From: Candidatus Magasanikiibacteriota bacterium | Lineage (GTDB): Bacteria > Patescibacteriota > Patescibacteriia > Magasanikbacterales > UBA922 | Length of the DNA: 64,000 nucleotides | Assembly: GCA_041665025.1 (NCBI GenBank) | Contig: JBAYJP010000001.1 | Location: 110,555-174,554, forward strand | Reading direction: 5' to 3' | Part shown: positions 1 through 64,000 of the stretch, piece by piece | Numbering within the stretch: position 1 is the first letter of the stretch | Layout: every line of letters begins with the position of its first letter | Program-made: the position numbers and the translations under genes | Notes under the pieces: generated by a model | The model's input: only the letters and a program-made list of their open reading frames with translations | What the model was told of the DNA's origin: nothing | The model's database searches: none

Positions 1-2
1 TG

Positions 3-671
3 AAAGAAAGCAAACAACTCACATTTCAAAATACTAAGCCCGGGGGGAGAGTTAGTGGGGCCAAAACAATTGAAGGAAAAAATATATATAGGAAACAAAA
101 GCGTGTAGATTTTCAAAATGTGATCGACATTGAACGAGAGAAAACTATACTCAGAAGACTGCGCGGGGCAGGTCTTTTAGTTGAAGTCCCTTTTGAAGGT
201 GGTGACAATCGGAGTATGTTTGTATTTGACGAGGGAAAGGAAATACTCAAAGTATTACACACATTTGATAGAGAAAAACGCAAATTAATTTATTACCAGT
301 TAGGACAAGAATTAGCAAAAATTCATAACGTAGGGATCTTGCATGGTGACATGTCGCCACGAAATATTGTGTGTGATTCACACGGTAAAGTTTCGTTTAT
401 AGACTTTGAATTCGCCAAATATATAGATTCTCGAGAGCAACATACACACAAGACGGACCAAGAATATAATGAATGGTGTGCAGAGAAGATGGCTAAAGAA
501 GTAAGACAATTGGCAGTAGTATTATCTTTTGAAATGAATGACGGTGATGTCATCCAGGCTCTTTTAGAGGCCTATCTTAACGAAATGCACCCCGTAAATG
601 AAGAAATAAAACAACAATTATTGAAAAAAATTGATCTCATCAAACAACAAATTAAACCAAAACAAACGTGA
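3..671 (+). CDS. Bud32/RIO-type (Kae1-associated) protein kinase-like; 5' end runs off the window
   Basis: The frame is open from the window edge through the GTG at 120. It has an N-terminal lobe and the motif GILHGDMSPRNIV, which matches the Bud32/RIO catalytic loop HGDLxxxNI. The size is typical of a small atypical kinase. Confidence 0.55.
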   Translation, partial: KESKQLTFQNTKPGGRVSGAKTIEGKNIYRKQKRVDFQNVIDIEREKTILRRLRGAGLLVEVPFEGGDNRSMFVFDEGKEILKVLHTFDREKRKLIYYQLGQELAKIHNVGILHGDMSPRNIVCDSHGKVSFIDFEFAKYIDSREQHTHKTDQEYNEWCAEKMAKEVRQLAVVLSFEMNDGDVIQALLEAYLNEMHPVNEEIKQQLLKKIDLIKQQIKPKQT

Positions 672-680
672 ACCATTTAT

Positions 681-863
681 ATGACAAACACCTGTGGTAC
701 AAATTCCTGCAACATGAACCATGATGGAGATGGAACTGTCCCAAAAAAACTTGAGGAAAAATGGAAAGATTTTATTGAAAAAAGCTGTTCATCCGTAGAT
801 TGCGCACGGAGATACACAACCAAGTGTTGTGTTTGGGGAGCTTTTGAAGAAAAACTCAACTAA
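681..863 (+). CDS. small cysteine-rich protein (9 Cys in 60 aa), hypothetical
   Basis: ATG-initiated ORF packed between the kinase-like gene (ends 671) and the YwbE-like gene (starts 866). There is no homology call. Confidence 0.3.
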   Translation: MTNTCGTNSCNMNHDGDGTVPKKLEEKWKDFIEKSCSSVDCARRYTTKCCVWGAFEEKLN

Positions 864-865
864 TT

Positions 866-1057
866 ATGGATGGAAGCAAAAGAGAAAATATCAAACCTGG
901 AATGCACGTATCTATTGTGCTCAAAAAAGATCAACTAACTGAAAAGCTACTAGACGGTATTGTTCAGGATATCCTCACCAACTCCCCTACCCATCCACAT
1001 GGAATCAAAGTTAGACTAAAGACAGGTGAGGTGGGAAGGGTAAAAATTATAAGATGA
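866..1057 (+). CDS. YwbE-family small protein (DUF2196/TIGR03833-like)
   Basis: The motif ...DILTNSPTHPHGIKVRLKTGEVGRV matches the conserved core of YwbE-family proteins. Confidence 0.6.
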   Translation: MDGSKRENIKPGMHVSIVLKKDQLTEKLLDGIVQDILTNSPTHPHGIKVRLKTGEVGRVKIIR

Positions 1058-1149
1058 GTAAACTCTTCATCTACCAACTGATAATATCATTTTGGTAGTC
1101 TACCAAAAATCTCAGTCTCATTCTTATTCTTAATCTTAATTTTTAATAT

Positions 1150-1839
1150 ATGAAAAACAAGACTAAGGGTATTCTCTTTATCATCATACCCATACTAGGC
1201 CTTGTATTTATTTTATCTGCCCACGCAGTGACCCAATTTATCCTCCAAAAAACAGAACCCGAAAGACAATACGTCAGTAATGACACGGGACAATTAAATG
1301 GAGTTGGTAACTCTATACAATTGGATATAGCATCATCGGCTGTTCAATTGGGACAATACAGCACGACGGCTACCATAGCACGCATTGTAAATATGGTGCT
1401 CGGTTTACTAGGTATAATTGCTGTTGTAGGAATCCTCATCGGTATTCCCATAGGAATTTATCTGATAACCAGGAAAGAATTTCCTCTCACTCCTGAACGA
1501 ATTTCCGAACTCCAAAAACAAGAAAAATATAAAATGCTTACCCCTGAACAAATACGGTATATCCACCAATGGTCGTGGGGTGCCTTTTTTGGACGATGGA
1601 TATGGTCGCTCGGAAATAAGCTGTACATGTGGACCCTAGGATTTTTAGTCCCTTTCTTCAATCTCTACGTGTGGATCAAACTTTCTATAGATGGCAGAAA
1701 AATGGCATGGGAACAAAAGGAGTGGGATTCATTTGAACAATTTAAGAAAAGACAAACCATAATAGTCTGGATATTAATTAGTCTTATTATCGCAGGACTT
1801 TTTGTCAGTCTTGTCCTCCCTGAAACAATGTCTTCATAG
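1150..1839 (+). CDS. membrane protein with signal peptide/TM segments, hypothetical
   Basis: N-terminal hydrophobic leader and at least 4 predicted TM helices. It lies upstream of the T4CP-like ATPase. Confidence 0.5.
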   Translation: MKNKTKGILFIIIPILGLVFILSAHAVTQFILQKTEPERQYVSNDTGQLNGVGNSIQLDIASSAVQLGQYSTTATIARIVNMVLGLLGIIAVVGILIGIPIGIYLITRKEFPLTPERISELQKQEKYKMLTPEQIRYIHQWSWGAFFGRWIWSLGNKLYMWTLGFLVPFFNLYVWIKLSIDGRKMAWEQKEWDSFEQFKKRQTIIVWILISLIIAGLFVSLVLPETMSS

Positions 1840-1914
1840 TATCATATAGCACATTTCTATTTTTTTTGTTATACTATACGTGCCACACAAAAGTAATTTT
1901 GGCGAATTTAATGT

Positions 1915-2496
1915 ATGGACAATAAAGAAGTAGACAATCTTCTTCCTGAACAAAATATACCCTCGGAAATTCCACAGCCCGTGTTTCAACCTGATACATT
2001 TGTTAATGCTCCGCAAAAACAGGAAACACAACAACCCCAAAGCGAACAAAATCCACAACCCGCTGAAAACCAAGAACAATTACCCCAAAGAGAAATGCCA
2101 CAGAATGTCGAAATACAGCAAGAACAGACGATTGATGACAGAATAAGCTCTCTCAAACAAAAACTTCGCCTAAAAAAGAAAAAAATAACGCAAATCCCGC
2201 GCGTTCGTGATGAACTTACGGTGCGTGTTGAAGAAGTCATGCAAGAAGGGCTTGCCGATGCCTATCGAGAGCTCACTCCTATACAACAGCAGGAATTCAA
2301 AATAAAGGGAGAAGAAACAGCCTGGCAGATACGCCAACTTCTCAAAGAGACTCATATAAAAATAAAGGAAATTTTTAGGCTTCTTCTCGAGTGGCTAAAA
2401 ATGCTTCCTGGCATCAATAGATTTTTCCTTGAACAAGAAGCAAAAATTAAAGCAGACAAAATTATTACGCTTAAAGAATTCCATCAGGATAAGTAA
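1915..2496 (+). CDS. hypothetical protein with Q/P-rich low-complexity N-terminus
   Basis: Long ORF. The N-terminal third is Q/P/E-rich and the C-terminal part is helical. Confidence 0.45.
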   Translation: MDNKEVDNLLPEQNIPSEIPQPVFQPDTFVNAPQKQETQQPQSEQNPQPAENQEQLPQREMPQNVEIQQEQTIDDRISSLKQKLRLKKKKITQIPRVRDELTVRVEEVMQEGLADAYRELTPIQQQEFKIKGEETAWQIRQLLKETHIKIKEIFRLLLEWLKMLPGINRFFLEQEAKIKADKIITLKEFHQDK

Positions 2497-2526
2497 TGGT
2501 ACTATTGTTATATTCGCCACATATAG

Positions 2527-5166
2527 ATGATATATGATAGATGGTACATGCCCGTCTGTCATCTATCATTTATCATCCTTATGCTCCCCTTTTTAACATT
2601 ACAGCTGTTCACTCAATCAGGGACTTTAATCGGAACGACAACCTCCAATGATGCAATGATTCTCAATCTGACTATTACCGGTTCAGCTATTTTGTTTGTG
2701 GTGAGCATTATTTTTATCATTCGTGCATTACTCACCCGAAAGATCTTTAAAATTAAACATGCATTTGACCGCGTCGTGCTGCAAATTCTCGTACCAAAAG
2801 AAAAAAAATCTGAAGGTGCGGGAAATTCGAACCAAGAAGAGCGGCTTGAACAAGTCAAAGAAGAAATTGGAATTACTGAAACGCTTTTTGCGTCAATTGC
2901 AGGCTTGCGCGCCGAACGTGGTATACGCAGATGGTTTCGCGGACGCAATGATCACGCCGCATTTGAAATTGTGGTGCATAATGGCCTTATTAATTTTTAT
3001 GTTGCCATTCCTCATCGTCTGAAAGCTTTTGTCGAACAACAAATCAACGCGCAATATCCATACGCCCATATTGAAGAAATTGTCGACTATAATATTTTTA
3101 CGCCAAAAAGTTCAATTACCAGTGCCTACCTCGTGGATAAAGAAGTTCATGTATTTCCTTTTAAGACCTATAAAAAAATGGATTCTGACCCGCTGTCCGG
3201 TGTTCTTAATGTGTTGGCCCGCGTCCAAGAACATAATAGTTCTGCTGCCATACAATTTGTCGTGCGCTCCGCACACAGAAAATGGCGTAGGAAAGGCGTA
3301 CGCATTGTACGCGAAGTGAAAAAAGGAGAAAGGTTTGAACGCGTGGCAAAACGTGGCTGGTTCCACCATATATTTCGCTATGCCTCAAAAGGACTTGGGG
3401 AACAATTTCGTGGAAAATCGAAAGATCCTTCGATGCAACAAAAAGAGCATTATCAGCTCTCGGCTATGGAAGAAGAAATGCTCAAAGGCATAGAAGAAAA
3501 ACTGTCCAAAGGAGGACTTGATGTTACCCTGCGATTACTCAGCTCATCGGACAGCGCCGATATTGCACGCATGAATCTCGACAACATGATTAATGGGTTT
3601 AGCCAATATAACTTGTATCGCTATGGCAATTCGTTTTCTGCAATCATTCCTCGCAATCAGCGTGTAGTTATACAAGATTTTATTTATCGCTCATTTCATG
3701 AAAACAGACACATGGTCCTAAATACCGAAGAAATGGCGGGGTTATGGCATCTTCCTCTCCATTCAACTGAAGCACCAAATATTAAATGGCTCTTAGCGCG
3801 CAAAGCACCTCCGCCGTCAAATTTACCGCGTGAAGGGCTTCTACTCGGACATATTCCGTATCGTGGACAAGATTATGAAGTGCATATGAAGGATGCGGAC
3901 AGACGACGCCACTTATATGTGATGGGAAAATCTGGCGGTGGAAAATCAGTATTTATCCAAGGCCTTGCCGTACAAGATATACAAGCAGGACATGGGGTTT
4001 GTGTAGTAGACCCGCATGGTGATTTTGCTGAATATGTGCTCCAGCACGTTCCCAAAGAACGCGCAGATGATGTTATTATTTTTGACCCATCTGACACGAG
4101 CCGTCCGGTCGGGCTCAATATGCTTGAAGCAAAAACTGAAGACCAAAAAGATTATGCCGTGCAAGAAATGATTGGGATTTTCTACAAATTGTTCCCGCCA
4201 GAGATGATCGGCCCGATGTTTGAGCATCAAATGCGCAATGTCATGCTTACCCTCATGGCAGATATTGAAAACCCCGGAACAATTATTGATATTCCACGCA
4301 TGTTTACTGATGATGATTATGTAAAAATTTATTTGAAAAAATTAAAAGATCCTGTGGTGCGAGCGTTTTGGGAAAAAGAAATGGCAAAGACATCAGATTT
4401 TCATAAATCAGAAATGTTGGGTTATCTTATTTCCAAAGTAGGCCGATTTGTCGAAAATGACATGATGCGCAATATCATGGGACAACAGCATTCGGGATTT
4501 GACTTCCGCGATGTCATGGATAAACAAAAAATTCTTATTGTAAATCTTGCAAAAGGAAAAACAGGAGAAGTGAACGCCAAGCTCCTTGGTCTTATTGTGG
4601 TGGCAAAACTCCAAATGGCTGCTATGGGACGCGCAGAATTACCCGAGGATCAGCGTAAAGATTTTTATCTCTATATTGATGAGTTCCAAAACTTTATTAC
4701 CGATTCAATCGCGACCATTTTGTCTGAAGCGCGCAAATACCGCCTGGATCTCATTATCGCGCATCAATACTTAGGACAATTGACTGATGACAAAGGAAAA
4801 CCTGAAATTCGTGATGCAGTACTTGGAAATGCAGGCACTATGTGCGTATTTCGCATAGGTCCAGAGGATTCAGAAATTTTTGCAAAAGAATTTGCACCAA
4901 CATTTGGCGCATATGATCTTATGAACGTTGAAAAATTTACGTGCAACACCAAACTTTTGGTTGACAACGAAGCGTTGAAGCCTTTCAACATGAATGTATA
5001 CCCGCCTGAACGTGGAAATGTCCAGCTTGGCGAAGCAATCAAACAGCTTTCACGCCTTAAGTTCGGCCGCGACCGCAGTATTGTCGAAGCTGAAATTCTT
5101 GAACGTACAAAACTTGATCAGGGAGTTAGCGAGAGCAAAGATGATATGATTGAAGCGAGTCTTTAA
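2527..5166 (+). CDS. TraG/VirD4/TraD-like type IV coupling protein family ATPase (T4CP-like; HerA/DUF87-related)
   Basis: Two N-terminal TM helices. Walker A VMGKSGGGKS and VVDPHGDF, Walker B YLYIDEFQNF, and a Q-rich IIAHQYLGQL motif are typical of T4CP/TraG proteins. Confidence 0.6.
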   Translation: MIYDRWYMPVCHLSFIILMLPFLTLQLFTQSGTLIGTTTSNDAMILNLTITGSAILFVVSIIFIIRALLTRKIFKIKHAFDRVVLQILVPKEKKSEGAGNSNQEERLEQVKEEIGITETLFASIAGLRAERGIRRWFRGRNDHAAFEIVVHNGLINFYVAIPHRLKAFVEQQINAQYPYAHIEEIVDYNIFTPKSSITSAYLVDKEVHVFPFKTYKKMDSDPLSGVLNVLARVQEHNSSAAIQFVVRSAHRKWRRKGVRIVREVKKGERFERVAKRGWFHHIFRYASKGLGEQFRGKSKDPSMQQKEHYQLSAMEEEMLKGIEEKLSKGGLDVTLRLLSSSDSADIARMNLDNMINGFSQYNLYRYGNSFSAIIPRNQRVVIQDFIYRSFHENRHMVLNTEEMAGLWHLPLHSTEAPNIKWLLARKAPPPSNLPREGLLLGHIPYRGQDYEVHMKDADRRRHLYVMGKSGGGKSVFIQGLAVQDIQAGHGVCVVDPHGDFAEYVLQHVPKERADDVIIFDPSDTSRPVGLNMLEAKTEDQKDYAVQEMIGIFYKLFPPEMIGPMFEHQMRNVMLTLMADIENPGTIIDIPRMFTDDDYVKIYLKKLKDPVVRAFWEKEMAKTSDFHKSEMLGYLISKVGRFVENDMMRNIMGQQHSGFDFRDVMDKQKILIVNLAKGKTGEVNAKLLGLIVVAKLQMAAMGRAELPEDQRKDFYLYIDEFQNFITDSIATILSEARKYRLDLIIAHQYLGQLTDDKGKPEIRDAVLGNAGTMCVFRIGPEDSEIFAKEFAPTFGAYDLMNVEKFTCNTKLLVDNEALKPFNMNVYPPERGNVQLGEAIKQLSRLKFGRDRSIVEAEILERTKLDQGVSESKDDMIEASL

Positions 5167-5220
5167 ACCAGCTTTCTAGGCTATTTTGGCTATCTAAGTC
5201 TTCTGAGCACAAACAACGAT

Positions 5221-5574
5221 ATGGGAAATTACAAAAAACTTGATATATATCAACGTTCATTTCGTGCATCTATAGCCATATATAAATTGTCACTAGAATT
5301 GCCGAAATATTTACAATATGACATTGCCGATGACCTGAGAAGAGCTGCCCGATCCATTCCTTCAAATATCGCCGAAGGATTTGGACGAAACAAGTCAGAT
5401 AAGGATAAAATAAATTTCTTAAGAACATCTTTGGGGTCAAATGATGAAGTATTATTTAATCTTGAATTTATAAAAGAATTAAAATTGATTGATGATGAAC
5501 GACATAATAAAGCAACTATCGAATATAATAAAATTGGTTCTGGCATTATCCACTTAATAGAGGCAATAAATTAA
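5221..5574 (+). CDS. four-helix-bundle protein (TIGR02436; '23S rRNA intervening sequence protein' family)
   Basis: 117 aa. The start YQRSFRASIAIYKLSLELPK...AEGFGR matches the family signature. Confidence 0.75.
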   Translation: MGNYKKLDIYQRSFRASIAIYKLSLELPKYLQYDIADDLRRAARSIPSNIAEGFGRNKSDKDKINFLRTSLGSNDEVLFNLEFIKELKLIDDERHNKATIEYNKIGSGIIHLIEAIN

Positions 5575-5728
5575 AATACAAAAGCTGAGAAAGCCTAGAT
5601 AGCTTAGAAAACTAAGATGGCTAAAAATTATCCCCCTCTCGTCCACACTTCATCCCCTTTCATCGCCTGACACTGTCGGCGTTTTTTGTTATAATTTCAA
5701 AACTAAACACCAATAACAAACACCCCCT

Positions 5729-6442
5729 ATGAACCAGATATCTAATATTCTCACGGACAGAATAAATAATTTTTTAGATGAAATACATGTACCCACATCT
5801 GCTGTGGCACAAGAGTCGGTTCATACTTCTCCCCTCTCTATTTCTATAGAGCCAACTGAAGTTCCACAAGCTTCCACACAAACACCTGATTTCAAACAGA
5901 CTATTACACAATCGCTGTACCGCATAAAAGATGAGATAGAAAAACTTCTAAGAACTCTGCAACAAAGTGAAGCACCCATTGAATCAACTTCCACGCATAA
6001 ACCATTTGTATTCTCTAGTCAACAAACACCAGCAATCAATACATTCACTGCATCGGATGAAAAGATAATTGAGGGCGTCTTTAATGGACAAAAAATGATT
6101 GGCCCGGATGGGACTGAATACGCGGTCCCTCCCAATTACGCAAGCAAATCAAAGCTCGTTGAGGGTGATATGATGAAACTCATCATAACCAGAGAAGGTA
6201 GATTTTTATTCAAACAAATCGGCCCTATTGTCCGCAAACGCGTGATAGGAAAACTTATGTTTGATACCGCACAACAACTATGGTCTGTCGTGCTTGAAGA
6301 TAGACATTACAAAATTTTAACCGCTTCAGCTACCTTTTATAAGGGCAACCCTGGCGACCAGGTCGTAATGTTCATCCCCGAGGACGGACAAAGTGAGTGG
6401 GGCGCGGTTGAGAATATTATCCATTCTTCTTATAGTATATAA
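5729..6442 (+). CDS. hypothetical protein
   Basis: 237-aa ORF followed by a strong hairpin terminator. No recognisable domain. Confidence 0.5.
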   Translation: MNQISNILTDRINNFLDEIHVPTSAVAQESVHTSPLSISIEPTEVPQASTQTPDFKQTITQSLYRIKDEIEKLLRTLQQSEAPIESTSTHKPFVFSSQQTPAINTFTASDEKIIEGVFNGQKMIGPDGTEYAVPPNYASKSKLVEGDMMKLIITREGRFLFKQIGPIVRKRVIGKLMFDTAQQLWSVVLEDRHYKILTASATFYKGNPGDQVVMFIPEDGQSEWGAVENIIHSSYSI

Positions 6443-6465
6443 ATCTATACATATTTTGTCTTTAA

Positions 6466-6497
6466 AACCCTGTACCGTCCTGGTACAGGGTTATTTT
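6466..6497 (+). terminator. rho-independent terminator (aaccctgtaccgtcctggtacagggtt + T-run)
   Basis: Perfect GC-containing hairpin followed by TTATTTTTGG, immediately after the 5729..6442 ORF. Confidence 0.6.
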
Positions 6498-6562
6498 TGG
6501 GATGATATGGTCAAATAAAAGCACCCCGTTATTCGGGATGCTTTAATGTGCTAAAGTGAAAA

Positions 6563-6817
6563 CTAACTCAAATGTGTTGAAACCAATTTTGTCATTTCAA
6601 ACATGTTTACTTCTTTTTTACCAAAGATAGGAAGTAAAAGATCATCTGCAAAGATATTTCGTTTGTTTGCTGGATTCTGTAAATTATTCTTTTTGATGTA
6701 TTCCCAAAGTTTCTTAACAACCTGTGAACGTGGCATTGGGCCCTTTCCGACGACTGCTTCTAAATCAGCAGTTAATGTCATCGGTTTGAGCAAAGCTGGA
6801 TTTGCTTTACGTGGCAT
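6563..6817 (-). CDS. SWIB/MDM2 domain protein
   Basis: 84 aa. LSADLAAVVGKGPMPRSQVVKKLWEYIKKNNLQNPANKRNI matches the SWIB domain consensus. It has its own hairpin terminator at about 6518-6545. Confidence 0.75.
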   Translation of the reverse strand: MPRKANPALLKPMTLTADLEAVVGKGPMPRSQVVKKLWEYIKKNNLQNPANKRNIFADDLLLPIFGKKEVNMFEMTKLVSTHLS

Positions 6818-7032
6818 ATACGTTAATGTTAAAAATTATTGCCCTTATTAATTATCCACAGTATACCATAGAGGGGCAAAACGTGCAATGGCGTGGTCAA
6901 GTAAGAGGGGTTTACCAGAAGCTACAATTGGGATATACTATCTACGCGAAAACGACCAATTTCTAGATACCAATTTCCAAACTTTCTTAATTTTTTTAAA
7001 AATTCGAAATTCAAAATTTAAACTTCTTCTTT

Positions 7033-8613
7033 ATGGCACTTTATCTTGATTACCGCCCACAGCAATTTGATGACATTATAGGGCAGGCACATATCATTAC
7101 TACGCTAAAAAACCAGGTTTTACGCCAAAAAACAGCTCATGCGTACCTTTTTTCTGGTCCTCGAGGCGTTGGCAAAACTACGACTGCCCGCATTTTGGCT
7201 AAAGCGCTGAATTGTGAAAAAAGAAAAGAAAACTCGTACGAACCGTGCAATGAATGTGAATCGTGCAAAGAGATCAGCGAGACGCGATCTATAGACGTCA
7301 TCGAGATAGATGCCGCGAGTCATACAGGTGTGGATAATGTGCGGGAAAATATTATTGAAAATGCTCAATTTAAACCTACCAAATCAAAAAATAAAATATT
7401 TATTATAGACGAAGTACACATGCTCTCTACCGCGTCTTTTAATGCACTTCTAAAAACTCTTGAGGAACCACCCGCATATGTTAGCTTTATTCTCGCAACC
7501 ACTGATTCACACAAACTTCCCGCGACTATTATCTCCCGGTGTCAGCGATTCAACTATTCCAAAGTCCCCGACGATGACATGAAGTCATATATCAAATCAA
7601 TTGCAAAAAAAGAAGGAATAAAAATTGATGATGAGGTAATTGCGCGCATCACACGCAAAAGCGAAGGATGCGCGCGTGATGCAGTTGGGTTGCTCGATCA
7701 AATTATGGCTTCGGGCGAAAAACATATTACCGAGGATGTAGCTTCTCTTGTCTTGCCTACCACGCATATTGAACTACAGCTTGATTTTGCTGAACAGCTT
7801 ATTTTGAAGCAAAAAGAACAAGGTCTTACCACATTGCGAACTTTGGCAAGTGATGGCGTGAGCTTGCCTCATTTTGCCGAAGATCTTATTGAGCTCCTGC
7901 GCGTCATTATGATTGGATGCATTGATATAAAACTATCAGAAAAAGAACTAGACCTCCCCAAAGACGCGTTTAAACGAGTATTAGAACTTACCAAGTCCAT
8001 AAACTCTGTCCAAATGGTACGCCTTATTGATCTCGCATTGAAACGGACAAATGAAATTCGCAATTCCCCTCTTCCCCAACTCCCATTGGAAATGCTTGTG
8101 ATTGAGTGGTGTATGAGTGATGAAGACAACGACCAGGGAACGACGACCAGGGAACAAAAAACCCCAATAAAATCATCGGATACAAAAACGAGTACAACTC
8201 AAAAGACAATGCTGCAAGATAATACCACTTCATCAATAACACAACCAGAAAATCAAACTGATGTTGCAATAGTTAAAAATAACGATACTCAGATCAATTC
8301 CGAACAAGCAAAAAAGGCATGGGAGTCATGCGTTGATGAAATATCCAAGCAAATGCCTTCTTTTGGCTTTATCCTCAAAATGTCTGAATTTGAGTGTGTC
8401 GAAGGGAACTTAATAAAAATTCTTGCGAATTATACATTTCACAAAGATAAAATCACTGAAAAACCAATTCGCGAAAAAATTGAATCGTTGCTCAGCGCCA
8501 TTCTCAAAACACCCGTGCGAATAGAAGTAAATGTCAAAGACGGAGCAATACAGCAACAAGAAACACAGGAGTTGCAAGAACTTGCGACGATGCTGGGTGG
8601 TGAAGTTGTTTAA
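7033..8613 (+). CDS. dnaX: DNA polymerase III subunit gamma/tau
   Basis: N-terminal FDDIIGQ...AHAYLFSGPRGVGKTTTARILAKALNCE with a Cys4 zinc module, a DEVHML Walker B and SRCQRF sensor. Confidence 0.9.
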   Translation: MALYLDYRPQQFDDIIGQAHIITTLKNQVLRQKTAHAYLFSGPRGVGKTTTARILAKALNCEKRKENSYEPCNECESCKEISETRSIDVIEIDAASHTGVDNVRENIIENAQFKPTKSKNKIFIIDEVHMLSTASFNALLKTLEEPPAYVSFILATTDSHKLPATIISRCQRFNYSKVPDDDMKSYIKSIAKKEGIKIDDEVIARITRKSEGCARDAVGLLDQIMASGEKHITEDVASLVLPTTHIELQLDFAEQLILKQKEQGLTTLRTLASDGVSLPHFAEDLIELLRVIMIGCIDIKLSEKELDLPKDAFKRVLELTKSINSVQMVRLIDLALKRTNEIRNSPLPQLPLEMLVIEWCMSDEDNDQGTTTREQKTPIKSSDTKTSTTQKTMLQDNTTSSITQPENQTDVAIVKNNDTQINSEQAKKAWESCVDEISKQMPSFGFILKMSEFECVEGNLIKILANYTFHKDKITEKPIREKIESLLSAILKTPVRIEVNVKDGAIQQQETQELQELATMLGGEVV

Positions 8614-8631
8614 ATAATCTCATCGCGTATA

Positions 8632-8745
8632 CAACTCAAAAGTCAAATCTCAAAACTCAAATTTGGAACTCAAAACCTGTAAACTTTTAAGTTTGAAGTT
8701 TATATTTTGACTTTTGACATTTGAATTTTGAATTATTTGATGGTG
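8632..8745. repeat. palindromic intergenic repeat, family D (tcaaaagtcaaaact ... agttttgacttttga words)
   Basis: Word-like inverted repeats. Related copies occur at 54125-54240 and 55150-55238. Confidence 0.6.
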
Positions 8746-8757
8746 AATTAGAAATTT

Positions 8758-9744
8758 ATGAAATATAATTTTTTAATTTCATTAGCATTAGCTTTGTCTC
8801 TTACACCTATATCTCTGCATGCAGCCAATCTGCCTGTTCCTTTTTCTTCCCAAGCGCCACAAGGCAGATGGGTTGAACCCTGGAAAAATGCATGTGAAGA
8901 AGCTTCTACCATGCTCGTTGATCTATTTTATTATGGATACACAAGTAAACAAGTAGACGCCGATGGCGCAACAAAACTCATTTCTCTGTTAGTAAAGCTC
9001 GAAAATAACCATTTTGGGTTTAACAAAGATACCAATGCGGTACAAATCACAGAACTTATCAATTTATACCTACCGTGGGAAGCGTATATTGTAGAAAATC
9101 CAACTCTAGAACAACTCAAAGCAGAAATTGATAATGGACACCCTATATTATTTCCAGTACATGGACGCGATTTGCGTAATCCTCATTACAATACAGATCA
9201 AATTGATTACCATGTGTTTGTGATTAGCGGGTATGATGATGAGAAAAAAGAATTCATTGCACAAGAAGTAGCAACACAGTTTGGTATTGACTTTCGCTAC
9301 TCATATGATACAATCATGACCGCAATGCACGACTTTTTACCCAGAGATAAAACATATCTAGGAAGAAAGGTTGCCATATTTACCCGCAAAGAACTTATTG
9401 ATTCTGGAGCAACTGATGGAGACAAAGATGGACTCACAAAACGTGATGAAATTGAACTAGGGACAATACTGTATTATGCAGATAGCGACGGAGATGGATT
9501 TAATGACGGGCTGGAAGTTGCCAACGGCTATTCCCCTACAGTAAATGAAACAAAACTGGGCAATAATGCACTTATCAAAACAAACGGAAGTCCTGATGTA
9601 TTTCTCTTAGACAACGGAAAAACACAAAAAATTGTATCAGAACAAGTATTACAAAATCATGGATGGAAGTGGCAGGATGTGAAGACAATAAGTAAGAAAT
9701 TTTTTGAGACGAAATTGATTTTGGGAACGGATATTACAGAATAA
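8758..9744 (+). CDS. secreted peptidase C39-like (YvpB/BtrH-like) domain protein with C-terminal Asp-rich Ca-binding-like repeats
   Basis: Signal peptide. VPFSSQAPQGRW...NACEEASTMLVDLFYYGY fits the C39_2 motif (Q...C...YYG). DGDKDG and DSDGDGFNDG repeats are thrombospondin-type-3-like. Confidence 0.55.
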   Translation: MKYNFLISLALALSLTPISLHAANLPVPFSSQAPQGRWVEPWKNACEEASTMLVDLFYYGYTSKQVDADGATKLISLLVKLENNHFGFNKDTNAVQITELINLYLPWEAYIVENPTLEQLKAEIDNGHPILFPVHGRDLRNPHYNTDQIDYHVFVISGYDDEKKEFIAQEVATQFGIDFRYSYDTIMTAMHDFLPRDKTYLGRKVAIFTRKELIDSGATDGDKDGLTKRDEIELGTILYYADSDGDGFNDGLEVANGYSPTVNETKLGNNALIKTNGSPDVFLLDNGKTQKIVSEQVLQNHGWKWQDVKTISKKFFETKLILGTDITE

Positions 9745-9751
9745 AAACCAT

Positions 9752-9822
9752 TCGGAGATCGTCTAATGGTAGGACAGCAGACTCTGAATCTGCTTATCCT
9801 GGTTCGAATCCAGGCCTCCGAG
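9752..9822 (+). tRNA. tRNA-Gln (anticodon CUG)
   Basis: Hand-folded cloverleaf: acceptor TCGGAGA/CCTCCGA with U1-A72, D-arm GTCT..GGAC, anticodon stem GCAGA/TCTGC with loop CTCTGAA, T-arm CCTGG-TTCGAAT-CCAGG, discriminator G. CCA is not encoded. Confidence 0.8.
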
Positions 9823-9985
9823 CTACTAAATGTAGTAGACTCTTCCGCCAGAGGCGGACCAGCCTTGGGCTGGGAATCCATTTATCTTGCCTGCCCGCCG
9901 AAATGGAGGGGTTCAAATCCAAGTCCTCGAGCAAATCTGCTTATCCTGCCTGTCCGCCTTTGGCGGAGTGAGAATCCAGGCCTCC
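9823..9985 (+). repeat. degenerate echoes of the tRNA-Gln 3' half (tRNA-derived fragments; possible integration scar)
   Basis: ctgcttatcctg and aatccaggcctccgagc recur at 9937-9985, with weaker copies gggctgggaatcca and ggaggggttcaaatccaagtcctcgagc. The region is GC-richer than its surroundings. Confidence 0.5.
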
Positions 9986-9991
9986 GAGCAA

Positions 9992-10015
9992 AAATCCCCT
10001 CTTCGGGGATTTTTT
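9992..10015. terminator. hairpin aaaatcccctcttcggggatttt (copy 1 of a direct repeat); bidirectional terminator
   Basis: Perfect stem-loop with A-run and T-run flanks between convergent genes. An identical 24-mer recurs at 12722. Confidence 0.65.
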
Positions 10016-10035
10016 ATGTATTATTCTTTTAATAA

Positions 10036-10806
10036 CTAGTCTTTCATTTCCCAATTTTTAAACATCACTAATTCAAGCTTTTTAAAAATTAATAATTCAC
10101 AGATTAACCCTATGGCTGCAATAGTGATGATTCCAGTCAGGACTTGATCTAAATCAAAAGACCACTGCGACATCCAAATATATTTGCCTAGTCCGCCTAC
10201 CCCCGTCACTAACATCTCCGCTCCAATCAGAGATCTCCAACTAGAACCAAAACCCATCCTTAAGCCAATGACTATATTAGGTAAAGCACCCGGAATGACA
10301 ACTTTAAATAATACTCCCATTTTACTCATACCTAAATTCTTAGCTGCTAAAATCCAATGGGGATTAATGTTCTGAATTCCAGTAATCATATTAAGCACTA
10401 TCTTCAAAAAACTAGAAATAAAAACCAATATCCAAACCGACCATTGTGTAAAACCTGTCATAATAATAATCATTGGTAACCAAGCCAATGATGGAATAGG
10501 ATAAAAAAAAGAAATAAGAGGCAATATCATCGATTGTCTAACCTTACTAGTGCCAACAAACAATCCTACTAAAAAAGCAACAATAATAGATAGCAAATAT
10601 GGCGGCAAACAATTCAATAAACTTTTACTTACAATCAGATAGAGAGTACCCTCTTTTAGCAATCTAAAAAAAACAGAAATCACTGCTAAAGGAGAGGGAA
10701 GCAAGTAGGATGGTACCAGTTGCAAATAAGTTATGACACTCCAAGCAGTGAACAGCAAGAGAAATGGAACTAAGGGATAAAATATTTTTTTAATTAATAC
10801 CGTCAT
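10036..10806 (-). CDS. ABC transporter permease (NitT/TauT-SsuC-like family)
   Basis: Six TMs and a binding-protein-dependent permease signature region. The likely start is MTVLIKK; the upstream extension in the ORF track overlaps the SBP gene. Confidence 0.8.
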   Translation of the reverse strand: MTVLIKKIFYPLVPFLLLFTAWSVITYLQLVPSYLLPSPLAVISVFFRLLKEGTLYLIVSKSLLNCLPPYLLSIIVAFLVGLFVGTSKVRQSMILPLISFFYPIPSLAWLPMIIIMTGFTQWSVWILVFISSFLKIVLNMITGIQNINPHWILAAKNLGMSKMGVLFKVVIPGALPNIVIGLRMGFGSSWRSLIGAEMLVTGVGGLGKYIWMSQWSFDLDQVLTGIITIAAIGLICELLIFKKLELVMFKNWEMKD

Positions 10807-11830
10807 ATATCTCTCCTTGGGCATTAAGTAATAAATCCGTAAATTGACCGTCAAAAATATTTTTTTCTGTTAATTTATTTTTTATTGTCTCAGTTTCATA
10901 GCTAATATTAGCTACATCAGAAAACATCGTGGGATTAACCCAAGAGTAAAACTTAATATCACCCCTCTCAATTTTCTCTTGTACGACATCCGGTGTGTAA
11001 TCTATCGCTCCCAAAGTTTCTTTTTTAACAAACTCAGAGAAAGCCTGGCTGGTACCCTGGGGGTTTTCTTTGATATATTTCTGTGTTTCAATTAAAGCAA
11101 GAAGAAATTTACGAATAATAACAGAATTTTTGTTTAGATAATCTTCTTGACTTGAAAAAACCACCATACCGGATGGGTTTTCTGCATAACCTTTCTCAAA
11201 CCATCCAGGAAGTGCCATTACTCTATCCCCATACTGACTATAATCAGAGTCAATGGGTATTATGGCATCAACTGATTTCTTTTCTAACAAAGCAATAGCT
11301 TCGTATGTTTCATCTATGCCAGCAAATTCGATTTTGTTATAATCAAGACCTTCTTTCCTAAGTGCATATTTTAGAGCTAAACCGCGGCCACTATTTCCTC
11401 TTACAGAGACAACTTTCCCTATAATATCTTCCAATTTTTTGATATTACTATCACCACGTACATAAACTCCCATTTTAGAAATTGAAGATGGCGAAAAAGC
11501 TTTAACGGGTACTCCTTTGTCAATAAAACTCAATAAGGTAGTAATACCAATACTAGCAACATCTACTTGGCCAACCGACAAAGCTGTCATAGATTCCGTA
11601 CCTCCCAAGTCAATCAATTTTACATCGAGTCCTTGCTTCAAAAAAAATCCTTTTTCTTGAGCAACGACAATAGGTAGACTGGATATAAGCTGAATATTAT
11701 AGGCAACAGAAATATTATTTATTTTTTCTACTTCATACTTTTTCTCTTTATTCGACACAAAATTCCATGCAAGAAGTATAATTAGACCTATTAAAATAGC
11801 CGAAACTAAAATACAATATATTTTTTTCAT
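10790..11830 (-). CDS. ABC transporter substrate-binding protein (NMT1/SsuA-like)
   Basis: N-terminal TM/signal peptide, periplasmic-binding fold, operonic with the ATPase and permease. Confidence 0.7.
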   Translation of the reverse strand: MKKIYCILVSAILIGLIILLAWNFVSNKEKKYEVEKINNISVAYNIQLISSLPIVVAQEKGFFLKQGLDVKLIDLGGTESMTALSVGQVDVASIGITTLLSFIDKGVPVKAFSPSSISKMGVYVRGDSNIKKLEDIIGKVVSVRGNSGRGLALKYALRKEGLDYNKIEFAGIDETYEAIALLEKKSVDAIIPIDSDYSQYGDRVMALPGWFEKGYAENPSGMVVFSSQEDYLNKNSVIIRKFLLALIETQKYIKENPQGTSQAFSEFVKKETLGAIDYTPDVVQEKIERGDIKFYSWVNPTMFSDVANISYETETIKNKLTEKNIFDGQFTDLLLNAQGEIYDGIN

Positions 11831-11833
11831 ATA

Positions 11834-12628
11834 CTACTTTGTTAAATTAAAATTATACAAGTATGATTTATTAAAGATTTTAAATTCTGAATCAATTTCG
11901 GCTTCGATCTCTTTCATCAGGCGTATAAAAGTTGGGTCATCTACTTGTCGGGGGCGAGCTAAGGATAATTCATACTTTTTCTTGATCACAAAAGGCCGCG
12001 AACTGACTACATAAATAGTATCTGCTAAACAGAGAGCTTCATGAACACTATGGGTTACAAACAAGATTGTTTTATGGTTTCTATCCCAGATTTCCAGCAA
12101 ATTATTCCGTAAATGCCGCCGGGTTTGCGAATCTAGAGCTGAAAATGGTTCATCCATTAACAAAATATCTGGATCCACAACCAGTGACCTGGCAAAAGCC
12201 ACGCGCTGTTTCATGCCGCCTGACAGCTTATATATCGGCCAATCTTTAAACTCCCCTAGTCCAACCATTTCTAAATAATACAAAGCTTTTTTTCTTTTTT
12301 CCTCTTTACTTAGTTCTGAATTAGACAAACCAAATAAAACATTACCAAGAACCGTTTTCCACGGAAAAAGCATGTGGTCTTGAAAAACCATGAGGCGTTC
12401 CGAACTAATAGATTCAACTTTTTTTCCATATGTAAAAATATCACCGGCAGTAGGTGATAAAAAACCAGCAATTAAATACAATAAAACGGTCTTTCCACAA
12501 CCAGACGGTCCTACAATACATACAAATTCTCCATCTCTGACCTTCATATCCACGCTATCTAGCGCACAAAAATTACCGCCAAAGCTTTTTTTAACCCCTA
12601 ATAATTCTAAAGCAGAACTTGATGACAT
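11834..12628 (-). CDS. ABC transporter ATP-binding protein (SsuB/TauB-like)
   Basis: Walker A GPSGCGKT, signature LSGGMKQRVAFARSL, Walker B LLMDEPFSALD. The start is probably MSSSSALELLG. Confidence 0.85.
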   Translation of the reverse strand: MSSSSALELLGVKKSFGGNFCALDSVDMKVRDGEFVCIVGPSGCGKTVLLYLIAGFLSPTAGDIFTYGKKVESISSERLMVFQDHMLFPWKTVLGNVLFGLSNSELSKEEKRKKALYYLEMVGLGEFKDWPIYKLSGGMKQRVAFARSLVVDPDILLMDEPFSALDSQTRRHLRNNLLEIWDRNHKTILFVTHSVHEALCLADTIYVVSSRPFVIKKKYELSLARPRQVDDPTFIRLMKEIEAEIDSEFKIFNKSYLYNFNLTK

Positions 12629-12721
12629 ATCTTCACACAAAAATTCATGATAAATAGTCCACATTGTTATAGCGCAAAAAACCTTTTTTGTCAACTAATG
12701 AAAGGCACTTTTTTAGTACAC

Positions 12722-12750
12722 AAAATCCCCTCTTCGGGGATTTTAATTTT
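12722..12750. terminator. hairpin aaaatcccctcttcggggatttt (copy 2, identical to 9992-10015)
   Basis: Same 24-mer as downstream of the tRNA. It sits between the ABC ATPase start side and the methyltransferase gene end. Confidence 0.6.
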
Positions 12751-13441
12751 TATGTACCACACTTACTATATTTCTCCCTCCTCTAGAATCAGAAAGATAC
12801 GGTTCTTGTTCAAAATATTGTTCATCGATAACAAATCCAGATTCTTCAAACAATTGTTTTAATTCGTCTTCGGTAAAAGAATGATAATATCTATCTCCCA
12901 AAATATTTCCTTGTGGATCACGCCACGGCACAATAAAATCATTGTCCCCTATTTTCGTATATTTTCCTTTTTCGACTTTTTTATTTGCCCAATCGCTTCC
13001 TAAATTCCAATTTTTCATAATAAGTCGCCCATCTTTTTTCAAAACGCGCTTCATTTCACCTAATGCCTTTAGGCGTGTTTCTTTGTCAGGCAAATGGTGA
13101 AATGCGGCAATACAATAGATGATATCAAATGTATTATTCTGAAAAGGAAATGTTTCTGCCATATTTCCCTCAACAAACACCACCTCTGACCACTTTTTAC
13201 GCGCAATAGCGAGTAGTTCTCCACTCAAGTCCATTCCTGTATACGTCACTTGCATTTTATCAAACAGATGGTATAATTTGCCATTCCCGCACCCCAGGTC
13301 TAACATGTTGTCTCCGTCTTTGGTATACTTCACGAGTTCCTTTTCACTTTCTCTCACATATTTTCGCGTATCAGAAAAAAAGGAAGCAATTTTGTTATAA
13401 ATGTCCTTTGTCTGTCTAATTGTATCTTGGGGACTATCCAT
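12743..13441 (-). CDS. class I SAM-dependent methyltransferase
   Basis: Motif I LDLGCGNGKLY with a conserved acidic post-I/post-II arrangement. 232 aa. Confidence 0.8.
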   Translation of the reverse strand: MDSPQDTIRQTKDIYNKIASFFSDTRKYVRESEKELVKYTKDGDNMLDLGCGNGKLYHLFDKMQVTYTGMDLSGELLAIARKKWSEVVFVEGNMAETFPFQNNTFDIIYCIAAFHHLPDKETRLKALGEMKRVLKKDGRLIMKNWNLGSDWANKKVEKGKYTKIGDNDFIVPWRDPQGNILGDRYYHSFTEDELKQLFEESGFVIDEQYFEQEPYLSDSRGGRNIVSVVHKN

Positions 13442-13452
13442 ATTGACAAATT

Positions 13453-13515
13453 AATAGAACACGAATGAAACAAATTCGTCCAAATTAGTTTAATTCGTTA
13501 AATTCGCGTTCTATA
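13453..13515. repeat. palindromic intergenic repeat, family A (aatagaacacg...gaacgaattcgtt...cgtgttctat)
   Basis: Outer inverted repeat aatagaacacg/cgcgttctat. Related copies at 20097, 21477 and 23292, with a partial copy at 49741. Confidence 0.6.
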
Positions 13516-13520
13516 AACCT

Positions 13521-15236
13521 ATGCAAGAGTTAGAAAATATTGTACTACAAATCATTGAAAAGCATCCTAAAACCAAGGATGATTTTAATGAAGCAAAACG
13601 ACAGATTACATCAAAACTCCAGATAAACTCTCCGTCAAACCGAAATCTTATCTCAGCTTATCAAAATTTATTAAAAAAGAAAAGAGTTGTGAAAGACGTG
13701 GGGTTAGAATTTCTCATGCGCAAGGCCGAAATGCGTACTCTTTCTGGTGTAGCCATCATTACGTCCCTAGTCAAGCCATATGCCTGCCCCGGAGACTGCA
13801 TATATTGCCCTACAGAGGTCAAAATGCCCAAAAGCTATATCGCAACCGAACCAGCCGCCGCACGCGCTCTAGCGCTCAAATTTGACCCCTACGAACAAAT
13901 GCGCAGGCGTATTGAGGTATTGGAACAAAACAACCACCCAACAGACAAGATTGAGTTTATTATCAAAGGCGGAACGTGGAATGCGTATCCCCTTTTATAC
14001 CAATACTGGTTCGTACTAAGGTCGTTCCAAGCATGTAACGATTTGTCACGCAAAAATAAAAGATTAAAAGATTATAAAATTAAAAGATTACCGGACAATC
14101 ACAATCTTTCAATCTTTCAATCTTTCAATCTTGAAGATTTGCAAAATCTTTTAAACACCGAACAACAATATAACGATAAAAAAGCACGTCATAAGATTAT
14201 AGGTGTGACCCTCGAAACCCGTCCAGATGCAATCTCTCCAAAAACAATTTATCACATGCGTCAACAAGGATGCACACGCATTGAACTAGGACTTCAAGCA
14301 CCTGATGATAATATTTTAAAACTTATTAAACGCGGACATACGGTTCAACAATTCAAAGATGCGATGTATTTACTAAGGCAAGCTGGATTTAAAGTTGATT
14401 TGCACTTTATGCCCGCATTGCCAGGATCATCTGCAAAACATGATGTCGAAATGTACAAACAATTATTTTCTGATCCAGGATTGAAGCCTGACATGATAAA
14501 AATATACCCATGCACCGTAATAAAAAATACGGAATTATACACATGGCTACAAAATAAAAAATATAAACCATACGACCAAAAAGATCTTTTTGAAAGTATT
14601 ATTCAAATGAAAATAAACACTCCTCGTTATTGCCGTATTTCTCGACTTATTCGCGATATTCCCGCCAATGAAATTGAGGGCGGAAATATCATTACGAACC
14701 TGCGCGAAGCATTGCAAAGTGAAATGAAGAAGCGAGGATTAAAATGTGAATGTTTGAGGTGCAGAGAAGTGGGACATGTGAGCACTTTAGCACGACAGCA
14801 CTTTAGCACTTTAGCACCGAAACCATTTATTGACGTATACGAAACAAATGGAGGAACGGAGTATTTTTTGAGTTTTGAAGATTCAAAGAGACATGTTGTC
14901 TTTGCCTTTCTACGTCTAAGAATACCAAACCAAAGCCCCTCCATTTTTAAGGGAGGGGTTGGGGGTGGGTTGCTCGATCATCTACCTGAAATGAAAAACT
15001 CTGCATTCATTCGTGAGCTTCATACGTATGGCCAACTTCTTGAACTTGGAGAAAAAAATAAATCTGCAAGTCAACACAAAGGCCTTGGCAAAAAACTTGT
15101 GCAAAAAGCAGAAAAAATCGCAAAGAAAAATGGATATACAAAACTTGCAGTGATTTCAGGAGTAGGCGTCCGTGGCTACTACAGAAAATTAGGATACAAA
15201 AAACGAGGAACATACATGGTTAAAAATATAAAATAA
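13521..15236 (+). CDS. elp3: Elp3-like tRNA uridine(34) acetyltransferase (radical SAM + GNAT)
   Basis: Radical SAM cluster motif YACPGDCIYCP, conserved FDPYEQ...IEFIIKGGTWNAYP, and a C-terminal GNAT with HKGLGKKLV. It carries two in-frame low-complexity insertions (14055-14150; 14775-14815). Confidence 0.85.
   Translation: MQELENIVLQIIEKHPKTKDDFNEAKRQITSKLQINSPSNRNLISAYQNLLKKKRVVKDVGLEFLMRKAEMRTLSGVAIITSLVKPYACPGDCIYCPTEVKMPKSYIATEPAAARALALKFDPYEQMRRRIEVLEQNNHPTDKIEFIIKGGTWNAYPLLYQYWFVLRSFQACNDLSRKNKRLKDYKIKRLPDNHNLSIFQSFNLEDLQNLLNTEQQYNDKKARHKIIGVTLETRPDAISPKTIYHMRQQGCTRIELGLQAPDDNILKLIKRGHTVQQFKDAMYLLRQAGFKVDLHFMPALPGSSAKHDVEMYKQLFSDPGLKPDMIKIYPCTVIKNTELYTWLQNKKYKPYDQKDLFESIIQMKINTPRYCRISRLIRDIPANEIEGGNIITNLREALQSEMKKRGLKCECLRCREVGHVSTLARQHFSTLAPKPFIDVYETNGGTEYFLSFEDSKRHVVFAFLRLRIPNQSPSIFKGGVGGGLLDHLPEMKNSAFIRELHTYGQLLELGEKNKSASQHKGLGKKLVQKAEKIAKKNGYTKLAVISGVGVRGYYRKLGYKKRGTYMVKNIK
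14055..14150 (+). repeat. family E repeat (aagattaaaagatt / caatctttcaatctttc) inserted in-frame in elp3
   Basis: It encodes KRLKDYKIKRLPDNHNLSIFQSFNLED. The same word repeat is intergenic at 30287-30420 and in-frame in tsaE and the GT2 at 38285-38335. Confidence 0.6.
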
Positions 15237-15386
15237 CTCCCCTTCTCAGGGAGTTTTAAATTATTCTAATTAACCTAATTGTTCTAATTATTCTAAATAA
15301 TGACTAGGCTTTGTATAATATTTTGAAATTGAGATTTGTTTTAGGTTAATTAGTATAATTAGAATAATTAGTATAATTAAATTCCA

Positions 15387-16565
15387 CTACATTTCCCCGC
15401 CCACCTTCGTCTTTATTTCTTCCTTCAGTTCTTCAACAAACTCATCAATCCTCTCTTTTGAGATCTGTTGCATCACAACCACATGAGCAAGATCACCCTG
15501 CACCGCGAGCTGATGGCGATGAATGAGTGCTTCAGAAGGCCGTTCAAACACAACAGTCGTAGACCACTTATTCAAAAAGCATTTGGGATAATGTATTGCA
15601 ACCAAACTTTCATATAAATATTGAGCGCGTGCGAGGCAGTCGTACACATCCTTTTTAAAACCTTCCACGCCCCGAGACATAAACGCATACCAAGAAATAA
15701 GCGCAGTATGTCCCCCACGTGAACCACTAATGGTACTATCGTGACTTCCGATATATTCTATTTCATGCGAAATTTTGTCTATGTTCTTTTTGCGCGCAAG
15801 CACTATACCATATGGTATCGGAGAACCTATAAATTTATGTCCGGAAATAGCAACACTATCAATTGACTTAGAAAAATTTATAACTGGAGCGTCGGGCTCA
15901 GAAATAAATGGCAAAATTAAACCAGATAGAGCGCCATCGCAATGAATATAATGCTCTTCAATGCCATTTCGTTTCAATACCTCGAGTATTTCGTCAAGAT
16001 TATCAATCGCTCCTTTTACCGTCGTGCCTATGTTGATTACAACAACAGCAGGGCGTTTGCCATGCTGTTGTAAAATCTTTTCAAATTTTGAGACGTTCAT
16101 CTCCCCATTTTCACAAGAAGGTACGATACTATAATCCAATTGCAAAATATGTGCGCTTTTCTTCAATGAATAATGTGCATCTTCAGAAAAATATAATCGC
16201 GCCTTGGGATATAATTCACGAGCCACAAACAATCCATGCATATTGCCCTCCGTACCGCACGATGCGGTATACCCCCAAAATTCTTCGCGGGGTAATTTGT
16301 ATACATCGGCAAGCCAGTACAAAGCCTCGCGTTCAAATTCACGCGCATGCATCTGGTAATTGCATTCATCAAATGGATCGCCTAAATTATTTAAATTATA
16401 TTTAAATAAAGGAAATATAGGCGAATAGTCAAAATCAAAATTGCACGGAAAACCCATGTGCAGTATCGATTTAGCATGTATTTCTTCTTCAAATTTACTA
16501 AGTCGTTCATTTATCTCTTCTGGTGTCATACAAAATTTAAGAAAATATTGCATCAAGTAAAGCAA
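15387..16565 (-). CDS. hdc: PLP-dependent histidine decarboxylase (group II decarboxylase, Gram-negative HDC type)
   Basis: Near-collinear similarity to Morganella/Klebsiella HDC: WGYTASCGTEGNMHG, NIGTTVKGAIDNL, and the PLP lysine SGHKFIGSPIPYGIVLARK. Confidence 0.8.
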   Translation of the reverse strand: MLYLMQYFLKFCMTPEEINERLSKFEEEIHAKSILHMGFPCNFDFDYSPIFPLFKYNLNNLGDPFDECNYQMHAREFEREALYWLADVYKLPREEFWGYTASCGTEGNMHGLFVARELYPKARLYFSEDAHYSLKKSAHILQLDYSIVPSCENGEMNVSKFEKILQQHGKRPAVVVINIGTTVKGAIDNLDEILEVLKRNGIEEHYIHCDGALSGLILPFISEPDAPVINFSKSIDSVAISGHKFIGSPIPYGIVLARKKNIDKISHEIEYIGSHDSTISGSRGGHTALISWYAFMSRGVEGFKKDVYDCLARAQYLYESLVAIHYPKCFLNKWSTTVVFERPSEALIHRHQLAVQGDLAHVVVMQQISKERIDEFVEELKEEIKTKVGGEM

Positions 16566-16747
16566 AAAATAGAAATACTGTCAACACCGCTTATAGACCT
16601 TGCGAGGAAAAAGAAAGATTTATGACTCCCACAATCATTAATAACAGAGCATTAATTTTTAATACAATATTTTTTCTGTCTATTTCTTCTTCTATAATAT
16701 GCGGAAAAAATAAGGAATATGTATGATAAAAAGTATAGAATAATAGA

Positions 16748-18706
16748 TTAACTTTTTTCTAATATCCAGGTGTCAGCAGACTGTTTTCCTTCTCGCTCAA
16801 ATCTTAATATATAATCTCGAGCTGTCCCCGCAGACACTTTTGATCTGGTAAGTCTTCTCAGAAAAAAACACACACGGCTAAGCGCATTTGTCGTATCCGT
16901 ATCCTCAAATCCTTGAAACGAAATGGGCGCGGCTTTTCCAATGCTACTTCTTTCTAATACGGATACGACATGAGCACGAAGTTCTCGATTATTCAAAATT
17001 TCATGAGCACTTATATACTTTTTCTGCATTTCTCTTTTTACATACTCAAGTGCTTCTTCTCTACCGCTGTTAACAAGTTCCCCAATAAATTGTCTACTGA
17101 GTAGTGACGAGATGCGGCCATCAACTTTCAATTCTTGGGTGAGATGATGTCCGACTCTTTGTAAAAAACTGTTAAGCATAACAACACGGTAACCTTCTAT
17201 AGAAAGAGTCACTTTATTTCGGGAATGGACAGGCGCATGGCCAATTTGTTCCCAAATTTTTCTACATAGTTCAGAATCTCTATACAACTCCTCTAATGTA
17301 AGATCTTTTTTCCTAGCTTCATCTTCAATAAATTTTTCAACATGAGCCTCACCGTCTTGCGTAGCTAAAAGACGTATGAATGTAAGCGCTCGTTTTCTAG
17401 ATACTGAACCTCGGGGTAATGTATACCTTTGTTCTATTTCTTTTGCCATGGTATCTAATAATTGACGAGCTTGGGCAGTAGTAGTAGCTCCCTCAATCTT
17501 GATAGGAGAAAGGTCTTCAAAATGCGAAACGATCTTTACACCGGACAATGCTTGTGCAAGGGGTTGACGCATCTCAGGATGCTCCATCAATGTTTCTAAA
17601 CTAATTCTCGTTTTCCCCAAAAATGAATACCAATCCACCCACTCCCCATAGACATGATTGGGATTAGATGGCCAATTAGGATGTTTTTTACTTTCTTGTC
17701 TATATCTTTCTGACCCCATAATAGGAGGGTCACAGCTCCGCACCTCTGCTTGCAACTCCATATAGGTAAGAAATGATGCTTTTTCCTTTTGCCTCTCCTT
17801 TTTCAAAAAATCATACCAATTTGTCCATTCATCTTTATATGTCTCAAATGGTTCCGATGGCCATTGCACATGATTTTTCCGTTCTACTTCATAACTAGAA
17901 CTACTAGTAACCCCGCAGCCCAATACGTCGTGTTGGAGATCAGTGTACGACAAATAGCGAGGCCCTTTTGTCTCCAAAAAATATTTTAGGACAGTCTTCC
18001 ACTCATCAACATTAGAAATCCACTCTATAGGTGTAGCACTGGTTTGCAAAAACTGAACCATGTGCTCTTTGTCCATACCCAAGATATGTGCATTCCACTG
18101 TTCCCTCGTTATATCATGCAAAACAAAGGTGCTATTTCCCTCTTCATTGTTGACTAAAACAATAATATGTTCTTCATCAACGACATATGCTCTATATAGT
18201 TCGTTTCTTCTCATCTTATGTCTCCTTCTAAATTCCTCCTCTGCTTGCGGAGAGGTCTCAAGGATATGATAATCTAAATCTAAACTCTCAAGTACCTGCT
18301 CAAGATATTGATCTCTTGGTATAATTTGCAGTTCCCGTGTTCTTTCAGCGGCACCCGTAATAATTCGTGGATATGCGTTTGGAGGCAAAATAACTTTATC
18401 AATATATTCTACGGGTTTACTCAATGCCAGTTCATGGGCAGCATCTATTAATACACTATCCACGTAGCCTTGCCCTTCCTTATCATATTTATTCATATCA
18501 AAATCCAAATTCATTGTCTCGGCTGCTTCGCCTGGTTCAAGATATGACTGAAAAACAAGAGCTTCCCACTCATGTTTGAGACGTTCAAACCAATATTCTT
18601 CGGGGTCATTAATTTTTTCGATTCTTTGTATTTCTCTTTGCTCTTCTGTTTTTCTTCTATAATTTTCCCTGGTTGAGTTAACTCCAGATGTTACAGACTC
18701 GTTCAT
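16748..18706 (-). CDS. large hypothetical protein with two tandem Trp-rich repeats (WPSxP..Y.EW..WYDFLxK)
   Basis: 652 aa. The repeats are ...HVQWPSEPFETYKDEWTNWYDFLKKE and ...HPNWPSNPNHVYGEWVDWYSFLGK. No confident family assignment. Confidence 0.6.
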   Translation of the reverse strand: MNESVTSGVNSTRENYRRKTEEQREIQRIEKINDPEEYWFERLKHEWEALVFQSYLEPGEAAETMNLDFDMNKYDKEGQGYVDSVLIDAAHELALSKPVEYIDKVILPPNAYPRIITGAAERTRELQIIPRDQYLEQVLESLDLDYHILETSPQAEEEFRRRHKMRRNELYRAYVVDEEHIIVLVNNEEGNSTFVLHDITREQWNAHILGMDKEHMVQFLQTSATPIEWISNVDEWKTVLKYFLETKGPRYLSYTDLQHDVLGCGVTSSSSYEVERKNHVQWPSEPFETYKDEWTNWYDFLKKERQKEKASFLTYMELQAEVRSCDPPIMGSERYRQESKKHPNWPSNPNHVYGEWVDWYSFLGKTRISLETLMEHPEMRQPLAQALSGVKIVSHFEDLSPIKIEGATTTAQARQLLDTMAKEIEQRYTLPRGSVSRKRALTFIRLLATQDGEAHVEKFIEDEARKKDLTLEELYRDSELCRKIWEQIGHAPVHSRNKVTLSIEGYRVVMLNSFLQRVGHHLTQELKVDGRISSLLSRQFIGELVNSGREEALEYVKREMQKKYISAHEILNNRELRAHVVSVLERSSIGKAAPISFQGFEDTDTTNALSRVCFFLRRLTRSKVSAGTARDYILRFEREGKQSADTWILEKS

Positions 18707-18712
18707 ATAAAA

Positions 18713-19609
18713 TTAATGAAATGCGAGTATTATTATAGCACACAACATAAGTACAAGTGCTACTATCTTTAAAAAGACATTTTTCTTATCCAATTCCTCT
18801 TTCAAAATGTGGGGAATAAAAATAGAAAATAATACTGCTATACTAAACACAAAAATAGTCTGCATTCCCTCAAACGCAAAGACAAGAGCGGCAGGTCCAA
18901 GCGATAATGCCCATATATTTATGCCAACGGCTACATAATCTGTTATTGAAAGGGCACATAAAAACAAGCCGAGTTTACTATCTATATGGTGAAACGTTTG
19001 ATTCAAATTGGATCTAAAATTTTTAGAAAAAAATAAAAATACCGAAGACAATAGCATAAAAATAGTCATCCATACAAACGCAAGTAGAAATGGCACAAAT
19101 TGAGTGACGTAACTAAATATCGTCGCATAGGTGGCATATATAACAGATGCAAACATCATCCAAAAAAGCGCCTTTGATAATTTAAAAAAACCTTTGGTAA
19201 TATGTATAGACGCAAGGATAGAACCAAACAGAAGTAGAAAAAAAGCTAAGAGCTGAAAGCCATACAACTTTTGATCTATGAAAATCCATGCGATCACAAA
19301 AGTAAAAATGGGGACAAAATTCCACAGCACATTAACGCGTGAAATCTCTTCCATGCCCAATGCTTTCACATACGGAATAGCACCGTAAAAATAGATAAAT
19401 CCGGTAAATGCAAGCAACAATAAAAACTTTGTTTCTATGACATAAAAATCTATAAACGGAATTATTATAATTACCAAAATACCAAATATCCACCTCAAAA
19501 AAGTAAACACGTAAGGATCTTGTATCCTTTTTTCAACTACATATTTGTCTCCAACATTTGTCCATGCCCACAAAAAATGAGCTCCGGTCTGTAAAAATAC
19601 CCACAACAT
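18713..19609 (-). CDS. polytopic membrane protein (about 10 TM; DMT/EamA-like transporter candidate)
   Basis: Hydrophobicity pattern with two 5-TM halves. Adjacent to the hdc locus. Confidence 0.5.
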   Translation of the reverse strand: MLWVFLQTGAHFLWAWTNVGDKYVVEKRIQDPYVFTFLRWIFGILVIIIIPFIDFYVIETKFLLLLAFTGFIYFYGAIPYVKALGMEEISRVNVLWNFVPIFTFVIAWIFIDQKLYGFQLLAFFLLLFGSILASIHITKGFFKLSKALFWMMFASVIYATYATIFSYVTQFVPFLLAFVWMTIFMLLSSVFLFFSKNFRSNLNQTFHHIDSKLGLFLCALSITDYVAVGINIWALSLGPAALVFAFEGMQTIFVFSIAVLFSIFIPHILKEELDKKNVFLKIVALVLMLCAIIILAFH

Positions 19610-19676
19610 AGGTTATTTGATAGAAGACTTTAAAAATGATAGACTAAATATACTCTAAAAATAGCTTAAAAACAAT

Positions 19677-20075
19677 ATGGAATCCTCTACCTGGGAAAAC
19701 ATGGCCGCTGGACCGGTTATAATTGAGAATGGAAAAATTTTGCTCGATCGCGAGATGAAAGACAACGCCATAACGCCTTGGTTTTTCCCAGGAGGAGGCG
19801 CTGAAGAAAGAGATTTGAATCCGGAAGAAACATGTAAAAGAGAAGCACGTGAGGAATTGAGTATTGAAATAGAAATAATTAGACAATTAAAAACTATAAA
19901 AACAGTACATAAAAACAAAGAAATTATACTCAAACATTTCCTAGCAAAACGAACTGGAGAAATAAAGCCAGGTCTAGATATTGCTGACTGGGGATGGTTT
20001 GATATCAATAATTTGCCGGAAAATTGTGCTCAAAATGTCTTGGAAATAATCAATGACATCAAAAAAGAAATATGA
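19677..20075 (+). CDS. NUDIX hydrolase
   Basis: Nudix box GGGAEERDLNPEETCKREAREELSIEI (GX5EX7REUXEEXGU). Confidence 0.8.
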   Translation: MESSTWENMAAGPVIIENGKILLDREMKDNAITPWFFPGGGAEERDLNPEETCKREAREELSIEIEIIRQLKTIKTVHKNKEIILKHFLAKRTGEIKPGLDIADWGWFDINNLPENCAQNVLEIINDIKKEI

Positions 20076-20096
20076 TTTTTGAATCTTTGGAATTTA

Positions 20097-20214
20097 AATA
20101 GAACACGGATTGAACTAATTTAACGAATCAAAACGAATTCGTTCAAATTAGTTAGATTAGTTAGATTAGTTAGATTAGTTAGATTAGTTAGATTCGTTTT
20201 ATTCGTGTTCTATT
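20097..20214. repeat. family A palindromic element containing 6 tandem copies of ttagattag
   Basis: aatagaacacggattgaac...gaacgaattcgttcaaatt + (ttagattag)x6 + attcgtgttctatt. Intergenic between the NUDIX gene and glyA. Confidence 0.65.
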
Positions 20215-20229
20215 TTTTAATTTAAAAAT

Positions 20230-21480
20230 ATGAATAAAATTAAATTATCACAATACGATCCAGCTACCCAACAAGCAATACAAAAAGAACTCAATCGCCA
20301 AGAACAAGGTCTTGAGATGATTCCATCTGAAAACTTCGTCTCAATCGCCGTACTCGAAGCGCTTGGATCTGTTTTGACAAACAAATATTCTGAAGGGTAT
20401 GTAGGCAAACGATATTATGGCGGTTGCGAATTTATAGATGAAGTGGAACAACTTGCGATTGACAGAGCAAAACAATTATTTGGCGCGGAACATGTAAATG
20501 TTCAACCACTGTCTGGCGCCCCTGCTAATATTGCAGTGTATTTTGCCTTGCTTGAACCTGGTGACACAATACTCGGAATGGATTTGTCTCATGGCGGACA
20601 CCTTACACACGGGCACCCTGTCACCTACATGACAAAAATATTTAACTTTGTCAGATACAAAACTGATACACAAGGAAAAATAGATTTGGATAATTTGCGC
20701 GAAATGGCGCAGACACACAAGCCAAAGGTTATTCTAGTTGGATACAGCGCGTACTCGCGTGAAATTGAATATGAAAAAATAAAAGCTATTGCAGACGAAG
20801 TTGGCGCAATCACTATGGCAGATATTGCTCACATTGCCGGCCTTATTGCTGCTGGCGAGATGAACAATCCGGTGCCCATTTTTGATGTCGTAACAACTAC
20901 GACGCACAAAACATTGCGAGGTCCTCGCGGCGGTATGATTATGTGCAAAGAAAAATTTGCAAAACAAATTGACAAAGCAGTTTTCCCTGGATTTCAAGGG
21001 GGACCACATGAAAATAATATTGCAGGAAAAGCAATTGCCTTCAAAGAAGCGTTGGAACCTTCTTTCAAAGAATATGCTCAGCAAATAAAAAAGAACGCAA
21101 AAGTATTGGAGAAAAAATTCAATGATTTCGGGTACAAGCTCATGTTTGGGGGAACAGATAATCATTTGCTACTTGTTGATGTATTTGCTTCAAAAGGAGT
21201 GACGGGCAAACATGCCCAAGAAGCTCTAGACAAAGCAGGTATTACAGTAAACAAAAATATGATCCCTGATGATCCGCGAAGTCCTATGGATCCATCAGGT
21301 ATTCGCTTTGGTACACCAGCCCTGACTACGCGCGGAATGAAAGAAGCTGAGATGGAATTGGTTGCAGACTGGATGAACGAGGCAATTATACATTGGGAAG
21401 ATGATGCCAAGCTGACAGAAATTAAACAACGAGTCATAGAATTAACTGCAAAATTTCCTTTATACCCTGAATTACAATAG
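20230..21480 (+). CDS. glyA: serine hydroxymethyltransferase
   Basis: Full-length SHMT: [25 protein letters not shown], the PLP site [14 protein letters not shown] and HLLLVD. Confidence 0.95.
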
Positions 21481-21558
21481 AACGCGAATCTAACGAATTG
21501 AACGAATCGAAACAAATTCGTTCAAATTCGTTAAATTAGTTCAATCCGTGTTCCATTA
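21477..21558. repeat. family A palindromic intergenic element
   Basis: aatagaacgcgaatctaacgaattgaacgaatcgaaacaaattcgttcaaattcgttaaattagttcaatccgtgttccatt. Confidence 0.6.
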
Positions 21559-21561
21559 TTT

Positions 21562-21996
21562 ATGCAAAAAATAAATTCTACACCAGAAATGATAAACTTT
21601 GGTAAAGAAATCGCCTCTAAACTCAAAGGTGGTGATATTGTATTACTCCATGGAGATCTCGGAGCAGGAAAAACTACCCTGACGAAAGGGATTGCCATGG
21701 GATTGGGTATTACAGATGATATTGTTAGTCCGACATTTACGTTGATGCAAGAGTATAAGATTGAAGATTCAAGATTTAAGATTAAAAGATTACTTCATGT
21801 TGATACATACAGACTGGAAAACGAGGAGCAGCTGATTGAAATCGGTGTGGAAGATTATTTGGGAGATAAAGAGACGGTGTGCGTGATAGAGTGGCCGGAG
21901 AAAATAAAAAGGTTATTGAAGAATAAAAAAGTGCACAATATAATAATTGAACACAACAACATACAGGGGAGAAAAATCATATATGAAAAAAAATAA
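21562..21996 (+). CDS. tsaE: tRNA t6A37 threonylcarbamoyladenosine biosynthesis protein TsaE
   Basis: GDIVLLHGDLGAGKTTLTKGIAMGLGI...VSPTFTLMQEY. Contains an in-frame family E repeat (21757-21795) encoding DSRFKIKRLLHVD. Confidence 0.85.
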   Translation: MQKINSTPEMINFGKEIASKLKGGDIVLLHGDLGAGKTTLTKGIAMGLGITDDIVSPTFTLMQEYKIEDSRFKIKRLLHVDTYRLENEEQLIEIGVEDYLGDKETVCVIEWPEKIKRLLKNKKVHNIIIEHNNIQGRKIIYEKK

Positions 21997-22690
21997 AAAA
22001 ATTAATATGAATCTATTTATCACAATTTTGGGTGTTCTTGGGCTTTCAGTATTGGGTATTTTAGGGTGGGGTTACAAAAAAATTGATTTAAAATATAGAC
22101 CTCTAAAAATAAACCAGAAAGAAATTTCTAATAATTTTTCTTATCCAATAAAAGAAATAATATCAATTACTAATGCTAGAGATGAAAACTTGTATGACAT
22201 TGGTTTGAGGATTGACATAAATAATCAACAAAAGCTAACAATAAAAAAACAGGACGACTTTGATATAAATATCAGCGAAAAAATGGGAGATACCTTTATA
22301 AATAAGGATATCAAAACAGTAGATATATATTATAATAAAGAGACGAACGATAAGCATTTCTATATCATTAAACTATATAAGATCGAGAAGAAACAAGAAT
22401 TGGAAATTGTTATACCACCAGAAACTAAAATAAAAATTCGAGTTAAGGAGTTTGATATTAAACCAAACGATATAGCATACCCGTCGTTTGGAAGTATGAA
22501 AGGTATACAATTAGGACTTACTAATTTTGACACCTATTTTTCCAGACAAGAAAAAAATACCAGGGAACAAATCAGTTCAATAATTTTTACAATGTATATC
22601 AACCAGAGACCTGTCGAATCACCTCCAATTACTTTCAAAGGTTATACGTCAAAAAAAACTATAGTCAATCCAATTTTACTTCAGCAATAA
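21983..22690 (+). CDS. hypothetical N-terminally membrane-anchored Lys/Asn-rich protein
   Basis: The start is placed at the internal MKKNKKINMNLF to avoid a 50-nt overlap with tsaE. One TM, then an AT-rich coding region. Confidence 0.45.
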   Translation: MKKNKKINMNLFITILGVLGLSVLGILGWGYKKIDLKYRPLKINQKEISNNFSYPIKEIISITNARDENLYDIGLRIDINNQQKLTIKKQDDFDINISEKMGDTFINKDIKTVDIYYNKETNDKHFYIIKLYKIEKKQELEIVIPPETKIKIRVKEFDIKPNDIAYPSFGSMKGIQLGLTNFDTYFSRQEKNTREQISSIIFTMYINQRPVESPPITFKGYTSKKTIVNPILLQQ

Positions 22691-22749
22691 ATACGAATCA
22701 AAAATCTAGTAGAATACAATTTTATATTTAAAACCAAAAATAATTTTTA

Positions 22750-23301
22750 TCATTTGGACGAATACTTACATCCACAATAACTTTGTCTATATATATTTCT
22801 TTCTTCAACCAAACGCCTCCCCTTTTCTTGCCTTCCACCTTTCTTCCAATCAACATCATAAAACTTCAAGCCATACTTTTCAGCTAGCTTTAAACCAATC
22901 GGATGAATAACATCTGATTTTTTATTTCGTCCGCTCGTTAAACTCGTCCCAAAAATATCAAAATCATGTTCTTTTGCATATTGAGCCGTTCGATTCAATC
23001 GTAATGTAAAACACTGAATGCATCGAGCTCCGCCTTCTAGTTCTTTTTCGAGACCAGTAACTTTTTCGTGCCATTTATCTTGCTCATAGTCCATATCCAC
23101 CATGGGCACGTTCCACTCTTCACACACACGAACCACTTCTTTTTTTCGTTTGAGATATTCTTCTTCGGGGTGAATATTTGGATTATAAAAAAAGACAGTC
23201 AAATCGTATTTGCTTTTAAGTTCATCGACAATGGCGATACTACATGGCGCACAGCAGGTATGGAGTAAAAACTTTTGCTTTTGCATAAAATAATAGAACA
23301 C
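22750..23301 (-). CDS. queH: epoxyqueuosine reductase QueH (DUF208)
   Basis: LLHTCCAPCS, a second Cys cluster RCIQCF and a C-terminal YCGCKYS. About 175 aa. Confidence 0.8.
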   Translation of the reverse strand: MFYYFMQKQKFLLHTCCAPCSIAIVDELKSKYDLTVFFYNPNIHPEEEYLKRKKEVVRVCEEWNVPMVDMDYEQDKWHEKVTGLEKELEGGARCIQCFTLRLNRTAQYAKEHDFDIFGTSLTSGRNKKSDVIHPIGLKLAEKYGLKFYDVDWKKGGRQEKGRRLVEERNIYRQSYCGCKYSSK

Positions 23302-23373
23302 GGATTGAACTAATTTAACGAATTTGAACGAATTCGTTTCTATTAGTTTTATTCGTTAAATTCGTGTTCTATT
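23292..23373. repeat. family A palindromic intergenic element
   Basis: aatagaacacggattgaactaatttaacgaatttgaacgaattcgtttctattagttttattcgttaaattcgtgttctatt. Confidence 0.6.
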
Positions 23374-23378
23374 TTACT

Positions 23379-24608
23379 TTACTTAAAATAATCTTTATTC
23401 TTCAACTCTCGCGGCAAATAATCCTGCTTTGCCTCTTCACCTTTGAAGTCTGGTGTATATTTATAATCTTTACCATACCCAATATCTTTCATAAACCTCG
23501 TCGGTGCATTGCGTAAATGTAATGGGACACCCAAATGAGATGTAGCTTTTGCATCTTCTGCAGCTTTTTGATATGCCGTATACAACAAATTAGATTTCTT
23601 CGACTTGGCGCAATATACCACAGCTTGCGCGAGATGAACAGAGCATTCAGGCATCCCAATCTTATGGCAGGCATCATACGCGGCATTTGCCTGTATCATA
23701 GCTTCACTATTTGCCATACCAATATCTTCACTCGCAAAACGAAGTACCCGACGAGCAACATACAAGGGATCCGCTCCGCCCTCAAGCATCCGTGCGAGCC
23801 AATACAATGCCGCGTTTGCATCTGACCCTCTCATTGATTTGTGCAAAGCTGAAATAAGATTATAAAATTCTTCTCCTTTTTTATCAAATATCAGATGGGT
23901 TCGTTGCAGGGCTTCTTTGACATCCTCTTTGTTTATTTCAATCTTGTTCCCTGCTCCCTCCTTATTCCCTGTTTTAAACGCTAATTCTATCCCATTCAAC
24001 GCCACTCTCGCATCTCCTCCAGCTAATTCTGACAAAAATTCAATAGTCTCTTTCTCAATCTTCACTTCATATTCGCCCAGTCCCCTTTCTTTATCTTGAA
24101 GAGCTTGTTGTATTATTTTTACAATATCATGTTCTTCTAATCTTTTTAAAATAAATACTCGAGAACGTGATAACAATGGTCCAATAATTTCAAACGAAGG
24201 ATTTTCTGTTGTCGCACCGATTAATACAATTCTACCCTTCTCAACATATGGCAACAAGGCGTCTTGTTGTGCTTTATTCCACCTATGAATTTCATCTATA
24301 AACAAAATCGTACGCTTTTGTTCGTACTTCACACGTTCTTCTGCCCGTTTTATGACCTTTCTCAAGTCATCTTTACCACTTTCAACACCACTCAAAATTT
24401 CAAAATACGACTCAGTTTGCTGCGCAATTAAATTCGCCAAACTTGTCTTGCCAACACCCGGGGGACCCCAGAGCATTATAGAAGAAAGTTCATCATGCTC
24501 AATGAGCTTACGCAACAACTTGCCTTTGCCCACAATTTCCTGTTGCCCTACAAATTCATCAAAATTACGCGGGCGCATGCGGTCTGCCAATGGTTGCTGT
24601 TTTTCCAT
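23379..24608 (-). CDS. rarA: replication-associated recombination protein A (AAA+ ATPase RarA/MgsA)
   Basis: Collinear RarA architecture with GPPGVGKTSLANLIA and a FIDEIHRWNK Walker B. It carries an in-frame family H repeat (TGNKEGAGNK). Confidence 0.9.
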   Translation of the reverse strand: MEKQQPLADRMRPRNFDEFVGQQEIVGKGKLLRKLIEHDELSSIMLWGPPGVGKTSLANLIAQQTESYFEILSGVESGKDDLRKVIKRAEERVKYEQKRTILFIDEIHRWNKAQQDALLPYVEKGRIVLIGATTENPSFEIIGPLLSRSRVFILKRLEEHDIVKIIQQALQDKERGLGEYEVKIEKETIEFLSELAGGDARVALNGIELAFKTGNKEGAGNKIEINKEDVKEALQRTHLIFDKKGEEFYNLISALHKSMRGSDANAALYWLARMLEGGADPLYVARRVLRFASEDIGMANSEAMIQANAAYDACHKIGMPECSVHLAQAVVYCAKSKKSNLLYTAYQKAAEDAKATSHLGVPLHLRNAPTRFMKDIGYGKDYKYTPDFKGEEAKQDYLPRELKNKDYFK

Positions 24609-24616
24609 ATATACTA

Positions 24617-25714
24617 TTAGTCAGAATCTTTGAACCACAATTTATATAATCTAAACGCCACTCGTTCAAACATACGCGTAAAAAAACTACGCTCTTTCCA
24701 TTTGACTTCTTCGAGAGTATAGGAATTATCCATCCAACGCTTCAATATGCGTTGAAGCTTGCCCACAATTTTTTTATCATGAGTTTTTATATTTACTTCA
24801 TAATTATGGTAAAAACTTGTGAATTCAATATTACTGCTTCCTATCATCGCCCAATCATCATCAACCACAATACCTTTACCATGGGACATCTTTTTTAATA
24901 AATGTATGCGTACACCTAATTTTTCTATAATCGAAAACCACGCATGCGCGGCATATTGCATAAACCGTAAATCACCGCGATATGGGATAAGCAGATCAAC
25001 TTTTACCCCACGTTTGCGCGCCTGCCACAAGGCATGAACAAATTCTTTTCCTGGGAAATAGTAGGGGGAAAATAGAATAATGCGTTCACGGGCTTTCATA
25101 AAGGCCTCTATATAACGCTCACGGACCCGAGAATATTTTTTTTCTGTTGGTTTATCATACACAAAATCCAACAATGCATGTTTCACACGATGTCTATACC
25201 TTAGCAGATGTTCAACTGACGCACGCTCACCTCCAGACTGAATATATAATTTCGCAAAAGATCGTAAAAGCGACCGTACAATTTTCCCGCGCAATTGCAT
25301 ATGAATATCATTCCAATCTTTCATATGATGCTGGACATTCACGCCCCCAACAAAACCAATCTGCCCATCAACAACCAAAATTTTACGATGCGTACCGCCC
25401 ATAAGCCATTGCCGTACTCCATAAAAAGGATGTTTAAACGGCCTAAATATGCGTATATCCACATGAGACTGTGCAAGTTGAGCAATCATTTTCCGTGATA
25501 GACTAAAACTTCCCCAATAATCTAGTACGATTTTCACATCCACGCCTTGCAATGCTTTCTGTTTGAGTAAATCAAAAAATGGCGTACCAGAAGAGTCATC
25601 AACCAATACAAAAACTTCCCAATAAATTGAACTCTGAGCATGCGCAATAGCTTCATACATCGCCTGCCATGCTTGCGATGTCGTATCATATATATTGTAT
25701 GCGGATGTCTTCAT
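24617..25714 (-). CDS. phospholipase D-family protein (cardiolipin synthase-like, two HKD motifs)
   Basis: HRKILVVDGQIGFVGGVNV and HGKGIVVDDDWAMIGSSNIE. Confidence 0.75.
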   Translation of the reverse strand: MKTSAYNIYDTTSQAWQAMYEAIAHAQSSIYWEVFVLVDDSSGTPFFDLLKQKALQGVDVKIVLDYWGSFSLSRKMIAQLAQSHVDIRIFRPFKHPFYGVRQWLMGGTHRKILVVDGQIGFVGGVNVQHHMKDWNDIHMQLRGKIVRSLLRSFAKLYIQSGGERASVEHLLRYRHRVKHALLDFVYDKPTEKKYSRVRERYIEAFMKARERIILFSPYYFPGKEFVHALWQARKRGVKVDLLIPYRGDLRFMQYAAHAWFSIIEKLGVRIHLLKKMSHGKGIVVDDDWAMIGSSNIEFTSFYHNYEVNIKTHDKKIVGKLQRILKRWMDNSYTLEEVKWKERSFFTRMFERVAFRLYKLWFKDSD

Positions 25715-25848
25715 ACATTCTTAATGTACCATAAATAGAGTTTTTTTCAAGTATGGTATACATACTAGAAAAAATTCTTACCTTCAATCCTTTACAAGTC
25801 TCTCTCTATTAACTATAATTTCTGCAACCCGCATACCGCGGGCAGGAG

Positions 25849-26100
25849 GTGAAACCCACCATGAACGGGAGGTGGTGGGAACAATTCCCGTGGGAGGTGT
25901 TTTTCCTCTTCGCCATCCTGGCGGTTCCGTGTCTGGCGGATGCTTTTAGTTCGCCAAACCCCGCCGAGATGGTAAAACTCCCTCCGTTGTTCGTCGGCCT
26001 TGAGTGCTTGGCTGGCGGACTTCTCATATCGCTTCTGCATGTACGCGACGAACGCCGCGATAGAAAGAAGCGGTACCTGCAGCAGAGCCAGGGCTGCTAA
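25849..26100 (+). CDS. small hydrophobic protein on GC-rich mini-island A
   Basis: GGAGG SD 9-11 nt upstream of the ATG. About 60% GC in an AT-rich genome. Followed by the hairpin terminator aacgccc...gggcgttttttt (26130-26165). The opposite-strand ORF starts with GTG inside the terminator and is rejected. Confidence 0.45.
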   Translation: MKPTMNGRWWEQFPWEVFFLFAILAVPCLADAFSSPNPAEMVKLPPLFVGLECLAGGLLISLLHVRDERRDRKKRYLQQSQGC

Positions 26101-26215
26101 CTCCTCGAACCCTGGCTTGATTCCTAAATAAAACGCCCACACAAAAGTTGCGGGCGTTTTTTTATTTACTATAATAGCAAAAACTAGAAAACAGCTAATT
26201 TAAGTGCTCGAATGA

Positions 26216-27853
26216 TTAGTGTTTCAGCGCTACTTTTATAAATTCTCTAAACAGCGGATGTGGTCGCATGGGACGTGATTTGAACTCGGGATGAAATTGA
26301 CTGCCCACAAAAAAAGGATGATCTTTTAATTCTACAATTTCAACTAAATTTGATTCTGGATTCACACCAACTACATGCAGGCCTGCTTTTTCCATTTCAT
26401 CGCGATAATCATTATTGAACTCATATCTATGGCGATGGCGTTCTGAAATTTTTTCTATCCCATACGCTTTGCCAGCCTTAGTTCCTTTTTTTAGTACGCA
26501 ATCATATGCACCGAGACGCATGGTACCACCATACCTATTTTCGCGCACATTTTGCGCCTGATGAGGATTGATATGAATGACAGGATTTTTTGTATCTGGA
26601 CTAATTTCAACCGTATGCGCGTCTTTTTTCCCCAGCACATTTCTGACAAATTCAATGGTGGCCAACTGCATACCATAGCAAAGCCCCAAATAAGGCTTTT
26701 TGTGTTCGCGGGCAAACGTAACAGCTTTGATAATCCCTTCCACACCGCGCGACCCAAATCCTCCAGGGACAATAATACCATCATACCCCGCAAGCATAGA
26801 GACTTTTTTGGAATCCTTTTCAAACTCTTCTGAGTCAATCCAATCAAGTGCAGGCTTTACATGATGAAACCAGCTTGCGTGTTTTATCGCTTCAATAACT
26901 GAGATATACGAATCAGACAATGTGAACGTGCCGGTTCCAAAATATTTTCCCACAACAGCAATTTTAACCTCTTTGGTACTTGTTTTGATCGTATGGACAA
27001 ATGTATTCCACGGAGTTAAGTCTGTTTTGCGTGGTCGTGTATGGAGCACTTTGAGTACTTTATTTCCGATTTGCTGTTCTTCCAGGCGAATAGGAATTTC
27101 ATAAATTGAAGGCACATCTGGAGCTGAGATACAATTTTCTTTTCTGACCCCACAAAACACGGCAAGCTTTTCACGGCGAGGTTTGTCTAATTCAAAAGGC
27201 CCGCGTGCGACGATAATGTCTGCTTGAATTCCTGCTGTATTCAATGTGCGTGCCGCATGCTGTGTTGGTTTGGTCTTCATCTCACCCAAATGAGAAGGTA
27301 CAGGCATATAGCTCACAAGAATAAAAGCTACATCATCTGGACGATTCATCTTCATCATGCGAGCCGCTTCGAGAAAAAGTAAATTTTGATATTCACCAAG
27401 CGTACCACCAACTTCAATAATCGTGACATCAGCATTTTTCTTTTCAGCTGCGGCAGTAATTCTCCTAATCACTTCCTCGGGAATATGAGGTACAACCTCC
27501 ACACAACGTCCTTTGTATTTCATGGCACGTTCATTTTCAATGACTGTCAGGTATACACGTCCCGTCGTCATGTAATTTTCTGAATTCAAATCAGTATCCA
27601 AAAAACGCTCATAATTGCCCATGTCCTGGTCTGTCTCGTCTCCATCATTTGTCACAAAAACCTCTCCGTGCTCTACCGGATTCATGGTTCCTGCATCAAC
27701 ATTGATATACGGGTCAATTTTAAGCGCAGTAACACTAAATCCTTTTGCCTCAAGTATAGCTCCGAGAGAAGCAGACGTTACTCCTTTTCCAACTCCGCTC
27801 AAAACCCCTCCTACGACAAAGACGTATTTACGTTTTTTAGTTTTTGCTACCAT
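26216..27853 (-). CDS. pyrG: CTP synthase
   Basis: YVFVVGGVLSGVGKG at the N-terminus and a glutaminase domain with GLCYGMQ. The start is set at MVAKTKKRKY; the 15-aa upstream extension in the ORF track is unlikely to be translated. Confidence 0.95.
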   Translation of the reverse strand: MVAKTKKRKYVFVVGGVLSGVGKGVTSASLGAILEAKGFSVTALKIDPYINVDAGTMNPVEHGEVFVTNDGDETDQDMGNYERFLDTDLNSENYMTTGRVYLTVIENERAMKYKGRCVEVVPHIPEEVIRRITAAAEKKNADVTIIEVGGTLGEYQNLLFLEAARMMKMNRPDDVAFILVSYMPVPSHLGEMKTKPTQHAARTLNTAGIQADIIVARGPFELDKPRREKLAVFCGVRKENCISAPDVPSIYEIPIRLEEQQIGNKVLKVLHTRPRKTDLTPWNTFVHTIKTSTKEVKIAVVGKYFGTGTFTLSDSYISVIEAIKHASWFHHVKPALDWIDSEEFEKDSKKVSMLAGYDGIIVPGGFGSRGVEGIIKAVTFAREHKKPYLGLCYGMQLATIEFVRNVLGKKDAHTVEISPDTKNPVIHINPHQAQNVRENRYGGTMRLGAYDCVLKKGTKAGKAYGIEKISERHRHRYEFNNDYRDEMEKAGLHVVGVNPESNLVEIVELKDHPFFVGSQFHPEFKSRPMRPHPLFREFIKVALKH

Positions 27854-27939
27854 AACTAAAATTATTAAGAAACAAATTCCAGCAACAGTATACCACAAAC
27901 CAACATAAATAAAAATCCCTCCGGAGGTGGAGGGACTAT

Positions 27940-28386
27940 TTATTCTTCGTAGACACTGACGCGGAGCTCTGCCTCAAGCCCGTGATTGAACCGCACAACT
28001 GCTCGATGTTCTCCGAGTTCTTTAATTGAATGTGGAATAAAAATTTGGACAGGCTTTATTGCCACGCCATATTGTTTTTTTATTACTTCAACAAGTTTAG
28101 AACCATTTACGCTTGCATACAACTTTCCTTCGCTATTTATTTTACCAAAAACCTCTAGTTCAGCCCCATCGAGCTTACCAGCAGTTTTCTGCTGTTCTTT
28201 GAGCTCTTGCTCAGCCAGCTTTGTCTTCTTTTTTTCCTGAGCCTCAAGCTGAACTACCACATCAGTCGTCATAATTTTGGCCAATTTTTTTGCCAATAAA
28301 AAATTTCGAGCATATCCTTCTGCTACTTCTTTTATATCCCCCTTTTTGCCTGTTCCCGATACATCTTGTAAAAGTATTACTTTCAT
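27940..28386 (-). CDS. rplI: 50S ribosomal protein L9
   Basis: [30 protein letters not shown] is a classic L9 N-domain. A hairpin terminator lies at about 27912-27945. Confidence 0.9.
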
Positions 28387-28518
28387 ACTCTATATATAAT
28401 AGAACAACCTTGAATTTTACGCAAGTACATGGTATTATCTCACTATTAGGCAAGGAAACCAGATACTAGAATGTGAAAGTCTATTCCGGTTTCCAGTTTC
28501 TTAATCCAATATCCCACT

Positions 28519-29367
28519 ATGAAATCTGGTTTTGCAATACTCGTAGGACGTTCAAATGTCGGAAAATCTACTCTTCTCAATACCCTGGTAGGAACCAAAA
28601 TTGCTGCCACGTCTTTTCGCGCACAAATGACGCGAGATATTATTCACGGTGTTGTCAACATGCCCGAAGGCCAGATTGTGTTTATGGACACACCCGGAAT
28701 ACTGAAAGAAAAACACAGTAGTCTGACAGGAAAATTGATTGAAAAAGCAAAAGATGCTCTTCAAGGTGTGGACGTTATCTTGTATGTAGTAGACCCAAGT
28801 CGTGAAATTGGAGATGAAGAAAAATTTACCTATGGTCTTATTCGCCATATTGAAGTACCAAAAATTTTGGTAATAAATAAAAGTGATTTGTCTCAATCTG
28901 AACGCAGACATCAGCAAGAATATGAACGATGGGGTTCTGATTTTAATGCCGTGTTTGCACTTTCTGCCCTTCGCGCAAGCCATATCCAACCACTCAAAGA
29001 AAAAGTTCTTGAACTTCTACCAGAAGGACAGCCTATGTATGATGGTGCTCAGCTTACAAATGTCCACGAATATTTTTGGGTAGGAGAATTGATACGTGAA
29101 AAAATATTTTCAGTATTTGATAAAGAAGTCCCCTATTCTATGACAGTGGAAGTTCAGAGCATAGAAGAAAAAAAAGATATGTTCGTTATTACCGCGCACA
29201 TACTTACTAATCAGGAACGATACAAAAAATTAATTATTGGCAAAGGTGGAAGCAAAATAAAAGAAATTGGTGTGATGGCCCGACGTGAATTGGAACAATC
29301 ACTTAATAAAAAAGTGTTTTTGGAATTAGAAGTTGAAGTTGATGGACATTGGATTGAGAGGGTTTAA
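28519..29367 (+). CDS. era: GTPase Era
   Basis: G1 GRSNVGKST, G3 DTPG, G4 NKSD and a C-terminal KH domain. Confidence 0.9.
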   Translation: MKSGFAILVGRSNVGKSTLLNTLVGTKIAATSFRAQMTRDIIHGVVNMPEGQIVFMDTPGILKEKHSSLTGKLIEKAKDALQGVDVILYVVDPSREIGDEEKFTYGLIRHIEVPKILVINKSDLSQSERRHQQEYERWGSDFNAVFALSALRASHIQPLKEKVLELLPEGQPMYDGAQLTNVHEYFWVGELIREKIFSVFDKEVPYSMTVEVQSIEEKKDMFVITAHILTNQERYKKLIIGKGGSKIKEIGVMARRELEQSLNKKVFLELEVEVDGHWIERV

Positions 29368-29376
29368 TAACAATAT

Positions 29377-29895
29377 ATGCCCGAACTAATAACCGAAGTA
29401 GACAGAAGTGACGGTGAAATTGGTGCTCGCCCGAAGACAGATTTTTTTACCAACCACGAGCTCATTTGCCGTACATCCCACCTATATCTGTTCAATTCAA
29501 AACGGCAACTCCTCATGCAATTGCGTGCCAAAAATAGAAAAAATTACCCAAATCAATATGATGCATCAGTATCGGGGACCGTGCGTGCAGGAGAAACATA
29601 CAACCAAGCGCTTGAACGAGAGATGAAAGAAGAATTAGGTATTTGCATACCTGCAACTATGTTTATAAAAGGATTTTATGAAGATGACATACACCGTTCG
29701 CACAAAATGTGCTTCTGGGGTATGTATGATGGTCCGATAGAAATCCAAAAATCTGAAATCGCTCAAATACTGTGGATCGACAGAACTGAACTCAAGAAAA
29801 AAATGGCAGAAGAAAAAGATAAATTTTGCCCTCCATTTTTAGAGGAACTGCATGAGATAATCCAAAAAAATTATTTAATAGAAGTATTTACATAA
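29377..29895 (+). CDS. NUDIX hydrolase
   Basis: Nudix box GTVRAGETYNQALEREMKEELGI, followed by a strong hairpin terminator at 29896-29928. Confidence 0.7.
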   Translation: MPELITEVDRSDGEIGARPKTDFFTNHELICRTSHLYLFNSKRQLLMQLRAKNRKNYPNQYDASVSGTVRAGETYNQALEREMKEELGICIPATMFIKGFYEDDIHRSHKMCFWGMYDGPIEIQKSEIAQILWIDRTELKKKMAEEKDKFCPPFLEELHEIIQKNYLIEVFT

Positions 29896-29932
29896 ATTCC
29901 CCCGAGTGCCGAGGGAATTTTTATTTTGTTTA

Positions 29933-30283
29933 TTATGTTAGATTGAGCATTTCTTTTATCATTTCCACATCTCTTTTTATTTTTTCAATAAGCTCGCCTG
30001 TATTGTCAAATCGCTCCAATTCACTTACTTTTTGTTTCAAATCAACATCTATATGCTTGTCGTACAAATCTTCCCCTATATAATCGATTAAATATACCTC
30101 TACTTTCCAAGGCTGTTCTCGAATAGCGACAGCTGCTTTATACCTCGTGCGGTCAACAAAAGCAAAGCCGGCATACACGCCACTCCCCCATACCACATGT
30201 TGCTTTTTACAATCAATATTAGCAGTAGGATAACCATACTGTTTTCCTAGACCATCGCCATGTACGACTTTGCCTCCGAACAT
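29933..30283 (-). CDS. riboflavin kinase domain protein (RibF C-terminal-like, stand-alone)
   Basis: GKVVHGDGLGKQYGYPTANI matches the riboflavin kinase G.V..G...G..LG.PTAN motif. 116 aa with no FAD synthetase domain. Confidence 0.65.
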   Translation of the reverse strand: MFGGKVVHGDGLGKQYGYPTANIDCKKQHVVWGSGVYAGFAFVDRTRYKAAVAIREQPWKVEVYLIDYIGEDLYDKHIDVDLKQKVSELERFDNTGELIEKIKRDVEMIKEMLNLT

Positions 30284-30286
30284 ACG

Positions 30287-30420
30287 AATAAAAGATTAAA
30301 AGATTCCGTCTTCGCCCCGAATACCAGGGGCTACGCCGGATAAATTCCAGATTAGAAGATTAATAAAATTTTCTTTCAATTTCTTTATTTCTAGTTTCTA
30401 ATTTCCAGTTTCTTTTAATA
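30287..30420. repeat. family E repeat element (aaagattaaaagatt ... attagaagatt ... tttctagtttctaatttccagtttc) with a GC-rich central hairpin
   Basis: Intergenic. Its 3' end supplies the last codons of ctpA. Confidence 0.55.
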
Positions 30421-31651
30421 CTTCCATCGCTTTCTCTAATCCCTTATCCACAAAATCCTCTACTTTTGTCCCGTCAGTACCTTGTTTTTGTACAAACATT
30501 TCTTCAATAACGACATCTGGATCTATTCCTTTGTTGTTAATTTGTCTACCAAGTGGAGTATACCATTCAGCTATAGTCAATTTTAAAGCAGACCCGTCGG
30601 GTAACACTTCAAAATCTTGTACTGAACCTTTTCCAAAACTCTTGTTGCCGACAAGTGTAGCCACCTTATGATCTTGCAGAGCGCCTGCAACTATTTCAGC
30701 ACCAGATGCGGTCCCTTCGTCAATAAGTACGACGGTGGGTATACCTGCTAAACGATGTTGTCCTTCTGAGGTATACGTGGTTTCTTTGCCATCATTAAAG
30801 CGTTCTGAAACTATAGTCCCGCTCGATATCCATTCACTCGCAACCCTCACGGACGTATCCAAATACCCACCTGGATTTGTCCTCATATCCAAAACAATAC
30901 CTTCTGGAGCCGCAAGTAATATTTCTTTGGTTGCTTTATCAAATTCAGTCCACGTCGTGTCATTAAAATACAAAAGCTGTAAATGTATAATACCATTGTC
31001 ATCTTTGTTCCATTTTACCGTTGGGACATTAATCGTATCACGAATAATTGGAATCTCTTTTGCAGTTTCAAATCCATTTTGAGTGATAGTAAGCGTGACT
31101 GTCGACCCTTTGGGACCGCGGATCTTTGTTATTGCTTCCATAATATCGAGACCATTGGTATCTTGTCCATCAATCGCAAGAATTTTATCCAATGGATGAA
31201 GTCCTGCCTTTTCTGCGGGAGAACCTGAAAGCGGGGCTATAATCACAAGCTGTTCGTCACGTTTGCCAATTTCAGCGCCAATACCTTCAAATTCACCGGC
31301 TAAGTCGCTCGTAAATTCTTTTGCTTTTTCTGGTGGAAAATAAATAGAATACGGATCATGGAGACCAGCCACGAGTCCTTGCAAAGATCCATAAAACAGG
31401 TCCACATCACTAACCGGCTGATAAACATATTTTTGTTTTATTTTATCCCATACATCCCAAAATTGATCAAAGCTAACTTCACTTGAACGTGTTGCACTAT
31501 ACAGATCAATGACTTTGGAGATGTCTACTGTCTTATCTTCGTTGGTAAGCGCATGATAGGTGCTATATGACATACCCGCAAAAACACCACCACCAAAAAT
31601 GATAGACAGACCAACAATGATTAATAAAATTTTATTTACCCGTGATTTCAT
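30398..31651 (-). CDS. ctpA: carboxyl-terminal processing protease (S41, PDZ-containing)
   Basis: N-terminal TM, a PDZ domain (GAEIGKRDEQLVIIAPLSGSPAEKAG) and the S41 catalytic region VVLIDEGTASGAEI...GKGSVQ. Confidence 0.85.
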   Translation of the reverse strand: MKSRVNKILLIIVGLSIIFGGGVFAGMSYSTYHALTNEDKTVDISKVIDLYSATRSSEVSFDQFWDVWDKIKQKYVYQPVSDVDLFYGSLQGLVAGLHDPYSIYFPPEKAKEFTSDLAGEFEGIGAEIGKRDEQLVIIAPLSGSPAEKAGLHPLDKILAIDGQDTNGLDIMEAITKIRGPKGSTVTLTITQNGFETAKEIPIIRDTINVPTVKWNKDDNGIIHLQLLYFNDTTWTEFDKATKEILLAAPEGIVLDMRTNPGGYLDTSVRVASEWISSGTIVSERFNDGKETTYTSEGQHRLAGIPTVVLIDEGTASGAEIVAGALQDHKVATLVGNKSFGKGSVQDFEVLPDGSALKLTIAEWYTPLGRQINNKGIDPDVVIEEMFVQKQGTDGTKVEDFVDKGLEKAMEVLKETGN

Positions 31652-31677
31652 ATTAAAATTTTTCCTCTTTAAATAAA

Positions 31678-32934
31678 TTATGCAACTCTCTTAATCTTTG
31701 CCCCTACTGCGGTGAGACGCGATTCTAAATCCTCGTATCCGCGTTCAATATGATGAATATCATTTACAATTGTGGTATTATCAGCGACAAGGCCAGCCAA
31801 TACAAGACTTGCACCAGCGCGTAAATCGGTAGCCAAAACCTCTGCCCCACTTAGCTTCACTCCTCCTTCTATAATGGCTTTATTCCCCTCAACTTTTATA
31901 TGAGCGCCAAGCCTATTGAGTTCAAGCACGTGGCCAAATCTATTTTCAAAAATATTCTCCTTAATCTCACTTATACCTTTAACAAGGCTAAGTAAAACCA
32001 TTGTCTGTGCTTGCAAGTCGGTTGGAAACCCCGGATAAGGCTCTGTGTCTATCGAAACACATTTTAGCTTACCAAGTTCTGCTGAAACTTTTATACTTTG
32101 CTGCGTTATATCAAATTTAACCCCCATTTGTTCTAATTTTGAAATAAAACCTCCCAAATGTCTTGAATTTGTCTTTTCTATCTCAATGCCGCAACCAGTA
32201 ATTAGTGAAGCAATAATAAAGGTGCCTGTTTCAATCCTGTCTGGAATAATTGTGTATTCGCCTGGCGTTAATTTTTCAACACCCTGGATAGATAATGTAT
32301 CTGTGCCAATCCCTTCAATTTTGGCGCCCATACTCACTAGAAAATTGCACAGATCTTCTACTTCTGGCTCTTTGGCTGCATTATGAATTATCGTGGTGCC
32401 GTGCGCTTTTACCGCAGCCATTACAATATTTTCTGTGCCTGTGACAGTTACCAAATCAAGATTCATTTCTTTTCCAACCAATTCATGCGCTTGCACATTG
32501 ACGAAACCGTGTTCTATATTTACGTGCGCGCCCAAAGCTTCAAAACCCTTGAGATGAACATCTACAGGTCGCGTACCGATGGCACACCCACCAGGCAAAG
32601 GCACCGAAGCCCGTTTTTTATGCGCCAGCAACGGCCCCATGACGACAAAAGAAGCCCTCATAGCCTTGACGAGCTCATAGGGTGCCTTGGTATCAGCTAT
32701 ACCCGAATTTATAATTTTGTATGAATGCTCCTCCACTCTTTCTGTCTTTAGACCAAACCCGTGCAAGAGGTTGATCATTGTTTCAACATCTTTTAAATCG
32801 GGGATATTATGCAAAATATATTCTCCCTCTTCAATCAATGTACATGCTAAAATAGGAAGGGCCGCATTTTTTGATCCATGTATACTCAAAATACCTTTCA
32901 ATGTAGTCCCTCCTTGGATAGAAAATCTGGCCAT
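31678..32934 (-). CDS. murA: UDP-N-acetylglucosamine 1-carboxyvinyltransferase
   Basis: Full-length MurA (418 aa) with the catalytic Cys context LPGGCAIGTRPVD. Confidence 0.95.
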   Translation of the reverse strand: MARFSIQGGTTLKGILSIHGSKNAALPILACTLIEEGEYILHNIPDLKDVETMINLLHGFGLKTERVEEHSYKIINSGIADTKAPYELVKAMRASFVVMGPLLAHKKRASVPLPGGCAIGTRPVDVHLKGFEALGAHVNIEHGFVNVQAHELVGKEMNLDLVTVTGTENIVMAAVKAHGTTIIHNAAKEPEVEDLCNFLVSMGAKIEGIGTDTLSIQGVEKLTPGEYTIIPDRIETGTFIIASLITGCGIEIEKTNSRHLGGFISKLEQMGVKFDITQQSIKVSAELGKLKCVSIDTEPYPGFPTDLQAQTMVLLSLVKGISEIKENIFENRFGHVLELNRLGAHIKVEGNKAIIEGGVKLSGAEVLATDLRAGASLVLAGLVADNTTIVNDIHHIERGYEDLESRLTAVGAKIKRVA

Positions 32935-32986
32935 ACTGCAGGTTGATTTTATCTAAATACAATGGTATGATTATACATAATTTCAT

Positions 32987-34357
32987 ATGGCAAAGCAAAT
33001 TAAAAAAGACTTCCAACCACATACACTGGTAACAGGAAAATACCTAGGCAAAAAAATGCGCCGATTTATTATGATTGTGCTCATCAGCGCTTTTTTTATT
33101 GCTTCCCCGCTGGTGATTTTTTATACTGCGGGTTATCGCTATGACTTAATCCAAAGAACCATTAAACAAACGGGGGTACTCAGTGTTGACATAAAACCAA
33201 TTGACGCGGAAATTTATTTAAATGAAGTAAAAATTGAAAAAAAAATACCTATACGCCTCACTAATCGAGCACCAGGAACATATCATATCAAAATCCAAAA
33301 AGAAGGATACAAACCATGGGAAAAAGACATTACCATACAAAGCAACCAAACGACATTTATAAAAGATGTAATCCTGTTAAAGAATGCTGCACCTCAACTA
33401 ATTCCCCACATTCCCGAGAATACCACACAAATATTTGGCTCTGAATTCCATGACAATTTTCTTATCCTGACACAAGATGAAAATACATACGAGATATACA
33501 TATATAATACGCGGACGCAGACAACAGAGTCTCTCATACGAGGCATGAGTGTATCACAACCTCAGATATCTGTCTCTCCTTTCCAAGAAGTTGCATACGC
33601 GCGTTTTGATGAGACAGATGATGGATCGTCAATACTTTATCTGATATCATTATCAAACCTAGAAAAACCAGTGGTCTTGCACTACAACAAGCCTATATAC
33701 ATACAATGGAGTAAAACTGCCAGTGACTCTCCTTTATTTATACAATCAGAAAACACCATTAGGAACATTTCCTTGTCTGGGGTACAAAATATAATTGCAA
33801 GAGCAGTAAGTAGCAGTATATGGTATGTTGATACCAATAACCACGTATGGACATACGACACACATACACTTAATAATCTCAGTACGCAAAAAGTATATTC
33901 TCTTACACAAGAGCCTAGATTAATTCTTGATATCAATGAATATAGAGTCATCACACAGAGCATGGATAATAAAACATTTGTGTATCAGCCGGACAAAGAC
34001 AGACTAACAGAAAAAAGATCTCTGCCAGGTACAAAGATATTTTATAAGAGAGACACAAAAGAGTGGTGGATTTGGTCTGATTGGGAATTAAGCAGTGTAT
34101 ATAATGATGGTGGTATAAACCTGCTTGAGCGCGGTGGAGAAAAAATAAAAAACGCCATGCTGCTTGATTTGAGTGGCGTTATGTTATTTGTCTATGACAA
34201 TAAATTTGCGAGTTTCAATCCGGGATACTATGTACGACACGAACTTCTTCAAACAGACAGTACCATACTGGATACCTTTGTAAACCTACGCCAGCGAAAG
34301 ATATTTTATATGATTAATGAAAATGGAAAAAATAATGTATATGCTCTTGCATACTAG
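32987..34357 (+). CDS. PEGA domain-containing membrane-anchored protein
   Basis: N-terminal TM, then a PEGA motif (TYHIKIQKEGYKPWEKDITI), then a long beta-rich region. Confidence 0.55.
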   Translation: MAKQIKKDFQPHTLVTGKYLGKKMRRFIMIVLISAFFIASPLVIFYTAGYRYDLIQRTIKQTGVLSVDIKPIDAEIYLNEVKIEKKIPIRLTNRAPGTYHIKIQKEGYKPWEKDITIQSNQTTFIKDVILLKNAAPQLIPHIPENTTQIFGSEFHDNFLILTQDENTYEIYIYNTRTQTTESLIRGMSVSQPQISVSPFQEVAYARFDETDDGSSILYLISLSNLEKPVVLHYNKPIYIQWSKTASDSPLFIQSENTIRNISLSGVQNIIARAVSSSIWYVDTNNHVWTYDTHTLNNLSTQKVYSLTQEPRLILDINEYRVITQSMDNKTFVYQPDKDRLTEKRSLPGTKIFYKRDTKEWWIWSDWELSSVYNDGGINLLERGGEKIKNAMLLDLSGVMLFVYDNKFASFNPGYYVRHELLQTDSTILDTFVNLRQRKIFYMINENGKNNVYALAY

Positions 34358-35490
34358 TGTTCCACAATAGCCTTGTCTCCTATAATCATTGAACGGCCCT
34401 CTTCGGAGGGCTTTTTGACAAGCCGAACATGTTTTCCAATCATACTGTTGTGTATATGCAAATCAGTATCAATAAAGCTATGATCAAAAATAATGCTTTT
34501 TTCAATTGTTGCATTTCGTACTTCTGCCCCAGAACCAATAGTTACATGCGGGCCAATACGGCAATGTTCTAACACACAGTTTTCTCCAATGATAACCGGG
34601 CCTAACATAACAACATCATGTGCTACGCGTGATCCCCTGCCTATATGCACATTACCAGAAATCTGGGCTCCCGATTCAACCGTACCATGATTAGGAAAAT
34701 CTTCTGCGGACATTTGATCTAGTAACATTCTGTTTGCATTGAGAAGATCCTCGGGCTTTCCTGTATCTTTCCACCACCCCGTAATTTCTTTCCACCCGAC
34801 ACGATGGTTATTCTTCAAAAGATAGGAATGAATGTCAGAAATTTCGTATTCTCCACGCGCACTTCGCTCAATATGGTCAAACGCCTCGAAAAAAACACGA
34901 GGGCCATACAGATACATGCCAGTGACCGCGAAATTGTTTGGTGGATCCTGAGGCTTTTCTATAACTTTGACGAGGTTGCCCTTGTCATCAAAAATAGGAA
35001 CACCGAATGCCTTTGCATTAGGGACTTGTGCGAAAGCAAGCATACAATCATATTTTTCTTTGCTAAATTTTTCAAATGTCTCTTTCAAACTGCCGAGCAA
35101 AATATTGTCCGACAAATAAAACATAAATGGATCATCTCCAATAAACTTCTGCGCTTCTTTTACCACATGAGCGATTCCCTGCGGTCCGCCTGTTTGTTCA
35201 AAAAATTTGATTTTTATTCCCCAATGTCCTCCATCGCCCACATATTTTGCGAGCTCGGTATCACCTGGGTTAGTATTGATAAAAATCTCTTCTACACCAG
35301 CTTCTACTGCTTTTTCTATAGCATGAAAAATCATCGGCTTATTTGCCAACGGAATGAGGTGTTTATTGATTGTTGTTGTGATCGGATGCAATCGCGTTGC
35401 GTGTCCACCACCGGTTAATATTGCTTTTCTTATTTTCATATAACTTAGTTCATCCCGAGAAGGTCCCAAGACCGACGAGGGATCTTTCAT
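34354..35490 (-). CDS. sugar-phosphate nucleotidyltransferase with C-terminal left-handed beta-helix (long-form RmlA/GlmU-like glucose-1-phosphate thymidylyltransferase)
   Basis: KAILTGGGHATRLHPITT (a G-x-G-T-R-L-type NTP-transferase motif) plus C-terminal hexapeptide repeats. Confidence 0.7.
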   Translation of the reverse strand: MKDPSSVLGPSRDELSYMKIRKAILTGGGHATRLHPITTTINKHLIPLANKPMIFHAIEKAVEAGVEEIFINTNPGDTELAKYVGDGGHWGIKIKFFEQTGGPQGIAHVVKEAQKFIGDDPFMFYLSDNILLGSLKETFEKFSKEKYDCMLAFAQVPNAKAFGVPIFDDKGNLVKVIEKPQDPPNNFAVTGMYLYGPRVFFEAFDHIERSARGEYEISDIHSYLLKNNHRVGWKEITGWWKDTGKPEDLLNANRMLLDQMSAEDFPNHGTVESGAQISGNVHIGRGSRVAHDVVMLGPVIIGENCVLEHCRIGPHVTIGSGAEVRNATIEKSIIFDHSFIDTDLHIHNSMIGKHVRLVKKPSEEGRSMIIGDKAIVEH

Positions 35491-35510
35491 ACACTAATCG
35501 TATTTTCATT

Positions 35511-35840
35511 TCAAAATAATGATCTAATTTTCGACATCTCAATAACAAGCTGATACAAATCATTCCATTCCGGATTTTCCTTTTTAATTAATGCCATTTT
35601 CTTCTCTCTTCTCCACGTTTTCATTTGACGTTCTCGTTTGAAGGCCTCGTCCATGGAATAATAATGTTCCCAATATACTAATCTGTTTGTCTTATATTTT
35701 TTACTAAAAGAATTTTGATATGTTCCTTTCTTATGCTGCTTAATTCTTGTAACCAGACAATCTGTGAATCCAACATATATAACCCCGCTGATACTTGCTG
35801 TAATATACACATAATAATATTTCCTACTTGATTGTTTCAT
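35511..35840 (-). CDS. GIY-YIG nuclease superfamily protein
   Basis: YYYVYI...GVIYVGFT...R...H... spacing is typical of small GIY-YIG proteins. Confidence 0.75.
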   Translation of the reverse strand: MKQSSRKYYYVYITASISGVIYVGFTDCLVTRIKQHKKGTYQNSFSKKYKTNRLVYWEHYYSMDEAFKRERQMKTWRREKKMALIKKENPEWNDLYQLVIEMSKIRSLF

Positions 35841-35909
35841 ACAATCCTCTATGATTATCCTTCGAAAGATTCCTCGTCGGAATCGAATCCTCCTCGGAAT
35901 GAATGGGCT

Positions 35910-37010
35910 CTACCACCAAATCAACCCCCTCACCACCACCCAATAATATACCTTCATCACCGGATTTCCAATGTACTTCAAAATCGGATTTTCCATTGTT
36001 CTTTCTTGAAAATAAATACCTGTGACTGCATAGGACATCAAAAATCGGTCACTCACCTTCCGCATAGATTGAATTTTTTTTCTTTTATTGATCCACAATT
36101 TCCAATGCTTTCCATGGGTCCAGTACTTATACACCTTCATGCGCTCTTTAGCCCAGCCGCCCTTCGCGGCAAACAACCACAAACCAAGCTCGAGAATAAC
36201 ACCCATAGGCAACAAAAGCAATAGTGTTGGCCATCTGAAAAACATCAGCATAGTACCATACCGATTTCGTTCCATCCAATAAAACTTGGTAATACTCCGG
36301 CTAAATTGGTATTTATGATAAAAAATAGAATCACTAACCAAAGCTATTTTATATCCAACTGCACGCAAACGAAATGACCATTCCAAATCTTCATGATACA
36401 AGAAAAAATCATTGTCCCACGCGCCATATTGTTTGATAAGATCAGCACGTGTCATAAGAGCAGCTCCGCTTGCATATGAAACTTCCTGCACCTTGTTATA
36501 CTTCATATCTCTAAATTTGGTACGATAATTATTACAGTAACCAAATCCTAGATAGTGGAATGAATTTCCATCACTATTAATAAGTTCCGTATCTGGATGC
36601 AAGAGCATAAGTGACTGAGCCAGACCAATAGTTTTATCTTGTTCCATAGCTTCAACAAGCGGTTCCAAAGCATTACTGGCCAAAAATCCATCATTATTAT
36701 GAAAAAATATATAATCAAACCCGTGTTCAATAGCCCATTGCGCACCAATATTATTACCACCAGCAAATCCAAGGTTTTCTTTTTGCGCCAATAATGTTGC
36801 GTGCGGAATTTCTTTGTCAGATAATGGCATGACATTTTCTTCGATAAAACGAACCGAGGGTCCATGTTCAGGATGTGGATTATCAACAATAATAAATTCA
36901 ATCTTATCTTTTGGATACGTTATCTTCTTTAATGCAGACACCACATCGTCTATGTATGGCTCACAATGGAATGAAAGATATACAATGGCGATTTTTGGAT
37001 AATTACTCAT
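35910..37010 (-). CDS. glycosyltransferase family 2
   Basis: IAIVYLSF...IIVDN plus DxD-type region. GT-A fold signature. Confidence 0.8.
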   Translation of the reverse strand: MSNYPKIAIVYLSFHCEPYIDDVVSALKKITYPKDKIEFIIVDNPHPEHGPSVRFIEENVMPLSDKEIPHATLLAQKENLGFAGGNNIGAQWAIEHGFDYIFFHNNDGFLASNALEPLVEAMEQDKTIGLAQSLMLLHPDTELINSDGNSFHYLGFGYCNNYRTKFRDMKYNKVQEVSYASGAALMTRADLIKQYGAWDNDFFLYHEDLEWSFRLRAVGYKIALVSDSIFYHKYQFSRSITKFYWMERNRYGTMLMFFRWPTLLLLLPMGVILELGLWLFAAKGGWAKERMKVYKYWTHGKHWKLWINKRKKIQSMRKVSDRFLMSYAVTGIYFQERTMENPILKYIGNPVMKVYYWVVVRGLIWW

Positions 37011-37020
37011 ATCTAATCGA

Positions 37021-37854
37021 TTAACGTTTAACGATATAATACTTATGATTTGTACGCCATTTCCACATATACTTAAACCAACTCAGAAGATGAATGCGAG
37101 CAAGTTTGTTCTTTATCAACGCCTTAAAAATACCGGGAACTTTTGCTGAACCGCGTCCATGAAAATGCTTTATAACAATGCTATGTACATAGTATACAGG
37201 CCAGCCAGCTTCCCACATACGACGGCACAAGTCGCTGTCCTCTGCATACATCCAATATCTCTCATCAAATAAACCTACTTGTTTGAGAGTTGACCCGCGT
37301 GCAAACATAGCCGAGCCCATGATCCAATCTACCGGCGTAGTTGCATTATGGTCAAAATCTTTCATCAAAAAATGATCATTGATTTTTTTACCAAACCCCA
37401 TCTGACCTAATTTTGTCCTGCTAAATAATGGCTGCCAAAAAAGAGGAAAACGATAACACGAATACTGCAAGGAACCATCAGCATTAATAATTTTCGGCCC
37501 AATCATTCCTATTTTGGAATGGGACTCCATAAAATCAAACATCTTTTTCATGATGTGCTGGCCATCAACAAAGACCGTGTCTGGATTCAAAATAAAATGG
37601 TATGTTGCTTGAATTGAATTCAAACCAATGTTTTGTGCGTGTCCAAAACCTTTATTTTCATTCAGTGAAATGACATTAACGGCTGGAAATTTTTCTTTAA
37701 GCATCTCATCTACATTATCATCGGATTTATTATCTACGACAACAATGCTTAAATCCAATCCATCTCCCTCAACATCTTCATACAAAGAATTCAGACATTG
37801 TTTTATGTCTTGTCTCATCTTGTAATTTACAATGATAATGTTTATGTCTTTCAT
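37021..37854 (-). CDS. glycosyltransferase family 2
   Basis: INIIIVNYK...VVVDNKSDD and a downstream YAEDSDL (DxD). Confidence 0.8.
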   Translation of the reverse strand: MKDINIIIVNYKMRQDIKQCLNSLYEDVEGDGLDLSIVVVDNKSDDNVDEMLKEKFPAVNVISLNENKGFGHAQNIGLNSIQATYHFILNPDTVFVDGQHIMKKMFDFMESHSKIGMIGPKIINADGSLQYSCYRFPLFWQPLFSRTKLGQMGFGKKINDHFLMKDFDHNATTPVDWIMGSAMFARGSTLKQVGLFDERYWMYAEDSDLCRRMWEAGWPVYYVHSIVIKHFHGRGSAKVPGIFKALIKNKLARIHLLSWFKYMWKWRTNHKYYIVKR

Positions 37855-38276
37855 AACGAAAACTCTTGAGTTTTTTTCAATGCCGTAACAAGTAGTTCCT
37901 TTAGTTCCTTTAATGATAAACTGCTATAGTTATTCATACGGTCAACTAGCTCATCTAAATCTCTAATAAATTTCTGATATTTTTCTTGTTTGAGAGCCTC
38001 ATCAATCATGGGATATTGTCTATAATTTTTATCAGCGTCTAAAAATTTTTTTACCAAAACACCTCCATTGGTTTTTTCAATATCTCTTAGAGAAACCATC
38101 CAACCACTTTTCTCTCGTAACACCCCTACAACAAAATTAAATGCTGCGAGATCATTACGATAATCTTTGATAGCCCACGCTAAATCAAACCCTCTTTGCT
38201 CTTGTCTTCCATCGTCCACCATATGATTATATTTTAAATTATAGGTTATCTCCACCACTTCCTTATTTCCCTCCAT
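37851..38276 (-). CDS. hypothetical protein
   Basis: 141-aa ORF translationally coupled inside the GT2 gene string. Confidence 0.45.
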   Translation of the reverse strand: MEGNKEVVEITYNLKYNHMVDDGRQEQRGFDLAWAIKDYRNDLAAFNFVVGVLREKSGWMVSLRDIEKTNGGVLVKKFLDADKNYRQYPMIDEALKQEKYQKFIRDLDELVDRMNNYSSLSLKELKELLVTALKKTQEFSL

Positions 38277-39379
38277 CCGACTTTTCTCAAGCTTTTAATC
38301 TTTAATCTTTTAATCTTCAAATCTTTTCGGTTTTTCCATATCTCTGCCCAGCCTCTCAAAACCGCTCTATCAAACAACAAAAACCATACGAATTTCTTCA
38401 ATTCATACCATTTTATAAAGACCGCGTCAAGGAGCCAATTCTGCCAATATTCATTTTTATACAATGTCATGAGATGATTTTTGTAACTATGATACTTTAC
38501 CCACTCAGATTGTTTCTTCTTATTTTCTACGGCTGCACTGTCTCCCATCTCTTGTGGGCCAGCGGCAGAACGGTCATGATATGCGACCGTATCAAGTAAC
38601 ACGTACGATTTAAATCCTGCAGACTGTAATCGAAATGCTAAATCCACATCTTCTTTGTACGAATGATATGATTCATCTAAAAATGATCCGTCGCCAAACT
38701 TTACTGCTTCAATTGCAGCACGTCTATACAAGGGAAACGCCCCAGATACGCCAAACACTTCAAGCGCCGTTCCATCTCCGTTAAATCGTTCAGCACGATA
38801 CGACATCTTCATCTTTGGTTCAAGCACAGACCAATCTTTGCCTGTATATTTTTCTATTACCCGTCTGTTGCGGAATATTTTTAAACCCAAGGCATCAATA
38901 TTATTACTCAAGGAATCTTCAATTCTGCGTTCTGCGTTCTCAATTCTACATTTGCCAAAGTCCCATCTCATCAGCCGAGGGCTTACGACAGCAACGTCTT
39001 CATGAGTATCCATAAACTTCACCATTTTTTCCAAGCAATCGGGCATAAGATACATATCTTGGTTGAGCAACAAAACATATTCTCCTACTCCCTGATCCTT
39101 ATTCCCTGTTCCCCTAAATAACTGATTATGCCCCCCTGCAAATCCCTTATTCTCTTTATTTTCAATTAACTCCACTTCAACAGGAAAATTTTTCTTGTCC
39201 GCCGTAGCTTTAGCGAAGGTGGAAATCTCAGTCTTAATTTCTCGAAGTGTATCATCAGTTGATGCATTATCTAAGATTATCAGACGCCAATCTTTGAAAG
39301 TTTGTTTTCTTAGCGAATCAAAAAGATACGGGATATATTTTCCACCGTTCCAAGTTACTAAATGTACACTAAGTTTCAT
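38246..39379 (-). CDS. glycosyltransferase family 2
   Basis: LSVHLVTWNGGKYI...IILDNASTD. It contains an in-frame family H repeat (GTGNKDQGVGE) and a C-terminal family E repeat encoding KIKRLKIKS. Confidence 0.8.
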   Translation of the reverse strand: MKLSVHLVTWNGGKYIPYLFDSLRKQTFKDWRLIILDNASTDDTLREIKTEISTFAKATADKKNFPVEVELIENKENKGFAGGHNQLFRGTGNKDQGVGEYVLLLNQDMYLMPDCLEKMVKFMDTHEDVAVVSPRLMRWDFGKCRIENAERRIEDSLSNNIDALGLKIFRNRRVIEKYTGKDWSVLEPKMKMSYRAERFNGDGTALEVFGVSGAFPLYRRAAIEAVKFGDGSFLDESYHSYKEDVDLAFRLQSAGFKSYVLLDTVAYHDRSAAGPQEMGDSAAVENKKKQSEWVKYHSYKNHLMTLYKNEYWQNWLLDAVFIKWYELKKFVWFLLFDRAVLRGWAEIWKNRKDLKIKRLKIKSLRKVGWREIRKWWR

Positions 39380-39452
39380 AAGTTTTCTAAGTAACTAAGT
39401 TCACTAAGTAACAACTTAGAAAACTTAGCTAACTTAGCTACTTAGACAACTT
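39366..39452. repeat. palindromic intergenic repeat, family C (actaagt / acttagt words)
   Basis: cactaagtttcataagttttctaagtaactaagttcactaagtaacaacttagaaaacttagctaacttagctacttagacaactta. The second copy is at 59540-59640. Confidence 0.6.
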
Positions 39453-40289
39453 ATCGTTGACCCACGCCATAAAAATTCCAATCGGCCTAAGCAATGCAAT
39501 CCACATCCACTTCCACCACGGTTCCCACTTTTTAAAATATATCGACATTGACTTCGTAAACTGTTTTTGTTTCCACAATGTCGTTCTCTTCTTGAAACTC
39601 TGCCCCACATAGTCAACACAAGTGACAACAGGCGTATACATTACTTTCATACCTAACTTTTTTACCTCTCTACAAATATCCACATCTTCAAACCAAAAAA
39701 AATACCTAGGATCCCATGCCCATCCCAATTTTTCTACCACTTCCCGACGCATGAGCATAAAAGCTCCACGCACAGTATCAACTTCCTGTTCTTTTTCAGG
39801 ATCAAAATCTTTCATAAGATACGAATCTAATATCTTAGGGAAGATATGTGGCAATTTGAGAATAAGTGCAATTTGGTTTAAGACCGTTGGAAATCGACGC
39901 GGGCCAGCTTCAGGTTTAAAATTTCCTTGTGTATCAACTAGTTTACAACTTCCAATACCAACGTCTACATGTTCGTCCATCCACTTAACCATAATATCTA
40001 AACTCCCCTCTTGTACGCGCATATCGGGATTCAAAAAAAGGAGATAATGACCTTGTGCTATTTCAACGCCTGTATTATTTGCAGGCCCAAAACCTATGTT
40101 TGCGTTATTTTCAACAACCTTAACATTTGGAAATTCTTTTTTGATATAATCGACAGTGCCATCTTTTGAACCATTATCTGAAATAATTTCTTCACATATT
40201 ATTTCTTTACAACCCTTAAAAACCGAGTTTATTTGCTCGGTGATATTTTTTTTATTATTCCATGTAACAGTTATAATTGATAAGTTCAT
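39438..40289 (-). CDS. glycosyltransferase family 2
   Basis: LSIITVTWNN...IISDNGSKDGT, FEDVD. Confidence 0.8.
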   Translation of the reverse strand: MNLSIITVTWNNKKNITEQINSVFKGCKEIICEEIISDNGSKDGTVDYIKKEFPNVKVVENNANIGFGPANNTGVEIAQGHYLLFLNPDMRVQEGSLDIMVKWMDEHVDVGIGSCKLVDTQGNFKPEAGPRRFPTVLNQIALILKLPHIFPKILDSYLMKDFDPEKEQEVDTVRGAFMLMRREVVEKLGWAWDPRYFFWFEDVDICREVKKLGMKVMYTPVVTCVDYVGQSFKKRTTLWKQKQFTKSMSIYFKKWEPWWKWMWIALLRPIGIFMAWVNDKLSK

Positions 40290-40373
40290 AAAGGAACACA
40301 GATGTAACTGATTAAACAGATTTTCCCAGATTACAAATCTGTTTCCAACTGTCTAATCTATTGGATCTGTGTA

Positions 40374-41447
40374 CTATTTTTTCAATTCTTGTTTGAAGAA
40401 GTCGACAAACGGAATCGCGGTCGGGTCAATGCCTTTTAATAAAGCAGAATAATAACTTACATACGAACCAAGGACCAAAACCTCACACCCTTGCAGAACC
40501 CTATCTTTTTCTCGGCAATGGTATGATTCAAACTGAATATTATTTTTCATCAAAACTTGTTTGGTAACTTCATACCGCTTTTGATTTCTGCTGTAATAGA
40601 GGTGTGATTGCAATAATATAAATAACAAATTTTCTTTATTGCTTGTTGGGTTTACCATTCCCTCCATAAGGTGGTGGTTCAATTCCGGAATAGCAAAATA
40701 CGCGGCAAACCGTTTTGCGTTTTCATTCATTTGATTTGCAGCGATGTGTGCGTTGCCAAGCAAATGTTCGGATGCGACGTACATAACACTTCGGTCAATA
40801 GTTTTGAGTGCTAGTTGTTTGGCCGGATTTCTTTCAGATGGAGTTTCCACACCGAACTCTGTATTATATTTTTCAAGTGTTCTAATTATTTGCTTAATTT
40901 TTACATCTGACAATTTCAATAGTCCAACTTTCGAATATAGCAATAATTGCCCAATGATAGAATACCCAAGCCCCATGCGTGGCGAACCGCATGGATTATT
41001 TTCAGTAGTAAAAATGAGAGCGGGAACTTTATTTCGTTTTGCAAAATCAGCTAATTTTCCTCCTGCCGTAATAACAAGCAGTTTTGCTTTTTTCTTTTTT
41101 GCCTCAGCAAATGCTGCGACCGTTTCTTCTGTTCCTCCTGAGTAGCTTGAACCAACAACAAGAGAATCTTTATTTACAAAAGCAGGGATATTATAGTCAT
41201 TGCAAATCTCAACGGGCAATTTTAATTCGTTTGCAAATAATGTCTTTACCAGATGAGTTCCAATAGCAGAACCACCCATTCCCAAAACAACTAAATTTTT
41301 TGCCTGTTTATAATTACTCGAAATTTTTAATTTTGATGCTGTTTGCAAAACCTGCAATGCTTGTTTACTAAGCAACTGCAAACTCCCCAGCATGTTTTGT
41401 GAATCTAATTTTTTAATTTCCGCTAAATTATCAAGAATATTAGACAT
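40374..41447 (-). CDS. SIS-domain sugar isomerase (bifunctional phosphoglucose/phosphomannose isomerase-like)
   Basis: Two SIS-like segments (VVLGMGGSAIG; VVGSSYSGGTEET). Confidence 0.6.
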   Translation of the reverse strand: MSNILDNLAEIKKLDSQNMLGSLQLLSKQALQVLQTASKLKISSNYKQAKNLVVLGMGGSAIGTHLVKTLFANELKLPVEICNDYNIPAFVNKDSLVVGSSYSGGTEETVAAFAEAKKKKAKLLVITAGGKLADFAKRNKVPALIFTTENNPCGSPRMGLGYSIIGQLLLYSKVGLLKLSDVKIKQIIRTLEKYNTEFGVETPSERNPAKQLALKTIDRSVMYVASEHLLGNAHIAANQMNENAKRFAAYFAIPELNHHLMEGMVNPTSNKENLLFILLQSHLYYSRNQKRYEVTKQVLMKNNIQFESYHCREKDRVLQGCEVLVLGSYVSYYSALLKGIDPTAIPFVDFFKQELKK

Positions 41448-41582
41448 AAAACATTAATTTAAAAGATTAAGACAGATGGTATAGTAGCAAAAAAACGCTT
41501 ATTTGTAAATAAAAAAAGCTATACATTTTCTTGACTTTTCTGTATGTTATGATAACATCTTTCCTAGGAAAGGAGGCAACAG

Positions 41583-41777
41583 ATGGCTGACGAAGAAAAA
41601 GAGGCGAAAGCCCCGACCTCGTCGGGTGACGAGAAGAGAAAGGCCCTCCTCCGGGAGAAGGCAGCCCTGGAGGCCTACCTCGCGTTTCTCGAGACCGCGA
41701 ATAAGGCGGCGGATCAAGAACCGCCGTTCGAAGTCCCCGCCCGGTACGGAACCGGCACGACCACGGATCTTAAATGA
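41583..41777 (+). CDS. small hydrophilic protein on GC-rich mini-island B
   Basis: AAGGAGG SD 6-7 nt upstream of the ATG. About 62% GC. Charged coiled-coil-like 64-aa product. Confidence 0.4.
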   Translation: MADEEKEAKAPTSSGDEKRKALLREKAALEAYLAFLETANKAADQEPPFEVPARYGTGTTTDLK

Positions 41778-42060
41778 GCCCTTCTAGCTCGTGCTTCCCC
41801 CTAACTTATTAGTTCTTTGATAGATTAGGAAGGAAACTTGCATGAGCGGACGAAAAAAATAGTTCTTGTAACCAAAAACAACCATAAAAGGTTGTTTTTG
41901 AAAATTCGTAAATTGAAAATTTATTTGTATCCCTGCCTGCCGGCAGACAGGGAATCCCTTTCTTAAAGATATATTTTTCAAAAAAAAAGGGATTCCTCCA
42001 CTCATCCCGATTTCGCTTCGCTATATCGGGATTCGGTCGGAATGACAAATGTAAACTAAA

Positions 42061-42933
42061 CTAGCAAGACAGTACCTTGTCACTATTCTTCCCTTCTTTC
42101 TTCATCTTCGCATATTTCTCCATGGTATCTCGCAACGCTTCATGGACCTCGCGCATTTCAATACCCAATTTTTCAAGATTTTCTGACGCAAGAAAATTGT
42201 TTGAACGTCCTTTTGTCGCAAGGCCTTGTTTGACCAAATCATCATTTGATATCCATTCATTTGTATGTGCTGGGTCAACTAATTCTTCATACAACGCCAT
42301 AAGTTCACGATGCTTCATAGTACCTGGATTGGTGACGTGAAAAATACCTTCTGCTTTTTTCTGTAATAATTTGTAAAACACATCAACCATGTCATCTAAA
42401 ATAGTCACACTATTTTCTACATCAATTACTTTTGGATAACGTGCCAATTTATCTATGAGATTCCGCTCCGACGGCATCCAGTCTATAGGCATACGAATAC
42501 GAGCTATCCCAACATTTGGCAATGTGGAAAGAACCAAATCAGCTGCCCACTTTGCGCGTGAGTATGTTGGTAATGGATTCCCAAAATCATTCTCTCTCCA
42601 TTTTTTATCTTCATGAGGAGAATCACCGTAATAAATACATCCAGAACCCATGTGCAATAAATATATTCCTCGTTCCTGACAGGCTTCTGCGAGTATGATA
42701 GGAAGTTTTGTATTACCCAAAATCGTTTCAAGTTGGTGTTCATCGCACCAATCTACATTTGGTTTTCCGGTAACGCCGGCTGCGTTTAAGACTACATCTG
42801 GTTTATGCTCATCCAAAAATGACAGCATGTCCTCTTTTGAATTTACATGTTTGTCCGCAAGTACTGCCTCATCACCCCATGCATCTTTGCATCGATGACC
42901 AATGTAACCGTTGCCTATAATTAAAATTTTCAT
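42061..42933 (-). CDS. NAD(P)-dependent sugar-nucleotide reductase/epimerase (dTDP-4-dehydrorhamnose reductase RmlD-like)
   Basis: N-terminal Rossmann fold MKILIIGNGYIGHRC and catalytic YSRAK (YxxxK). Confidence 0.65.
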   Translation of the reverse strand: MKILIIGNGYIGHRCKDAWGDEAVLADKHVNSKEDMLSFLDEHKPDVVLNAAGVTGKPNVDWCDEHQLETILGNTKLPIILAEACQERGIYLLHMGSGCIYYGDSPHEDKKWRENDFGNPLPTYSRAKWAADLVLSTLPNVGIARIRMPIDWMPSERNLIDKLARYPKVIDVENSVTILDDMVDVFYKLLQKKAEGIFHVTNPGTMKHRELMALYEELVDPAHTNEWISNDDLVKQGLATKGRSNNFLASENLEKLGIEMREVHEALRDTMEKYAKMKKEGKNSDKVLSC

Positions 42934-42973
42934 AATTAATATTAATTTATAATTTTGAATTTCAAATTAAAAA

Positions 42974-43981
42974 TTACGCCCGTCCATACCACTTCTCATA
43001 ATATTCCTGATATGCTCCACTCCGACAATCCATCACCCATTTTTGATTCTGTGTGTACCATTCAACTGTTTTCTTCAATCCATCATCTAAACCAATTAAT
43101 GGTTCCCAGTCTAATTCTGTTTGTGCCTTTGAATAATCTATGGAATACCTGCGATCATGCCCTGGCCTATCTTTTACATATTCAATATATGATTCATCTT
43201 TTCCCAAGAGCGCCAGCAATTTCTTCGTCAATTCGAGATTAGTGATTTCTGAATCTTTTCCCCCAAGACAATAGGTGTCGCCTATTCTGCCTTTTTGCAA
43301 AATCATATCAACTCCTCTGCTGTGGTCATCAACAAAAATCCAATCACGCATTTGTTGTCCATCTCCATATACGGGTACTTTATTACCTTCCATTAAATTT
43401 GAAATAAACAATGGAATAATCTTCTCAGGAAACATGTATGGCCCATAATTATTTGAACAATTCGAAATGGTTGCTTCCAAACCATATGTCGTATGATATG
43501 CGCGGACGAGGTGATCTGATGCTGCTTTTGCAGCTGCGTATGGACTGCGTGGCGCGTATCGAGTTTGCTCGTCAAACGATGGATCCTCTGGCCTTAATGC
43601 ACCAAATACTTCATCTGTTGAAATATGATGAAAACGTTTTTTATACTCTCGGGCAGCATCAAGTAATGTTTGAGTTCCTAAAACATTTGTCTTGATAAAT
43701 GCGCTTGGGTCCATGATAGATCTATCCACATGTGTTTCAGCGGCAAAATGTACAATAACGTCTGATTCCTTTACCTTATCAAAAACTAAATCACGATCGC
43801 AAATATCTCCTTTGATAAAAGAATAATGTGGATTTTCTTCAACATCTTTCAAATTTTCCAAATTACCCGCATAGGTCAATACGTCATAATTAAAAATATC
43901 ATCCTGTGGATGTTGTAAAAGCCAATAATGGATAAAATTTGAACCAATAAACCCTGCACCGCCTGTAATTAATAATTTCAT
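42974..43981 (-). CDS. rmlB: dTDP-glucose 4,6-dehydratase
   Basis: MKLLITGGAGFIGSNF, catalytic YAAAKAASD and the RmlB C-terminal region. Confidence 0.9.
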   Translation of the reverse strand: MKLLITGGAGFIGSNFIHYWLLQHPQDDIFNYDVLTYAGNLENLKDVEENPHYSFIKGDICDRDLVFDKVKESDVIVHFAAETHVDRSIMDPSAFIKTNVLGTQTLLDAAREYKKRFHHISTDEVFGALRPEDPSFDEQTRYAPRSPYAAAKAASDHLVRAYHTTYGLEATISNCSNNYGPYMFPEKIIPLFISNLMEGNKVPVYGDGQQMRDWIFVDDHSRGVDMILQKGRIGDTYCLGGKDSEITNLELTKKLLALLGKDESYIEYVKDRPGHDRRYSIDYSKAQTELDWEPLIGLDDGLKKTVEWYTQNQKWVMDCRSGAYQEYYEKWYGRA

Positions 43982-43986
43982 AAGTA

Positions 43987-44424
43987 TTATAGAATAGGCT
44001 GACCTTCGGAATGTTCAAAAAAATCGCGAATTATATTTGCATGATGAAATCCTATATCAATAGGTATATTATCTTTGGAAAAAAATTTACTTTCTATTAC
44101 TTCAATAGTTTCTTGCAAACTGCCTGCAATAATATGTGCAACATAAATCACAGTAACACGCGCTCCCCGAGGATCTTTACCCGTGCTTGTATATACTCCG
44201 TATAATTTATCGATATGAATTTCGACGCCTATTTCCTCATATACTTCTCTCTTTGCGGCCTCAATAGGCTGTTCTTCTTTTATATGACCCCCGGGTAATA
44301 TCCAAAAACCTTTATAGGGCTCGACTCCACGTTTTGTCAATAATATTTCATCTAGTTCATTCAAAATAATGACATCGGCAGAACATGTTGGATATTTTTT
44401 TTCTAATTCAAAAGGTATTTCCAT
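43987..44424 (-). CDS. NUDIX hydrolase
   Basis: Nudix box GGHIKEEQPIEAAKREVYEEIGVEI. Confidence 0.8.
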   Translation of the reverse strand: MEIPFELEKKYPTCSADVIILNELDEILLTKRGVEPYKGFWILPGGHIKEEQPIEAAKREVYEEIGVEIHIDKLYGVYTSTGKDPRGARVTVIYVAHIIAGSLQETIEVIESKFFSKDNIPIDIGFHHANIIRDFFEHSEGQPIL

Positions 44425-44425
44425 A

Positions 44426-45376
44426 TTATTTTTCTTGCACTTTATGTCTGATATCTTTCATCGCAGCATCTAGATGATATGCCAAAGATGGCAAATCATC
44501 AAGAGGAAAATATCTAAAATCATCCATTTCGACATTTTTGACAAAATGATGGCTCTTGATCTTGATAAAATACAAAATCATAGCACGTGCAAAACGTGGA
44601 CTCATACCTTTGTCAGAATATACATGAAATAAATCACCTATTGTACATTCTACGCCGAGCTCTTCGCGGACTTCACGTTTGAGACACTCCTCAATAGACT
44701 CATATACATACATATGACCCCCAGGCAAATCCCATGTATCTTTGAATGGATCCTGTGCTCTATGCGCAAGCAGAATTTCATTTTGTTCATTGAGCACAAT
44801 ACCCATCGCAACCGTATGCATAAAATCATTATCGCGATAATTGTATATTGTTCCAAAATTATCCGTATAAAATGAGCGAGATGCGGGGATCAATTTTCCT
44901 GAATGTTTTTTTTGTATATATCTACGAAGAACTTTGTTATGATTATAACCAAGCCTTTTCCAAAACAAGTAGTGAGGTTTTACCCACTTACATTCTTGGA
45001 CAAATTCAGTAGGAATATCAAAGGTACACCCCGGTTTAGGCCGTGCAGCAAAAATAACTTGAACTCCATAAAAGCGCGGATCTGCAGGGGGCTTCGAATC
45101 TGGATCGCCAAGCACATCTATAAGATACGAAAGTTCAATATCCAACCCTATTTCTTCTTTTACACTGCGTATAGCAGATGCCTGTATGTTATCATCTTCT
45201 ACATACGCGTAGCCGCTTGGCAAAATCCATTTATCTTTCATCGGAGGCACGCCACTTTTTTCAATCAAAATTTCTCCCTGTTCATTTTCAATTATGAGAT
45301 CAACACAAAGCACTGCATATCTCTGCTGTTTCAAAAAAGGAATTTGGGTAATTGTGTCCAAAAACCGAGCTGACAT
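44426..45376 (-). CDS. tandem-domain NUDIX hydrolase (two Nudix boxes)
   Basis: SGYAYVEDDNIQASAIRSVKEEIGL and PGGHMYVYESIEECLKREVREELGVE. The start is set at MSARFLD, which gives a 2-nt gap to the upstream NUDIX gene. Confidence 0.75.
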   Translation of the reverse strand: MSARFLDTITQIPFLKQQRYAVLCVDLIIENEQGEILIEKSGVPPMKDKWILPSGYAYVEDDNIQASAIRSVKEEIGLDIELSYLIDVLGDPDSKPPADPRFYGVQVIFAARPKPGCTFDIPTEFVQECKWVKPHYLFWKRLGYNHNKVLRRYIQKKHSGKLIPASRSFYTDNFGTIYNYRDNDFMHTVAMGIVLNEQNEILLAHRAQDPFKDTWDLPGGHMYVYESIEECLKREVREELGVECTIGDLFHVYSDKGMSPRFARAMILYFIKIKSHHFVKNVEMDDFRYFPLDDLPSLAYHLDAAMKDIRHKVQEK

Positions 45377-45378
45377 AT

Positions 45379-45915
45379 TTAATGTGAAAAATAATAATGT
45401 GTAAGCGCCCACGCAGCCATAGTTTGTCCATCCCAAATTTCATTATTTCGTATCATATTATCCACTTCATCTGGACGACGATAGAGCAATTCAATTTCTT
45501 CCGTATCATCTGTATGTTGCTCATGTTGTTCAGTTACATGCACGAGAAATACGTGACACGTTTCTTTTATCAGACCATTGGCAGTTTCAAATGTTCCCAT
45601 TTTTACAAATTCTTTTGCGGTGTATCCAGTTTCCTCAGAAAGTTCGATTTGTGCAGCCTCAAGCGGAAGTATACCTTTCCTTACCCCGCCACCGGGAAAT
45701 TCAACGCTCTGTTTGTCAACTAGATATCTATGTTGCAGTGTAAGCACTAACCGGCCATCGGGCAATACGGGAACAAGCATGACCATGCCTGGAGTTTCTC
45801 CATAATAATAATCGCCTATTTGCCCATTTGGTTTTTCATACGTATCATGCTTATACGTCCACCAAGGATTTTCGTGCAATATTTCTTCGGTAAGTTTTTT
45901 TAAGTGTTTGGGCAT
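45379..45915 (-). CDS. NUDIX hydrolase (ADP-ribose pyrophosphatase-like)
   Basis: PGGGVRKGILPLEAAQIELSEETGY. Confidence 0.8.
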   Translation of the reverse strand: MPKHLKKLTEEILHENPWWTYKHDTYEKPNGQIGDYYYGETPGMVMLVPVLPDGRLVLTLQHRYLVDKQSVEFPGGGVRKGILPLEAAQIELSEETGYTAKEFVKMGTFETANGLIKETCHVFLVHVTEQHEQHTDDTEEIELLYRRPDEVDNMIRNNEIWDGQTMAAWALTHYYFSH

Positions 45916-45917
45916 AA

Positions 45918-46781
45918 TTAGGTTTCACAATCAAATGATCCTTGTACGACCAATTTTTTCAAAAAATCTACTCTTTTCTTTAACATTAAACGGTAACGTC
46001 TACTTTTGTCTTCCGAGGATCTCAAATCTCCCATATCAAGTATGTGTATTCCTTTAATCTCACCACCTATTTTATTAATACAAAGGTTAAAATCGCCCAT
46101 TGTCTCAACCATATAACCTGTTTTTTCAAAATAGTCTAAAGTTATACATGTAAATTTTCTTAATTGTCTGTTAAATTCCGAATTTACTGATGCTATTCTT
46201 AAAAGATCTTCTACAGTATAACTAAAAAAATTTGACAACTTCCCCTCAACTAGTCTTTGAATCATTGCGGCTCTTGGTTCATTTGAAAATGGATCGTTAA
46301 TTATAAAGTTTGCAGACTCTGGAATTATTTCTGAAATAGATGCATATATCTCTCTTAGCTTTTCATAATTCGTTTGAAAATGCTTTGCTACATCTACCAG
46401 GCTACCCCCTTTTTGTGGTGGAAATAACAACTTCAGCGCCCAAGAAGGACCCTTGTGCTTATTTTTTAGTAGATATACTTTTGCTTCTCCCCCGCCACCT
46501 ATTCTCTCCGAGAATTCATATTTATTAGGGTCAAAGGGTAAATGTTCCACATATTGACGTTTAAAATAACGTTCAACAACTTCTCGACCCAAACCTTCTG
46601 GAGCATATACTAATGCTGCGCGGATTAATGAAACTAAACGGGCATAACGACCTGATGATTCATCATTTAATCTACGCCACAACTCTCCGGTCCCTTTTGG
46701 ACAAGGACCTCTTTCACATGATTCTTCTACTGCGCTAGACAACTTACGCACAAAATGAGGCAATCTATCCCTTTCTATCAT
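45918..46781 (-). CDS. hypothetical protein with protein-kinase-like features
   Basis: Gly-rich loop IGGGGEAKVYLL followed by WALKLL (VAIK-like), later HILDMGDL. The fold assignment is tentative. Confidence 0.35.
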   Translation of the reverse strand: MIERDRLPHFVRKLSSAVEESCERGPCPKGTGELWRRLNDESSGRYARLVSLIRAALVYAPEGLGREVVERYFKRQYVEHLPFDPNKYEFSERIGGGGEAKVYLLKNKHKGPSWALKLLFPPQKGGSLVDVAKHFQTNYEKLREIYASISEIIPESANFIINDPFSNEPRAAMIQRLVEGKLSNFFSYTVEDLLRIASVNSEFNRQLRKFTCITLDYFEKTGYMVETMGDFNLCINKIGGEIKGIHILDMGDLRSSEDKSRRYRLMLKKRVDFLKKLVVQGSFDCET

Positions 46782-46794
46782 ATCCTATTATGGG

Positions 46795-47199
46795 CTAAGC
46801 AAATAAAGTACTAATTTCTTGAACACTCGTGTGCCCCGGCGCATTTACAATAGCATGCATATTACTGCCACCATCGTCATTCCATCGCGGTATAATATGA
46901 ATGTGCAAATGCGGGACTACCTGTCCGCCGGCCTCGCCATGATTCCATCCTACATTATATCCGTCTGGCTGGAGCACATGATCGATTTTTTCTTGCGTGC
47001 GTTTTACTGCAGTCATCAAAAATCCTAAGAGCTCATCATTAAGTTCAAGTAGTGTTTCTGTATGCAATTTGGGGACAACGACCGCATGACCTTTCGCGCG
47101 CGGGTAGATATCCAAAAAAGCAAGCACATGATCATCTTCGTACACGGTGTAGTTTGGAATTTCTTTTTTTATAATTTTGCAAAAAATACAATTGTCCAT
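46795..47199 (-). CDS. HIT (histidine triad) family hydrolase
   Basis: CIFCKI...HLHIHIIPR histidine triad. Confidence 0.85.
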   Translation of the reverse strand: MDNCIFCKIIKKEIPNYTVYEDDHVLAFLDIYPRAKGHAVVVPKLHTETLLELNDELLGFLMTAVKRTQEKIDHVLQPDGYNVGWNHGEAGGQVVPHLHIHIIPRWNDDGGSNMHAIVNAPGHTSVQEISTLFA

Positions 47200-47212
47200 A
47201 TTAGTAAAATAA

Positions 47213-47279
47213 GTTCATAGCCAATAGCCAATAATTCATAGTCGTCAACCTATTGGCTATGAACTACTGGCTATGAACT
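47213..47279. repeat. palindromic intergenic repeat, family B (gttcatagccaatag ... ctattggctatgaac)
   Basis: Copies also at 52804-52887 and 58161-58234. Confidence 0.6.
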
Positions 47280-48889
47280 TTCAAATTATACAAGGTATGA
47301 TCTTTGAAAAACATTTTTTCTTCTAAAGAAAGCCCAAACTGTCCCAGATAATCAACAGTGTTTTGATAATGTGCCTCGTCCAACTTCGGAGTGAGATAAT
47401 AGACTGGATTTCCCGCAAAAACGAGTTTACCCAATGCCTGACCCACCCGAGAGTCAAAAAAACGGACAATTACTTGCCTTTCAGGCCATACAAATTTATC
47501 CTCTCTATCAGATACGATTATAGCATGGGTTTGCGTGCTTGCCAAGATGTCTTTTTTGACTAATTCTACATATTTTAACTGTCCTCGCACAGCCAAAATT
47601 CCATCAACTCCTCTAAACGCTGCATTATAAGACAATAAAGCCATACCAGACAAGACAATCACTCCAAGCAGCCAAGCCCTTTTTTTCTGGGCTATACCCT
47701 GCCAAACACTCCCCACAAACGGCAACATAAGGATAAAAATAGGCAACCAATAGCGTGTGTAGGCAACACCTATTGTCTTCATGCTATAGAGCGTGTCTGC
47801 ACTACTTCCATAGTAAATAAAAAGAAATGATGAAACGAAAATACAAACTATTGCGTATATTTTTTGTGCACGAGTCAAAATTCCTTTTTTCCAATTAAAT
47901 ATAAAAAATGCAAATCCAAACAGTGCGGGAACTGTGTACCACCATTGTATATTGATAAAATAAAACCAAACACTTCGCACAATCATGCCAACACTAACAC
48001 CAAAAGGAAATAAAAATGAATACCAATGTGAAACTCCAATAGAACGAGAGGTAATATATGCACCAATTGGATTTCCATACACCTGTATGTTAAACCACGC
48101 GTATAACCCGATAAAAATTAAACTCGTTATAATCCACGTGAGCAATCGTGAAAATGAAATTTCTTTTCTGTAGGCTATAATGACAATACACATTGCAAGA
48201 CCAATCCATACAATTTCATTTGGCCGCATCAAAATACCAAGCATAAAAACCGACATTCCCAAAATATCGTTTACCATCATCGAAATCCGTTCAAACCTGC
48301 CTGCCGGCAAGGCAGGTCTGTTAAATCTGTGTTCTATTATCATCTTCAAGGGATTCACTAACAAAAACCAAATTCCTATCAACAACAAACTCACAGACGG
48401 CACATTATGAAACATACTTCGTGCCGTGTAATAAAAAAGCACTGGCTGAAAAAATAATAATAGCGAACTGTAGAACGCAACTTCTTTATTGAATATCTTT
48501 TTTATAATTCCATAAAACGCCCACACACCCAAAATTGCAAGAACGGATGTCAAAAACACCATTGCATTCATACCAACTATTTTTGCAATAAGTCCATACA
48601 TCATGGGCATTCCCAAAAATCCAACAGGTAAAATTTCTTTTCCTCCATTTTCTTCTACATAGGTACTGCGCGGATGAATAAATTCATTCAATTCTCCATA
48701 ATCTTGTGGCAAGGAATACGAAAGTTTATTTTCTTTCGCCACTGTGCCAGTAAATACATAATTTGCTGTTTCATCGGGCGAATTAAAAATTCCCGGCACT
48801 GAAAAATTTAAATAATTATATAAAACAAAAAATACTATTGAAAAAATAAGTAGGATGATTTTATGTTTGTTAAGAAAAAAATTATTCAT
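47264..48889 (-). CDS. polytopic membrane protein, GT-C-like (ArnT/PMT-type glycosyltransferase candidate)
   Basis: More than 10 TM helices. It carries the in-frame palindrome cctgcctgccggcaaggcagg (48296-48320) encoding PALPAG. Confidence 0.5.
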   Translation of the reverse strand: MNNFFLNKHKIILLIFSIVFFVLYNYLNFSVPGIFNSPDETANYVFTGTVAKENKLSYSLPQDYGELNEFIHPRSTYVEENGGKEILPVGFLGMPMMYGLIAKIVGMNAMVFLTSVLAILGVWAFYGIIKKIFNKEVAFYSSLLLFFQPVLFYYTARSMFHNVPSVSLLLIGIWFLLVNPLKMIIEHRFNRPALPAGRFERISMMVNDILGMSVFMLGILMRPNEIVWIGLAMCIVIIAYRKEISFSRLLTWIITSLIFIGLYAWFNIQVYGNPIGAYITSRSIGVSHWYSFLFPFGVSVGMIVRSVWFYFINIQWWYTVPALFGFAFFIFNWKKGILTRAQKIYAIVCIFVSSFLFIYYGSSADTLYSMKTIGVAYTRYWLPIFILMLPFVGSVWQGIAQKKRAWLLGVIVLSGMALLSYNAAFRGVDGILAVRGQLKYVELVKKDILASTQTHAIIVSDREDKFVWPERQVIVRFFDSRVGQALGKLVFAGNPVYYLTPKLDEAHYQNTVDYLGQFGLSLEEKMFFKDHTLYNLKVHSQ

Positions 48890-48957
48890 AATGCTTGACC
48901 GAAACTATATAAAATGATAGAACATGATAAACCTAAGGCCGTGGAAAGGAGGACACC

Positions 48958-49662
48958 ATGGCCAAGCGCGTGAGACGCGCTCGTAGTGTGACCGGTGTCC
49001 CCACCCGGCCACAAGACCCGCTTCACGAGTGGCTCGGTATCACCGGGCTACTCATGAAACACGAGGTGACCGCGAACACCGTTACGGTTGTTCGTGGAAT
49101 CCTCGTTCTGCCGGTGATCATACTGGCAGGATTCGGCTTCAGTGGGGCGGCGTTTATTCTCCACCTTGTGAGCTGGTGGGGCGACGCCGTGGATGGTTCG
49201 GTCGCGCGCGAACGGCAGCGATGCGGCTACGTCGATAATCGGGATTTAGGGGAGTATCTTGACCCGATGGTCGACAAGGCTGCATGGGTGGCAGAGGCAA
49301 TGTTTTTACCTTTCGCCGCCCAAGCTGAACTCCGTCCGACGTGGGTGGTGGTAATCGCTATCGCGGCGATGTGTGTGCTCGTCCTCATCGAGGTTGCACT
49401 CGGCATCGTCCGGTGGCAAGATTACCACGCTAACACCAAGCAGACTACAGATGCGCCCAAACTCAACCTTGGGGCGCGCTGGTCAGGCAAGGTGAAGATG
49501 GTGCTCGAGGTCGCAGGACTCTCGACACTAATCCTTACCTCGTCCGACGAGGCTACTTGGTGCGTCCACGTGTGGGCGTGGGCGCTCGCGGCTGCTATGC
49601 CACTCGCCTCGCTCAGCCTGCTCCAAAAGATCTGGAGCAGGAAGGCTATAGTGGCAAACTAA
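48958..49662 (+). CDS. CDP-alcohol phosphatidyltransferase family protein on GC-rich island C
   Basis: Catalytic motif DAVDGSVARERQRCGYVDNRDLGEYLDPMVD (D-G-x2-A-R...G...D...D). AAGGAGG SD 5 nt upstream. About 62% GC versus about 32% in the flanks. Confidence 0.7.
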   Translation: MAKRVRRARSVTGVPTRPQDPLHEWLGITGLLMKHEVTANTVTVVRGILVLPVIILAGFGFSGAAFILHLVSWWGDAVDGSVARERQRCGYVDNRDLGEYLDPMVDKAAWVAEAMFLPFAAQAELRPTWVVVIAIAAMCVLVLIEVALGIVRWQDYHANTKQTTDAPKLNLGARWSGKVKMVLEVAGLSTLILTSSDEATWCVHVWAWALAAAMPLASLSLLQKIWSRKAIVAN

Positions 49663-49795
49663 GGAGCTACGCCCCGCGGGATTGGAGGATCCCCGGGGCG
49701 ATTGCGTTTTATAACACAGATTGCACAGAATAAAAAGGAAACACGGATTACTATTTCGGTGTATTCCTTGTCATTCCGTGTAATCCGTGTTCTAT

Positions 49796-50440
49796 CTATA
49801 CACCATGTCTAAACAAACTCACAAGCGCAAACCCGACTGACAACCCCAAAATTCCACTTGCAAATCTCAAAAATACTTCATTATCAAATACGAGTGCGAT
49901 AAGGATGGCGCACACTGCTAAAACCTGCAAAAACATTTTTATCTTTCCCCACAAATTTGCCATACGTACGGTCTTGAACTTCACATGAGCAACATATGCA
50001 CTGGCAATAAATATTATTTCAATGCCAAGTACAGCGATTCCAAGCCAAAAATTTAAATACTTAAAAACTAACAACAGCACCATGGAACCAATCAAAAATT
50101 TGTCCGCGAGTGGATCAATAAGCATGCCAAATTTGGTTATTTTGTTTTGAGTGCGTGCGAGAGATCCATCAAGCGCGTCAGTAAATGCAACTACTAAAAA
50201 TAAACCAACCCCTGTCTTGTAGTATCCATAAAGTATGGTGAAAAATACTACAGGGGTTGCGATAATGCGAAATATACTTATTTTGTTTGGCGTAATAGCA
50301 GATGGAAGCAATTTTAAAAATGTGCGGGCCAAAAAATAATCATGGGGATGAACTTCCTCTGCTTTGAGATAGGTGAACAAATCGTGGTTACGTTCCTTGA
50401 ACCGTTTGATAAAATTCATATTTTTCGCTAAACTATACAT
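49796..50440 (-). CDS. CDP-alcohol phosphatidyltransferase family protein (native AT-rich copy)
   Basis: AFTDALDGSLARTQNKITKFGMLIDPLADK motif and multiple TMs. Confidence 0.75.
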   Translation of the reverse strand: MYSLAKNMNFIKRFKERNHDLFTYLKAEEVHPHDYFLARTFLKLLPSAITPNKISIFRIIATPVVFFTILYGYYKTGVGLFLVVAFTDALDGSLARTQNKITKFGMLIDPLADKFLIGSMVLLLVFKYLNFWLGIAVLGIEIIFIASAYVAHVKFKTVRMANLWGKIKMFLQVLAVCAILIALVFDNEVFLRFASGILGLSVGFALVSLFRHGV

Positions 50441-50551
50441 ATCTTACCTAAGATTGGGGAAAAAATCAATAACGAATCAACATAAAGTTGCACTTTGTGA
50501 GGGGCTAAAGTATACATAATTAGTCTAGACGCATGAGTGGTACGCCCCCTT

Positions 50552-50595
50552 GAAACAGGGTTTTGGCCCGCCGCGGCGGGCCAAAACCCTGTTTC
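50552..50595. repeat. perfect 44-bp palindrome gaaacagggttttggcccgccg|cggcgggccaaaaccctgtttc
   Basis: Exact 22+22 inverted repeat with a GC-rich core, in the divergent intergenic region between 49796..50440(-) and the membrane protein (+). Confidence 0.7.
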
Positions 50596-50667
50596 ATAAA
50601 TCCGAGCCTAAAGATAGTTCCATATCACCATGCATACACGAGGATTTATTCCACGGACTACAAAAAT

Positions 50668-52803
50668 ATGAATATACAGAAAAATAAAATTATTTCTTTA
50701 ACCATTTTCGGAATTATTTTGTGCATACTCAATATTTTTGTAGTGCACAGTGTTGTGATAGGCATAATAGGAATAGCATTGTACGCAACACAGCTTAGTA
50801 AATGGATAGGACATCTTGCTTTTACGAAATACGAAAGATTTGGAAAAAAATTATTTGGTTTTGTCATTCTCACGGGAATCATAATGACACTCAATGTACT
50901 TGTATATTACCCATACAAATTAACCACACTCACCACCATTATAATCCTATTAATCCCCTGTTTTCTCTTTTTTATAAAATCAAATCAGGAGAAGAGCACA
51001 AATGACAGTCCATGGGTCATGGAACGTTCACACGCCATGCAAACACTATTGTTTGTGGCTATAGATATAGCTCTTATTTATATTCTCACACAAAACAGCA
51101 CAACTGATGTTCTGCCATCTCCATGGATGAATATCAAACCCTGGTTTTTTATTTTATACGCAATCGCGACCGTAATATTACTCCATACCGTATCTGTCTC
51201 GCGACATGTTGGTAAAAGTATTGCACTTATTTCACTACATTTGTTTGTTACGTATAGCGTCGCATCGATTATCTATACACTTGGTTATGGATTTGATGGT
51301 TTTATCCATCGTGCCACAGAAACCTGGATTTTAAACAATGGGTTTATTACACCAAAACAACCATTTTATATTGGACAATACGGGCTCGTAGTGTGGCTTT
51401 CGCAGATCACACATATTTCAATTAAGATACTCGATATATATCTCGTGCCAGTCTTAACATCTCTCACACTTCCATTTTTTGTATATCACGCATTGCGATA
51501 CACGTGGAATATAGCGCAAGGCATTGCATTAAATCTTACATGGCTTTTGCCCTTTTTATTTTTCTTATCTTTTTATTTTACCACGCCACACAATTTAGCC
51601 TTACTATTTTTTATACTCGCCGTATTTGCAACAATTTCGTATGCAAAAGAAAAAATGCCATTCATTGTCCCTGGTGTTCTCTGTATAATGGCATCAATAA
51701 CACACCCACTTATTGGAGCACCGCTCTGTGTTTTTGTCTTTATTGCATTTGTTATACGAAAAATAAAAAACAAGTCTATTTCAGTTGTACTATCTATTTT
51801 TAATGGGATATCTATTGCGCTTGTACCGATTATTTTATTTACTCTGTTTCTTTTTATACATCATAATCCCCTTCCGAGCATTCAAAATCCTTTTACATTT
51901 GAACAAGTCCAGAGATTTACAGAATTAGTTGCACGTCCACATTGGTACATTGCACATGCGCCCATTATATTTGAATTACTTTACCTATGGCATGACGCTA
52001 TAATTCCGCTGGTAGTTATTATCGGCCTTGTTGGATTTTTTATAAAAAAAGAAAAGACATACATAGATTATCTCCTTATTTCTTCCTCACTTGGTTCTTT
52101 TATTGGCGCATGGTTATTGCGTACATGGGTTGTACTGCCCAATTTACTTGAAGAAGAACAAGCATCCTACCCTTTGCGCCTTTTGAGCATGGGGCTTCTT
52201 TTCCTCATGCCATTTTCAATGTATGGGCTATACGCCTTAGGCACGTGGTTTATGGAGAAAATAAAAAAATCCCGCAGCGAGCGGGATCCCGCTGTAGCGG
52301 GACAGCACATAGTAAAAGCATTATATATTCTTGGAGCAAGCGCACTTTTGATGGTTTCATTTTATTTTTCATATCCACAGCGCAATCCAAAAGTTTGGTT
52401 TCCCGGATTTAATGTTTCTCAAGCTGACTTTAGTGCCGTGGAGTGGATTCGCAATCAACATACTGATTATAATTATGTCGTGCTTTCAAATCCTATTACT
52501 GCCATGGCTGCTCTCACCAATTATAATTTTGTAAAACATTTCCAAACGCAAGAGCAAGGCGAATTATTTTATTATTCAATCCCAAGCGGTGGATATTTGT
52601 ACCGCATGTATTTGAACATGCTGTATGAAGTTCCCAAAGAACAATTTGTAGACGAAGTTAAAAAAACAACAGGGGTTGACACGGTTTATTTTGTGGTAAA
52701 TTCATATTGGGGAAGTTTCAAAAAAATTGTGGAAGAGCACAAAAAAACTGCCAAATCATGGCAGTCGATTGATGACGGAAAAGTGATGATATTTACTTAC
52801 TAA
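50668..52803 (+). CDS. large polytopic membrane protein (GT-C/O-antigen polymerase-like candidate)
   Basis: The start is placed at MNIQKNK because the upstream extension covers the palindrome. About 15 TMs, then a C-terminal soluble domain. Confidence 0.5.
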   Translation: MNIQKNKIISLTIFGIILCILNIFVVHSVVIGIIGIALYATQLSKWIGHLAFTKYERFGKKLFGFVILTGIIMTLNVLVYYPYKLTTLTTIIILLIPCFLFFIKSNQEKSTNDSPWVMERSHAMQTLLFVAIDIALIYILTQNSTTDVLPSPWMNIKPWFFILYAIATVILLHTVSVSRHVGKSIALISLHLFVTYSVASIIYTLGYGFDGFIHRATETWILNNGFITPKQPFYIGQYGLVVWLSQITHISIKILDIYLVPVLTSLTLPFFVYHALRYTWNIAQGIALNLTWLLPFLFFLSFYFTTPHNLALLFFILAVFATISYAKEKMPFIVPGVLCIMASITHPLIGAPLCVFVFIAFVIRKIKNKSISVVLSIFNGISIALVPIILFTLFLFIHHNPLPSIQNPFTFEQVQRFTELVARPHWYIAHAPIIFELLYLWHDAIIPLVVIIGLVGFFIKKEKTYIDYLLISSSLGSFIGAWLLRTWVVLPNLLEEEQASYPLRLLSMGLLFLMPFSMYGLYALGTWFMEKIKKSRSERDPAVAGQHIVKALYILGASALLMVSFYFSYPQRNPKVWFPGFNVSQADFSAVEWIRNQHTDYNYVVLSNPITAMAALTNYNFVKHFQTQEQGELFYYSIPSGGYLYRMYLNMLYEVPKEQFVDEVKKTTGVDTVYFVVNSYWGSFKKIVEEHKKTAKSWQSIDDGKVMIFTY

Positions 52804-52887
52804 GCCAATAGCCAATAGTTCGTAGCCAATAAATATCGCCCAAAACTCTATTGGCAATTGGCTATTGGCTCTGAACTATTGGCTATA
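52804..52887. repeat. family B palindromic intergenic element
   Basis: aagccaatagccaatagttcgtagccaat...ctattggcaattggctattggctctgaactattggctat. Confidence 0.6.
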
Positions 52888-54105
52888 AAGACTTACAAGC
52901 TTTTCAATATATTTCTCCTGCGTCAGCCCAGACAACATCTGGGTTGTTTTATTACTCATGATATGCAAATCTTGCGGATGTTCTATAGCCCATTTCATTT
53001 TCTCTGCAAGAGACGCCACATTCCCCGCTTCAAATGTAATACCACTCTCCCCTTCTTCAATAAGTTCGGCAATACCCTCGATGCGGCTGGCAAGAACCGG
53101 AATATGAAAAAATAAACTTTCAAAAATCACGGTCGGAGAATTTTCATAACATAACGATGGCACAACGGTTACATTCATGCGAGAAAATAATTCTGGCAAT
53201 TTATCCCGTTCCACACGCCCATGTACCGTAATATGCACGTTACCTTTTGTTTTTTCAATGACTTCATCTAACTGTGAACCATTTCCCACAATATGCAAAT
53301 GAATTTGTTTTTGCATGTCCAACTGAATATTTTTAAATGCTTCTATAAGCAAAAAAATACCTTTATGCGTCTCTATTTGCCCAAGATACAAAAAATTAAA
53401 CAGATCATTTCCCTGTTTCCTGTTCCCTGTTCCCTGTTCCCTGCTCTCCAATGTAAAGTCAAACGTCAATGGATTTCTCACCACTACTGTCTTTGACAAC
53501 GGAAAAAATCCTCGCTTGGTATAAAAGTCTAACAAAAATTGCGAAGGAGAAATGACAACCTGTGGCGAACCCATGAGTTTTTTCATAACCCACGTATATA
53601 TTTTTGTAGGAAACCCAGTATAACGCCATGAATGTTCCCTGTCTTTCAAAATCATCGCACTTGGTTCTACCAATTGCACGTCATGCACGGTATGGATATG
53701 ACGCAAACCAAGTTTGCGAATGACAGATGGAATAAAAAATGATAGGCCAATAAGATTATGCGTATGCACAATATCTGGTTTTTCTTTTTCCAAAATATTT
53801 TTTACCCAGCTGGCCGTAGAAAAATTAAAAATATCGCATACATGCCATATAAAACGTACCATACCGCTATGTTTGTGCGCGTCAGTATAAAAATACACAT
53901 TCGGCGGCCTGCGACGATAAATGGTCGTGTGTTCGTGACGTTCACTAAAATCCCCTCGCGGGGCACTGGTAATAATGACCACATCGTGACCTTGGGCAAC
54001 CAAACCCTGCGCAGACTTAACTACAACCTGCTCAGCTCCGCCACGGTGATAAGGAGGATAGATGTTGTTGATGATGCACACTTTCATAGCTCTGTAATAA
54101 TACAA
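52876..54105 (-). CDS. glycosyltransferase family 4 (GT-B)
   Basis: MKVCIINNIYPPYHRGGAEQ and a C-terminal E-x7-E-like EGIAELIEEGESG. It contains an in-frame family H repeat (EQGTGNRKQGND). Confidence 0.8.
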   Translation of the reverse strand: MYYYRAMKVCIINNIYPPYHRGGAEQVVVKSAQGLVAQGHDVVIITSAPRGDFSERHEHTTIYRRRPPNVYFYTDAHKHSGMVRFIWHVCDIFNFSTASWVKNILEKEKPDIVHTHNLIGLSFFIPSVIRKLGLRHIHTVHDVQLVEPSAMILKDREHSWRYTGFPTKIYTWVMKKLMGSPQVVISPSQFLLDFYTKRGFFPLSKTVVVRNPLTFDFTLESREQGTGNRKQGNDLFNFLYLGQIETHKGIFLLIEAFKNIQLDMQKQIHLHIVGNGSQLDEVIEKTKGNVHITVHGRVERDKLPELFSRMNVTVVPSLCYENSPTVIFESLFFHIPVLASRIEGIAELIEEGESGITFEAGNVASLAEKMKWAIEHPQDLHIMSNKTTQMLSGLTQEKYIEKLVSLYSQ

Positions 54106-54124
54106 AAATTCCTAATTCACCCAT

Positions 54125-54240
54125 GCATAATTCAAATCTCAAACGTCAAAAGTCAAAACTGCAACTAAAAATTTAAAAGTTTATATATTTGAGTTTTCAT
54201 TTTGAGTTTTGAGATTTGACTTTTGAATTTTATTTGCACC
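54125..54240. repeat. family D palindromic element (overlaps the 3' end of the methyltransferase gene)
   Basis: ctcaaacgtcaaaagtcaaaactgcaactaaaaatttaaaagtttatatatttgagttttcattttgagttttgagatttgacttttga. Its right half encodes the methyltransferase C-terminus KIQKSNLKTQNENSNI. Confidence 0.6.
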
Positions 54241-55146
54241 TATCGTCCAATGCCATCCTAGATGCTTAAACCCTGGAATCTTGAATAACATTTCATCAAC
54301 CGCCACGATTCCTTTTTCCAACCATAATGGCAAAACGATTCTCTTTTTAAGTTTGAATGCGCGAAAGGTAAATTCCAAAATATATTGTATCCATCCTGCA
54401 AACAACCACATAGGACGTACCGAAACTTTTTCCCATTTTCCTTCATGCAATACATAATTTATTTTTCTATAAGAAAATCCTGTCATTTCAGCGTCTGCGT
54501 GAGATACATTGTGTTCATCAGTGTGAGTCAGTCGTGACATGATGGGACGAATTATTTTCAGAGGCAAAAAATATGTTTTATTTGGCTCAACCCAAATACA
54601 CAGTTTGCCACCAGATTTCAAAACACGCGCAAATTCTTTCAAAGCTTCGCCATAATCTGAAAAATGATGCCAGACGGCGACCATATACAGTGAATCAAAC
54701 GTATTGTCTGCAAACGGCAAGTGCATACCATCTGCCGCAACATAGGTAGCATTTGTAGAATGTAATTTTGTAGAAAGTCGTTCCAGTGTTTTGGAAGAAA
54801 TATCAGACAACACCATTTTGTAATCAGGTAGGAAATGTTGCGCGTCATGTCCGCTCCCTGCGCCAATTTCCAAAATCAGACTGCCGGGTCGCAATTCTTT
54901 TATTGCACTGTGCAATCGAGTGTGATAATACACATTTCTCCATGCATTGAGCTGGTGCACGTTGTTGGCATCATCTTCCAAATGATCGTGATACTCTGCT
55001 TCTTCCTTTGCAAGTTCACCTAGTTCAGTTGGTAAGGCAACAATGACATTATTTTTCTTTTCATATACTTTTCCACATGAACAAATATAGCTTTGTCCGG
55101 GGATAAGCTCTTTCATTTCATTGTGACAGTCGGTGCAGATAAACAT
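54181..55146 (-). CDS. class I SAM-dependent methyltransferase with N-terminal zinc-ribbon
   Basis: CTDCHNEM...CSCGKVYE ribbon and motif I LEIGAGSGHDAQHF. Flanked on both sides by family D elements. Confidence 0.75.
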   Translation of the reverse strand: MFICTDCHNEMKELIPGQSYICSCGKVYEKKNNVIVALPTELGELAKEEAEYHDHLEDDANNVHQLNAWRNVYYHTRLHSAIKELRPGSLILEIGAGSGHDAQHFLPDYKMVLSDISSKTLERLSTKLHSTNATYVAADGMHLPFADNTFDSLYMVAVWHHFSDYGEALKEFARVLKSGGKLCIWVEPNKTYFLPLKIIRPIMSRLTHTDEHNVSHADAEMTGFSYRKINYVLHEGKWEKVSVRPMWLFAGWIQYILEFTFRAFKLKKRIVLPLWLEKGIVAVDEMLFKIPGFKHLGWHWTIGANKIQKSNLKTQNENSNI

Positions 55147-55149
55147 ACT

Positions 55150-55238
55150 TTAAATCTCAAAATTCAAATATCAAAAGTCAAAACTACAACTAAAAACTTA
55201 AAAGTTTATAGTTTTGAGATTTGACTTTTGAGTTTTCA
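55150..55238. repeat. family D palindromic element (immediately upstream of the methyltransferase start)
   Basis: aaatctcaaaattcaaatatcaaaagtcaaaactacaactaaaaacttaaaagtttatagttttgagatttgacttttgagttttcaa. Confidence 0.6.
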
Positions 55239-55636
55239 ACGCTCAGTATACCACATTTTAGAATAAAAAAACTACTTTTCTATAGTAGTCATTCGTGCTG
55301 ATATGGAGTGTGTCGCGCGCCCGGTGACGGCGGCGGAACGCCTAGCGACATCCAGAATTGGATGCCACCGTCACCGGGACACGCGCGGATCAGCGATCGA
55401 AGGCCTTGCCGCTTCCGGTTCTGCTCGCGATGTACGCGCATCGGCACTGCCGTGCCTCCTCGCGACTTGCGTGCGAACCGCTGCAGAAGCGACACGCCTT
55501 GACCCGCCGATTCTTGCTCTTGCTGGGACGAGGCATCCCAACCTCCTTCCTCGCGCGCCTCCGTGGCGCGCACAATGGTTCACATCATACACAAAAAAAG
55601 TCCAGATGTCAATCTGGACTGTAAAAAAATACAAAA

Positions 55637-55782
55637 CCCCGTTCGCACAAGTCACGTGGTCGCGAAGCGACTTTACGTGACTGTCACGTGTCCGCCCAAA
55701 GCGGATTTACGTGACATAACCTCCCCCACACTTCTACCAAATATCTGATAAAAGTATGGGCGAGTGCGAACGGGGTCGTTGC
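55637..55782. promoter_or_regulatory. putative operator/iteron region: 12-bp inverted repeat (ccccgttcgcac / gtgcgaacgggg) enclosing repeated ACGTG-containing sites
   Basis: gtcacgtggtcgcgaagcgactttacgtgactgtcacgtgtccgcccaaagcggatttacgtgaca has TTTACGTGAC x2 and GTCACGTG x2. It lies inside GC-rich island D, downstream of the 55829..56104 gene. Confidence 0.3.
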
Positions 55783-55828
55783 ATCGCCCTCTTGTTTTCG
55801 GTGGTGACCGAGCTTTCATGATCCCCCC

Positions 55829-56104
55829 TCACCCGCCCAAAAAATACCTCGGGCTGTATACCGGCTTGCGGCATGCGGCGCACTTGCCGGCGTTCTTGTC
55901 CTCGTCGTGGACGAGAACTGCGCCGCATCCGGTGCACCGGATGACCTTGGCGATGTTCGCCGGCGCCCTTGAGCAGTTCGCGTACTTGTTGACGTGGACG
56001 TGTACCTTCTGCCCCTTCCCCTTCTTCTTGTTCTTCACCTTTCCCCCACTGTTCTTCCAGCCCTTCTGTCGTTTCTTCTCACCCGTCGGGTTGATCTGCG
56101 CCAT
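55829..56104 (-). CDS. small Lys-rich protein with C-terminal CxxC...CxxC zinc-ribbon, on GC-rich island D
   Basis: GAGGAGG SD 6 nt upstream of the ATG. 91 aa: basic N-terminus, then IRCTGCG...KCAACRK. Confidence 0.45.
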   Translation of the reverse strand: MAQINPTGEKKRQKGWKNSGGKVKNKKKGKGQKVHVHVNKYANCSRAPANIAKVIRCTGCGAVLVHDEDKNAGKCAACRKPVYSPRYFLGG

Positions 56105-56301
56105 CGATCCTCCTCGTCAGCCGCCCAATATGTCGGGCGGGAAAATGGTTGCAACTATCCTCTCAAACTCTCTCTCTCTTGTCAACATCGTTTGCACATT
56201 TCATCAACAACTATCACTAAACATGGGTTGATAAATAAAGGTTAGTAAGGTAATATACGTGGGCGTTGGGTTAAGAAACTGGAAACCAGAATATATATCC
56301 G

Positions 56302-57774
56302 GTGTCTGGTTTCCTAACCCATCGCCCTTCCCATATGGTAGATATTACAGAGCTCGAAAAAATCCCCCCTCAAAACCTCGAAGCTGAAATGTCTTTACTC
56401 GGGTCTATTTTGCTTGATAAAGAAGCGCTTTTGAAAATCGCTGACATGATTGATAGTGATGATTTTTATAAATCGATACACAGTGACATTTATGAGACCA
56501 TGCTTGAGTTGTATGAAAAAAATGAACCCATAGATGTCTTGACCATGGGAAACAGATTGGAAGAAAAAAAGTTATTAGAAAAAATTGGTGGACGAAGTTA
56601 TTTGGTAAACTTATCAAATACCGTTCCTACTGCTTCGCATGTTCCCAAATACGCAGAAATTATTCGAAGAAAATCTACTTTGCGAAAACTCTTGCGTTCT
56701 GCGCAAGAAATATCACGATTGGGATACAAAGAAGATGCGGAAAGTGTCGAGTACATACTTGATGAAGCGCAACAACAACTATATAGCGTCACGCAAAAAC
56801 ATTTAAAGCAGACATTTACGCCCATTAGAGGAATTCTAAGCGATGCGTTTGAACGTATTGATGAATTGCATAGAGAAAAAGGAAAACTCCGCGGTGTGCC
56901 AACCGGATACAAACAATTGGACAACTTGCTTGCGGGATTGCAAAAGTCAGACCTCGTAATTCTCGCTGCTCGTCCATCAGTTGGAAAAACATCTCTCGCG
57001 CTTGATATGGCGCGCAATGTCGCAGTCCGCGCAAAAGTACCGGTCGGCATATTTTCGCTTGAAATGAGTAAGGAACAACTCGTCGATCGTCTACTCTGCG
57101 CTGAAGCTGGTGTTGATTTGTGGAAAATGAGAACAGGAAATTTATCTGACCGCCCAGATAGTGATGATTTTCCACGCATTGGACATGCGATGGGCGTGTT
57201 ATCTGAATCCCCTATTTTTATCGATGATTCTCCGGGAAATAACGTCATGCAAATACGCACGAAAGCTCGACGCTTGCAAGCAGAACATGGTCTCGGACTG
57301 GTAGTGATAGACTACTTACAACTCATGGAATCGCCAAATTCAAAAGGCAATGACAATCGTGTTCAGGAAGTCGCGGAAATCAGTAGAAATTTAAAAGGCC
57401 TTGCGCGTGAACTCAATGTGCCTGTGCTTGCGTTATCACAGCTATCACGTCTCGTAGAACAACGCAAGCCGGCAATACCAAAACTTTCTGATTTGCGCGA
57501 ATCAGGATCTATTGAACAAGATGCTGATGTAGTAATGTTTATATATAGAAAGTCCGCAGACAGAAACTACCGATTGGAAGATGTACCGCCCGATGAACGA
57601 AGTATTGCAGAAATTCATATCGCAAAACATAGAAATGGTCCGACCGGCATGGTGCGTGTATTTTTTGATGAACAGCGTGCGAGTTTCAGAAATTTGGACA
57701 CTCAGATGGGAAATTTTACCCCTCCACCACAATCAATGCCTCCACAAAAGACAAATTCGGTGCCAGCGTTTTAA
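56302..57774 (+). CDS. dnaB: replicative DNA helicase DnaB
   Basis: N-terminal NLEAEMSLLGSILLD, RecA-like domain with GKTSLALD and the H4 motif. A possible true start is MVDITEL at about 56335. Confidence 0.9.
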   Translation: MSGFLTHRPSHMVDITELEKIPPQNLEAEMSLLGSILLDKEALLKIADMIDSDDFYKSIHSDIYETMLELYEKNEPIDVLTMGNRLEEKKLLEKIGGRSYLVNLSNTVPTASHVPKYAEIIRRKSTLRKLLRSAQEISRLGYKEDAESVEYILDEAQQQLYSVTQKHLKQTFTPIRGILSDAFERIDELHREKGKLRGVPTGYKQLDNLLAGLQKSDLVILAARPSVGKTSLALDMARNVAVRAKVPVGIFSLEMSKEQLVDRLLCAEAGVDLWKMRTGNLSDRPDSDDFPRIGHAMGVLSESPIFIDDSPGNNVMQIRTKARRLQAEHGLGLVVIDYLQLMESPNSKGNDNRVQEVAEISRNLKGLARELNVPVLALSQLSRLVEQRKPAIPKLSDLRESGSIEQDADVVMFIYRKSADRNYRLEDVPPDERSIAEIHIAKHRNGPTGMVRVFFDEQRASFRNLDTQMGNFTPPPQSMPPQKTNSVPAF

Positions 57775-57853
57775 AACATTAGTTCAAGCTGAAAGAATAG
57801 ATTTAAACTGAAAAAAATTTCTGTTTAAATCAATTTTTAATCAGTATAAATCA

Positions 57854-58162
57854 ATGCTTATGTTCAATAAGTTAAAACAATTCAAAGACCTCCGTAGTCA
57901 GGCAAAAACATTACAAAATACCTTGTCTCAAGAGAGTATTACGGTTCGCGCAGCTGGAGATCAGGTTGTACTTACAATGGATGGCAACCTCACGTTGACT
58001 GGTCTTGCAATTGACGATGCACTTCTGGCACCCGACAAAAAAGACAAACTTCAAAATGCAATCAAAGAAGCTCATGCAGATGCACTCAAAAAAATGCAAC
58101 GCATCATGGCAATGAAGATGAAAGAAATGGGGGGTTTACCTAACATTCCAGGACTAAACTAG
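57854..58162 (+). CDS. ybaB: nucleoid-associated protein YbaB/EbfC
   Basis: About 100 aa, ...GDQVVLTMDGNLTLTGLAIDDALLAPDKKDKLQNAIKEA pattern. Located immediately upstream of recR. Confidence 0.85.
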   Translation: MLMFNKLKQFKDLRSQAKTLQNTLSQESITVRAAGDQVVLTMDGNLTLTGLAIDDALLAPDKKDKLQNAIKEAHADALKKMQRIMAMKMKEMGGLPNIPGLN

Positions 58163-58234
58163 TTCGTAGTTCATAGCCAATAGCCAATAGTTTACAATCG
58201 CCAATTTATTGGCTGTGAACTATTGGCTATGAAC
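58161..58234. repeat. family B palindromic intergenic element
   Basis: agttcgtagttcatagccaatagccaatag...ttattggctgtgaactattggctatgaac. Confidence 0.6.
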
Positions 58235-58238
58235 TTCT

Positions 58239-58838
58239 ATGTACGCTCAACCCATAGATAAACTAATCAAAGCATTTTCCAAGCTTCCAAGCGTCGGCCC
58301 GCGTACAGCCGAACGTTTTGTTTTTTATCTTCTTAAATCAGGGAAAAAGGATGCTGGAGAACTTACCCTGGCATTAAAAGAACTAATTGAAAATGTAAAA
58401 AGCTGTGAAGTCTGTTGGAATTTTTCTGATACAAGTCCGTGTGAAATTTGTACTGACACAAGACGGCATTACAAGACAATGTGTGTAGTTGCCGAGCCTC
58501 AAGATTTACAGACTCTTGAAAAAACACATCACTATCATGGCGTGTACCATGTATTGCGCGGTACACTTGCACCCGACGATGAATATATCATGAAGACGGT
58601 CAAAATCAATGAGCTCATGAATCGCGTACAGAAAAATGAAGTGGATGAAGTAATACTTGCCTTAAACCCGGACATAGCTGGAGAGACGACCATGATGTAT
58701 TTACAAAAACAACTAAAAACTATCCGTCCTGATCTCAAAGTTACCAGACTAGCTCGCGGATTGCCTATGGGTAGCGACTTACAATATGCTGATGAAATAA
58801 CGATTGAAAGTGCACTAAAAAATAGAACTCAAAACTAA
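58239..58838 (+). CDS. recR: recombination protein RecR
   Basis: HhH LPSVGPRTAERFVFYLL, a C4 zinc finger (CEVC...CEIC) and a Toprim domain. Confidence 0.9.
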   Translation: MYAQPIDKLIKAFSKLPSVGPRTAERFVFYLLKSGKKDAGELTLALKELIENVKSCEVCWNFSDTSPCEICTDTRRHYKTMCVVAEPQDLQTLEKTHHYHGVYHVLRGTLAPDDEYIMKTVKINELMNRVQKNEVDEVILALNPDIAGETTMMYLQKQLKTIRPDLKVTRLARGLPMGSDLQYADEITIESALKNRTQN

Positions 58839-58868
58839 AATCCTCCCGAATTTGGGAGGATTTATTTT
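58839..58868 (+). terminator. hairpin aatcctcccgaatttgggaggatt + T-run (recR terminator)
   Basis: Perfect 9-bp stem followed by TTATTTT. Its 3' arm (GGGAGG) doubles as a possible SD for the next ORF. Confidence 0.6.
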
Positions 58869-59096
58869 ATGGGAACGGCTGGCCTCGAGCATTTGCTTGG
58901 CTCGAGTGGGTGGGTTGTGGAGCCGAATGGAGCTCCTGCCCAAGACCAGCCGATCGACTGCCACAGGTTGTTCGCTAGCGACCCTGTATCGGAATTTCCG
59001 GGGACGGGAAGCTTTCCGTCCTGCCCAGGGGCTGCAAAAACCTACGACAAATCGACGAAGCACCTTATCACAAAGACGATAAAATGTCGACAATAA
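58869..59096 (+). CDS. small hypothetical protein on GC-rich island E
   Basis: ATG 10 nt after GGGAGG. About 58% GC. Followed directly by the terminator aaaacccgcgtctttgcgggttttt. Coding status is uncertain. Confidence 0.35.
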   Translation: MGTAGLEHLLGSSGWVVEPNGAPAQDQPIDCHRLFASDPVSEFPGTGSFPSCPGAAKTYDKSTKHLITKTIKCRQ

Positions 59097-59125
59097 AACC
59101 CGCGTCTTTGCGGGTTTTTATTTTT
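59096..59125 (+). terminator. rho-independent terminator aaaacccgcgtctttgcgggtttttattttttt
   Basis: Perfect GC stem plus a long T-run. Confidence 0.65.
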
Positions 59126-59137
59126 TTATTCTGTTTA

Positions 59138-59452
59138 CTAAGCTACTTTCGCTATCTTCACTTTCGTAAAATGCTGTCTATGTCCATGTACTTTGTGATA
59201 ACGAATTTTTCTCTTGTATTTAACTACTCTAATCTTTTTAGCTCTGGCTTGTTCTTCTACAGACGCAGTCACTTTTGCACCAGAAACATATGGAGCGCCA
59301 AGCTGTATATTTAGACCATCTTCATCGCTAAGAAGCAATACCTGGTCAAAAACAGCTTCTTTACCTGCTTCAAGAGCTAATTTCTCTATTCTTAAGGTGT
59401 CACCAGCCTTTACCAGATACTGTTTTCCACCTGTTGCAATAACGGCTAACAT
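59138..59452 (-). CDS. rplU: 50S ribosomal protein L21
   Basis: MLAVIATGGKQYLVKAGDTLRIEKL is a classic L21 N-terminus. 104 aa. Confidence 0.9.
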   Translation of the reverse strand: MLAVIATGGKQYLVKAGDTLRIEKLALEAGKEAVFDQVLLLSDEDGLNIQLGAPYVSGAKVTASVEEQARAKKIRVVKYKRKIRYHKVHGHRQHFTKVKIAKVA

Positions 59453-59539
59453 AATTTTTAAATTTAGATTATTAGATAATTGGTATTAGGGAAACGGTGA
59501 TAGTTTAGCTCATTTAAAAAGAAAAGTCAAGGGGTTGGA

Positions 59540-59640
59540 TAAGTTGACTAAGTTTTCTAAATTTACTAAGTATCTAAGTTATAGAAAACCAATCACAACT
59601 TAGCCAACTTAGGTACTTAATAAACTTAGTTACTTTGGTA
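59540..59640. repeat. family C palindromic intergenic element (actaagt/acttagt words)
   Basis: gttgactaagttttctaaatttactaagtatctaagttatagaaaaccaatcacaacttagccaacttaggtacttaataaacttagttac. Confidence 0.6.
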
Positions 59641-60097
59641 AGGTCATTACATCCCCTATCTTAAGCCCATTTTTCTGCGTCCAGCCAGCCTGCAGTTCAA
59701 GGACCAAATTTGCCTCTGTACGCGGATAATAGCGTGCCAACTCTTGTTCCGAAGCATCTGGTTCGATGGGGACATTGGGGGCAATATCCACAACTACCCC
59801 ATCTTTAAGCCACACAATGTCAATGGGAAATTCCATGTCCCTCATGACAAACGTATGCTTATCAAGTAAATAAAATGGAAAAATCATGCCATCATACGGC
59901 GCAAGTTGTTTTCTTCCGCCCAAGCCTTTGTATTGTTGATATATATTCTTTGCTACGAGTACATGCAATTCTTGATCTTTCAAAGAAATACTCATACTAC
60001 TCCAGTGAAACCGTTGCCAAAAAAATAAAAAAATGGCAGTAGCAAAAAAAATACCGATAAAATATAACATTTTTTTGGATAATGGTTTTGATGACAT
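59630..60097 (-). CDS. DUF192 domain-containing protein
   Basis: N-terminal TM, then ...YDGMIFPF....FVMRDMEFPIDIVWLKDGVVVDI...LVLELQAG matches the DUF192/COG1430 pattern. Confidence 0.65.
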   Translation of the reverse strand: MSSKPLSKKMLYFIGIFFATAIFLFFWQRFHWSSMSISLKDQELHVLVAKNIYQQYKGLGGRKQLAPYDGMIFPFYLLDKHTFVMRDMEFPIDIVWLKDGVVVDIAPNVPIEPDASEQELARYYPRTEANLVLELQAGWTQKNGLKIGDVMTLPK

Positions 60098-60188
60098 AAT
60101 ATACAGCTCATGTACGAAATACGAAAGCTACGAAATATCCGAAATAACACTTTCGTACCTTTCGCAGTTTTCGTATTTCGTACATAAA

Positions 60189-61253
60189 TCATTCTTTACC
60201 TTGTCCATTTCTTTTAGAGAAATATATCCCTACTAATAGCATTAGTATAAACAAAAACACCAGTGCAATCAACTTTTGTTTGCTCTGCAAGAATAATGCG
60301 GAAATACCAAACAAAAGCGCAATGGCATACAACAAAATTACTGTCTGTTTTTGGCTCATTCCTGATTCAAGCAACTGAAAATGCAAATGTTCATTATCTC
60401 CTACATATACCGGTTTGCGTTTCTGAATACGACGAACGATGACGCGCACTACATCCAAAACAGGTACAGCCATAACTAATAGTGTGGTTGCAATCTTTCC
60501 TCCAGAAACAATAGCCAAAGATGCTAACATAAATCCTGCAAATAAACTGCCACCTTCACCTAAAAATATTTTTGCTGGATGCCAATTCCATACCAAAAAA
60601 CCAAGAACAGTACCCGCAAATACAATAGATAAGACCGCTACGTCTGGCTGATACCATTGTTTTTGTATTGACAAAAAGAAAATAATCAAAGCTCCAATAC
60701 TTACAATACCCGACACCAGGCCATCAAGACCGTCTAAAAATTTTGTTGTAAACATCATGCCCATGAGCCAGAGGAAAACGAGTGAGTCAGCAACAACTAC
60801 AAGTGTACCCAATCCGTCAACCGTAATTTTCCATTTTGATAAATCAATAATACCACCCCAAGGACTCGTGATAACGTGCGGTCCAATGCCAAACGCAATT
60901 ATACAAAGGGCTGCTAACACAGGAAATAAAATCTGATATCGCGGACGGAGTACATATTTATCATCGAGTAGTCCGCCGATCATCAAAATTAACCCTCCTA
61001 CAAAAAGTCCAAGAATATTTCTCGGCACAACATCTATTTCAAAATATCTTCCCGTACTTAAAATAAATGCAATCACCACAAAAAAACTCACAAAAATTGC
61101 AAGCCCACCTCCAAGAGGCACACTGTTTTTATGAATTTTTCGTTCATCCTTTTTTGCTCTGTCTATTACATCCAGTTTTCGCATGAGAATAGCAACAATG
61201 CCAGTAAGAATGAGGCAAAGGAGAAAAGAGATAAAAAAATAGGCTAAGTACAT
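60189..61253 (-). CDS. polyprenyl-phosphate N-acetylhexosamine-1-phosphate transferase (MraY/WecA family)
   Basis: 10-11 TMs, VPLGGGLAIF, a DD-containing loop LLDDKYVL and the MraY/WecA cytoplasmic-loop pattern. Confidence 0.75.
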   Translation of the reverse strand: MYLAYFFISFLLCLILTGIVAILMRKLDVIDRAKKDERKIHKNSVPLGGGLAIFVSFFVVIAFILSTGRYFEIDVVPRNILGLFVGGLILMIGGLLDDKYVLRPRYQILFPVLAALCIIAFGIGPHVITSPWGGIIDLSKWKITVDGLGTLVVVADSLVFLWLMGMMFTTKFLDGLDGLVSGIVSIGALIIFFLSIQKQWYQPDVAVLSIVFAGTVLGFLVWNWHPAKIFLGEGGSLFAGFMLASLAIVSGGKIATTLLVMAVPVLDVVRVIVRRIQKRKPVYVGDNEHLHFQLLESGMSQKQTVILLYAIALLFGISALFLQSKQKLIALVFLFILMLLVGIYFSKRNGQGKE

Positions 61254-61386
61254 ATAATAATTTTCATGAGTATTTTACTCCACTTACGTTTCCTTGACAA
61301 CTCTCTCTCTCTTTGTTAGCGTTATCTCAAGTTTCTCGGTAGACGCCGAGAATTTTGCCGAATGACGCACAGCGCGGAGGACGTCG

Positions 61387-61662
61387 ATGAGTACTCTCTT
61401 TTACATCGGGGCACTGGCAGGGTGGATCGCCGTCGGCTTCTACGTCGCCGCCATGTGTCTCCCCAAGGTCGACCACACGATGTTGGGCAAGCTGTTGAAG
61501 TGGCTCGATGTGCTCCCCAGTCCGAGCAACGTGATCCTCAAGTTCATGGCGGGGTTCATGCTCGCCATCGCTGTCGTCATCCTCCTGCTCAGCTGGGGTG
61601 CGGTCTGGCCGCTGTCCATCCCCATCGAGCGCTTCGTCTACTGGTGGCGACGGCGGGCGTGA
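61387..61662 (+). CDS. small 2-TM membrane protein on GC-rich island F
   Basis: GCGGAGG SD 6 nt upstream of the ATG. About 62% GC. Followed by a second SD plus a 16-codon Cys-rich micro-ORF and a 12-bp inverted repeat (aaacccacctgc...gcaggtgggttt). Confidence 0.4.
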   Translation: MSTLFYIGALAGWIAVGFYVAAMCLPKVDHTMLGKLLKWLDVLPSPSNVILKFMAGFMLAIAVVILLLSWGAVWPLSIPIERFVYWWRRRA

Positions 61663-61802
61663 ACAACTTCCGACTTCGGTCGGCGCGGTTCAAGGAGGGA
61701 CGCGATGGAAAGGACGACGAAACCCACCTGCGACTGCGTATGTGTCTGAATATCAGACATATACGAAGGAGATGCAGGTGGGTTTTGTTGTATAGAAATA
61801 TT

Positions 61803-62108
61803 TTAATATTTTCTTCTTTTCAATTCTTTACACAAATCCAAAATATCTTGCAACATATATTCCCTTCTAAATAATACTTGATCATTGGTAAACCTTTTTG
61901 TTATATAACCATGAATTCTAAACCAATGATCTCGATTCCTGTCATATTCAATTTGTTGATAATGTATCGGACCATCAACTTCAACAATCAATTTGCACTC
62001 ATGACAATAAAAGTCCGCTATGAACGGACCAATACTAAATTGCCTACGAAATTTATACCCTCCCAAACGTCTATCTCTCAATTCATACCATAAAACTTTT
62101 TCTGCCAT
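61803..62108 (-). CDS. DUF559 endonuclease-domain protein (Vsr-like fold)
   Basis: ...LWYELRDRRLGGYKFRRQFSIGPFIADFYCHECKLIVEVDG... The start is set at MAEKV; the upstream extension in the ORF track runs through a GC-rich multi-hairpin element. Confidence 0.7.
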   Translation of the reverse strand: MAEKVLWYELRDRRLGGYKFRRQFSIGPFIADFYCHECKLIVEVDGPIHYQQIEYDRNRDHWFRIHGYITKRFTNDQVLFRREYMLQDILDLCKELKRRKY

Positions 62109-62199
62109 TGTCTGATTCCTGCGTAATCTCCTGCGCCTTTCAATAAAGTGAGGTTTATTTTTGAAAAAGTCGGAATATCGAATCACAAAAGAATAATTT

Positions 62200-62292
62200 A
62201 GAAACGTTCCTCCCCTAGTAGGGGAGGTCAGGTGAGGTTGAGGCAGCCATAACCTCACCCTGTCCCTCTCCTACCGAGGAGAGGGAACGTGC
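62200..62292. other. GC-rich triple-hairpin structured element enclosed by an outer stem (candidate structured RNA or MITE-like element)
   Basis: cgttcc [cctcccctagtaggggagg] tca [ggtgaggtt-gaggcagccat-aacctcacc] ctgt [ccctctcc-taccga-ggagaggg] aacg. Three perfect or near-perfect hairpins inside the outer stem cgttcc/ggaacg. Confidence 0.4.
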
Positions 62293-62308
62293 TAAGGACG
62301 TTTTTGTT

Positions 62309-64000
62309 TTATCCACGCTCCACCCTCATCTGACACCCTTCGCCCACTATCACTACATCACGCCTTTGTAATTTATTTTGCAATACCAGTTCTGCTAAAT
62401 AATTTTCAATGCGGTCTTGAATAGCACGACGCATAGGACGCGCGCCAAAGTCTGGATCAAACCCAACATCCGCAAGCGCTTCAAGAGCGGCATCTTCAAA
62501 CCGAAGTTCAACTCCGCGAAGTTCAAGATCTTTGCCAACACCTTTCAACATCAATCCTGCAATCTGTTTTATTTCATCACGATTCAATGCTTTGAACAAT
62601 ACAATGCCATCAAAACGATTCAAAAACTCTGGACGATAATATTGGCGCAATTCACCACGAATGAGATGATCGCGAATCACGTCTAAATCAACACCCTGTT
62701 TCATTTGATCTTGAACATAACTCGTGCCTGCGTTTGACGTAGCGATGATAATGCTGTTGGTAAAATCAACTACACGTCCGACACTATCGGTAAGACGACC
62801 ATCATCAAATACTTGCAAAAATAAATTCAAAATATCTGGATCTGCTTTTTCAAGTTCATCAAGCAAAATGAGAGAAAACGGATTTTGCCGTACAGCTTCA
62901 GTGAGAAGTCCGGTACCCTGCTGTCCTGGCTGTCCAATAAGACGATACACCCCGCTTTTGTCCTGATATTCACTCATATCTATACGGATCATGCGTTCTT
63001 CTCCGCCAAAATAAACATGGGCAATTGTTTTGGCAAGTTCTGTTTTCCCAACACCCGTGGGACCAAGAAACAAAAAGTTTGAAATAGGTCTATTTTTGGA
63101 ACGAATATCTGCGCGAGCCCTGCGAAGGGCGTTGGCAACCATCTGAACCGCCACATCTTGACCTATTACCCGCTTGTGCATTTCATCTTCAAGACGCAAT
63201 AATTTTTGTGATTCATCTTCTGAAATACTCGTAACGGGTATACCAGTTTTTTCGCTCACAATTGAAGCAACATCTTCGGCAGTGACCAAATGATTTTCTC
63301 CTTTGTGTGAACGCGCGAAACTCGCCACTTCGGACAGAAGCGACATAGCACTCTCGGGCAAATTTTGATCATAAAAAAACTTTTTTGCGAGTACCACGCA
63401 CCGGTCAATAGAATCGTACGAAAAAAATATATTATGTTTGTATTCCACACTGCCTGCCTTTGATTCCAATACTTGAATTGCTTGGTTGGTATCCATTTCT
63501 GCGACTTCTACTTTGGTAAATAATGTACCAATTTCTGTATTTACAATATGCTTCGCATATCCATCAGGCAGAGTCGTAGCAAACATAATAAACCGCCCAG
63601 TGCTCAAATGTTCTGCCAAAGCCTCTGACACATCCAAACCTTCACCTTGGGTATCTGCCATGCCCGTAAGGTCGTGTAAATTATTAATAAACAAAATAAT
63701 ATTTTTTGCACGGCCCACTTCATTCATAATGCGAATCAAACGTTCTTGCGCCCCTGCAACTGTCGTCCCTGCCATAAGTGCGGATGTCGATATCTGCACA
63801 AAACGCTTATCTACCAGACGTTGTGGCGCATCGCCCTGCACCATGCGCGATACCACACCTTCGATAATAGACATCTTTCCCACGCCGTGTTCGCCTACCA
63901 AAATAACATTTTGTCTTCCACCTTCAATAATGCGAAATATTTCTTCAATTTCCTTATCACGCGCAACGCATTGGCTAATTTGTCCATATTTTGCCGCAAT
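62309..64000 (-). CDS. Clp ATPase, ClpC/ClpB family (chaperone subunit); N-terminal part lies beyond the window
   Basis: Two AAA+ modules: NVILVGEHGVGKMSIIEG (NBD1) and FLFLGPTGVGKTELAKTIA (NBD2), the sensor GARPMRRAI and a C-terminal small domain. The ORF is open to the window end. Confidence 0.85.
   Translation of the reverse strand: MAAKYGQISQCVARDKEIEEIFRIIEGGRQNVILVGEHGVGKMSIIEGVVSRMVQGDAPQRLVDKRFVQISTSALMAGTTVAGAQERLIRIMNEVGRAKNIILFINNLHDLTGMADTQGEGLDVSEALAEHLSTGRFIMFATTLPDGYAKHIVNTEIGTLFTKVEVAEMDTNQAIQVLESKAGSVEYKHNIFFSYDSIDRCVVLAKKFFYDQNLPESAMSLLSEVASFARSHKGENHLVTAEDVASIVSEKTGIPVTSISEDESQKLLRLEDEMHKRVIGQDVAVQMVANALRRARADIRSKNRPISNFLFLGPTGVGKTELAKTIAHVYFGGEERMIRIDMSEYQDKSGVYRLIGQPGQQGTGLLTEAVRQNPFSLILLDELEKADPDILNLFLQVFDDGRLTDSVGRVVDFTNSIIIATSNAGTSYVQDQMKQGVDLDVIRDHLIRGELRQYYRPEFLNRFDGIVLFKALNRDEIKQIAGLMLKGVGKDLELRGVELRFEDAALEALADVGFDPDFGARPMRRAIQDRIENYLAELVLQNKLQRRDVVIVGEGCQMRVERG

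Follow-up and report, generated by a model that had tools for sequence, protein, structure and literature searches.

Tandem tRNA 3'-half echoes and a duplicated terminator hairpin beside an ABC importer operon at a tRNA-Gln(CUG) gene of a Patescibacteria bacterium

The repeats found around the tRNA-Gln(CUG) gene and the adjacent ABC importer operon in this 64-kb stretch of DNA (the window, i.e. the whole stretch that was analysed) are real, and the locus is not a classical tRNA-integrated island. The explanation that we favour, with a probability of about 0.5, is a hotspot that has seen two separate duplication events, the ABC module having arrived by insertion with long target duplication. 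The 3' end of the conserved tRNA-Gln(CUG) gene in this Magasanikbacteria-like Patescibacterium would then be a recombination hotspot, with no recombinase in cis.

The tRNA-Gln(CUG) gene (9752-9823, + strand; ARAGORN; Rfam RF00005, 58.2 bits) has no encoded CCA, and the stop codon of a C39-like peptidase gene lies 8 nt before its start. The order dnaX-C39-tRNA-Gln is kept in many Patescibacteria, and synteny upstream of the tRNA gene is kept in the relatives (cysS ... TraG-like, SWIB, dnaX, C39); downstream of it gene content varies, and is different in every relative compared. This synteny breakpoint supports the 3' end of tRNA-Gln as a candidate hotspot of rearrangement and insertion. Contig L004 of Logan SRR6484324, which was assembled independently, has the same layout, which is therefore no assembly artefact; both assemblies holding the species carry the ABC insert. 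The host is a Patescibacteria bacterium from groundwater with a small genome.

Repeats of the tRNA 3' half downstream of the gene, reported in the first-pass annotation with coordinates off by a few bases, are indeed present. Out of the "at least three" copies reported there, two hold: a degenerate one at 9874-9932 (echo 2) and a well-preserved one at 9934-9989 (echo 3), both on the + strand; the third (9824-9873) consists of hairpins only and is doubtful. Echo 3, identified by repeat search and alignment, runs from A37 (standard numbering) to the base after the discriminator, and corresponds to positions 36-50 plus 55-72 of the 72-nt gene. It shares an exact 15-mer with the tRNA (AATCTGCTTATCCTG, 9787-9801 and 9934-9948) and an exact 18-mer (GAATCCAGGCCTCCGAGC, 9806-9823 and 9972-9989; this is the repeat that had been placed at 9968-9985). 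Between these two segments GTTC is replaced by a 23-nt insert (9949-9971) whose hairpin, TCCGCC-TTT-GGCGGA, falls in the T stem/loop. The alignment score of echo 3 against the tRNA is 53.5, as compared with 17.2 +/- 3.7 for shuffled sequences.

Echo 2 was found by repeat search and by aligning it with the tRNA and with echo 3. It has the same architecture as echo 3, namely GAATCCATTTATCTTG, a 20-nt hairpin insert (9890-9909) and then GGTTCAAATCCAAGTCCTCGAGC, and the two echoes align well with each other; its score against the tRNA is 34 (shuffles 20.7 +/- 4.0, best shuffle 40). Its T stem carries the variant CTTG/CAAG, where the resident tRNA has CCTG/CAGG. We considered whether this "compensatory" change proves that a tRNA allele of foreign origin was involved, and it is suggestive only: two paired-position transitions among the ~9 differences of echo 2 would occur by chance with a probability of roughly 15% (a rough estimate, uncomputed).

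The segment between the tRNA and echo 2 (9824-9873, + strand, read from the sequence) is made up of two GC-rich hairpins plus GAATCC: HP1 (TCCGCC-AGA-GGCGGA, 9844-9858) and HP2 (CCAGCC-TTG-GGCTGG, 9859-9873). It may be what is left of the 5' part of a tRNA copy that has decayed, the parse being ambiguous; a parse as the 5' part of a tRNA carrying an insert at 35/36 is tentative, as the aligner favours another path. The hairpins of CCGCC..GGCGG type number only two in the 64-kb window, both inside the echo array. HP1 was also considered as a mobile element and rejected: its 17-mer (TTCCGCCAGAGGCGGAC) has 10 matches in viral contigs, a count near chance expectation, with those in low-GC contigs being a generic intergenic hairpin without a link to tRNAs and those in high-GC contigs looking like chance. 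Three hairpins within arrays of tRNA fragments in L012, a distant Patescibacteria MAG, have exactly the 15-mer of HP1, and chance matching does not account for this identity.

Under the two-event explanation, the first event would have duplicated the 3' half of the tRNA, from the anticodon loop onwards, at least twice, and the outermost copy, echo 3, which abuts the native terminator, would most likely be the displaced original 3' end. Echo 3 adjoins the terminator directly; in the relatives the terminator directly follows tRNA-Gln itself, which fits echo 3 and the hairpin as the original end. Together the copies, each with a GC hairpin breaking into its T arm, would make up a GC-rich 3' trailer of 166 nt without function that is probably co-transcribed with the tRNA and then removed in 3' processing; a terminator scan of the + strand found no terminator-like site between the tRNA and 9990. 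One point against this explanation is that echoes 2 and 3 share a hairpin insert at the same position, for which simple successive insertions are insufficient.

The echo units are arranged head to tail with a period of ~56 nt and almost no cargo between them, a layout that recalls the trailer repeats of E. coli tyrT/tyrV (PMC3318445). Downstream of E. coli K-12 tyrV there are three copies of the last 19 nt of the tRNA, spaced at 178 bp and starting from AATCC in the T loop, and RttR RNA is annotated in the first repeat unit. In both cases tandem units, each ending in a 3'-terminal tRNA segment, precede a terminator. The echoes could accordingly be repeats of this type, made by unequal crossing-over or slippage without any foreign DNA and kept in the tRNA precursor (perhaps yielding a processed small RNA), the terminators being an unrelated local copy. 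The hairpin shared by echoes 2 and 3 speaks for this, and so does the trailer folding better than its shuffles (z = -3.8); however, the good fold is largely due to the GC palindromes, and the array is not kept in the relatives, in which the number, side and sequence of the echoes differ. In Rfam searches the echo array matched neither RtT nor another family (tRNA only). It differs further from tyrT/tyrV in its period (~56 nt versus 178), in its degenerate, hairpin-interrupted copies and in having no sequence similarity to those repeats and no match to their small ORF; and a hairpin inside the copied tRNA segment is unlike a simple tandem duplication of contiguous sequence. Taken together, we consider this origin unlikely.

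The breakpoints of the fragments call to mind another source. Group I introns at position 35/36 of tRNA genes are enriched in Patescibacteria (PMC13011429), the same phylum, and the scar breakpoints here cluster at positions 35-37: echo 3 begins at A37, an independent Logan contig (L002) ends at U35, and one possible parse sets the HP1/HP2 insert after U35, ending in G. In another locus (L102) a GIY-YIG gene lies between a 5' pseudo-half of tRNA-Asn and an intact tRNA-Asn. The fragments could thus be scars of double-strand-break repair at the anticodon loop, caused by homing endonucleases or by the gain or loss of group I introns. But Rfam searches of the window and of five ABC loci returned tRNAs only (no riboswitch, RtT or intron), the inserts here are hairpins of 20-30 nt without a ribozyme (30 nt is too short for a group I intron), the functional tRNA-Gln is intron-less, and tRNA-Gln is absent from the reported intron hosts (PMC13011429). 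The parse of 9824-9873 is ambiguous, as stated above, and the anticodon loop is a crossover site of classical integrases too. Such break repair is very doubtful as the source of the fragments.

The neighbouring operon is indeed, as first annotated, composed of genes for an ATPase, a binding protein and a permease next to a methyltransferase gene, and the Pfam assignments agree with this. All are on the - strand: the permease (BPD_transp_1, 10036-10806; Pfam 4.5e-22; gene call), the NMT1/THI5-like substrate-binding protein (10790-11830; 8.9e-24), the NitT/TauT-type ATPase (ABC_tran, 11834-12628; 7.5e-31) and the class I SAM-dependent methyltransferase (Methyltransf_11, 12743-13441; 7.8e-22). 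With an ABC_tran ATPase, an NMT1-type binding protein and a BPD_transp_1 permease in one operon, the system is an importer of the NitT/TauT type. The ATPase start used by NCBI gives 264 aa, with ATG 12664 and TTG 12694 as alternatives. A putative promoter read from the sequence (TTGACA-17 nt-TATAAC, 12668-12696, - strand) lies just downstream of the second copy of the flanking repeat described below; it is missing from the automatic list because the last base of its second hexamer is C.

The three genes are found in the same order in five relatives, and in all five the operon stands in a different genomic context (e.g. after recR in L104); it is not syntenic. The best non-self homologues of the ATPase are ~63% identical and are found in Patescibacteria and DPANN. 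In L104 the identities are 63.6% for the ATPase, 52% for the permease, 73.5% for DnaB and 58.6% for RecR; the divergence of the ABC genes from their counterparts in relatives is about that of core genes. The binding protein is evolving fast: compared directly with its counterparts in the operons of relatives it is 32-34% identical, and a word-indexed search, in which the word filter limits the matches, gave one non-self match at 28% identity. The composition of the ABC genes is near-native, with the binding protein alone deviating (GC3 z = -2.9), and composition as a test for foreign origin of the operon was unconvincing. That the ABC genes have no clear foreign composition is a point against the insertion that we favour.

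The operon is flanked on both sides by the same hairpin, as first noted, with the repeat being an exact 23-mer rather than a 24-mer (AAAATCCCCTCTTCGGGGATTTT, 9991-10013 and 12722-12744). This 23-mer has exactly two matches in the 64 kb, even with 3 mismatches allowed, and none in 100 shuffles. It is absent from the 1.67 Mb of fetched loci, except for the source's own copies, and from the viral contigs scanned. The prospect raised at first, that it might be a ubiquitous terminator, was checked within the 64 kb, where with two copies it is not a common one. By extended alignment the repeat spans 32-38 nt (copy 1, 9989-10020; copy 2, 12719-12756; strand unassigned), with 32 identical positions and two indels. 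The stem-loop of copy 1 (9990-10014) has A/T runs on both sides and lies 22 nt past the permease stop codon. That of copy 2 (12722-12744) overlaps the methyltransferase stop codon (12743-12745), which sits in the hairpin tail, and the copy takes in this stop codon and a further 7 nt of the gene's 3' end. Both copies were found by the terminator scan and are predicted intrinsic terminators, with 9-10-bp stems, 4 GC pairs and T runs. From its position, copy 1 would end the tRNA/echo transcript on the + strand and the ABC operon on the - strand, and copy 2 is the predicted terminator of the methyltransferase gene.

The repeat is a terminator plus the methyltransferase 3' end and is not derived from the tRNA; the proposal that the flanking repeats are scars of tRNA integration is not supported. 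A dispersed hairpin of the REP/MITE kind was also rejected, as there are only two copies in 64 kb of both the 23-mer and the CCGCC..GGCGG hairpin. Alternatively, the operon could be native at this site with nothing inserted, and the identical terminators a product of gene conversion or of the reuse of a favoured hairpin. Several intergenic palindrome families are reused in the genome, similar but non-identical terminators of AAATCC..GGATTT type are found at 15235-15255 and 58838-58863, and the ABC composition is native-like. However, the 37 terminator-like hairpins in the window are diverse in sequence, with one identical pair, which is this repeat; the operon is placed differently in every relative examined; and the identity is not confined to the hairpin but continues into the last part of the methyltransferase coding sequence, which argues for copying and not convergence. 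We regard a native operon as quite unlikely.

It is most unlikely that the ABC operon was brought in by a site-specific island at tRNA-Gln that has since decayed and lost its integrase, with echoes and hairpin repeats as att scars. Integrative elements produce partial tRNA duplications, with attL/attR at tRNA 3' halves (Williams 2002 and Reiter 1989, as cited in PMC9897764), and an echo that starts in the anticodon or T loop and continues to the 3' end is the att signature in its classical form. The synteny breakpoint and the non-syntenic operon fit this as well. In one relative (L048) a 5.5-kb restriction-modification islet of low GC (0.358 vs 0.48 and 0.43) lies between tRNA-Gln and a 22-nt exact 3'-end echo that starts in the T loop, and no integrase was found among six ORFs inside and just beyond the islet. 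In our window, however, the echoes are hairpin-interrupted, enclose almost no cargo, and are all found no more than 166 nt from the tRNA, between it and the operon. There is no echo beyond the operon (searched over the 64-kb window as a 17-mer with up to 3 mismatches and as exact matches of at least 13 nt), so the operon is outside the echo-bounded segment; we found neither an integrase within the element nor cargo bracketed by the tRNA and a partial tRNA repeat. The interpretation given at first is supported in part, by the hotspot, the L048 islet, the non-syntenic operon and the rarity of the 23-mer in the 64 kb, and is not supported in that the echoes do not bracket the operon. The native-like composition and divergence of the ABC genes also count against an island.

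The absence of an integrase, noted in the first annotation, is borne out: no Phage_integrase, resolvase or transposase domain was found in the 64 kb among ORFs of at least 150 aa and the called genes. Scans for the tRNA 3'-end core detected no attP-like element in viral or metagenome contigs; a viral scan with the tRNA 3'-end 20-mer had no match, and a metagenome scan for GAATCCAGGCCTCCGAGC, in a collection without the source genome, gave 23 matches, one being tRNA-Gln(UUG) of another organism and the others chance matches in unrelated, mostly high-GC contigs. Two further candidates were discarded: an integron cassette (no integrase, a simple terminator hairpin as the flanking repeat, and a module with its own promoter-like site), and a transposon with a short target-site duplication.

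The features of the ABC module are closest to insertion with long target duplication, which Furuta et al. (2010, PMC2853133) reported for restriction-modification genes and in which direct repeats of >30 bp, overlapping gene 3' ends, flank inserts without mobility genes. The likeness lies in a 2.7-kb module (the inserts considered being <20 kb) without mobility genes, flanked by a direct repeat of >30 bp that overlaps the 3' end of a neighbouring gene and is otherwise absent from the sequence at hand. The differences are the cargo, an ABC importer, and the repeat, a terminator hairpin with two indels; moreover, that class is defined by the empty-site allele, and the module here resembles it in repeat and insert. 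In the second event of our explanation, a 2.7-kb transcription unit (promoter, ATPase, binding protein, permease) would have been placed at the convergent junction of the tRNA and methyltransferase genes, duplicating a target of ~32-38 bp, i.e. a bidirectional terminator hairpin and the last bases of the methyltransferase gene. The hairpin on the tRNA side would now terminate both the tRNA trailer and the ABC operon, and the second hairpin the methyltransferase gene. There is no close relative (the nearest C39 homologue is 60% identical), so the empty site is unseen and we infer the direction of events, as we do their order, the insertion itself, the promoter and the terminator function. Two indels in the 32-38-bp repeat, a search for further 23-mer copies that covered 64 kb of this genome, and echoes that enclose almost no cargo are further points against the explanation. 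The novel cassette-capture mechanism suggested in the first-pass annotation is neither needed nor excluded.

Across the loci compared, echoes of at least 12 nt were found beside eight out of 43 tRNAs in Patescibacteria and two out of 47 elsewhere. By eye (unquantified), all tRNA fragments of at least 12 nt in these Patescibacteria loci abut or contain a GC-rich hairpin. The hairpin-interrupted tRNA fragments in this window are scars. A broader idea, which we hold to be improbable, is that Patescibacteria gain and shuffle small modules independently of integrases on tRNA halves and terminator hairpins, duplicating 20-50 bp, with GC palindromes (YCCGCC..GGCGGR and CCTGCC type) as part of the mechanism and hairpin-interrupted tRNA pseudo-copies as its scars.

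If the two-event explanation is true, a tiny-genome episymbiont with few classical mobile elements would still relocate an accessory nutrient importer, by way of the duplication of a structured target beside a tRNA gene and without a recombinase of its own. It would add an example outside restriction-modification genes to insertion with long target duplication, and would mark out tRNA-Gln(CUG) as a place where insertions recur in Patescibacteria.

In the intergenic region downstream of tRNA-Gln(CUG), where the first-pass annotation reported at least three degenerate copies of the 3' half of this gene, two such copies stand and the third is doubtful. ARAGORN and Rfam place one tRNA here (9752–9823). 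The clearer partial copy, echo 3 (9934–9989), is a tRNA 3' half assembled from two exact pieces: a 15-mer (AATCTGCTTATCCTG, from A37 to the T stem) with its second copy at 9934–9948, and an 18-mer (GAATCCAGGCCTCCGAGC, from the T loop through the base that follows the discriminator) with its second copy at 9972–9989 (the annotation was right about this repeat, but placed it 4–5 nt off, at 9968–9985). GTTC is replaced in this echo by CCTGTCCGCCTTTGGCGGAGTGA, a segment bearing a GC hairpin. Echo 3 aligns to the tRNA with a score of 53.5, compared with 17.2 ± 3.7 for shuffled sequences. Echo 2 (9874–9932) has the same architecture, with a homologous hairpin in the same place and diverged flanks, and scores 34 (20.7 ± 4.0 for shuffles, one of which reached 40). 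Two more hairpins, HP1 (TCCGCC-AGA-GGCGGA, 9844–9858) and HP2 (CCAGCC-TTG-GGCTGG, 9859–9873), lie within 9824–9873; as this segment is open to several parses, it was left out of the count of tRNA copies. Every echo is at most 166 nt from tRNA-Gln, between the tRNA and the minus-strand ABC operon (ATPase, NMT1 binding protein and permease).

The operon is indeed bounded on both sides by an identical hairpin: a 23-mer (AAAATCCCCTCTTCGGGGATTTT) occurs at 9991–10013 and 12722–12744 and at no other site in the window with up to three mismatches allowed, and is absent from all of 100 shuffles. With aligned flanks the repeat covers 9989–10020 (copy 1) and 12719–12756 (copy 2), with 32 identical positions and indels of 5 nt and 1 nt, and crosses the stop codon of the methyltransferase gene (12743–13441) to take in its final codons. 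In form and position, both copies are predicted intrinsic terminators: copy 1 is situated between the tRNA trailer and the stop of the convergent permease gene, and copy 2 overlaps the methyltransferase stop. On the minus strand, copy 2 is succeeded by promoter-like hexamers read from the sequence (TTGACA-17-TATAAC), with a predicted transcript start near 12661, and then by the ATPase gene. A whole-window scan found 37 terminator-like hairpins of diverse sequences, in which copies 1 and 2 are the sole identical pair; the closest relatives of the motif (15235–15255 and 58838–58863) are clearly different in sequence. The combination named in the first-pass annotation as refuting its idea was not seen: in the 64-kb window the hairpin is not ubiquitous (two copies), nor is the operon syntenic. 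An operon of ATPase, NMT1 binding protein and permease is found in five relatives, and its neighbourhood is different in each. The ABC module resembles insertion with long target duplication, a class whose defining comparison is with an empty site; the closest relative here is only 60% identical in the adjacent protein. This class, described mainly from naturally competent bacteria, is defined by direct repeats that are longer than 30 bp and overlap the 3' ends of genes, and by a lack of mobility genes (PMC2853133).

The window belongs to a 282-kb metagenome contig (ENA ERZ27249449 k141_705746) of a Magasanikbacteria-like Patescibacteria member, in agreement with the NCBI protein names. The locus was also recovered in an independent Logan assembly (SRR6484324), where one 4.3-kb contig (L004) carries the methyltransferase, hairpin copy 2, the ABC operon, copy 1 and the greater part of the echo array; the junction sequences that we inspected match the window exactly, so an assembly artefact can be dismissed. 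One Logan contig (L002) stops right after U35 of the tRNA (9786), and the assembly resumes with L004 at the first base of HP1 (9844); this break at the echo region may reflect strain heterogeneity or an assembly bubble.

The gene order leading up to the tRNA (cysS ... TraG-like, SWIB, dnaX, C39, tRNA-Gln) is kept in Magasanikbacteria and beyond, but the genes past tRNA-Gln differ among all relatives examined (greA/folD, riboflavin genes, radical SAM/PBP, folD and others), making tRNA-Gln a synteny breakpoint. The TraG/VirD4-like coupling protein (DUF87/TrwB, 861 aa) is encoded four genes upstream of the tRNA (~2580–5170; L001 3824–6409); as its gene is syntenic in two relatives (L085 and L089), it is apparently a core gene of the lineage and not part of a conjugative element. 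In another relative (L048, 12670–18332), tRNA-Gln(CUG) and an echo of its 3' end enclose 5.5 kb of DNA. The GC content of this islet is 0.358 (0.48 and 0.43 for its flanks), and it encodes a RadC-Dcm methylase, a HaeII-type endonuclease, Vsr, an M15 peptidase and a RelA/SpoT-like protein, with no integrase in the ORFs tested. Its echo begins within the T loop, with 22 nt exact and ~17 further nt partly conserved, and a GC hairpin precedes it. Terminal echoes of at least 12 nt are also found beside tRNA-Gln in L012, L028, L034 and L085, and overall fragments of at least 12 nt beside tRNAs were seen in eight out of 43 cases in Patescibacteria loci, versus two out of 47 in other loci.

The breakpoint at tRNA-Gln and the non-syntenic operon are in line with the proposed integration at the tRNA gene, but the placement of the echoes, the lack of an attP in the scans and the native-like genes are not, and the ABC operon does not look like tRNA-integrated cargo. 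The classical signature is a complete tRNA and a partial copy on opposite sides of the element (PMC9897764), whereas the supposed integration scars are all on the tRNA side and none is found past the operon. The reported lack of an integrase held: none of the ORFs examined over the 64 kb has an integrase, resolvase or transposase domain, and searching viral contigs and metagenomes with the tRNA 3' core brought up no attP-bearing element. The composition of the ABC genes is near the window mean (the single outlier is the binding protein, GC3 z = −2.9). Compared with a fairly close relative (L104), the ATPase, permease and binding protein are 63.6%, 51.6% and 34% identical, against 73.5% for DnaB and 58.6% for RecR among core proteins, and in these sequence comparisons there appears no sign of a recent foreign origin. 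The operon lies <1 kb from a fragment-bearing tRNA in three out of six genomes (the window, L102 and L129, but not L103, L104 or L130; a rough binomial estimate gives p ~0.015 at very small n).

A purely local origin of the echoes, as at tyrT, is a serious rival given the precedent of Escherichia coli K-12 tyrV: downstream of it lie three exact repeats of its last 19 nt, 178 bp apart, and these start at AATCC in the T loop, as here. The first tyrV unit carries the annotation of RttR RNA (for the tyrT/tyrV trailer repeats and RttR, see PMC3318445).

As judged by eye in the loci examined, every tRNA fragment holds or adjoins a GC-rich palindrome, and HP1 is identical in sequence to three hairpins in the tRNA-Gln and tRNA-Pro fragment arrays of a distant MAG (L012). 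In L012 (11617–11965 and 19430–19742; minus strand), tRNA fragments are interleaved with GC hairpins including the three HP1 15-mers, with two tRNA-Gln 5'-fragment units upstream of tRNA-Gln and at least three tRNA-Pro 3'-end echoes downstream of tRNA-Pro. In L102 (5549–5935 and 5970–8643), the palindrome TCCGCCAGCTGGCGGA lies within the D loop of a tRNA-Asn 5' pseudo-half, a GIY-YIG nuclease ORF (Pfam 3e-13) separates this from the intact tRNA-Asn, and directly after comes the homologous ABC operon, flanked by a perfect 16-nt inverted repeat (GGAACGATTTCAGAAC / GTTCTGAAATCGTTCC). In L129 (8132–8520), a pseudo-copy of tRNA-Val contains CCTGCCTGCCGGCAGGCAGG; a 28-nt internal tRNA-Val echo stands behind a perfect 20-nt palindrome, and tRNA-Gln(UUG) has a 12-nt 5' echo. 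A 12-nt 5' echo and a 97-nt structured insert precede tRNA-Gln in L085 (9012–9193), and in L028 a ~70-nt structured element with apparently compensatory changes is found on both sides of tRNA-Gln, along with 5' and 3' echoes. The echo breakpoints at anticodon positions 35–37 are reminiscent of the site where group I introns typically lie in Patescibacteria tRNA genes (PMC13011429); Rfam found no ribozyme in the window.

The window genome clearly reuses intergenic hairpin families. Three families of AT-rich palindromes (46–94 nt, with short sub-repeats inside) recur between genes: one at 13453–13514, 20091–20214, 21470–21561 and 23288–23379, another at 8625–8766, 54097–54233 and 55157–55242, and a third at 47212–47280, 52808–52886 and 58167–58236. 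In the largest pairs the arms are 77–89% complementary between copies, and these palindromes may act as terminators in both directions or as binding sites for proteins. Right after recR, a GC-rich segment of ~190 nt (58866–59060, in a genome of 38% GC) is flanked by terminator-like hairpins (58838–58863 and 59095–59118), has no long ORF and no Rfam match, and folds, together with its downstream flank (58866–59125), with z = −2.5 against shuffles. We regard this segment as a candidate for an unannotated small RNA. Two genomes share a conserved 26-nt element (GTTCTRAAATCGTTCCACCCAGCGAG) after the permease stop (L102 8628–8653 and L130 ~7685–7710), and L103 and L129 have in common a different 5' leader, also conserved, as well as the motif GGCTGAGCA; none of these matches an Rfam family.

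Echo 3 adjoins the terminator as the tRNA does in relatives, so echo 3 and the hairpin are probably the original tRNA end. A duplication of the 3' half would then probably have displaced this end, now echo 3, and echo 2 would stem from one or more further events, either earlier or nested. The ABC transcription unit would have landed afterwards at the convergent tRNA/methyltransferase junction, and both the terminator and the end of the methyltransferase gene would have been duplicated in the process. Overall, the locus combines two known kinds of feature: scars at the end of a tRNA, and a module with a long, probably duplicated target on both sides.

Follow-up and report, generated by a model that had tools for sequence, protein, structure and literature searches.

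The window analysed here, a stretch of 64,000 nucleotides, belongs to a metagenome contig of an uncultivated member of Candidatus Magasanikbacteria (Patescibacteria, CPR). About 20 of its intergenic spacers hold an element that can be called a word hairpin: a palindrome of 60-120 nt whose arms consist of tandem words of 7-9 nt (array period 7-10). One further copy lies in-frame within a gene, and both orientations are represented. At least 12 unrelated word families occur in 80 kb, and word copy number and word order vary among copies of a single family. The original prediction listed four families (A to D) and an inverted pair around the gene at 5221-5574, and all of these copies were found in place, far above chance. 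It also called for RNA folding, which predicted one long hairpin per element, with z scores of -2.8 to -11.2 against dinucleotide shuffles for 18 firm elements; a nineteenth candidate (30286-30413) is weak (z -1.8).

Family A, defined by AATAGAACACG with at most one mismatch, has 11 matches against 1.3 expected, a number reached by none of 100 shuffles. The copy at 13453-13515 occupies a divergent spacer and is missing from the orthologous spacer of the related locus L085, which is only about 3 nt long. The copy at 20096-20215 (plus strand; z -7.8) lies upstream of glyA and has within it a (ATTAGTTAG)x5.8 expansion; this site is occupied in L010 by another family A element and in L085 by a four-helix-bundle gene within different word arms. 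Between glyA and tsaE, the element at 21476-21557 (minus strand) provides the glyA stop codon, has orthologous copies in L085 and L150, and is inverted relative to the copy upstream of glyA and to the one at 23292-23373 (plus strand; z -6.2), between queH and an mgsA-like gene. A family A-like hairpin at 49740-49797, either a partial or a related copy, has CACGGATT words and one GTTCTAT terminus and adjoins a GC-rich hairpin. Within the window, family A copies match one another at 86-91% over their whole length, which exceeds the identity of orthologues, and their 11-nt termini are conserved at different sites and in both orientations. Window and L085 agree at about 81% of positions in the glyA-tsaE element but at 40% of four-fold degenerate sites; the elements are held far above neutral divergence. 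Covariation in family A amounts to one compensatory pair, and no target-site duplication is visible.

Family B (GTTCATAGCCAATAG, at most two mismatches; 9 matches against 0.09 expected) is represented at 47213-47279 (GTTCATA and GCCAATA heptamers; z -8.4), at 52803-52890 between convergent genes (z -6.3) and at 58161-58236 between ybaB and recR (z -6.9), with a fourth gene-less copy of the contig at about 65085, just past the window. Family D (TCAAAAGTCAAAACT, at most two mismatches; 11 matches against 0.54 expected) includes a hairpin of TCAAAAG, TCAAATC and TCAAAAC heptamers at 8632-8735 (z -4.4), the words of which recur in L064, L033 and L059, a copy at 54123-54232 whose right arm codes for the C-terminal tail of a methyltransferase gene (54181-55146), and a copy in a divergent spacer at 55152-55240 (z -5.4). 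Family C, built of ACTAAGT words, is found at 39366-39455 (period 9; z -6.7), where it shares sequence with two genes, at the start codon of the first and the 3' end of the second, and at 59537-59632 (z -2.8). Although the copies first listed are real, the list was an undercount, with at least six more elements missed. These are a hairpin of ATAGATG and CATCTAT words at 2518-2585, in the spacer before a VirD4/TraG-like gene (dG -25.5, z -5.6); the coding copy at 14057-14133 (AAAGATT words; z -4.9), which sits in-frame in a variable linker of an ELP3-like radical-SAM gene and is kept in L085; a family F hairpin at 15259-15379 (TAATTAG and TCTAATTA, period 9), adjoining a classical terminator at 15237-15258; a family G hairpin at 40296-40372 (ACAGATT and ACAGATG words; z -6.2); a family E hairpin at 60110-60185 (TACGAAA words, termini ATGTA...TACAT), the window's most stable (dG -35.3, z -11.2), which has a relative in L049 immediately 3' of glyA; and a 54-nt inverted pair at 35449-35502 and 35850-35903.

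The pair noted around a four-helix-bundle gene proved to be the right lead, as small genes of selfish type are truly enclosed by inverted repeats. The gene at 5221-5574 (plus strand) encodes a 117-aa four-helix-bundle protein (PF05635 23S_rRNA_IVP; TIGR02436, E 1.6e-27). Its left arm (5170-5205; period-9 words, AGCTTTCTAGGCT...; inverted-repeat score 14.5, z 5.4) and its right arm (5579-5613; AAAGCTTAG words, period 9) pair between 5170-5198 and 5585-5613 over 29 nt with 79% complementarity. The 54-nt inverted pair, of the TTCATCCCGAG... type, encloses a gene for a 109-aa GIY-YIG nuclease-domain protein (35511-35840, minus strand; PF01541). Each of these genes has both neighbours on its own strand, and wherever the context is tandem (14 of 14 cases) a cargo gene and its two neighbours are co-oriented, which would imply transcription through an arm, against a terminator role. 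Inverted word arrays flank all eight testable four-helix-bundle genes in Magasanikbacteria loci (scores 14.5-26, z 5.4-13.7); the same score is reached by 21 of 564 other small ORFs (3.7%) and by 5 of 300 larger ones. The best-scoring control ORFs are DUF559, GIY-YIG and GxxExxY genes, themselves within inverted repeats, of which only those of GxxExxY have word-built arms. Where arms are word-built the cargo is most often TIGR02436/PF05635, and in one case GxxExxY. GIY-YIG and DUF559 genes have inverted repeats of other sequence types, each type constant across species, so that arms and cargo travel together. For the DUF559 gene of the window (61803-62186), palindromes occur on just one flank. 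The four-helix-bundle gene of L035 has family B arms, matching all four gene-less B copies of the contig as well as L004 and L089. No ORF remnant was demonstrable in the loops of the gene-less family B copies, and no gene-loaded partner for families A, C and D was found in about 20 kb of DNA per relative.

Further species of Magasanikbacteria have the same word families. Across the window and its relatives (1.31 Mb) there are 112 long hairpins, compared with 2 in shuffled sequence, and their density is 25 times higher in spacers than in coding sequence. Window elements have 59 matches in other species, where about 2.4 would be expected (12 from a five-fold shuffled query set), among them family B in L004, L035 and L009, family D in L064, L033 and L059, and family A in L010, L085 and L150. 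The same families occupy non-orthologous sites in different species. The short copies are homologous families that have been copied, or made uniform, within a genome, and that individual spacers have gained or lost. Their word number changes; that this happens by slippage we infer, as we do the way in which the elements move.

On balance, we lean towards seeing in these repeats a gene-less form of an intervening-sequence-like class of foldback (hairpin) elements that is common in Candidatus Magasanikbacteria. In full-size members of the class the loop is the exact site of a single small gene, on the strand of the host genes, and the gene-less repeats look like empty copies of these hairpin-bounded mini-cassettes. 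Eukaryotic Foldback (FB) transposons have long inverted arms of tandem short units, with variable arm length and a loop that is empty or gene-carrying; the likeness is one of architecture only, FB elements being eukaryotic, kilobase-sized and unrelated in sequence. The architecture of the Magasanikbacteria elements is that of the 23S rRNA intervening sequences of Coxiella, Leptospira, Salmonella and Azospirillum, but sited between protein-coding genes. Those sequences share a long terminal stem formed by inverted repeats, and a PF05635/TIGR02436 ORF, when present, lies in the loop and reads in the direction of the host transcript; short versions devoid of a gene also occur, and the arms hold tandem heptamers, GACAGAT in Coxiella (PMC4990558) and, as found here, GGACGGA/GGACAGA in Azospirillum. 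In Coxiella the terminal stem measures 28 bp, the ORF is S23p and the heptamers vary, and RNase III cleaves the sequence (PMC4990558). Among insertions in CPR rRNA genes that are not introns, some code for GIY-YIG and 23S_rRNA_IVP proteins, and others are short and carry no gene (PMC11270868). The elements described here differ in lying between protein-coding genes, and once inside one, rather than in rRNA helices 25 or 45, and in the many word families per genome; their excision by RNase III, moreover, we only infer. The host operon would transcribe the elements, and RNase III would cut stems of 22-40 bp, as for intervening sequences, separating the flanking cistrons and freeing the cargo mRNA. 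Gene-less and gene-carrying copies could be linked by deletion of the cargo, or cargo may have homed into empty copies with the arms as homology. To our knowledge, the four-helix-bundle proteins are not known enzymes.

Word hairpins could instead grow in place through replication slippage and arm-to-arm correction, as useful but immobile stem-loops into whose tips small selfish genes later insert. The differences in word number and order between copies of a family fit such growth, as do arrays of the same words that consist of a single arm with no partner (L064:9903, L033:8911, L059:10567). Insertion into tips is in keeping with the GC-rich mini-hairpins nested at the exact midpoint of the L010, L085 and L150 family A elements, with the presence of four-helix-bundle genes within many unrelated word families, and with CPR rRNA genes, where stem-loop tips or bases are the site of most insertions of any kind (PMC11270868). 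Growth in place, however, does not yield family A copies at separate sites that are alike over their full length and share conserved termini; the recurrence of families at non-orthologous sites across species and the constancy of the GIY-YIG and DUF559 repeat types also speak against it, and we regard this account as possible but doubtful. A role as bidirectional terminators had been proposed at the outset, and the hairpins might be intrinsic terminators poor in T-tracts, or stabilisers of mRNA 3' ends, suited to a compact AT-rich genome. They fill the space from one stop codon to the next start and are kept well above neutral divergence, and 3' of glyA the relatives have either a classical terminator or a word hairpin, or else neither, so that the niche of the hairpins overlaps that of terminators. 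Yet at least five T in the 8 nt downstream occur in only about 10% of elements, mean arm GC is 26% and loops are long. Sense-strand G·U mismatches show no excess over A·C in word hairpins (35 vs 30), unlike ordinary hairpins in the same loci (57 vs 35). This lack of strand asymmetry also counts against a role of the foldback elements at the RNA level. Word hairpins are present in 7% of divergent, 11% of tandem and 5% of convergent spacers, the last being the least occupied, and gene strand does not determine their orientation. Hairpins end 3-23 nt ahead of the next start codon, leaving no room for a promoter, classical GC-stem/T-run terminators coexist with them in the window, and a homologous hairpin is in-frame inside the ELP3-like gene. 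We therefore consider termination or 3'-end stabilisation unlikely; of the earlier description as REP/MITE-like elements that may act as terminators in both directions, the comparison with REP and MITE families was fair, given dispersal, both orientations and presence or absence between close relatives, but the terminator role found no support, and the elements are not terminators of the classical kind.

That the word arrays are sites for sequence-specific proteins with a footprint of about 7 nt (operators, nucleoid organisers or single-strand binders), their palindromy being secondary, would agree with the conservation of words across species well above neutral expectation, with direct-repeat arrays immediately upstream of start codons in relatives, and with the likeness to intergenic TAACTGA heptamer arrays (PMC4679880). 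It is nonetheless improbable, since so many unrelated word families would need many dedicated binders in a reduced CPR genome, the flanking genes show no apparent regulon logic, and the arms pair in register, including where spacing is an irregular 7/9/9. Recombination sites that move or invert housekeeping cassettes, such as glyA or the tsaE-queH block, are the most improbable reading. Relatives do differ in what genes, if any, separate glyA from the ELP3-like gene, and these two, adjacent in many loci, are 5 kb apart in the window, with F and A elements at the borders. Bracketing of genes by copies of one family is no commoner than chance would give, however, with 3 adjacent same-family pairs against 1.9 expected by permutation (P=0.30). 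The 80 kb examined contain no integrase or recombinase; in a comparison of 50 loci, glyA retains ELP3 as a neighbour and does not change orientation, and a single inverted pair truly encloses only small selfish-type genes.

The word hairpins resemble MITEs, REP/REPIN sequences and Rickettsia palindromic elements in being small, non-coding, palindromic, dispersed in both orientations, mostly extragenic and variably present between relatives. Occasional in-frame insertion is a further likeness to the Rickettsia elements, seen at 14057-14133 and in the palindromic element of the L061 ELP3-like gene. They differ from all of these in having arms made of tandem word arrays and no target-site duplication, GTAG motif, or transposase or RAYT partner (neither gene was found in the 80 kb examined); partners that share their arms carry a four-helix-bundle gene (family B), and neither these nor the nuclease-gene cassettes, whose arms are of other types, carry a transposase. 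Heptamer tandem-repeat arrays are another relative in form. The STRR sequences of cyanobacteria were reportedly described as such arrays by Mazel et al. in 1990. Xanthomonas GGGAATC arrays include 70-75 inverted pairs (PMC4692102), and Beggiatoaceae have intergenic TAACTGA arrays (PMC4679880). All share with the elements described here intergenic, family-specific words (of 7 nt there) in variable copy number, and inverted pairs able to form stem-loops; the CPR words differ in being AT-rich with a period of 7-9, and also in that inverted pairing is their normal state and not an occasional one. Neither PMC4692102 nor PMC4679880 makes a connection to cargo genes, and the terms 'S23', 'four helix' and 'intervening' are absent from PMC4692102, the one paper in which they were sought. 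Heptamer arrays of this kind also flank four-helix-bundle genes on plasmids of cyanobacteria. Counted without a matched control, and with heptamer arrays common in those cyanobacterial genomes anyway, inverted heptamer arrays (z at least 5) surround 9 of 11 non-CPR four-helix-bundle genes, ten of which are on cyanobacterial plasmids and one in an Azospirillum 23S rRNA intervening sequence.

The repeats of the window share a common build, are homologous within families, recur in other species and have been gained or lost at individual sites; they are most likely gene-less members of a class of foldback elements resembling intervening sequences. The original prediction had proposed several families of word-like palindromic repeats, and the three seed words that it quoted are strongly over-represented in the window: AATAGAACACG of family A (at most 1 mismatch) has 11 matches where 1.3 are expected, GTTCATAGCCAATAG of family B has 9 against 0.09, and TCAAAAGTCAAAACT of family D has 11 against 0.54 (both at most 2 mismatches). 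The palindromic build was likewise borne out, the full elements being imperfect palindromes of 58-121 nt located where they had been placed. In every element the arms are tandem arrays of words with a period of 7-10 (Tandem Repeats Finder and an inverted-repeat search). RNA folding, which had been suggested as a check, gave one long hairpin for each of 18 firm window elements, with z-scores between -2.8 and -11.2 relative to dinucleotide-shuffled sequence; a weak 19th candidate lies at 30286-30413 (z -1.8). With arms of 22-44 nt and 72-92% complementarity, these stems resemble the long terminal stem of an intervening-sequence-type element. The arms of word hairpins average 26% GC and 23 nt, and their loops span 10-50 nt. 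Like heptamer SSR/STRR, the arrays consist of tandem, family-specific units of about 7 nt, are intergenic, and differ in copy number among copies and species.

The families that had been named were found, but several elements had been overlooked, at 2518-2585, 15259-15379, 40296-40372 and 60110-60185, in addition to one within coding sequence (14057-14133). About 20 of the approximately 60 spacers of the window, or one third, are occupied, and the elements commonly provide neighbouring genes with a start or stop codon or with a C-terminal tail. Coding sequence also contains tandem word arrays that have no inverted counterpart, at 14781-14829, 38292-38327 and 53409-53443; among these three are (AGCACTTT)x4.6 in an ELP3-like gene, (CTTTTAAT)x4.6, and (TTCCCTG)x5 in a glycosyltransferase gene. 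In a related locus (L033:8911-8937), family D heptamers without an inverted partner lie in an ELP3-like gene, where they encode VKSQKSKVK.

Copies in other species contradict the possibility, raised beforehand, of elements confined to the window with neither further copies nor conserved structure. Relatives of GlyA in GTDB genomes come nearly all from Candidatus Magasanikbacteria or Patescibacteria. In 1.31 Mb, comprising the window and 80 related loci, 112 long hairpins were detected, compared to 2 in shuffled sequence; gapped self-BLAST proved too noisy for counting and an ungapped detector was used instead, so these counts are lower bounds. The density of hairpins in spacers is about 25 times that in coding sequence, and many relatives have hairpins of the same build made of different words. 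The window elements used as queries gave 59 matches in other species, where about 2.4 would be expected (12 matches with a five-fold shuffled query set, scaled to equal size). Family A is present in L010, L085 and L150, family B in L004, L035 and L009, and family D in L064, L033 and L059, all loci of relatives. A 16-kb extension of the contig yielded further copies of families B and D, and two families in addition.

Comparison with the closest relative, L085 (GlyA 93% identical), showed both turnover and constraint. The divergent spacer that holds the family A element at 13453-13515 is only about 3 nt long in L085, a family F element is missing there, and the site of the family A element at 23292-23373 is occupied instead by a minus-strand ORF of about 105 aa and unknown family (L085:12379-12774). 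Such presence/absence polymorphism at orthologous sites is typical of MITEs, as are other traits of family A: its elements are small (63-120 nt) and non-coding, occur in both orientations (86-91% identity within the window), and carry terminal inverted repeats, AATAGARCRCG and CGYGTTCYATT, that are conserved across 6 copies found in 4 genomes. The family A element between glyA and tsaE occurs in the window, in L085 and in L150. Its window and L085 copies share about 81% identity, whereas identity at four-fold degenerate sites of glyA is 40%, which indicates that this element is constrained or being homogenised. Conservation of the elements is well above neutral divergence. Paralogues of family A within the genome are more similar than orthologues, a signature of concerted evolution or of recent spread within the genome. 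Covariation in this family was limited to 1 compensatory pair, with invariant termini and an interior that could not be aligned in register. A hairpin in the ELP3-like gene, in-frame within a variable linker, is conserved in L085.

The gene at window positions 5221-5574 belongs to PF05635/TIGR02436, annotated as "23S rRNA intervening sequence protein" and referred to here as the four-helix-bundle gene, and it occupies precisely the loop of an inverted repeat of the word type. The inverted pair that had been noticed around it was confirmed, with arms at 5170-5198 and 5585-5613 (29 nt, 79% complementary). Upstream of glyA, L085 has another TIGR02436 gene between inverted ATTTAAGATTGCAGAATGCAGAATA arms; the same spacer holds a gene-less family A element in the window and in L010. 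Among the related loci, every one of the eight testable four-helix-bundle genes has inverted word arrays on its flanks (z 5.4-13.7); among controls, the same score is reached by 3.7% of the other small ORFs (n = 564) and by 1.7% of larger ORFs (n = 300). The gene-carrying and gene-less copies of family B have their arms in common: the arms around the four-helix-bundle gene of L035 match all gene-less B copies of this contig as well as L004 and L089. Family B is the sole gene-less family for which an arm-sharing partner was found; the DNA examined contained no loaded partner for families A, C or D, and the loops of gene-less B copies gave only spurious short matches in a search for ORF remnants. 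In all 14 tandem contexts the cargo gene lies on the strand of both neighbours, suggesting that it depends on host transcription. An optional S23p/PF05635 ORF in the loop, co-oriented with the host transcript, is also the arrangement of intervening sequences.

The control ORFs with the highest scores proved to be genes of the DUF559, GIY-YIG and GxxExxY (TIGR04256) families. In all, four small gene families are tightly associated, in statistical terms, with enclosing inverted repeats. Each of two nuclease families keeps a characteristic repeat type across species, GC-rich for DUF559 and TGTCAT...ATGACA for GIY-YIG, while the single GxxExxY gene has word-built arms. The arms of the GxxExxY element, in L092, share ACGAAT/CCGAAT words with families A and E, but this match is too weak to support a link. 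The GIY-YIG gene of the window (35511-35840) lies within a 54-nt inverted repeat. The repeat type that encloses GIY-YIG genes also makes up a second class of repeats with nested palindromes and a higher GC content (TGTCATTCCCGCGAAAGCGGGAATC...GATTCCCGC...ATGACA) that is widespread in relatives (L005:9870, L022:13939 and 17491, L036:3040, L048:3640, L049:54 and 9472, L058:14904, L061:5721); the copy at L061:5721 is in-frame within an ELP3-like gene and is read as ...SWIPAFAGMT.... The DUF559 gene of the window, with a Vsr-like endonuclease domain (61803-62186, minus strand), has GC-rich nested palindromes on one side only, at 62208-62292 (CCTCCCCTAGTAGGGGAGG, GGTGAGG...CCTCACC and CCCTCTCC...GGAGAGGG); in relatives, DUF559 genes are flanked on both sides by palindromes of this type.

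It had been proposed that the repeats act as bidirectional terminators, but terminator signatures are absent. In an intrinsic (Rho-independent) terminator, a GC-rich stem closed by a short loop precedes a T/U tract. The stems of the word hairpins are not GC-rich, and only 9.6% of the hairpins are followed by 8 nt of which 5 or more are T. Nor do they favour gene 3' ends, being present in 11% of tandem, 7% of divergent and 5% of convergent spacers, and in tandem contexts the hairpin ends just 3-23 nt upstream of the next start codon. Element orientation is independent of gene strand, and selection on the transcribed strand was not evident, with sense-strand G·U and A·C mismatches in co-directional spacers numbering 35 and 30 (p=0.62), compared to 57 and 35 for ordinary hairpins in the same loci. 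Classical GC-stem/T-run terminators coexist separately in the window. One of these (AAAATCCCCTCTTCGGGGATTTT) occurs twice, at 9990-10014 and 12722-12744, 2.7 kb apart; canonical terminators in this genome may be copied too. A scan for sigma-70 promoters gave 57 sites where 55.4 were expected, a count so near expectation in AT-rich DNA that the scan is uninformative.

The suggestion that copies of one family bracket housekeeping genes as recombining cassettes did not hold up, since same-family adjacency (3 pairs, 1.9 expected) was not above chance (P=0.30). The 80 kb of contig examined contain no recombinase, transposase, PF01797-type (RAYT) or Nop-domain (Tas) gene. No arm-sharing or small-gene cassette carries the transposase expected of an autonomous MITE partner, and target-site duplications were seen neither at 13453, 20096, 21476 and 23292 nor at the filled and empty sites of L085, a weak test given the AT-rich flanks. 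REPs are imperfect palindromes of 20-40 nt with a conserved 5' GTAG, and RAYT is a Y1 transposase gene flanked by REPs; the elements differ from these in being word arrays of 60-120 nt and in having no GTAG motif. Rfam identified one tRNA in the window, no rRNA gene, and nothing for the elements. TIGR-Tas guide arrays consist of tandem repeat-spacer units with box C/D-like motifs and an adjoining Tas (Nop-domain) gene, an architecture different from that of dispersed single hairpins between housekeeping genes (PMC12045711).

Several studies of other systems are consistent with the picture of enclosed four-helix-bundle genes. In Coxiella the intervening sequence is bounded by a terminal stem of 28 bp, contains an S23p ORF and GACAGAT heptamers of variable copy number, and is cleaved by RNase III; its origin was left unresolved (PMC4990558). 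In CPR rRNA genes, the insertions that are not introns either code for GIY-YIG and 23S_rRNA_IVP proteins or are short pieces that lack a gene, and CPR rRNA insertions of all kinds are mostly found at stem-loop tips or bases (PMC11270868). In Xanthomonas, GGGAATC arrays with no known function form 70-75 inverted pairs, reported with no mention of S23, four-helix or intervening sequences (PMC4692102). While intervening sequences of 23S rRNA sit in helix 25 or 45, all copies in the window are located in or between genes that encode proteins. Outside CPR, in a set without a matched control made up of cyanobacterial plasmids and one Azospirillum 23S rRNA intervening sequence, 9 of 11 four-helix-bundle genes are enclosed by inverted heptamer arrays (z at least 5); the flanking arrays of the other two are not inverted. 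The cyanobacterial plasmid genes lie within operons, including CRISPR-Cas operons (cas6/cas4 and cas10/cmr3 intervals), as in Pseudanabaena pPg_01 (L166, 45668-47152), Anabaena sp. 90 pANA02 (L170) and Picosynechococcus (L168).

If the window repeats are indeed empty relatives of such elements, they would be transcribed as part of the host operon, after which RNase III would cut the stems; stem lengths of at least 20 bp are compatible with such putative excision. Four-helix-bundle proteins are not known to be enzymes. The gene-less form could have arisen from the loaded one through cargo loss; alternatively, cargo may have homed into empty copies, using the arms as homology. Slippage would explain the changes in word number. 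The main alternative is the reverse order, in which hairpins form in situ and are later entered at their tips by selfish genes. The GC mini-hairpins nested at the centres of family A elements and the existence of single-arm arrays would fit this order, but it is the less likely one, as unrelated sites carry elements that are homologous over their whole length and the arm type is co-inherited with GIY-YIG and DUF559 genes. The reading of the repeats as gene-less foldback elements could be extended to one class that crosses phyla, with TIGR02436 genes in the loops of word-array foldbacks, nuclease genes in comparable hairpin-bounded cassettes, and empty copies known under several names; we regard this extension as conceivable, although on balance we lean against it. 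The GIY-YIG, DUF559 and GxxExxY cassettes of this class would have arms that are mostly not word-built, and its empty copies would include 23S rRNA intervening sequences, cyanobacterial STRR, Xanthomonas heptamer arrays and the CPR word hairpins. Spread would occur by homing or gene conversion into hairpins of the same family or into hairpin tips, and the host would tolerate the elements since RNase III clears them from its RNA.

Three kinds of element were already known separately, namely palindromic repeats between genes, intervening sequences and heptamer arrays. In the literature searched there was nothing specific on CPR intergenic repeats or the flanks of four-helix-bundle genes, and no earlier description of a word-built hairpin system in a CPR lineage, of its placement between protein-coding genes, or of inverted repeats that consistently enclose four-helix-bundle and small nuclease genes. 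This enclosure, which extends over CPR and, for four-helix-bundle genes only, cyanobacteria, with word-built arms for four-helix-bundle genes, appears undescribed. Genomes of CPR/Patescibacteria are small and streamlined. With about one third of the window spacers occupied and conservation far above neutral, the elements represent a significant feature of genome organisation in a major uncultivated lineage. The link to four-helix-bundle genes bears on the origin and spread of 23S rRNA intervening sequences, on the role of the very common four helix bundle/S23p proteins, and on the nature of the heptamer arrays of cyanobacteria and Xanthomonas. On the practical side, the repeats will probably fragment metagenome assemblies and, with genes borrowing codons and tails from them, mislead gene callers.

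Some further features were observed beside the word hairpins. In several relatives a long AT-rich hairpin lies immediately 3' of glyA (L020:11255-11385, L022 at about 11260-11360, L026:11259-11362, L051:11243-11347, L076:2918-3022), and its loop contains a conserved, GC-rich structured motif (GAGCGGGTT...GCCC-loop-GGGC...AAAGCG) with no Rfam match at gathering score. A perfect 46-bp palindrome with zero spacer (TGAAACAGGGTTTTGGCCCGCCG|CGGCGGGCCAAAACCCTGTTTCA) is located at window 50551-50596, in the spacer upstream of a 711-aa gene that ends at 52803, and is GC-rich, unlike the word hairpins. Directly upstream of the four-helix-bundle cassette, positions 2581-5166 encode a VirD4/TraG/TrwB-type coupling protein (DUF87, T4SS-DNA_transf), which is uncommon content for a reduced CPR genome.

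What the first reader, a model, noticed from the sequence alone, without database searches (positions are those of the whole stretch)
23938..53450. Family H repeat (cagggaacaggga) in-frame in RarA, a GT2 and a GT4, encoding GTGNK/R
RarA (23938-23985: TGNKEGAGNK), the GT2 at 38246..39379 (39085-39125: GTGNKDQGVGE) and the GT4 (53405-53450: EQGTGNRKQGND) all contain the same nucleotide repeat, gga aca ggg aay arg, read in an identical frame. It gives a Gly/Asn/Lys-rich loop in three proteins with different folds. This is a second family of in-frame insertions, independent of family E.
Basis: seen in the sequence. Interest (0 to 1): 0.6.

Follow-up and report, generated by a model that had tools for sequence, protein, structure and literature searches.

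The report
Seven-base repeats inside protein loops
Three (in fact four) unrelated genes of this Magasanikbacteria (CPR) genome carry short tandem arrays of the 7-base unit CAGGGAA in flexible protein loops. Related species carry 7-base arrays at the same loops, so this looks like a long-lived coding microsatellite and not a recently inserted mobile element.

Summary
RarA (23943-23972), a GT2 (39080-39115) and a GT4 (53407-53445), all on the minus strand, carry a purine-rich motif that is a tandem heptanucleotide array of unit CAGGGAA. It is clean in GT4 (5 copies) and decayed in GT2 and RarA. A fourth site lies in the DnaX linker (8129-8155). Codon-aware nulls and the use of rare codons show a nucleotide-level signal, not codon bias.

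The "in-frame insertion family" reading is only partly right.
- The RarA loop is no longer than in E. coli MgsA or in orthologues.
- The GT2 long loop is shared by many Magasanikbacteria.
- Orthologue DNA from other species shows period-7 arrays at the same three loops with other units (TAAGGAA, CGAGGAA, GGGGAAA x5, ACAGTRG).
- I found no ends, palindrome or intergenic copies that would indicate a mobile element.

Best explanation: slippage-type coding heptanucleotide microsatellites tolerated in disordered loops. A 7-nt array gives the same peptide in every frame, and T-free units give no stops and only hydrophilic residues (QGTGNRE).

Unexplained: why one unit recurs at four loci here, and why exact (CAGGGAA)3 is also found in at least 120 viral contigs, mostly in replication-initiator gene linkers.

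Verdict: new variant of a known kind, moderate interest.

The parts
53407..53445 (-). GT4 heptanucleotide array. Coding strand: AGC AGG GAA CAG GGA ACA GGG AAC AGG AAA CAG GGA AAT. It has 3 perfect CAGGGAA units plus 2 imperfect ones and encodes SREQGTGNRKQGN.
   Evidence: TRF gives period 7, 5.0 copies, 92% matches. Sequence. Lag-7 autocorrelation is 0.62, z=7.2 against the rest of the gene. The segment lies in the pLDDT<50 coil 214-226 of the AF2 model.
52876..54087 (-). GT4 glycosyltransferase gene (GT-B fold). The array sits in the linker between the N- and C-terminal Rossmann domains.
   Evidence: Pfam Glyco_transf_4 22-212 and Glycos_transf_1 237-389. It is 100% identical to a Candidatus Magasanikbacteria protein on a 282,871-bp contig. 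In the orthologue alignment the linker is hypervariable and here about 6-7 aa longer than in most.
39080..39115 (-). GT2 decayed heptamer array: AGGGGAA CAGGGAA TAAGGAT CAGGGAG TAGGAGA A, encoding RGTGNKDQGVGE.
   Evidence: Sequence. It matches (CAGGGAA)n at 17 of 21 and 24 of 35 positions. The loop is 17 aa against the canonical 11 aa. It is a coil with lowered pLDDT in the AF2 model.
38246..39379 (-). GT2 glycosyltransferase gene (GT-A fold). The array lies between the GFAGGHN motif and the LLLNQD strand.
   Evidence: Pfam Glycos_transf_2 covers residues 4-143 against profile positions 1-124, so about 16 residues are extra. Orthologue alignment A2.
23943..23972 (-). RarA decayed array: A CAGGGAA TAAGGAG (GGAG) CAGGGAA CAAG, encoding TGNKEGAGNK.
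   Evidence: Sequence. Lag-7 is 0.51, z=3.4 against the rest of the gene. CAGGGAA occurs twice.
23379..24608 (-). RarA/MgsA AAA+ ATPase gene. The array lies in a hypervariable loop inside the Pfam AAA_assoc_2 region (residues 179-260).
   Evidence: Pfam AAA, AAA_assoc_2 and MgsA_C. Alignment to E. coli MgsA 3PVS shows a loop of equal length. Alignment of 120 orthologues.
8129..8155 (+). Fourth site: a 14-nt tandem duplication ACGACCAGGGAACG x1.9 containing CAGGGAAC twice. It lies in the linker after domain III of DnaX (7033..8613 +) and encodes DQGTTTREQ.
   Evidence: TRF gives period 14, 100% matches. Heptamer-phase score is 17 of 21. Codons. Pfam DNA_pol3_gamma3 ends at residue 362 and the next domain starts at 429.

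Best explanation
These are coding heptanucleotide microsatellites: short tandem arrays of a 7-nt unit that arise and turn over locally in structurally permissive loops and linkers of otherwise conserved proteins.

Shown:
- The arrays exist and are a nucleotide-level signal.
- They sit in coil or low-confidence segments.
- Orthologues in other Magasanikbacteria have period-7 arrays at the same three loops with lineage-specific units.
- This genome is packed with 7-10-nt tandem arrays in its intergenic spacers, and it also carries other non-triplet arrays inside genes.

Inferred:
- The arrays are made and homogenised by replication slippage or intra-array conversion.
- Selection removes every change that is not a net multiple of 3 nt.
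- A 7-nt array reads through all three frames every 21 nt, so it gives the same 7-residue peptide whatever the frame.
- T-free units such as CAGGGAA can contain no stop codon on either strand and no codon with T at the second position. They therefore translate into Gly-rich hydrophilic coil (QGTGNRE).
- This filter, together with shared ancestry of the RarA and GT2 arrays across species, would account for the similar purine-rich units.

The protein effect is a change in loop length and sequence. No specific function of the peptide is implied.
For: - GT4: period 7, 5 copies.
- Nulls that preserve codon usage or the peptides are exceeded, and rare codons are used.
- Orthologue DNA, RarA: L001 CAAAGAA TAGGGAA CAGGGAT TAGGGGA; L009/L010 ATAAGGA AAAAGGA GTAAGGA (lag-7 0.61-0.77).
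- Orthologue DNA, GT2: L003 GAAGGAA TAAGGAA TAAGGAA CAAGGAG; L005 AGGGGAA TGGGGAA CGAGGAA CGAGGAA; L008 TGGGGAA TGAGGAA AGTGGAA.
- Orthologue DNA, GT4: L007 has GGGGAAA x5 perfect; L309 has ACAGTRG x5; L006 has a decayed x6 array.
- Four of six distinct long-linker GT4 orthologues have lag-7 z of at least 3.7, with unrelated units. That pattern fits local generation.
- In RarA, elevated lag-7 is confined to Magasanikbacteria (WIN plus 8 of 16 close-relative loci) and is absent in the roughly 20 more distant homologues whose loop could be extracted.
- The close pair L005/L008 differs by the same T-to-C change in successive units, which points to homogenisation within the array.
- Inside genes of the window, arrays of period 7 and 8 are enriched (3 and 3 loci against about 0.01 in nulls), while periods 6, 9 and 12 are not. 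Examples include TsaE (AAGATTN) and an Elp3-like radical-SAM protein.
- There are 37 TRF arrays in 7.2 kb of non-coding or gene-edge sequence, mostly of period 7 and 9.
- The loops are coil or low pLDDT.
- GT2 loop lengths fall in classes of 11, 14 and 17 aa.
Against: - Purely local slippage amplifies whatever 7-mer is present, so it does not predict the same unit (CAGGGAA) at four unrelated loci of one genome. A second genome, UBA11710, likewise shares TAAGGAA between its RarA and GT2 arrays, although AT drift could produce that (GC 32.5% against 38.8%).
- One-unit slippage is a frameshift, so such arrays are a mutational burden in housekeeping genes (RarA, DnaX). Their persistence across species is not explained by neutrality alone.
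- No copy-number polymorphism could be examined, because each window protein is a singleton cluster.
- Exact (CAGGGAA)3 is far more frequent in viral contigs than the control units. This hints that the particular unit is special.
Confidence: 0.55

Rival explanations
1. Dispersed family in the first reader's sense. A preformed (CAGGGAA)n segment is copied between loci, either by ectopic gene conversion or template switching between arrays, or by an unknown very small mobile element. It survives only in permissive loops.
For: - The same unit is present at four loci in one genome: GT4, GT2, RarA and DnaX.
- Consensus units agree within a genome and differ between genomes: WIN has CAGGGAA at RarA and GT2, while UBA11710 has TAAGGAA at RarA (L010) and GT2 (L003/L004).
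- The GT4 array is young, with 3 perfect units, yet it uses the unit of the older decayed arrays.
Against: - Similarity does not extend beyond the purine tract, and segment lengths differ (27-39 nt).
- There is no inverted repeat or target duplication, and no intergenic copy in 64 kb.
- The 15-nt exact match between RarA and GT2 is of a kind shared by about 110 locus pairs in the window.
- The between-genome unit differences (C to T, G to A) are what AT drift predicts.
- GT4 orthologues carry unrelated units at the same site.
Confidence: 0.2
2. The array is selected as a nucleic-acid element. Candidates are a periodic G-run motif (G3N4 repeats form the canonical G-quadruplex pattern when 4 or more units are present), SD-like purine tracts that pause ribosomes at domain boundaries, or binding sites (iteron-like) for a DNA-binding protein. 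The peptide would be a by-product.
For: - Exact (CAGGGAA)3 occurs in at least 120 IMG/VR contigs spanning GC 37-73%, against 4-15 for three control units.
- At least 62 of 123 arrays lie in the linker of replication-initiation proteins (PHROG 2149/16167/1408). The related unit CAGGGAG occupies the same place. A cultured example is Streptomyces phage Austintatious gp39.
- From my own knowledge, the origin iterons of phage lambda lie inside the O gene linker.
- Several orthologue arrays contain AAGGAG.
- A selected function would explain why frameshift-prone arrays persist.
Against: - Units differ between orthologues, and G3 runs are lost in low-GC relatives (TAAGGAA, GTAAGGA). L309 and L006 have T-containing units. 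No single sequence or structure is therefore conserved.
- There is no homologue of the phage Rep N-domain in the window.
- No experiment or structure probing was possible.
Confidence: 0.12
3. Phase-variable contingency loci. Gain or loss of one heptamer switches the gene off and on, for example to vary surface glycans through the GT2 and GT4.
For: - A non-triplet SSR inside glycosyltransferase genes is the classical architecture of phase variation (my knowledge).
- L007 has 5 perfect GGGGAAA units in the GT4 orthologue.
- The window GT4 has 25 nt of perfect repeat.
Against: - The same arrays occur in RarA and DnaX, which are unlikely switch genes.
- The arrays are short (3-5 units) and mostly imperfect.
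- They lie mid-gene in linkers.
- Every orthologue recovered is in frame.
- No out-of-frame variants could be looked for.
Confidence: 0.08
4. Chance resemblance of Gly/Asn/Lys-rich loops that use the same preferred codons.
For: - The L9 hit at 28347 lies inside the region matched by Pfam Ribosomal_L9_N, which suggests such matches can occur without any repeat.
- Short shared k-mers are common in the window.
Against: - The codons used are rare ones.
- Peptide-preserving synonymous resampling does not reach the observed counts.
- Period-7 structure cannot come from amino-acid periodicity.
- Orthologues show the same period.
Confidence: 0.03

Closest known systems
Four-heptamer tandem elements of Geobacter metallireducens (consensus GGACCGG, 49 copies; PMC2700814)
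   Same: [quoted passage not shown] Both are unexplained.
   Different: The Geobacter elements were interpreted as regulatory RNA elements and include intergenic copies. Here all copies in the window are coding, there are only 4 loci in 64 kb, and orthologues in other species carry arrays with other units at the same sites.
Cyanobacterial STRR (short tandemly repeated repetitive) heptamers
   Same: Both are tandem heptanucleotide arrays abundant in a genome. STRRs are also known to sit inside tolerated parts of functional genes such as RNase P RNA (my knowledge; STRR is mentioned in PMC2858038).
   Different: The phylum differs (Patescibacteria). STRRs are mainly intergenic with a few genome-wide units. 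Here intergenic arrays each have their own unit, and the shared unit is the coding one.
Coding tandem repeats that create disordered protein regions (e.g. Borg elements, PMC9879509)
   Same: Tandem nucleotide repeats arise de novo inside ORFs and add low-complexity or disordered segments.
   Different: As I recall it (the paper was listed but not read here), genic repeat units in Borgs are multiples of 3 nt. Here the unit is 7 nt, periods 6, 9 and 12 are not enriched, and the arrays are positionally conserved across species.
Rickettsia palindromic elements and cyanobacterial small dispersed repeats (in-frame mobile mini-elements)
   Same: The repeated nucleotide sequence is read through in frame in unrelated, conserved proteins, at surface loops.
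   Different: Those elements have a defined full-length consensus with palindromic structure, and they show presence/absence polymorphism (my knowledge). The array here is a one-strand purine tract of variable length without ends.
SSR-mediated phase variation (contingency loci)
   Same: A non-triplet simple sequence repeat lies inside ORFs, including glycosyltransferases.
   Different: These arrays are short and imperfect, lie mid-gene in linkers of housekeeping genes, and no ON/OFF variants are known.

Membership tests
Tandem repeat / microsatellite in coding DNA | Head-to-tail copies of one short unit | tested here: met
   GT4 has period 7, 5.0 copies, 92% matches. GT2 and RarA are degenerate but heptamer-periodic.
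Tandem repeat / microsatellite in coding DNA | Copy-number or length variation between related genomes at the same site | tested here: met
   GT2 loop lengths fall in classes of 11, 14 and 17 aa. GT4 linker length varies and arrays with different units occupy the same site. Within-population variation was not testable.
Tandem repeat / microsatellite in coding DNA | Homogenisation of units within an array (concerted change) | tested here: inconclusive
   L005 against L008 shows the same T-to-C change in successive units. Perfect runs occur in WIN GT4 (x3) and L007 (x5). Only a few pairs were available.
Mobile in-frame mini-elements (RPE / SDR type) | Defined full-length consensus with conserved ends and inverted-repeat structure | tested here: not met
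   Similarity is limited to the purine tract, lengths are 27-39 nt, and one strand is 85-100% purine so it cannot self-pair.
Mobile in-frame mini-elements (RPE / SDR type) | Copies also in intergenic DNA | tested here: not met
   Of 16 CAGGGAA heptamers in the window, none forms an intergenic array. Only 64 kb of the genome was examined.
Mobile in-frame mini-elements (RPE / SDR type) | Clean presence/absence against orthologues (recent insertion) | tested here: not met
   The RarA loop is not longer than in orthologues or in 3PVS. The GT2 long form is shared across species.
Phase-variable contingency locus | Out-of-frame length variants co-existing in populations | not testable with these tools
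   No read data are available, and the window proteins are singleton clusters.
Phase-variable contingency locus | Long perfect SSR in a gene whose loss is tolerated | tested here: inconclusive
   The window GT4 has 3 perfect units and L007 has 5. The same arrays also occur in RarA and DnaX.
Cyanobacterial STRR | Heptamer tandem arrays in heterocystous cyanobacteria, mainly intergenic | tested here: not met
   The organism is Candidatus Magasanikbacteria, and these copies are coding.
Replication-origin iterons inside an initiator gene (lambda O type) | The array lies in the linker of a replication-initiator gene whose N-domain binds it | tested here: not met
   The window genes are RarA, GT2, GT4 and DnaX, and there is no homologue of the phage Rep N-domain. 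This feature does hold for the viral contigs.

The most novel reading that the evidence does not exclude
A sequence-biased, frame-agnostic process writes G-rich heptamer arrays of the CAGGGAR type into permissive linkers of genes, in CPR bacteria and in many phages, and the arrays act at the DNA or RNA level. The process could be templated addition, or copying between dispersed arrays. The function could be G-quadruplex or R-loop formation, or iteron-like protein binding. This would explain three things: the same unit at four loci here, genome-specific units across loci, persistence despite the frameshift risk, and the excess of exact (CAGGGAA)3 in replication-initiator gene linkers of at least 120 viral contigs.
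Probability: 0.12. Interest if true: 0.8.

Novelty: new variant of a known kind. Interest (0 to 1): 0.5.

Why it matters
Tandem repeats inside genes are normally expected to have units that are multiples of three, or else to act as on/off switches. Here 7-nt arrays sit in housekeeping and glycosyltransferase genes of a CPR lineage, and the same loops carry 7-nt arrays in different species.

This shows a route by which loop length and sequence can diversify. A 7-nt array gives one peptide in any frame, and T-free units are harmless in all six frames. It also points to an array-generating process in these small genomes that prefers 7-10-nt units, as seen in the intergenic spacers.

For annotation, such segments should not be taken for mobile insertions or assembly errors. 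The unexplained identity of the unit with arrays in phage replication-initiator genes is a lead worth testing.

Tried and rejected
1. Codon-bias or chance explanation. Rejected by codon usage and by two codon-aware nulls.

2. The 4th 11-mer locus at 28347. It lies in the L9 N-terminus inside the region matched by Pfam Ribosomal_L9_N. I set it aside as a chance match; L9 orthologues were not aligned.

3. The exact 15-mer shared by RarA and GT2 as evidence of copying. Rejected as evidence on its own, because about 110 locus pairs in the window share a 14-mer or longer.

4. Rfam and tRNA scan of the window. Only tRNA-Gln was found, and nothing at the sites.

5. Metagenome scan for GT4 relatives. 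It returned only 3 loci, and L090 duplicates L006.

6. Search for a phage-type Rep N-domain in the window. No hit.

7. Literature search for the motif or the peptide. Nothing relevant. Searches on tandem repeats in Patescibacteria found no description of this.

8. Slippery-site (X XXY YYZ) frameshift idea. Only L007's GGGAAAG fits. The window's GGGAACA does not, so I dropped it.

9. Internal start codon after SD-like tracts. No consistent in-frame start was seen, so I did not pursue it.

10. Genome-specific unit sharing as proof of inter-locus conversion. This could not be separated from AT drift with only two genomes.


Full report
**What is there.** The window comes from a Candidatus Magasanikbacteria (Patescibacteria/CPR) contig. 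The GT4 and GT2 proteins are 100% identical to proteins of a 282,871-bp contig.

On the coding strand the segments read as follows.
- RarA: ACA GGG AAT AAG GAG GGA GCA GGG AAC AAG.
- GT2: AGG GGA ACA GGG AAT AAG GAT CAG GGA GTA GGA GAA.
- GT4: AGC AGG GAA CAG GGA ACA GGG AAC AGG AAA CAG GGA AAT.

TRF calls the GT4 site as period 7, 5.0 copies, 92% matches. GT2 reads AGGGGAA CAGGGAA TAAGGAT CAGGGAG TAGGAGA. RarA reads CAGGGAA TAAGGAG (GGAG) CAGGGAA.

A fourth coding site was missed. In DnaX (7033..8613 +; Pfam) the linker after domain III holds a perfect 14-nt duplication with CAGGGAAC twice, at 8129-8155.

**Is it more than chance?** Yes.
- The 11-mer with up to 1 mismatch hits 4 loci, against 0.46 expected.
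- On coding strands, heptamer-phase matches to (CAGGGAA)n occur at 3-4 loci. Permuting codons gives 0.05-0.3. Resampling synonymous codons with the peptides held fixed gives 0.5-1.2. No null run of 300 reached the observed count at 21 nt with at least 17 matches.
- The sites are built from rare codons: GGG 16% of Gly, AAG 23%, AGG 8%, AAC 24%, CAG 32%. The nucleotide motif therefore drives the peptide and not the reverse.
- Of all 2340 heptamer necklaces, only AT-rich low-complexity units, two intergenic hairpin families and this unit reach three loci.

Three cautions apply.
- 'Identical frame' is automatic for a 7-nt array, which passes through all frames every 21 nt.
- The exact 15-mer shared by RarA and GT2 is unremarkable by itself.
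- The L9 hit at 28347 lies inside the region matched by the Pfam Ribosomal_L9_N model, so I treat it as a chance match.

No intergenic array of this unit exists in the window.

**Are they insertions?** Only in part.
- GT4: the array lies in the hypervariable linker between the two Rossmann halves. The window protein is about 6-7 residues longer there than most of 29 orthologues. In the AF2 model residues 214-226 are coil with pLDDT below 50.
- GT2: the loop between GFAGGHN and LLLNQD is 11 aa in 59 of 105 orthologues, 14 aa in 11 and 17 aa in 18. The window has 17. The Pfam model also implies extra residues. The segment is coil with lowered confidence. The long form is not private to this genome, however. 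Other species have RGTGNEERGMSE, RGMGNEESGMSE, EGIRNKEQGENE and QGERNKEKGTSE at that place.
- RarA: there is no insertion. The loop has the same length as in E. coli MgsA (3PVS), apart from a one-residue gap, and as in 120 orthologues. The 88%-identical orthologue has SKNREQGLGDK there.

**The decisive evidence is orthologue DNA.** I fetched the genes of relatives. The same loops are heptamer-periodic in other species, with other units.
- RarA: L001 has CAAAGAA TAGGGAA CAGGGAT TAGGGGA. L009/L010 have ATAAGGA AAAAGGA GTAAGGA GTAAG.
- GT2: L003 has GAAGGAA TAAGGAA TAAGGAA CAAGGAG. L005 has AGGGGAA TGGGGAA CGAGGAA CGAGGAA. L008 has TGGGGAA TGAGGAA AGTGGAA.
- GT4: L007 has five perfect GGGGAAA. 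L309 has ACAGTRG x5. L006 has a decayed six-unit array.

Lag-7 autocorrelation of the GT4 linker, measured against the rest of each gene, gives z = 7.2 (window), 8.1, 4.7, 3.7, 1.9 and 0.1. In RarA, lag-7 is elevated (z about 2.2-5.6) in the window and in 8 of 16 close-relative loci. It is not elevated in any of the roughly 20 more distant CPR or other homologues whose loop could be extracted.

So the arrays are either old and continually homogenised, or they arise repeatedly at the same permissive sites. Unrelated units at the GT4 linker favour local generation. The related NRRGGAA units at RarA and GT2 favour descent with turnover. The close pair L005/L008 differs by the same T-to-C change in successive units.

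**Genomic background.** The genome is full of short tandem arrays. There are 37 TRF arrays in 7.2 kb of non-coding or gene-edge DNA, mostly of period 7 and 9, against 26 in 56.8 kb of coding DNA. Many intergenic arrays come as inverted pairs, so that the hairpin stems are themselves built of repeats.

Inside genes, arrays of period 7 and 8 are enriched (3 and 3 loci against about 0.01 in codon-permuted nulls). Periods 6, 9 and 12 are not enriched. Examples with other units are TsaE (AAGATTN, about 8 residues more than the Pfam profile span) and an Elp3-like radical-SAM protein. That protein reads straight through an inverted pair of period-8 arrays. Relatives show the same kind of thing.

**Mechanism, with what is shown and what is inferred.**

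Shown:
- The arrays are nucleotide-level and lie in coil.
- They recur at the same positions across species.
- They are part of a genome-wide abundance of 7-10-nt arrays.

Inferred:
- Slippage or intra-array conversion creates and homogenises them.
- Only net 3n-nt states survive.
- A 7-nt array yields one peptide regardless of frame.
- T-free units cannot contain stop codons on either strand, nor codons with T at the second position. They therefore give Gly-rich hydrophilic coil (QGTGNRE).
- This filter biases surviving coding arrays towards purine-rich units.

I put 0.55 on this explanation.

It does not explain why one unit occupies four loci of this genome. It also does not explain why UBA11710 shares TAAGGAA between RarA (L010) and GT2 (L003/L004), although both differences from CAGGGAA are GC-to-AT changes in a 32.5% GC genome. 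Finally, it does not explain why frameshift-prone arrays persist in housekeeping genes.

The rivals are:
- copying between loci or a tiny mobile element (0.2);
- a nucleic-acid function (0.12);
- phase variation (0.08);
- chance (0.03).

**An unexpected lead.** GC of these contigs ranges from 37 to 73%. Control units are much rarer: 15 contigs for the composition-matched (GAGCAGA)3, 10 for (TAAGGAA)3 and 4 for (GGGGAAA)3. (CAGGGAG)3 gives 64.

At least 62 of 123 arrays lie on the sense strand in the inter-domain linker of replication-initiation proteins, which have an N-terminal 'RIRTIKPEFW' domain (PHROG 2149/16167/1408). They read ...PEQGTGNREQGTG.... The CAGGGAG arrays sit at the same place and read PEQGAGSREQG.

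A cultured example is gp39 of Streptomyces phage Austintatious. By analogy with lambda O, whose origin iterons lie in the gene's linker (my knowledge), these may be iterons. Also, (CAGGGAA)n with 4 or more units is a canonical G3N4 quadruplex motif, which can be read directly from the sequence.

The window has no homologue of that initiator, and the unit is not conserved among Magasanikbacteria orthologues. I therefore treat the identity of the unit as unexplained and not as evidence of a shared function.

**Comparison with known things.** The nearest precedent I found is the set of 49 four-heptamer elements (GGACCGG) within and between genes of Geobacter metallireducens (PMC2700814). Cyanobacterial STRR heptamers, tandem repeats that create disordered regions in Borg proteins (PMC9879509), Rickettsia RPE-type in-frame elements and SSR phase variation each share some features. 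Each fails on a defining one (see the membership table). No paper in the searchable library mentions this motif or peptide.

**Verdict.** This is a new variant of a known kind (coding tandem repeats), with a non-triplet unit, positional persistence across species, and an unexplained recurrence of one unit. Interest is moderate.

Noticed in passing
window 2523-2577, 8633-8734, 14057-14132, 21485-21544, 23305-23365, 39367-39453, 47217-47279, 52803-52886, 54139-54231, 55152-55236, 58173-58235, 60113-60183: Most intergenic spacers hold pairs of short tandem arrays (period 7-10) that are reverse complements of each other, so the hairpin stems are themselves built of tandem repeats. Two units recur at three spacers each: TCAAAAN-type at 8630/54129/55147 and ATAGCCA at 47211/52803/58166.
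   Followed up: partly
window 14057-14132 and 14781-14829, inside ORF 13521..15236 (+): An Elp3-like radical-SAM + GNAT ORF reads straight through an inverted pair of period-8 arrays, (TAAAAGAT)x4 and (CAATCTTT)x4, and through a second period-8 array (AGCACTTT). The Pfam radical-SAM match spans about 67 residues more than the profile.
   Followed up: partly
window 21757-21783, inside TsaE 21562..21996 (+): A period-7 array AAGATTN x3.9 lies inside the TsaE gene and encodes YKIEDSRFKIKRL. The protein spans about 8 residues more than the Pfam profile.
   Followed up: partly
window about 39190-39220 (GT2 residues about 55-64): The window GT2 has a private 10-residue insert, 'TFAKATADKK', absent from most of the 29 aligned orthologues.
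   Followed up: no
RarA orthologues P0293, P0343, P0266, P0352, P0280, P0306, P0320, P0291, P0290, P0312, P0341 (same loop as window 23943-23972): Other Magasanikbacteria carry larger in-frame inserts in the same RarA loop, with a recurring 'F/Y-PPL..KG(E)GQGGV' theme and up to about 65 aa. This looks like read-through of a GC-rich palindromic element.
   Followed up: no
IMG/VR loci L093-L212 and L242-L305; phage locus L306 (NC_048153.1 25850-26728): (CAGGGAA)n and (CAGGGAG)n arrays of 3-14 units sit in the inter-domain linker of a widespread phage replication-initiation protein family, across GC 37-73%. They are far more frequent than control heptamer arrays and may be origin iterons or G4 motifs.
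   Followed up: partly
window 9752-9990 and 12722-12744: tRNA-Gln (9752-9823) has a partial copy of its 3' part 150-180 nt downstream (9935-9989). A 23-nt palindromic terminator-like sequence, AAAATCCCCTCTTCGGGGATTTT, occurs at 9991 and again at 12722, bracketing the minus-strand genes 10036..12694. This may be an att-like duplication around an integrated segment.
   Followed up: no
window 20099, about 21537, 23294: A 17-19-nt sequence, TAGAACACGGATTGAACTA, recurs next to three intergenic tandem arrays. It appears to be a separate intergenic repeat family.
   Followed up: no
window 38292-38327 (GT2 C-terminus) and L003 3984: A period-8/15 array, AAGATTAAA, encodes the conserved Lys-rich tail KDLKIKRLKIK of the GT2. 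The same nucleotide periodicity appears in an orthologue.
   Followed up: no
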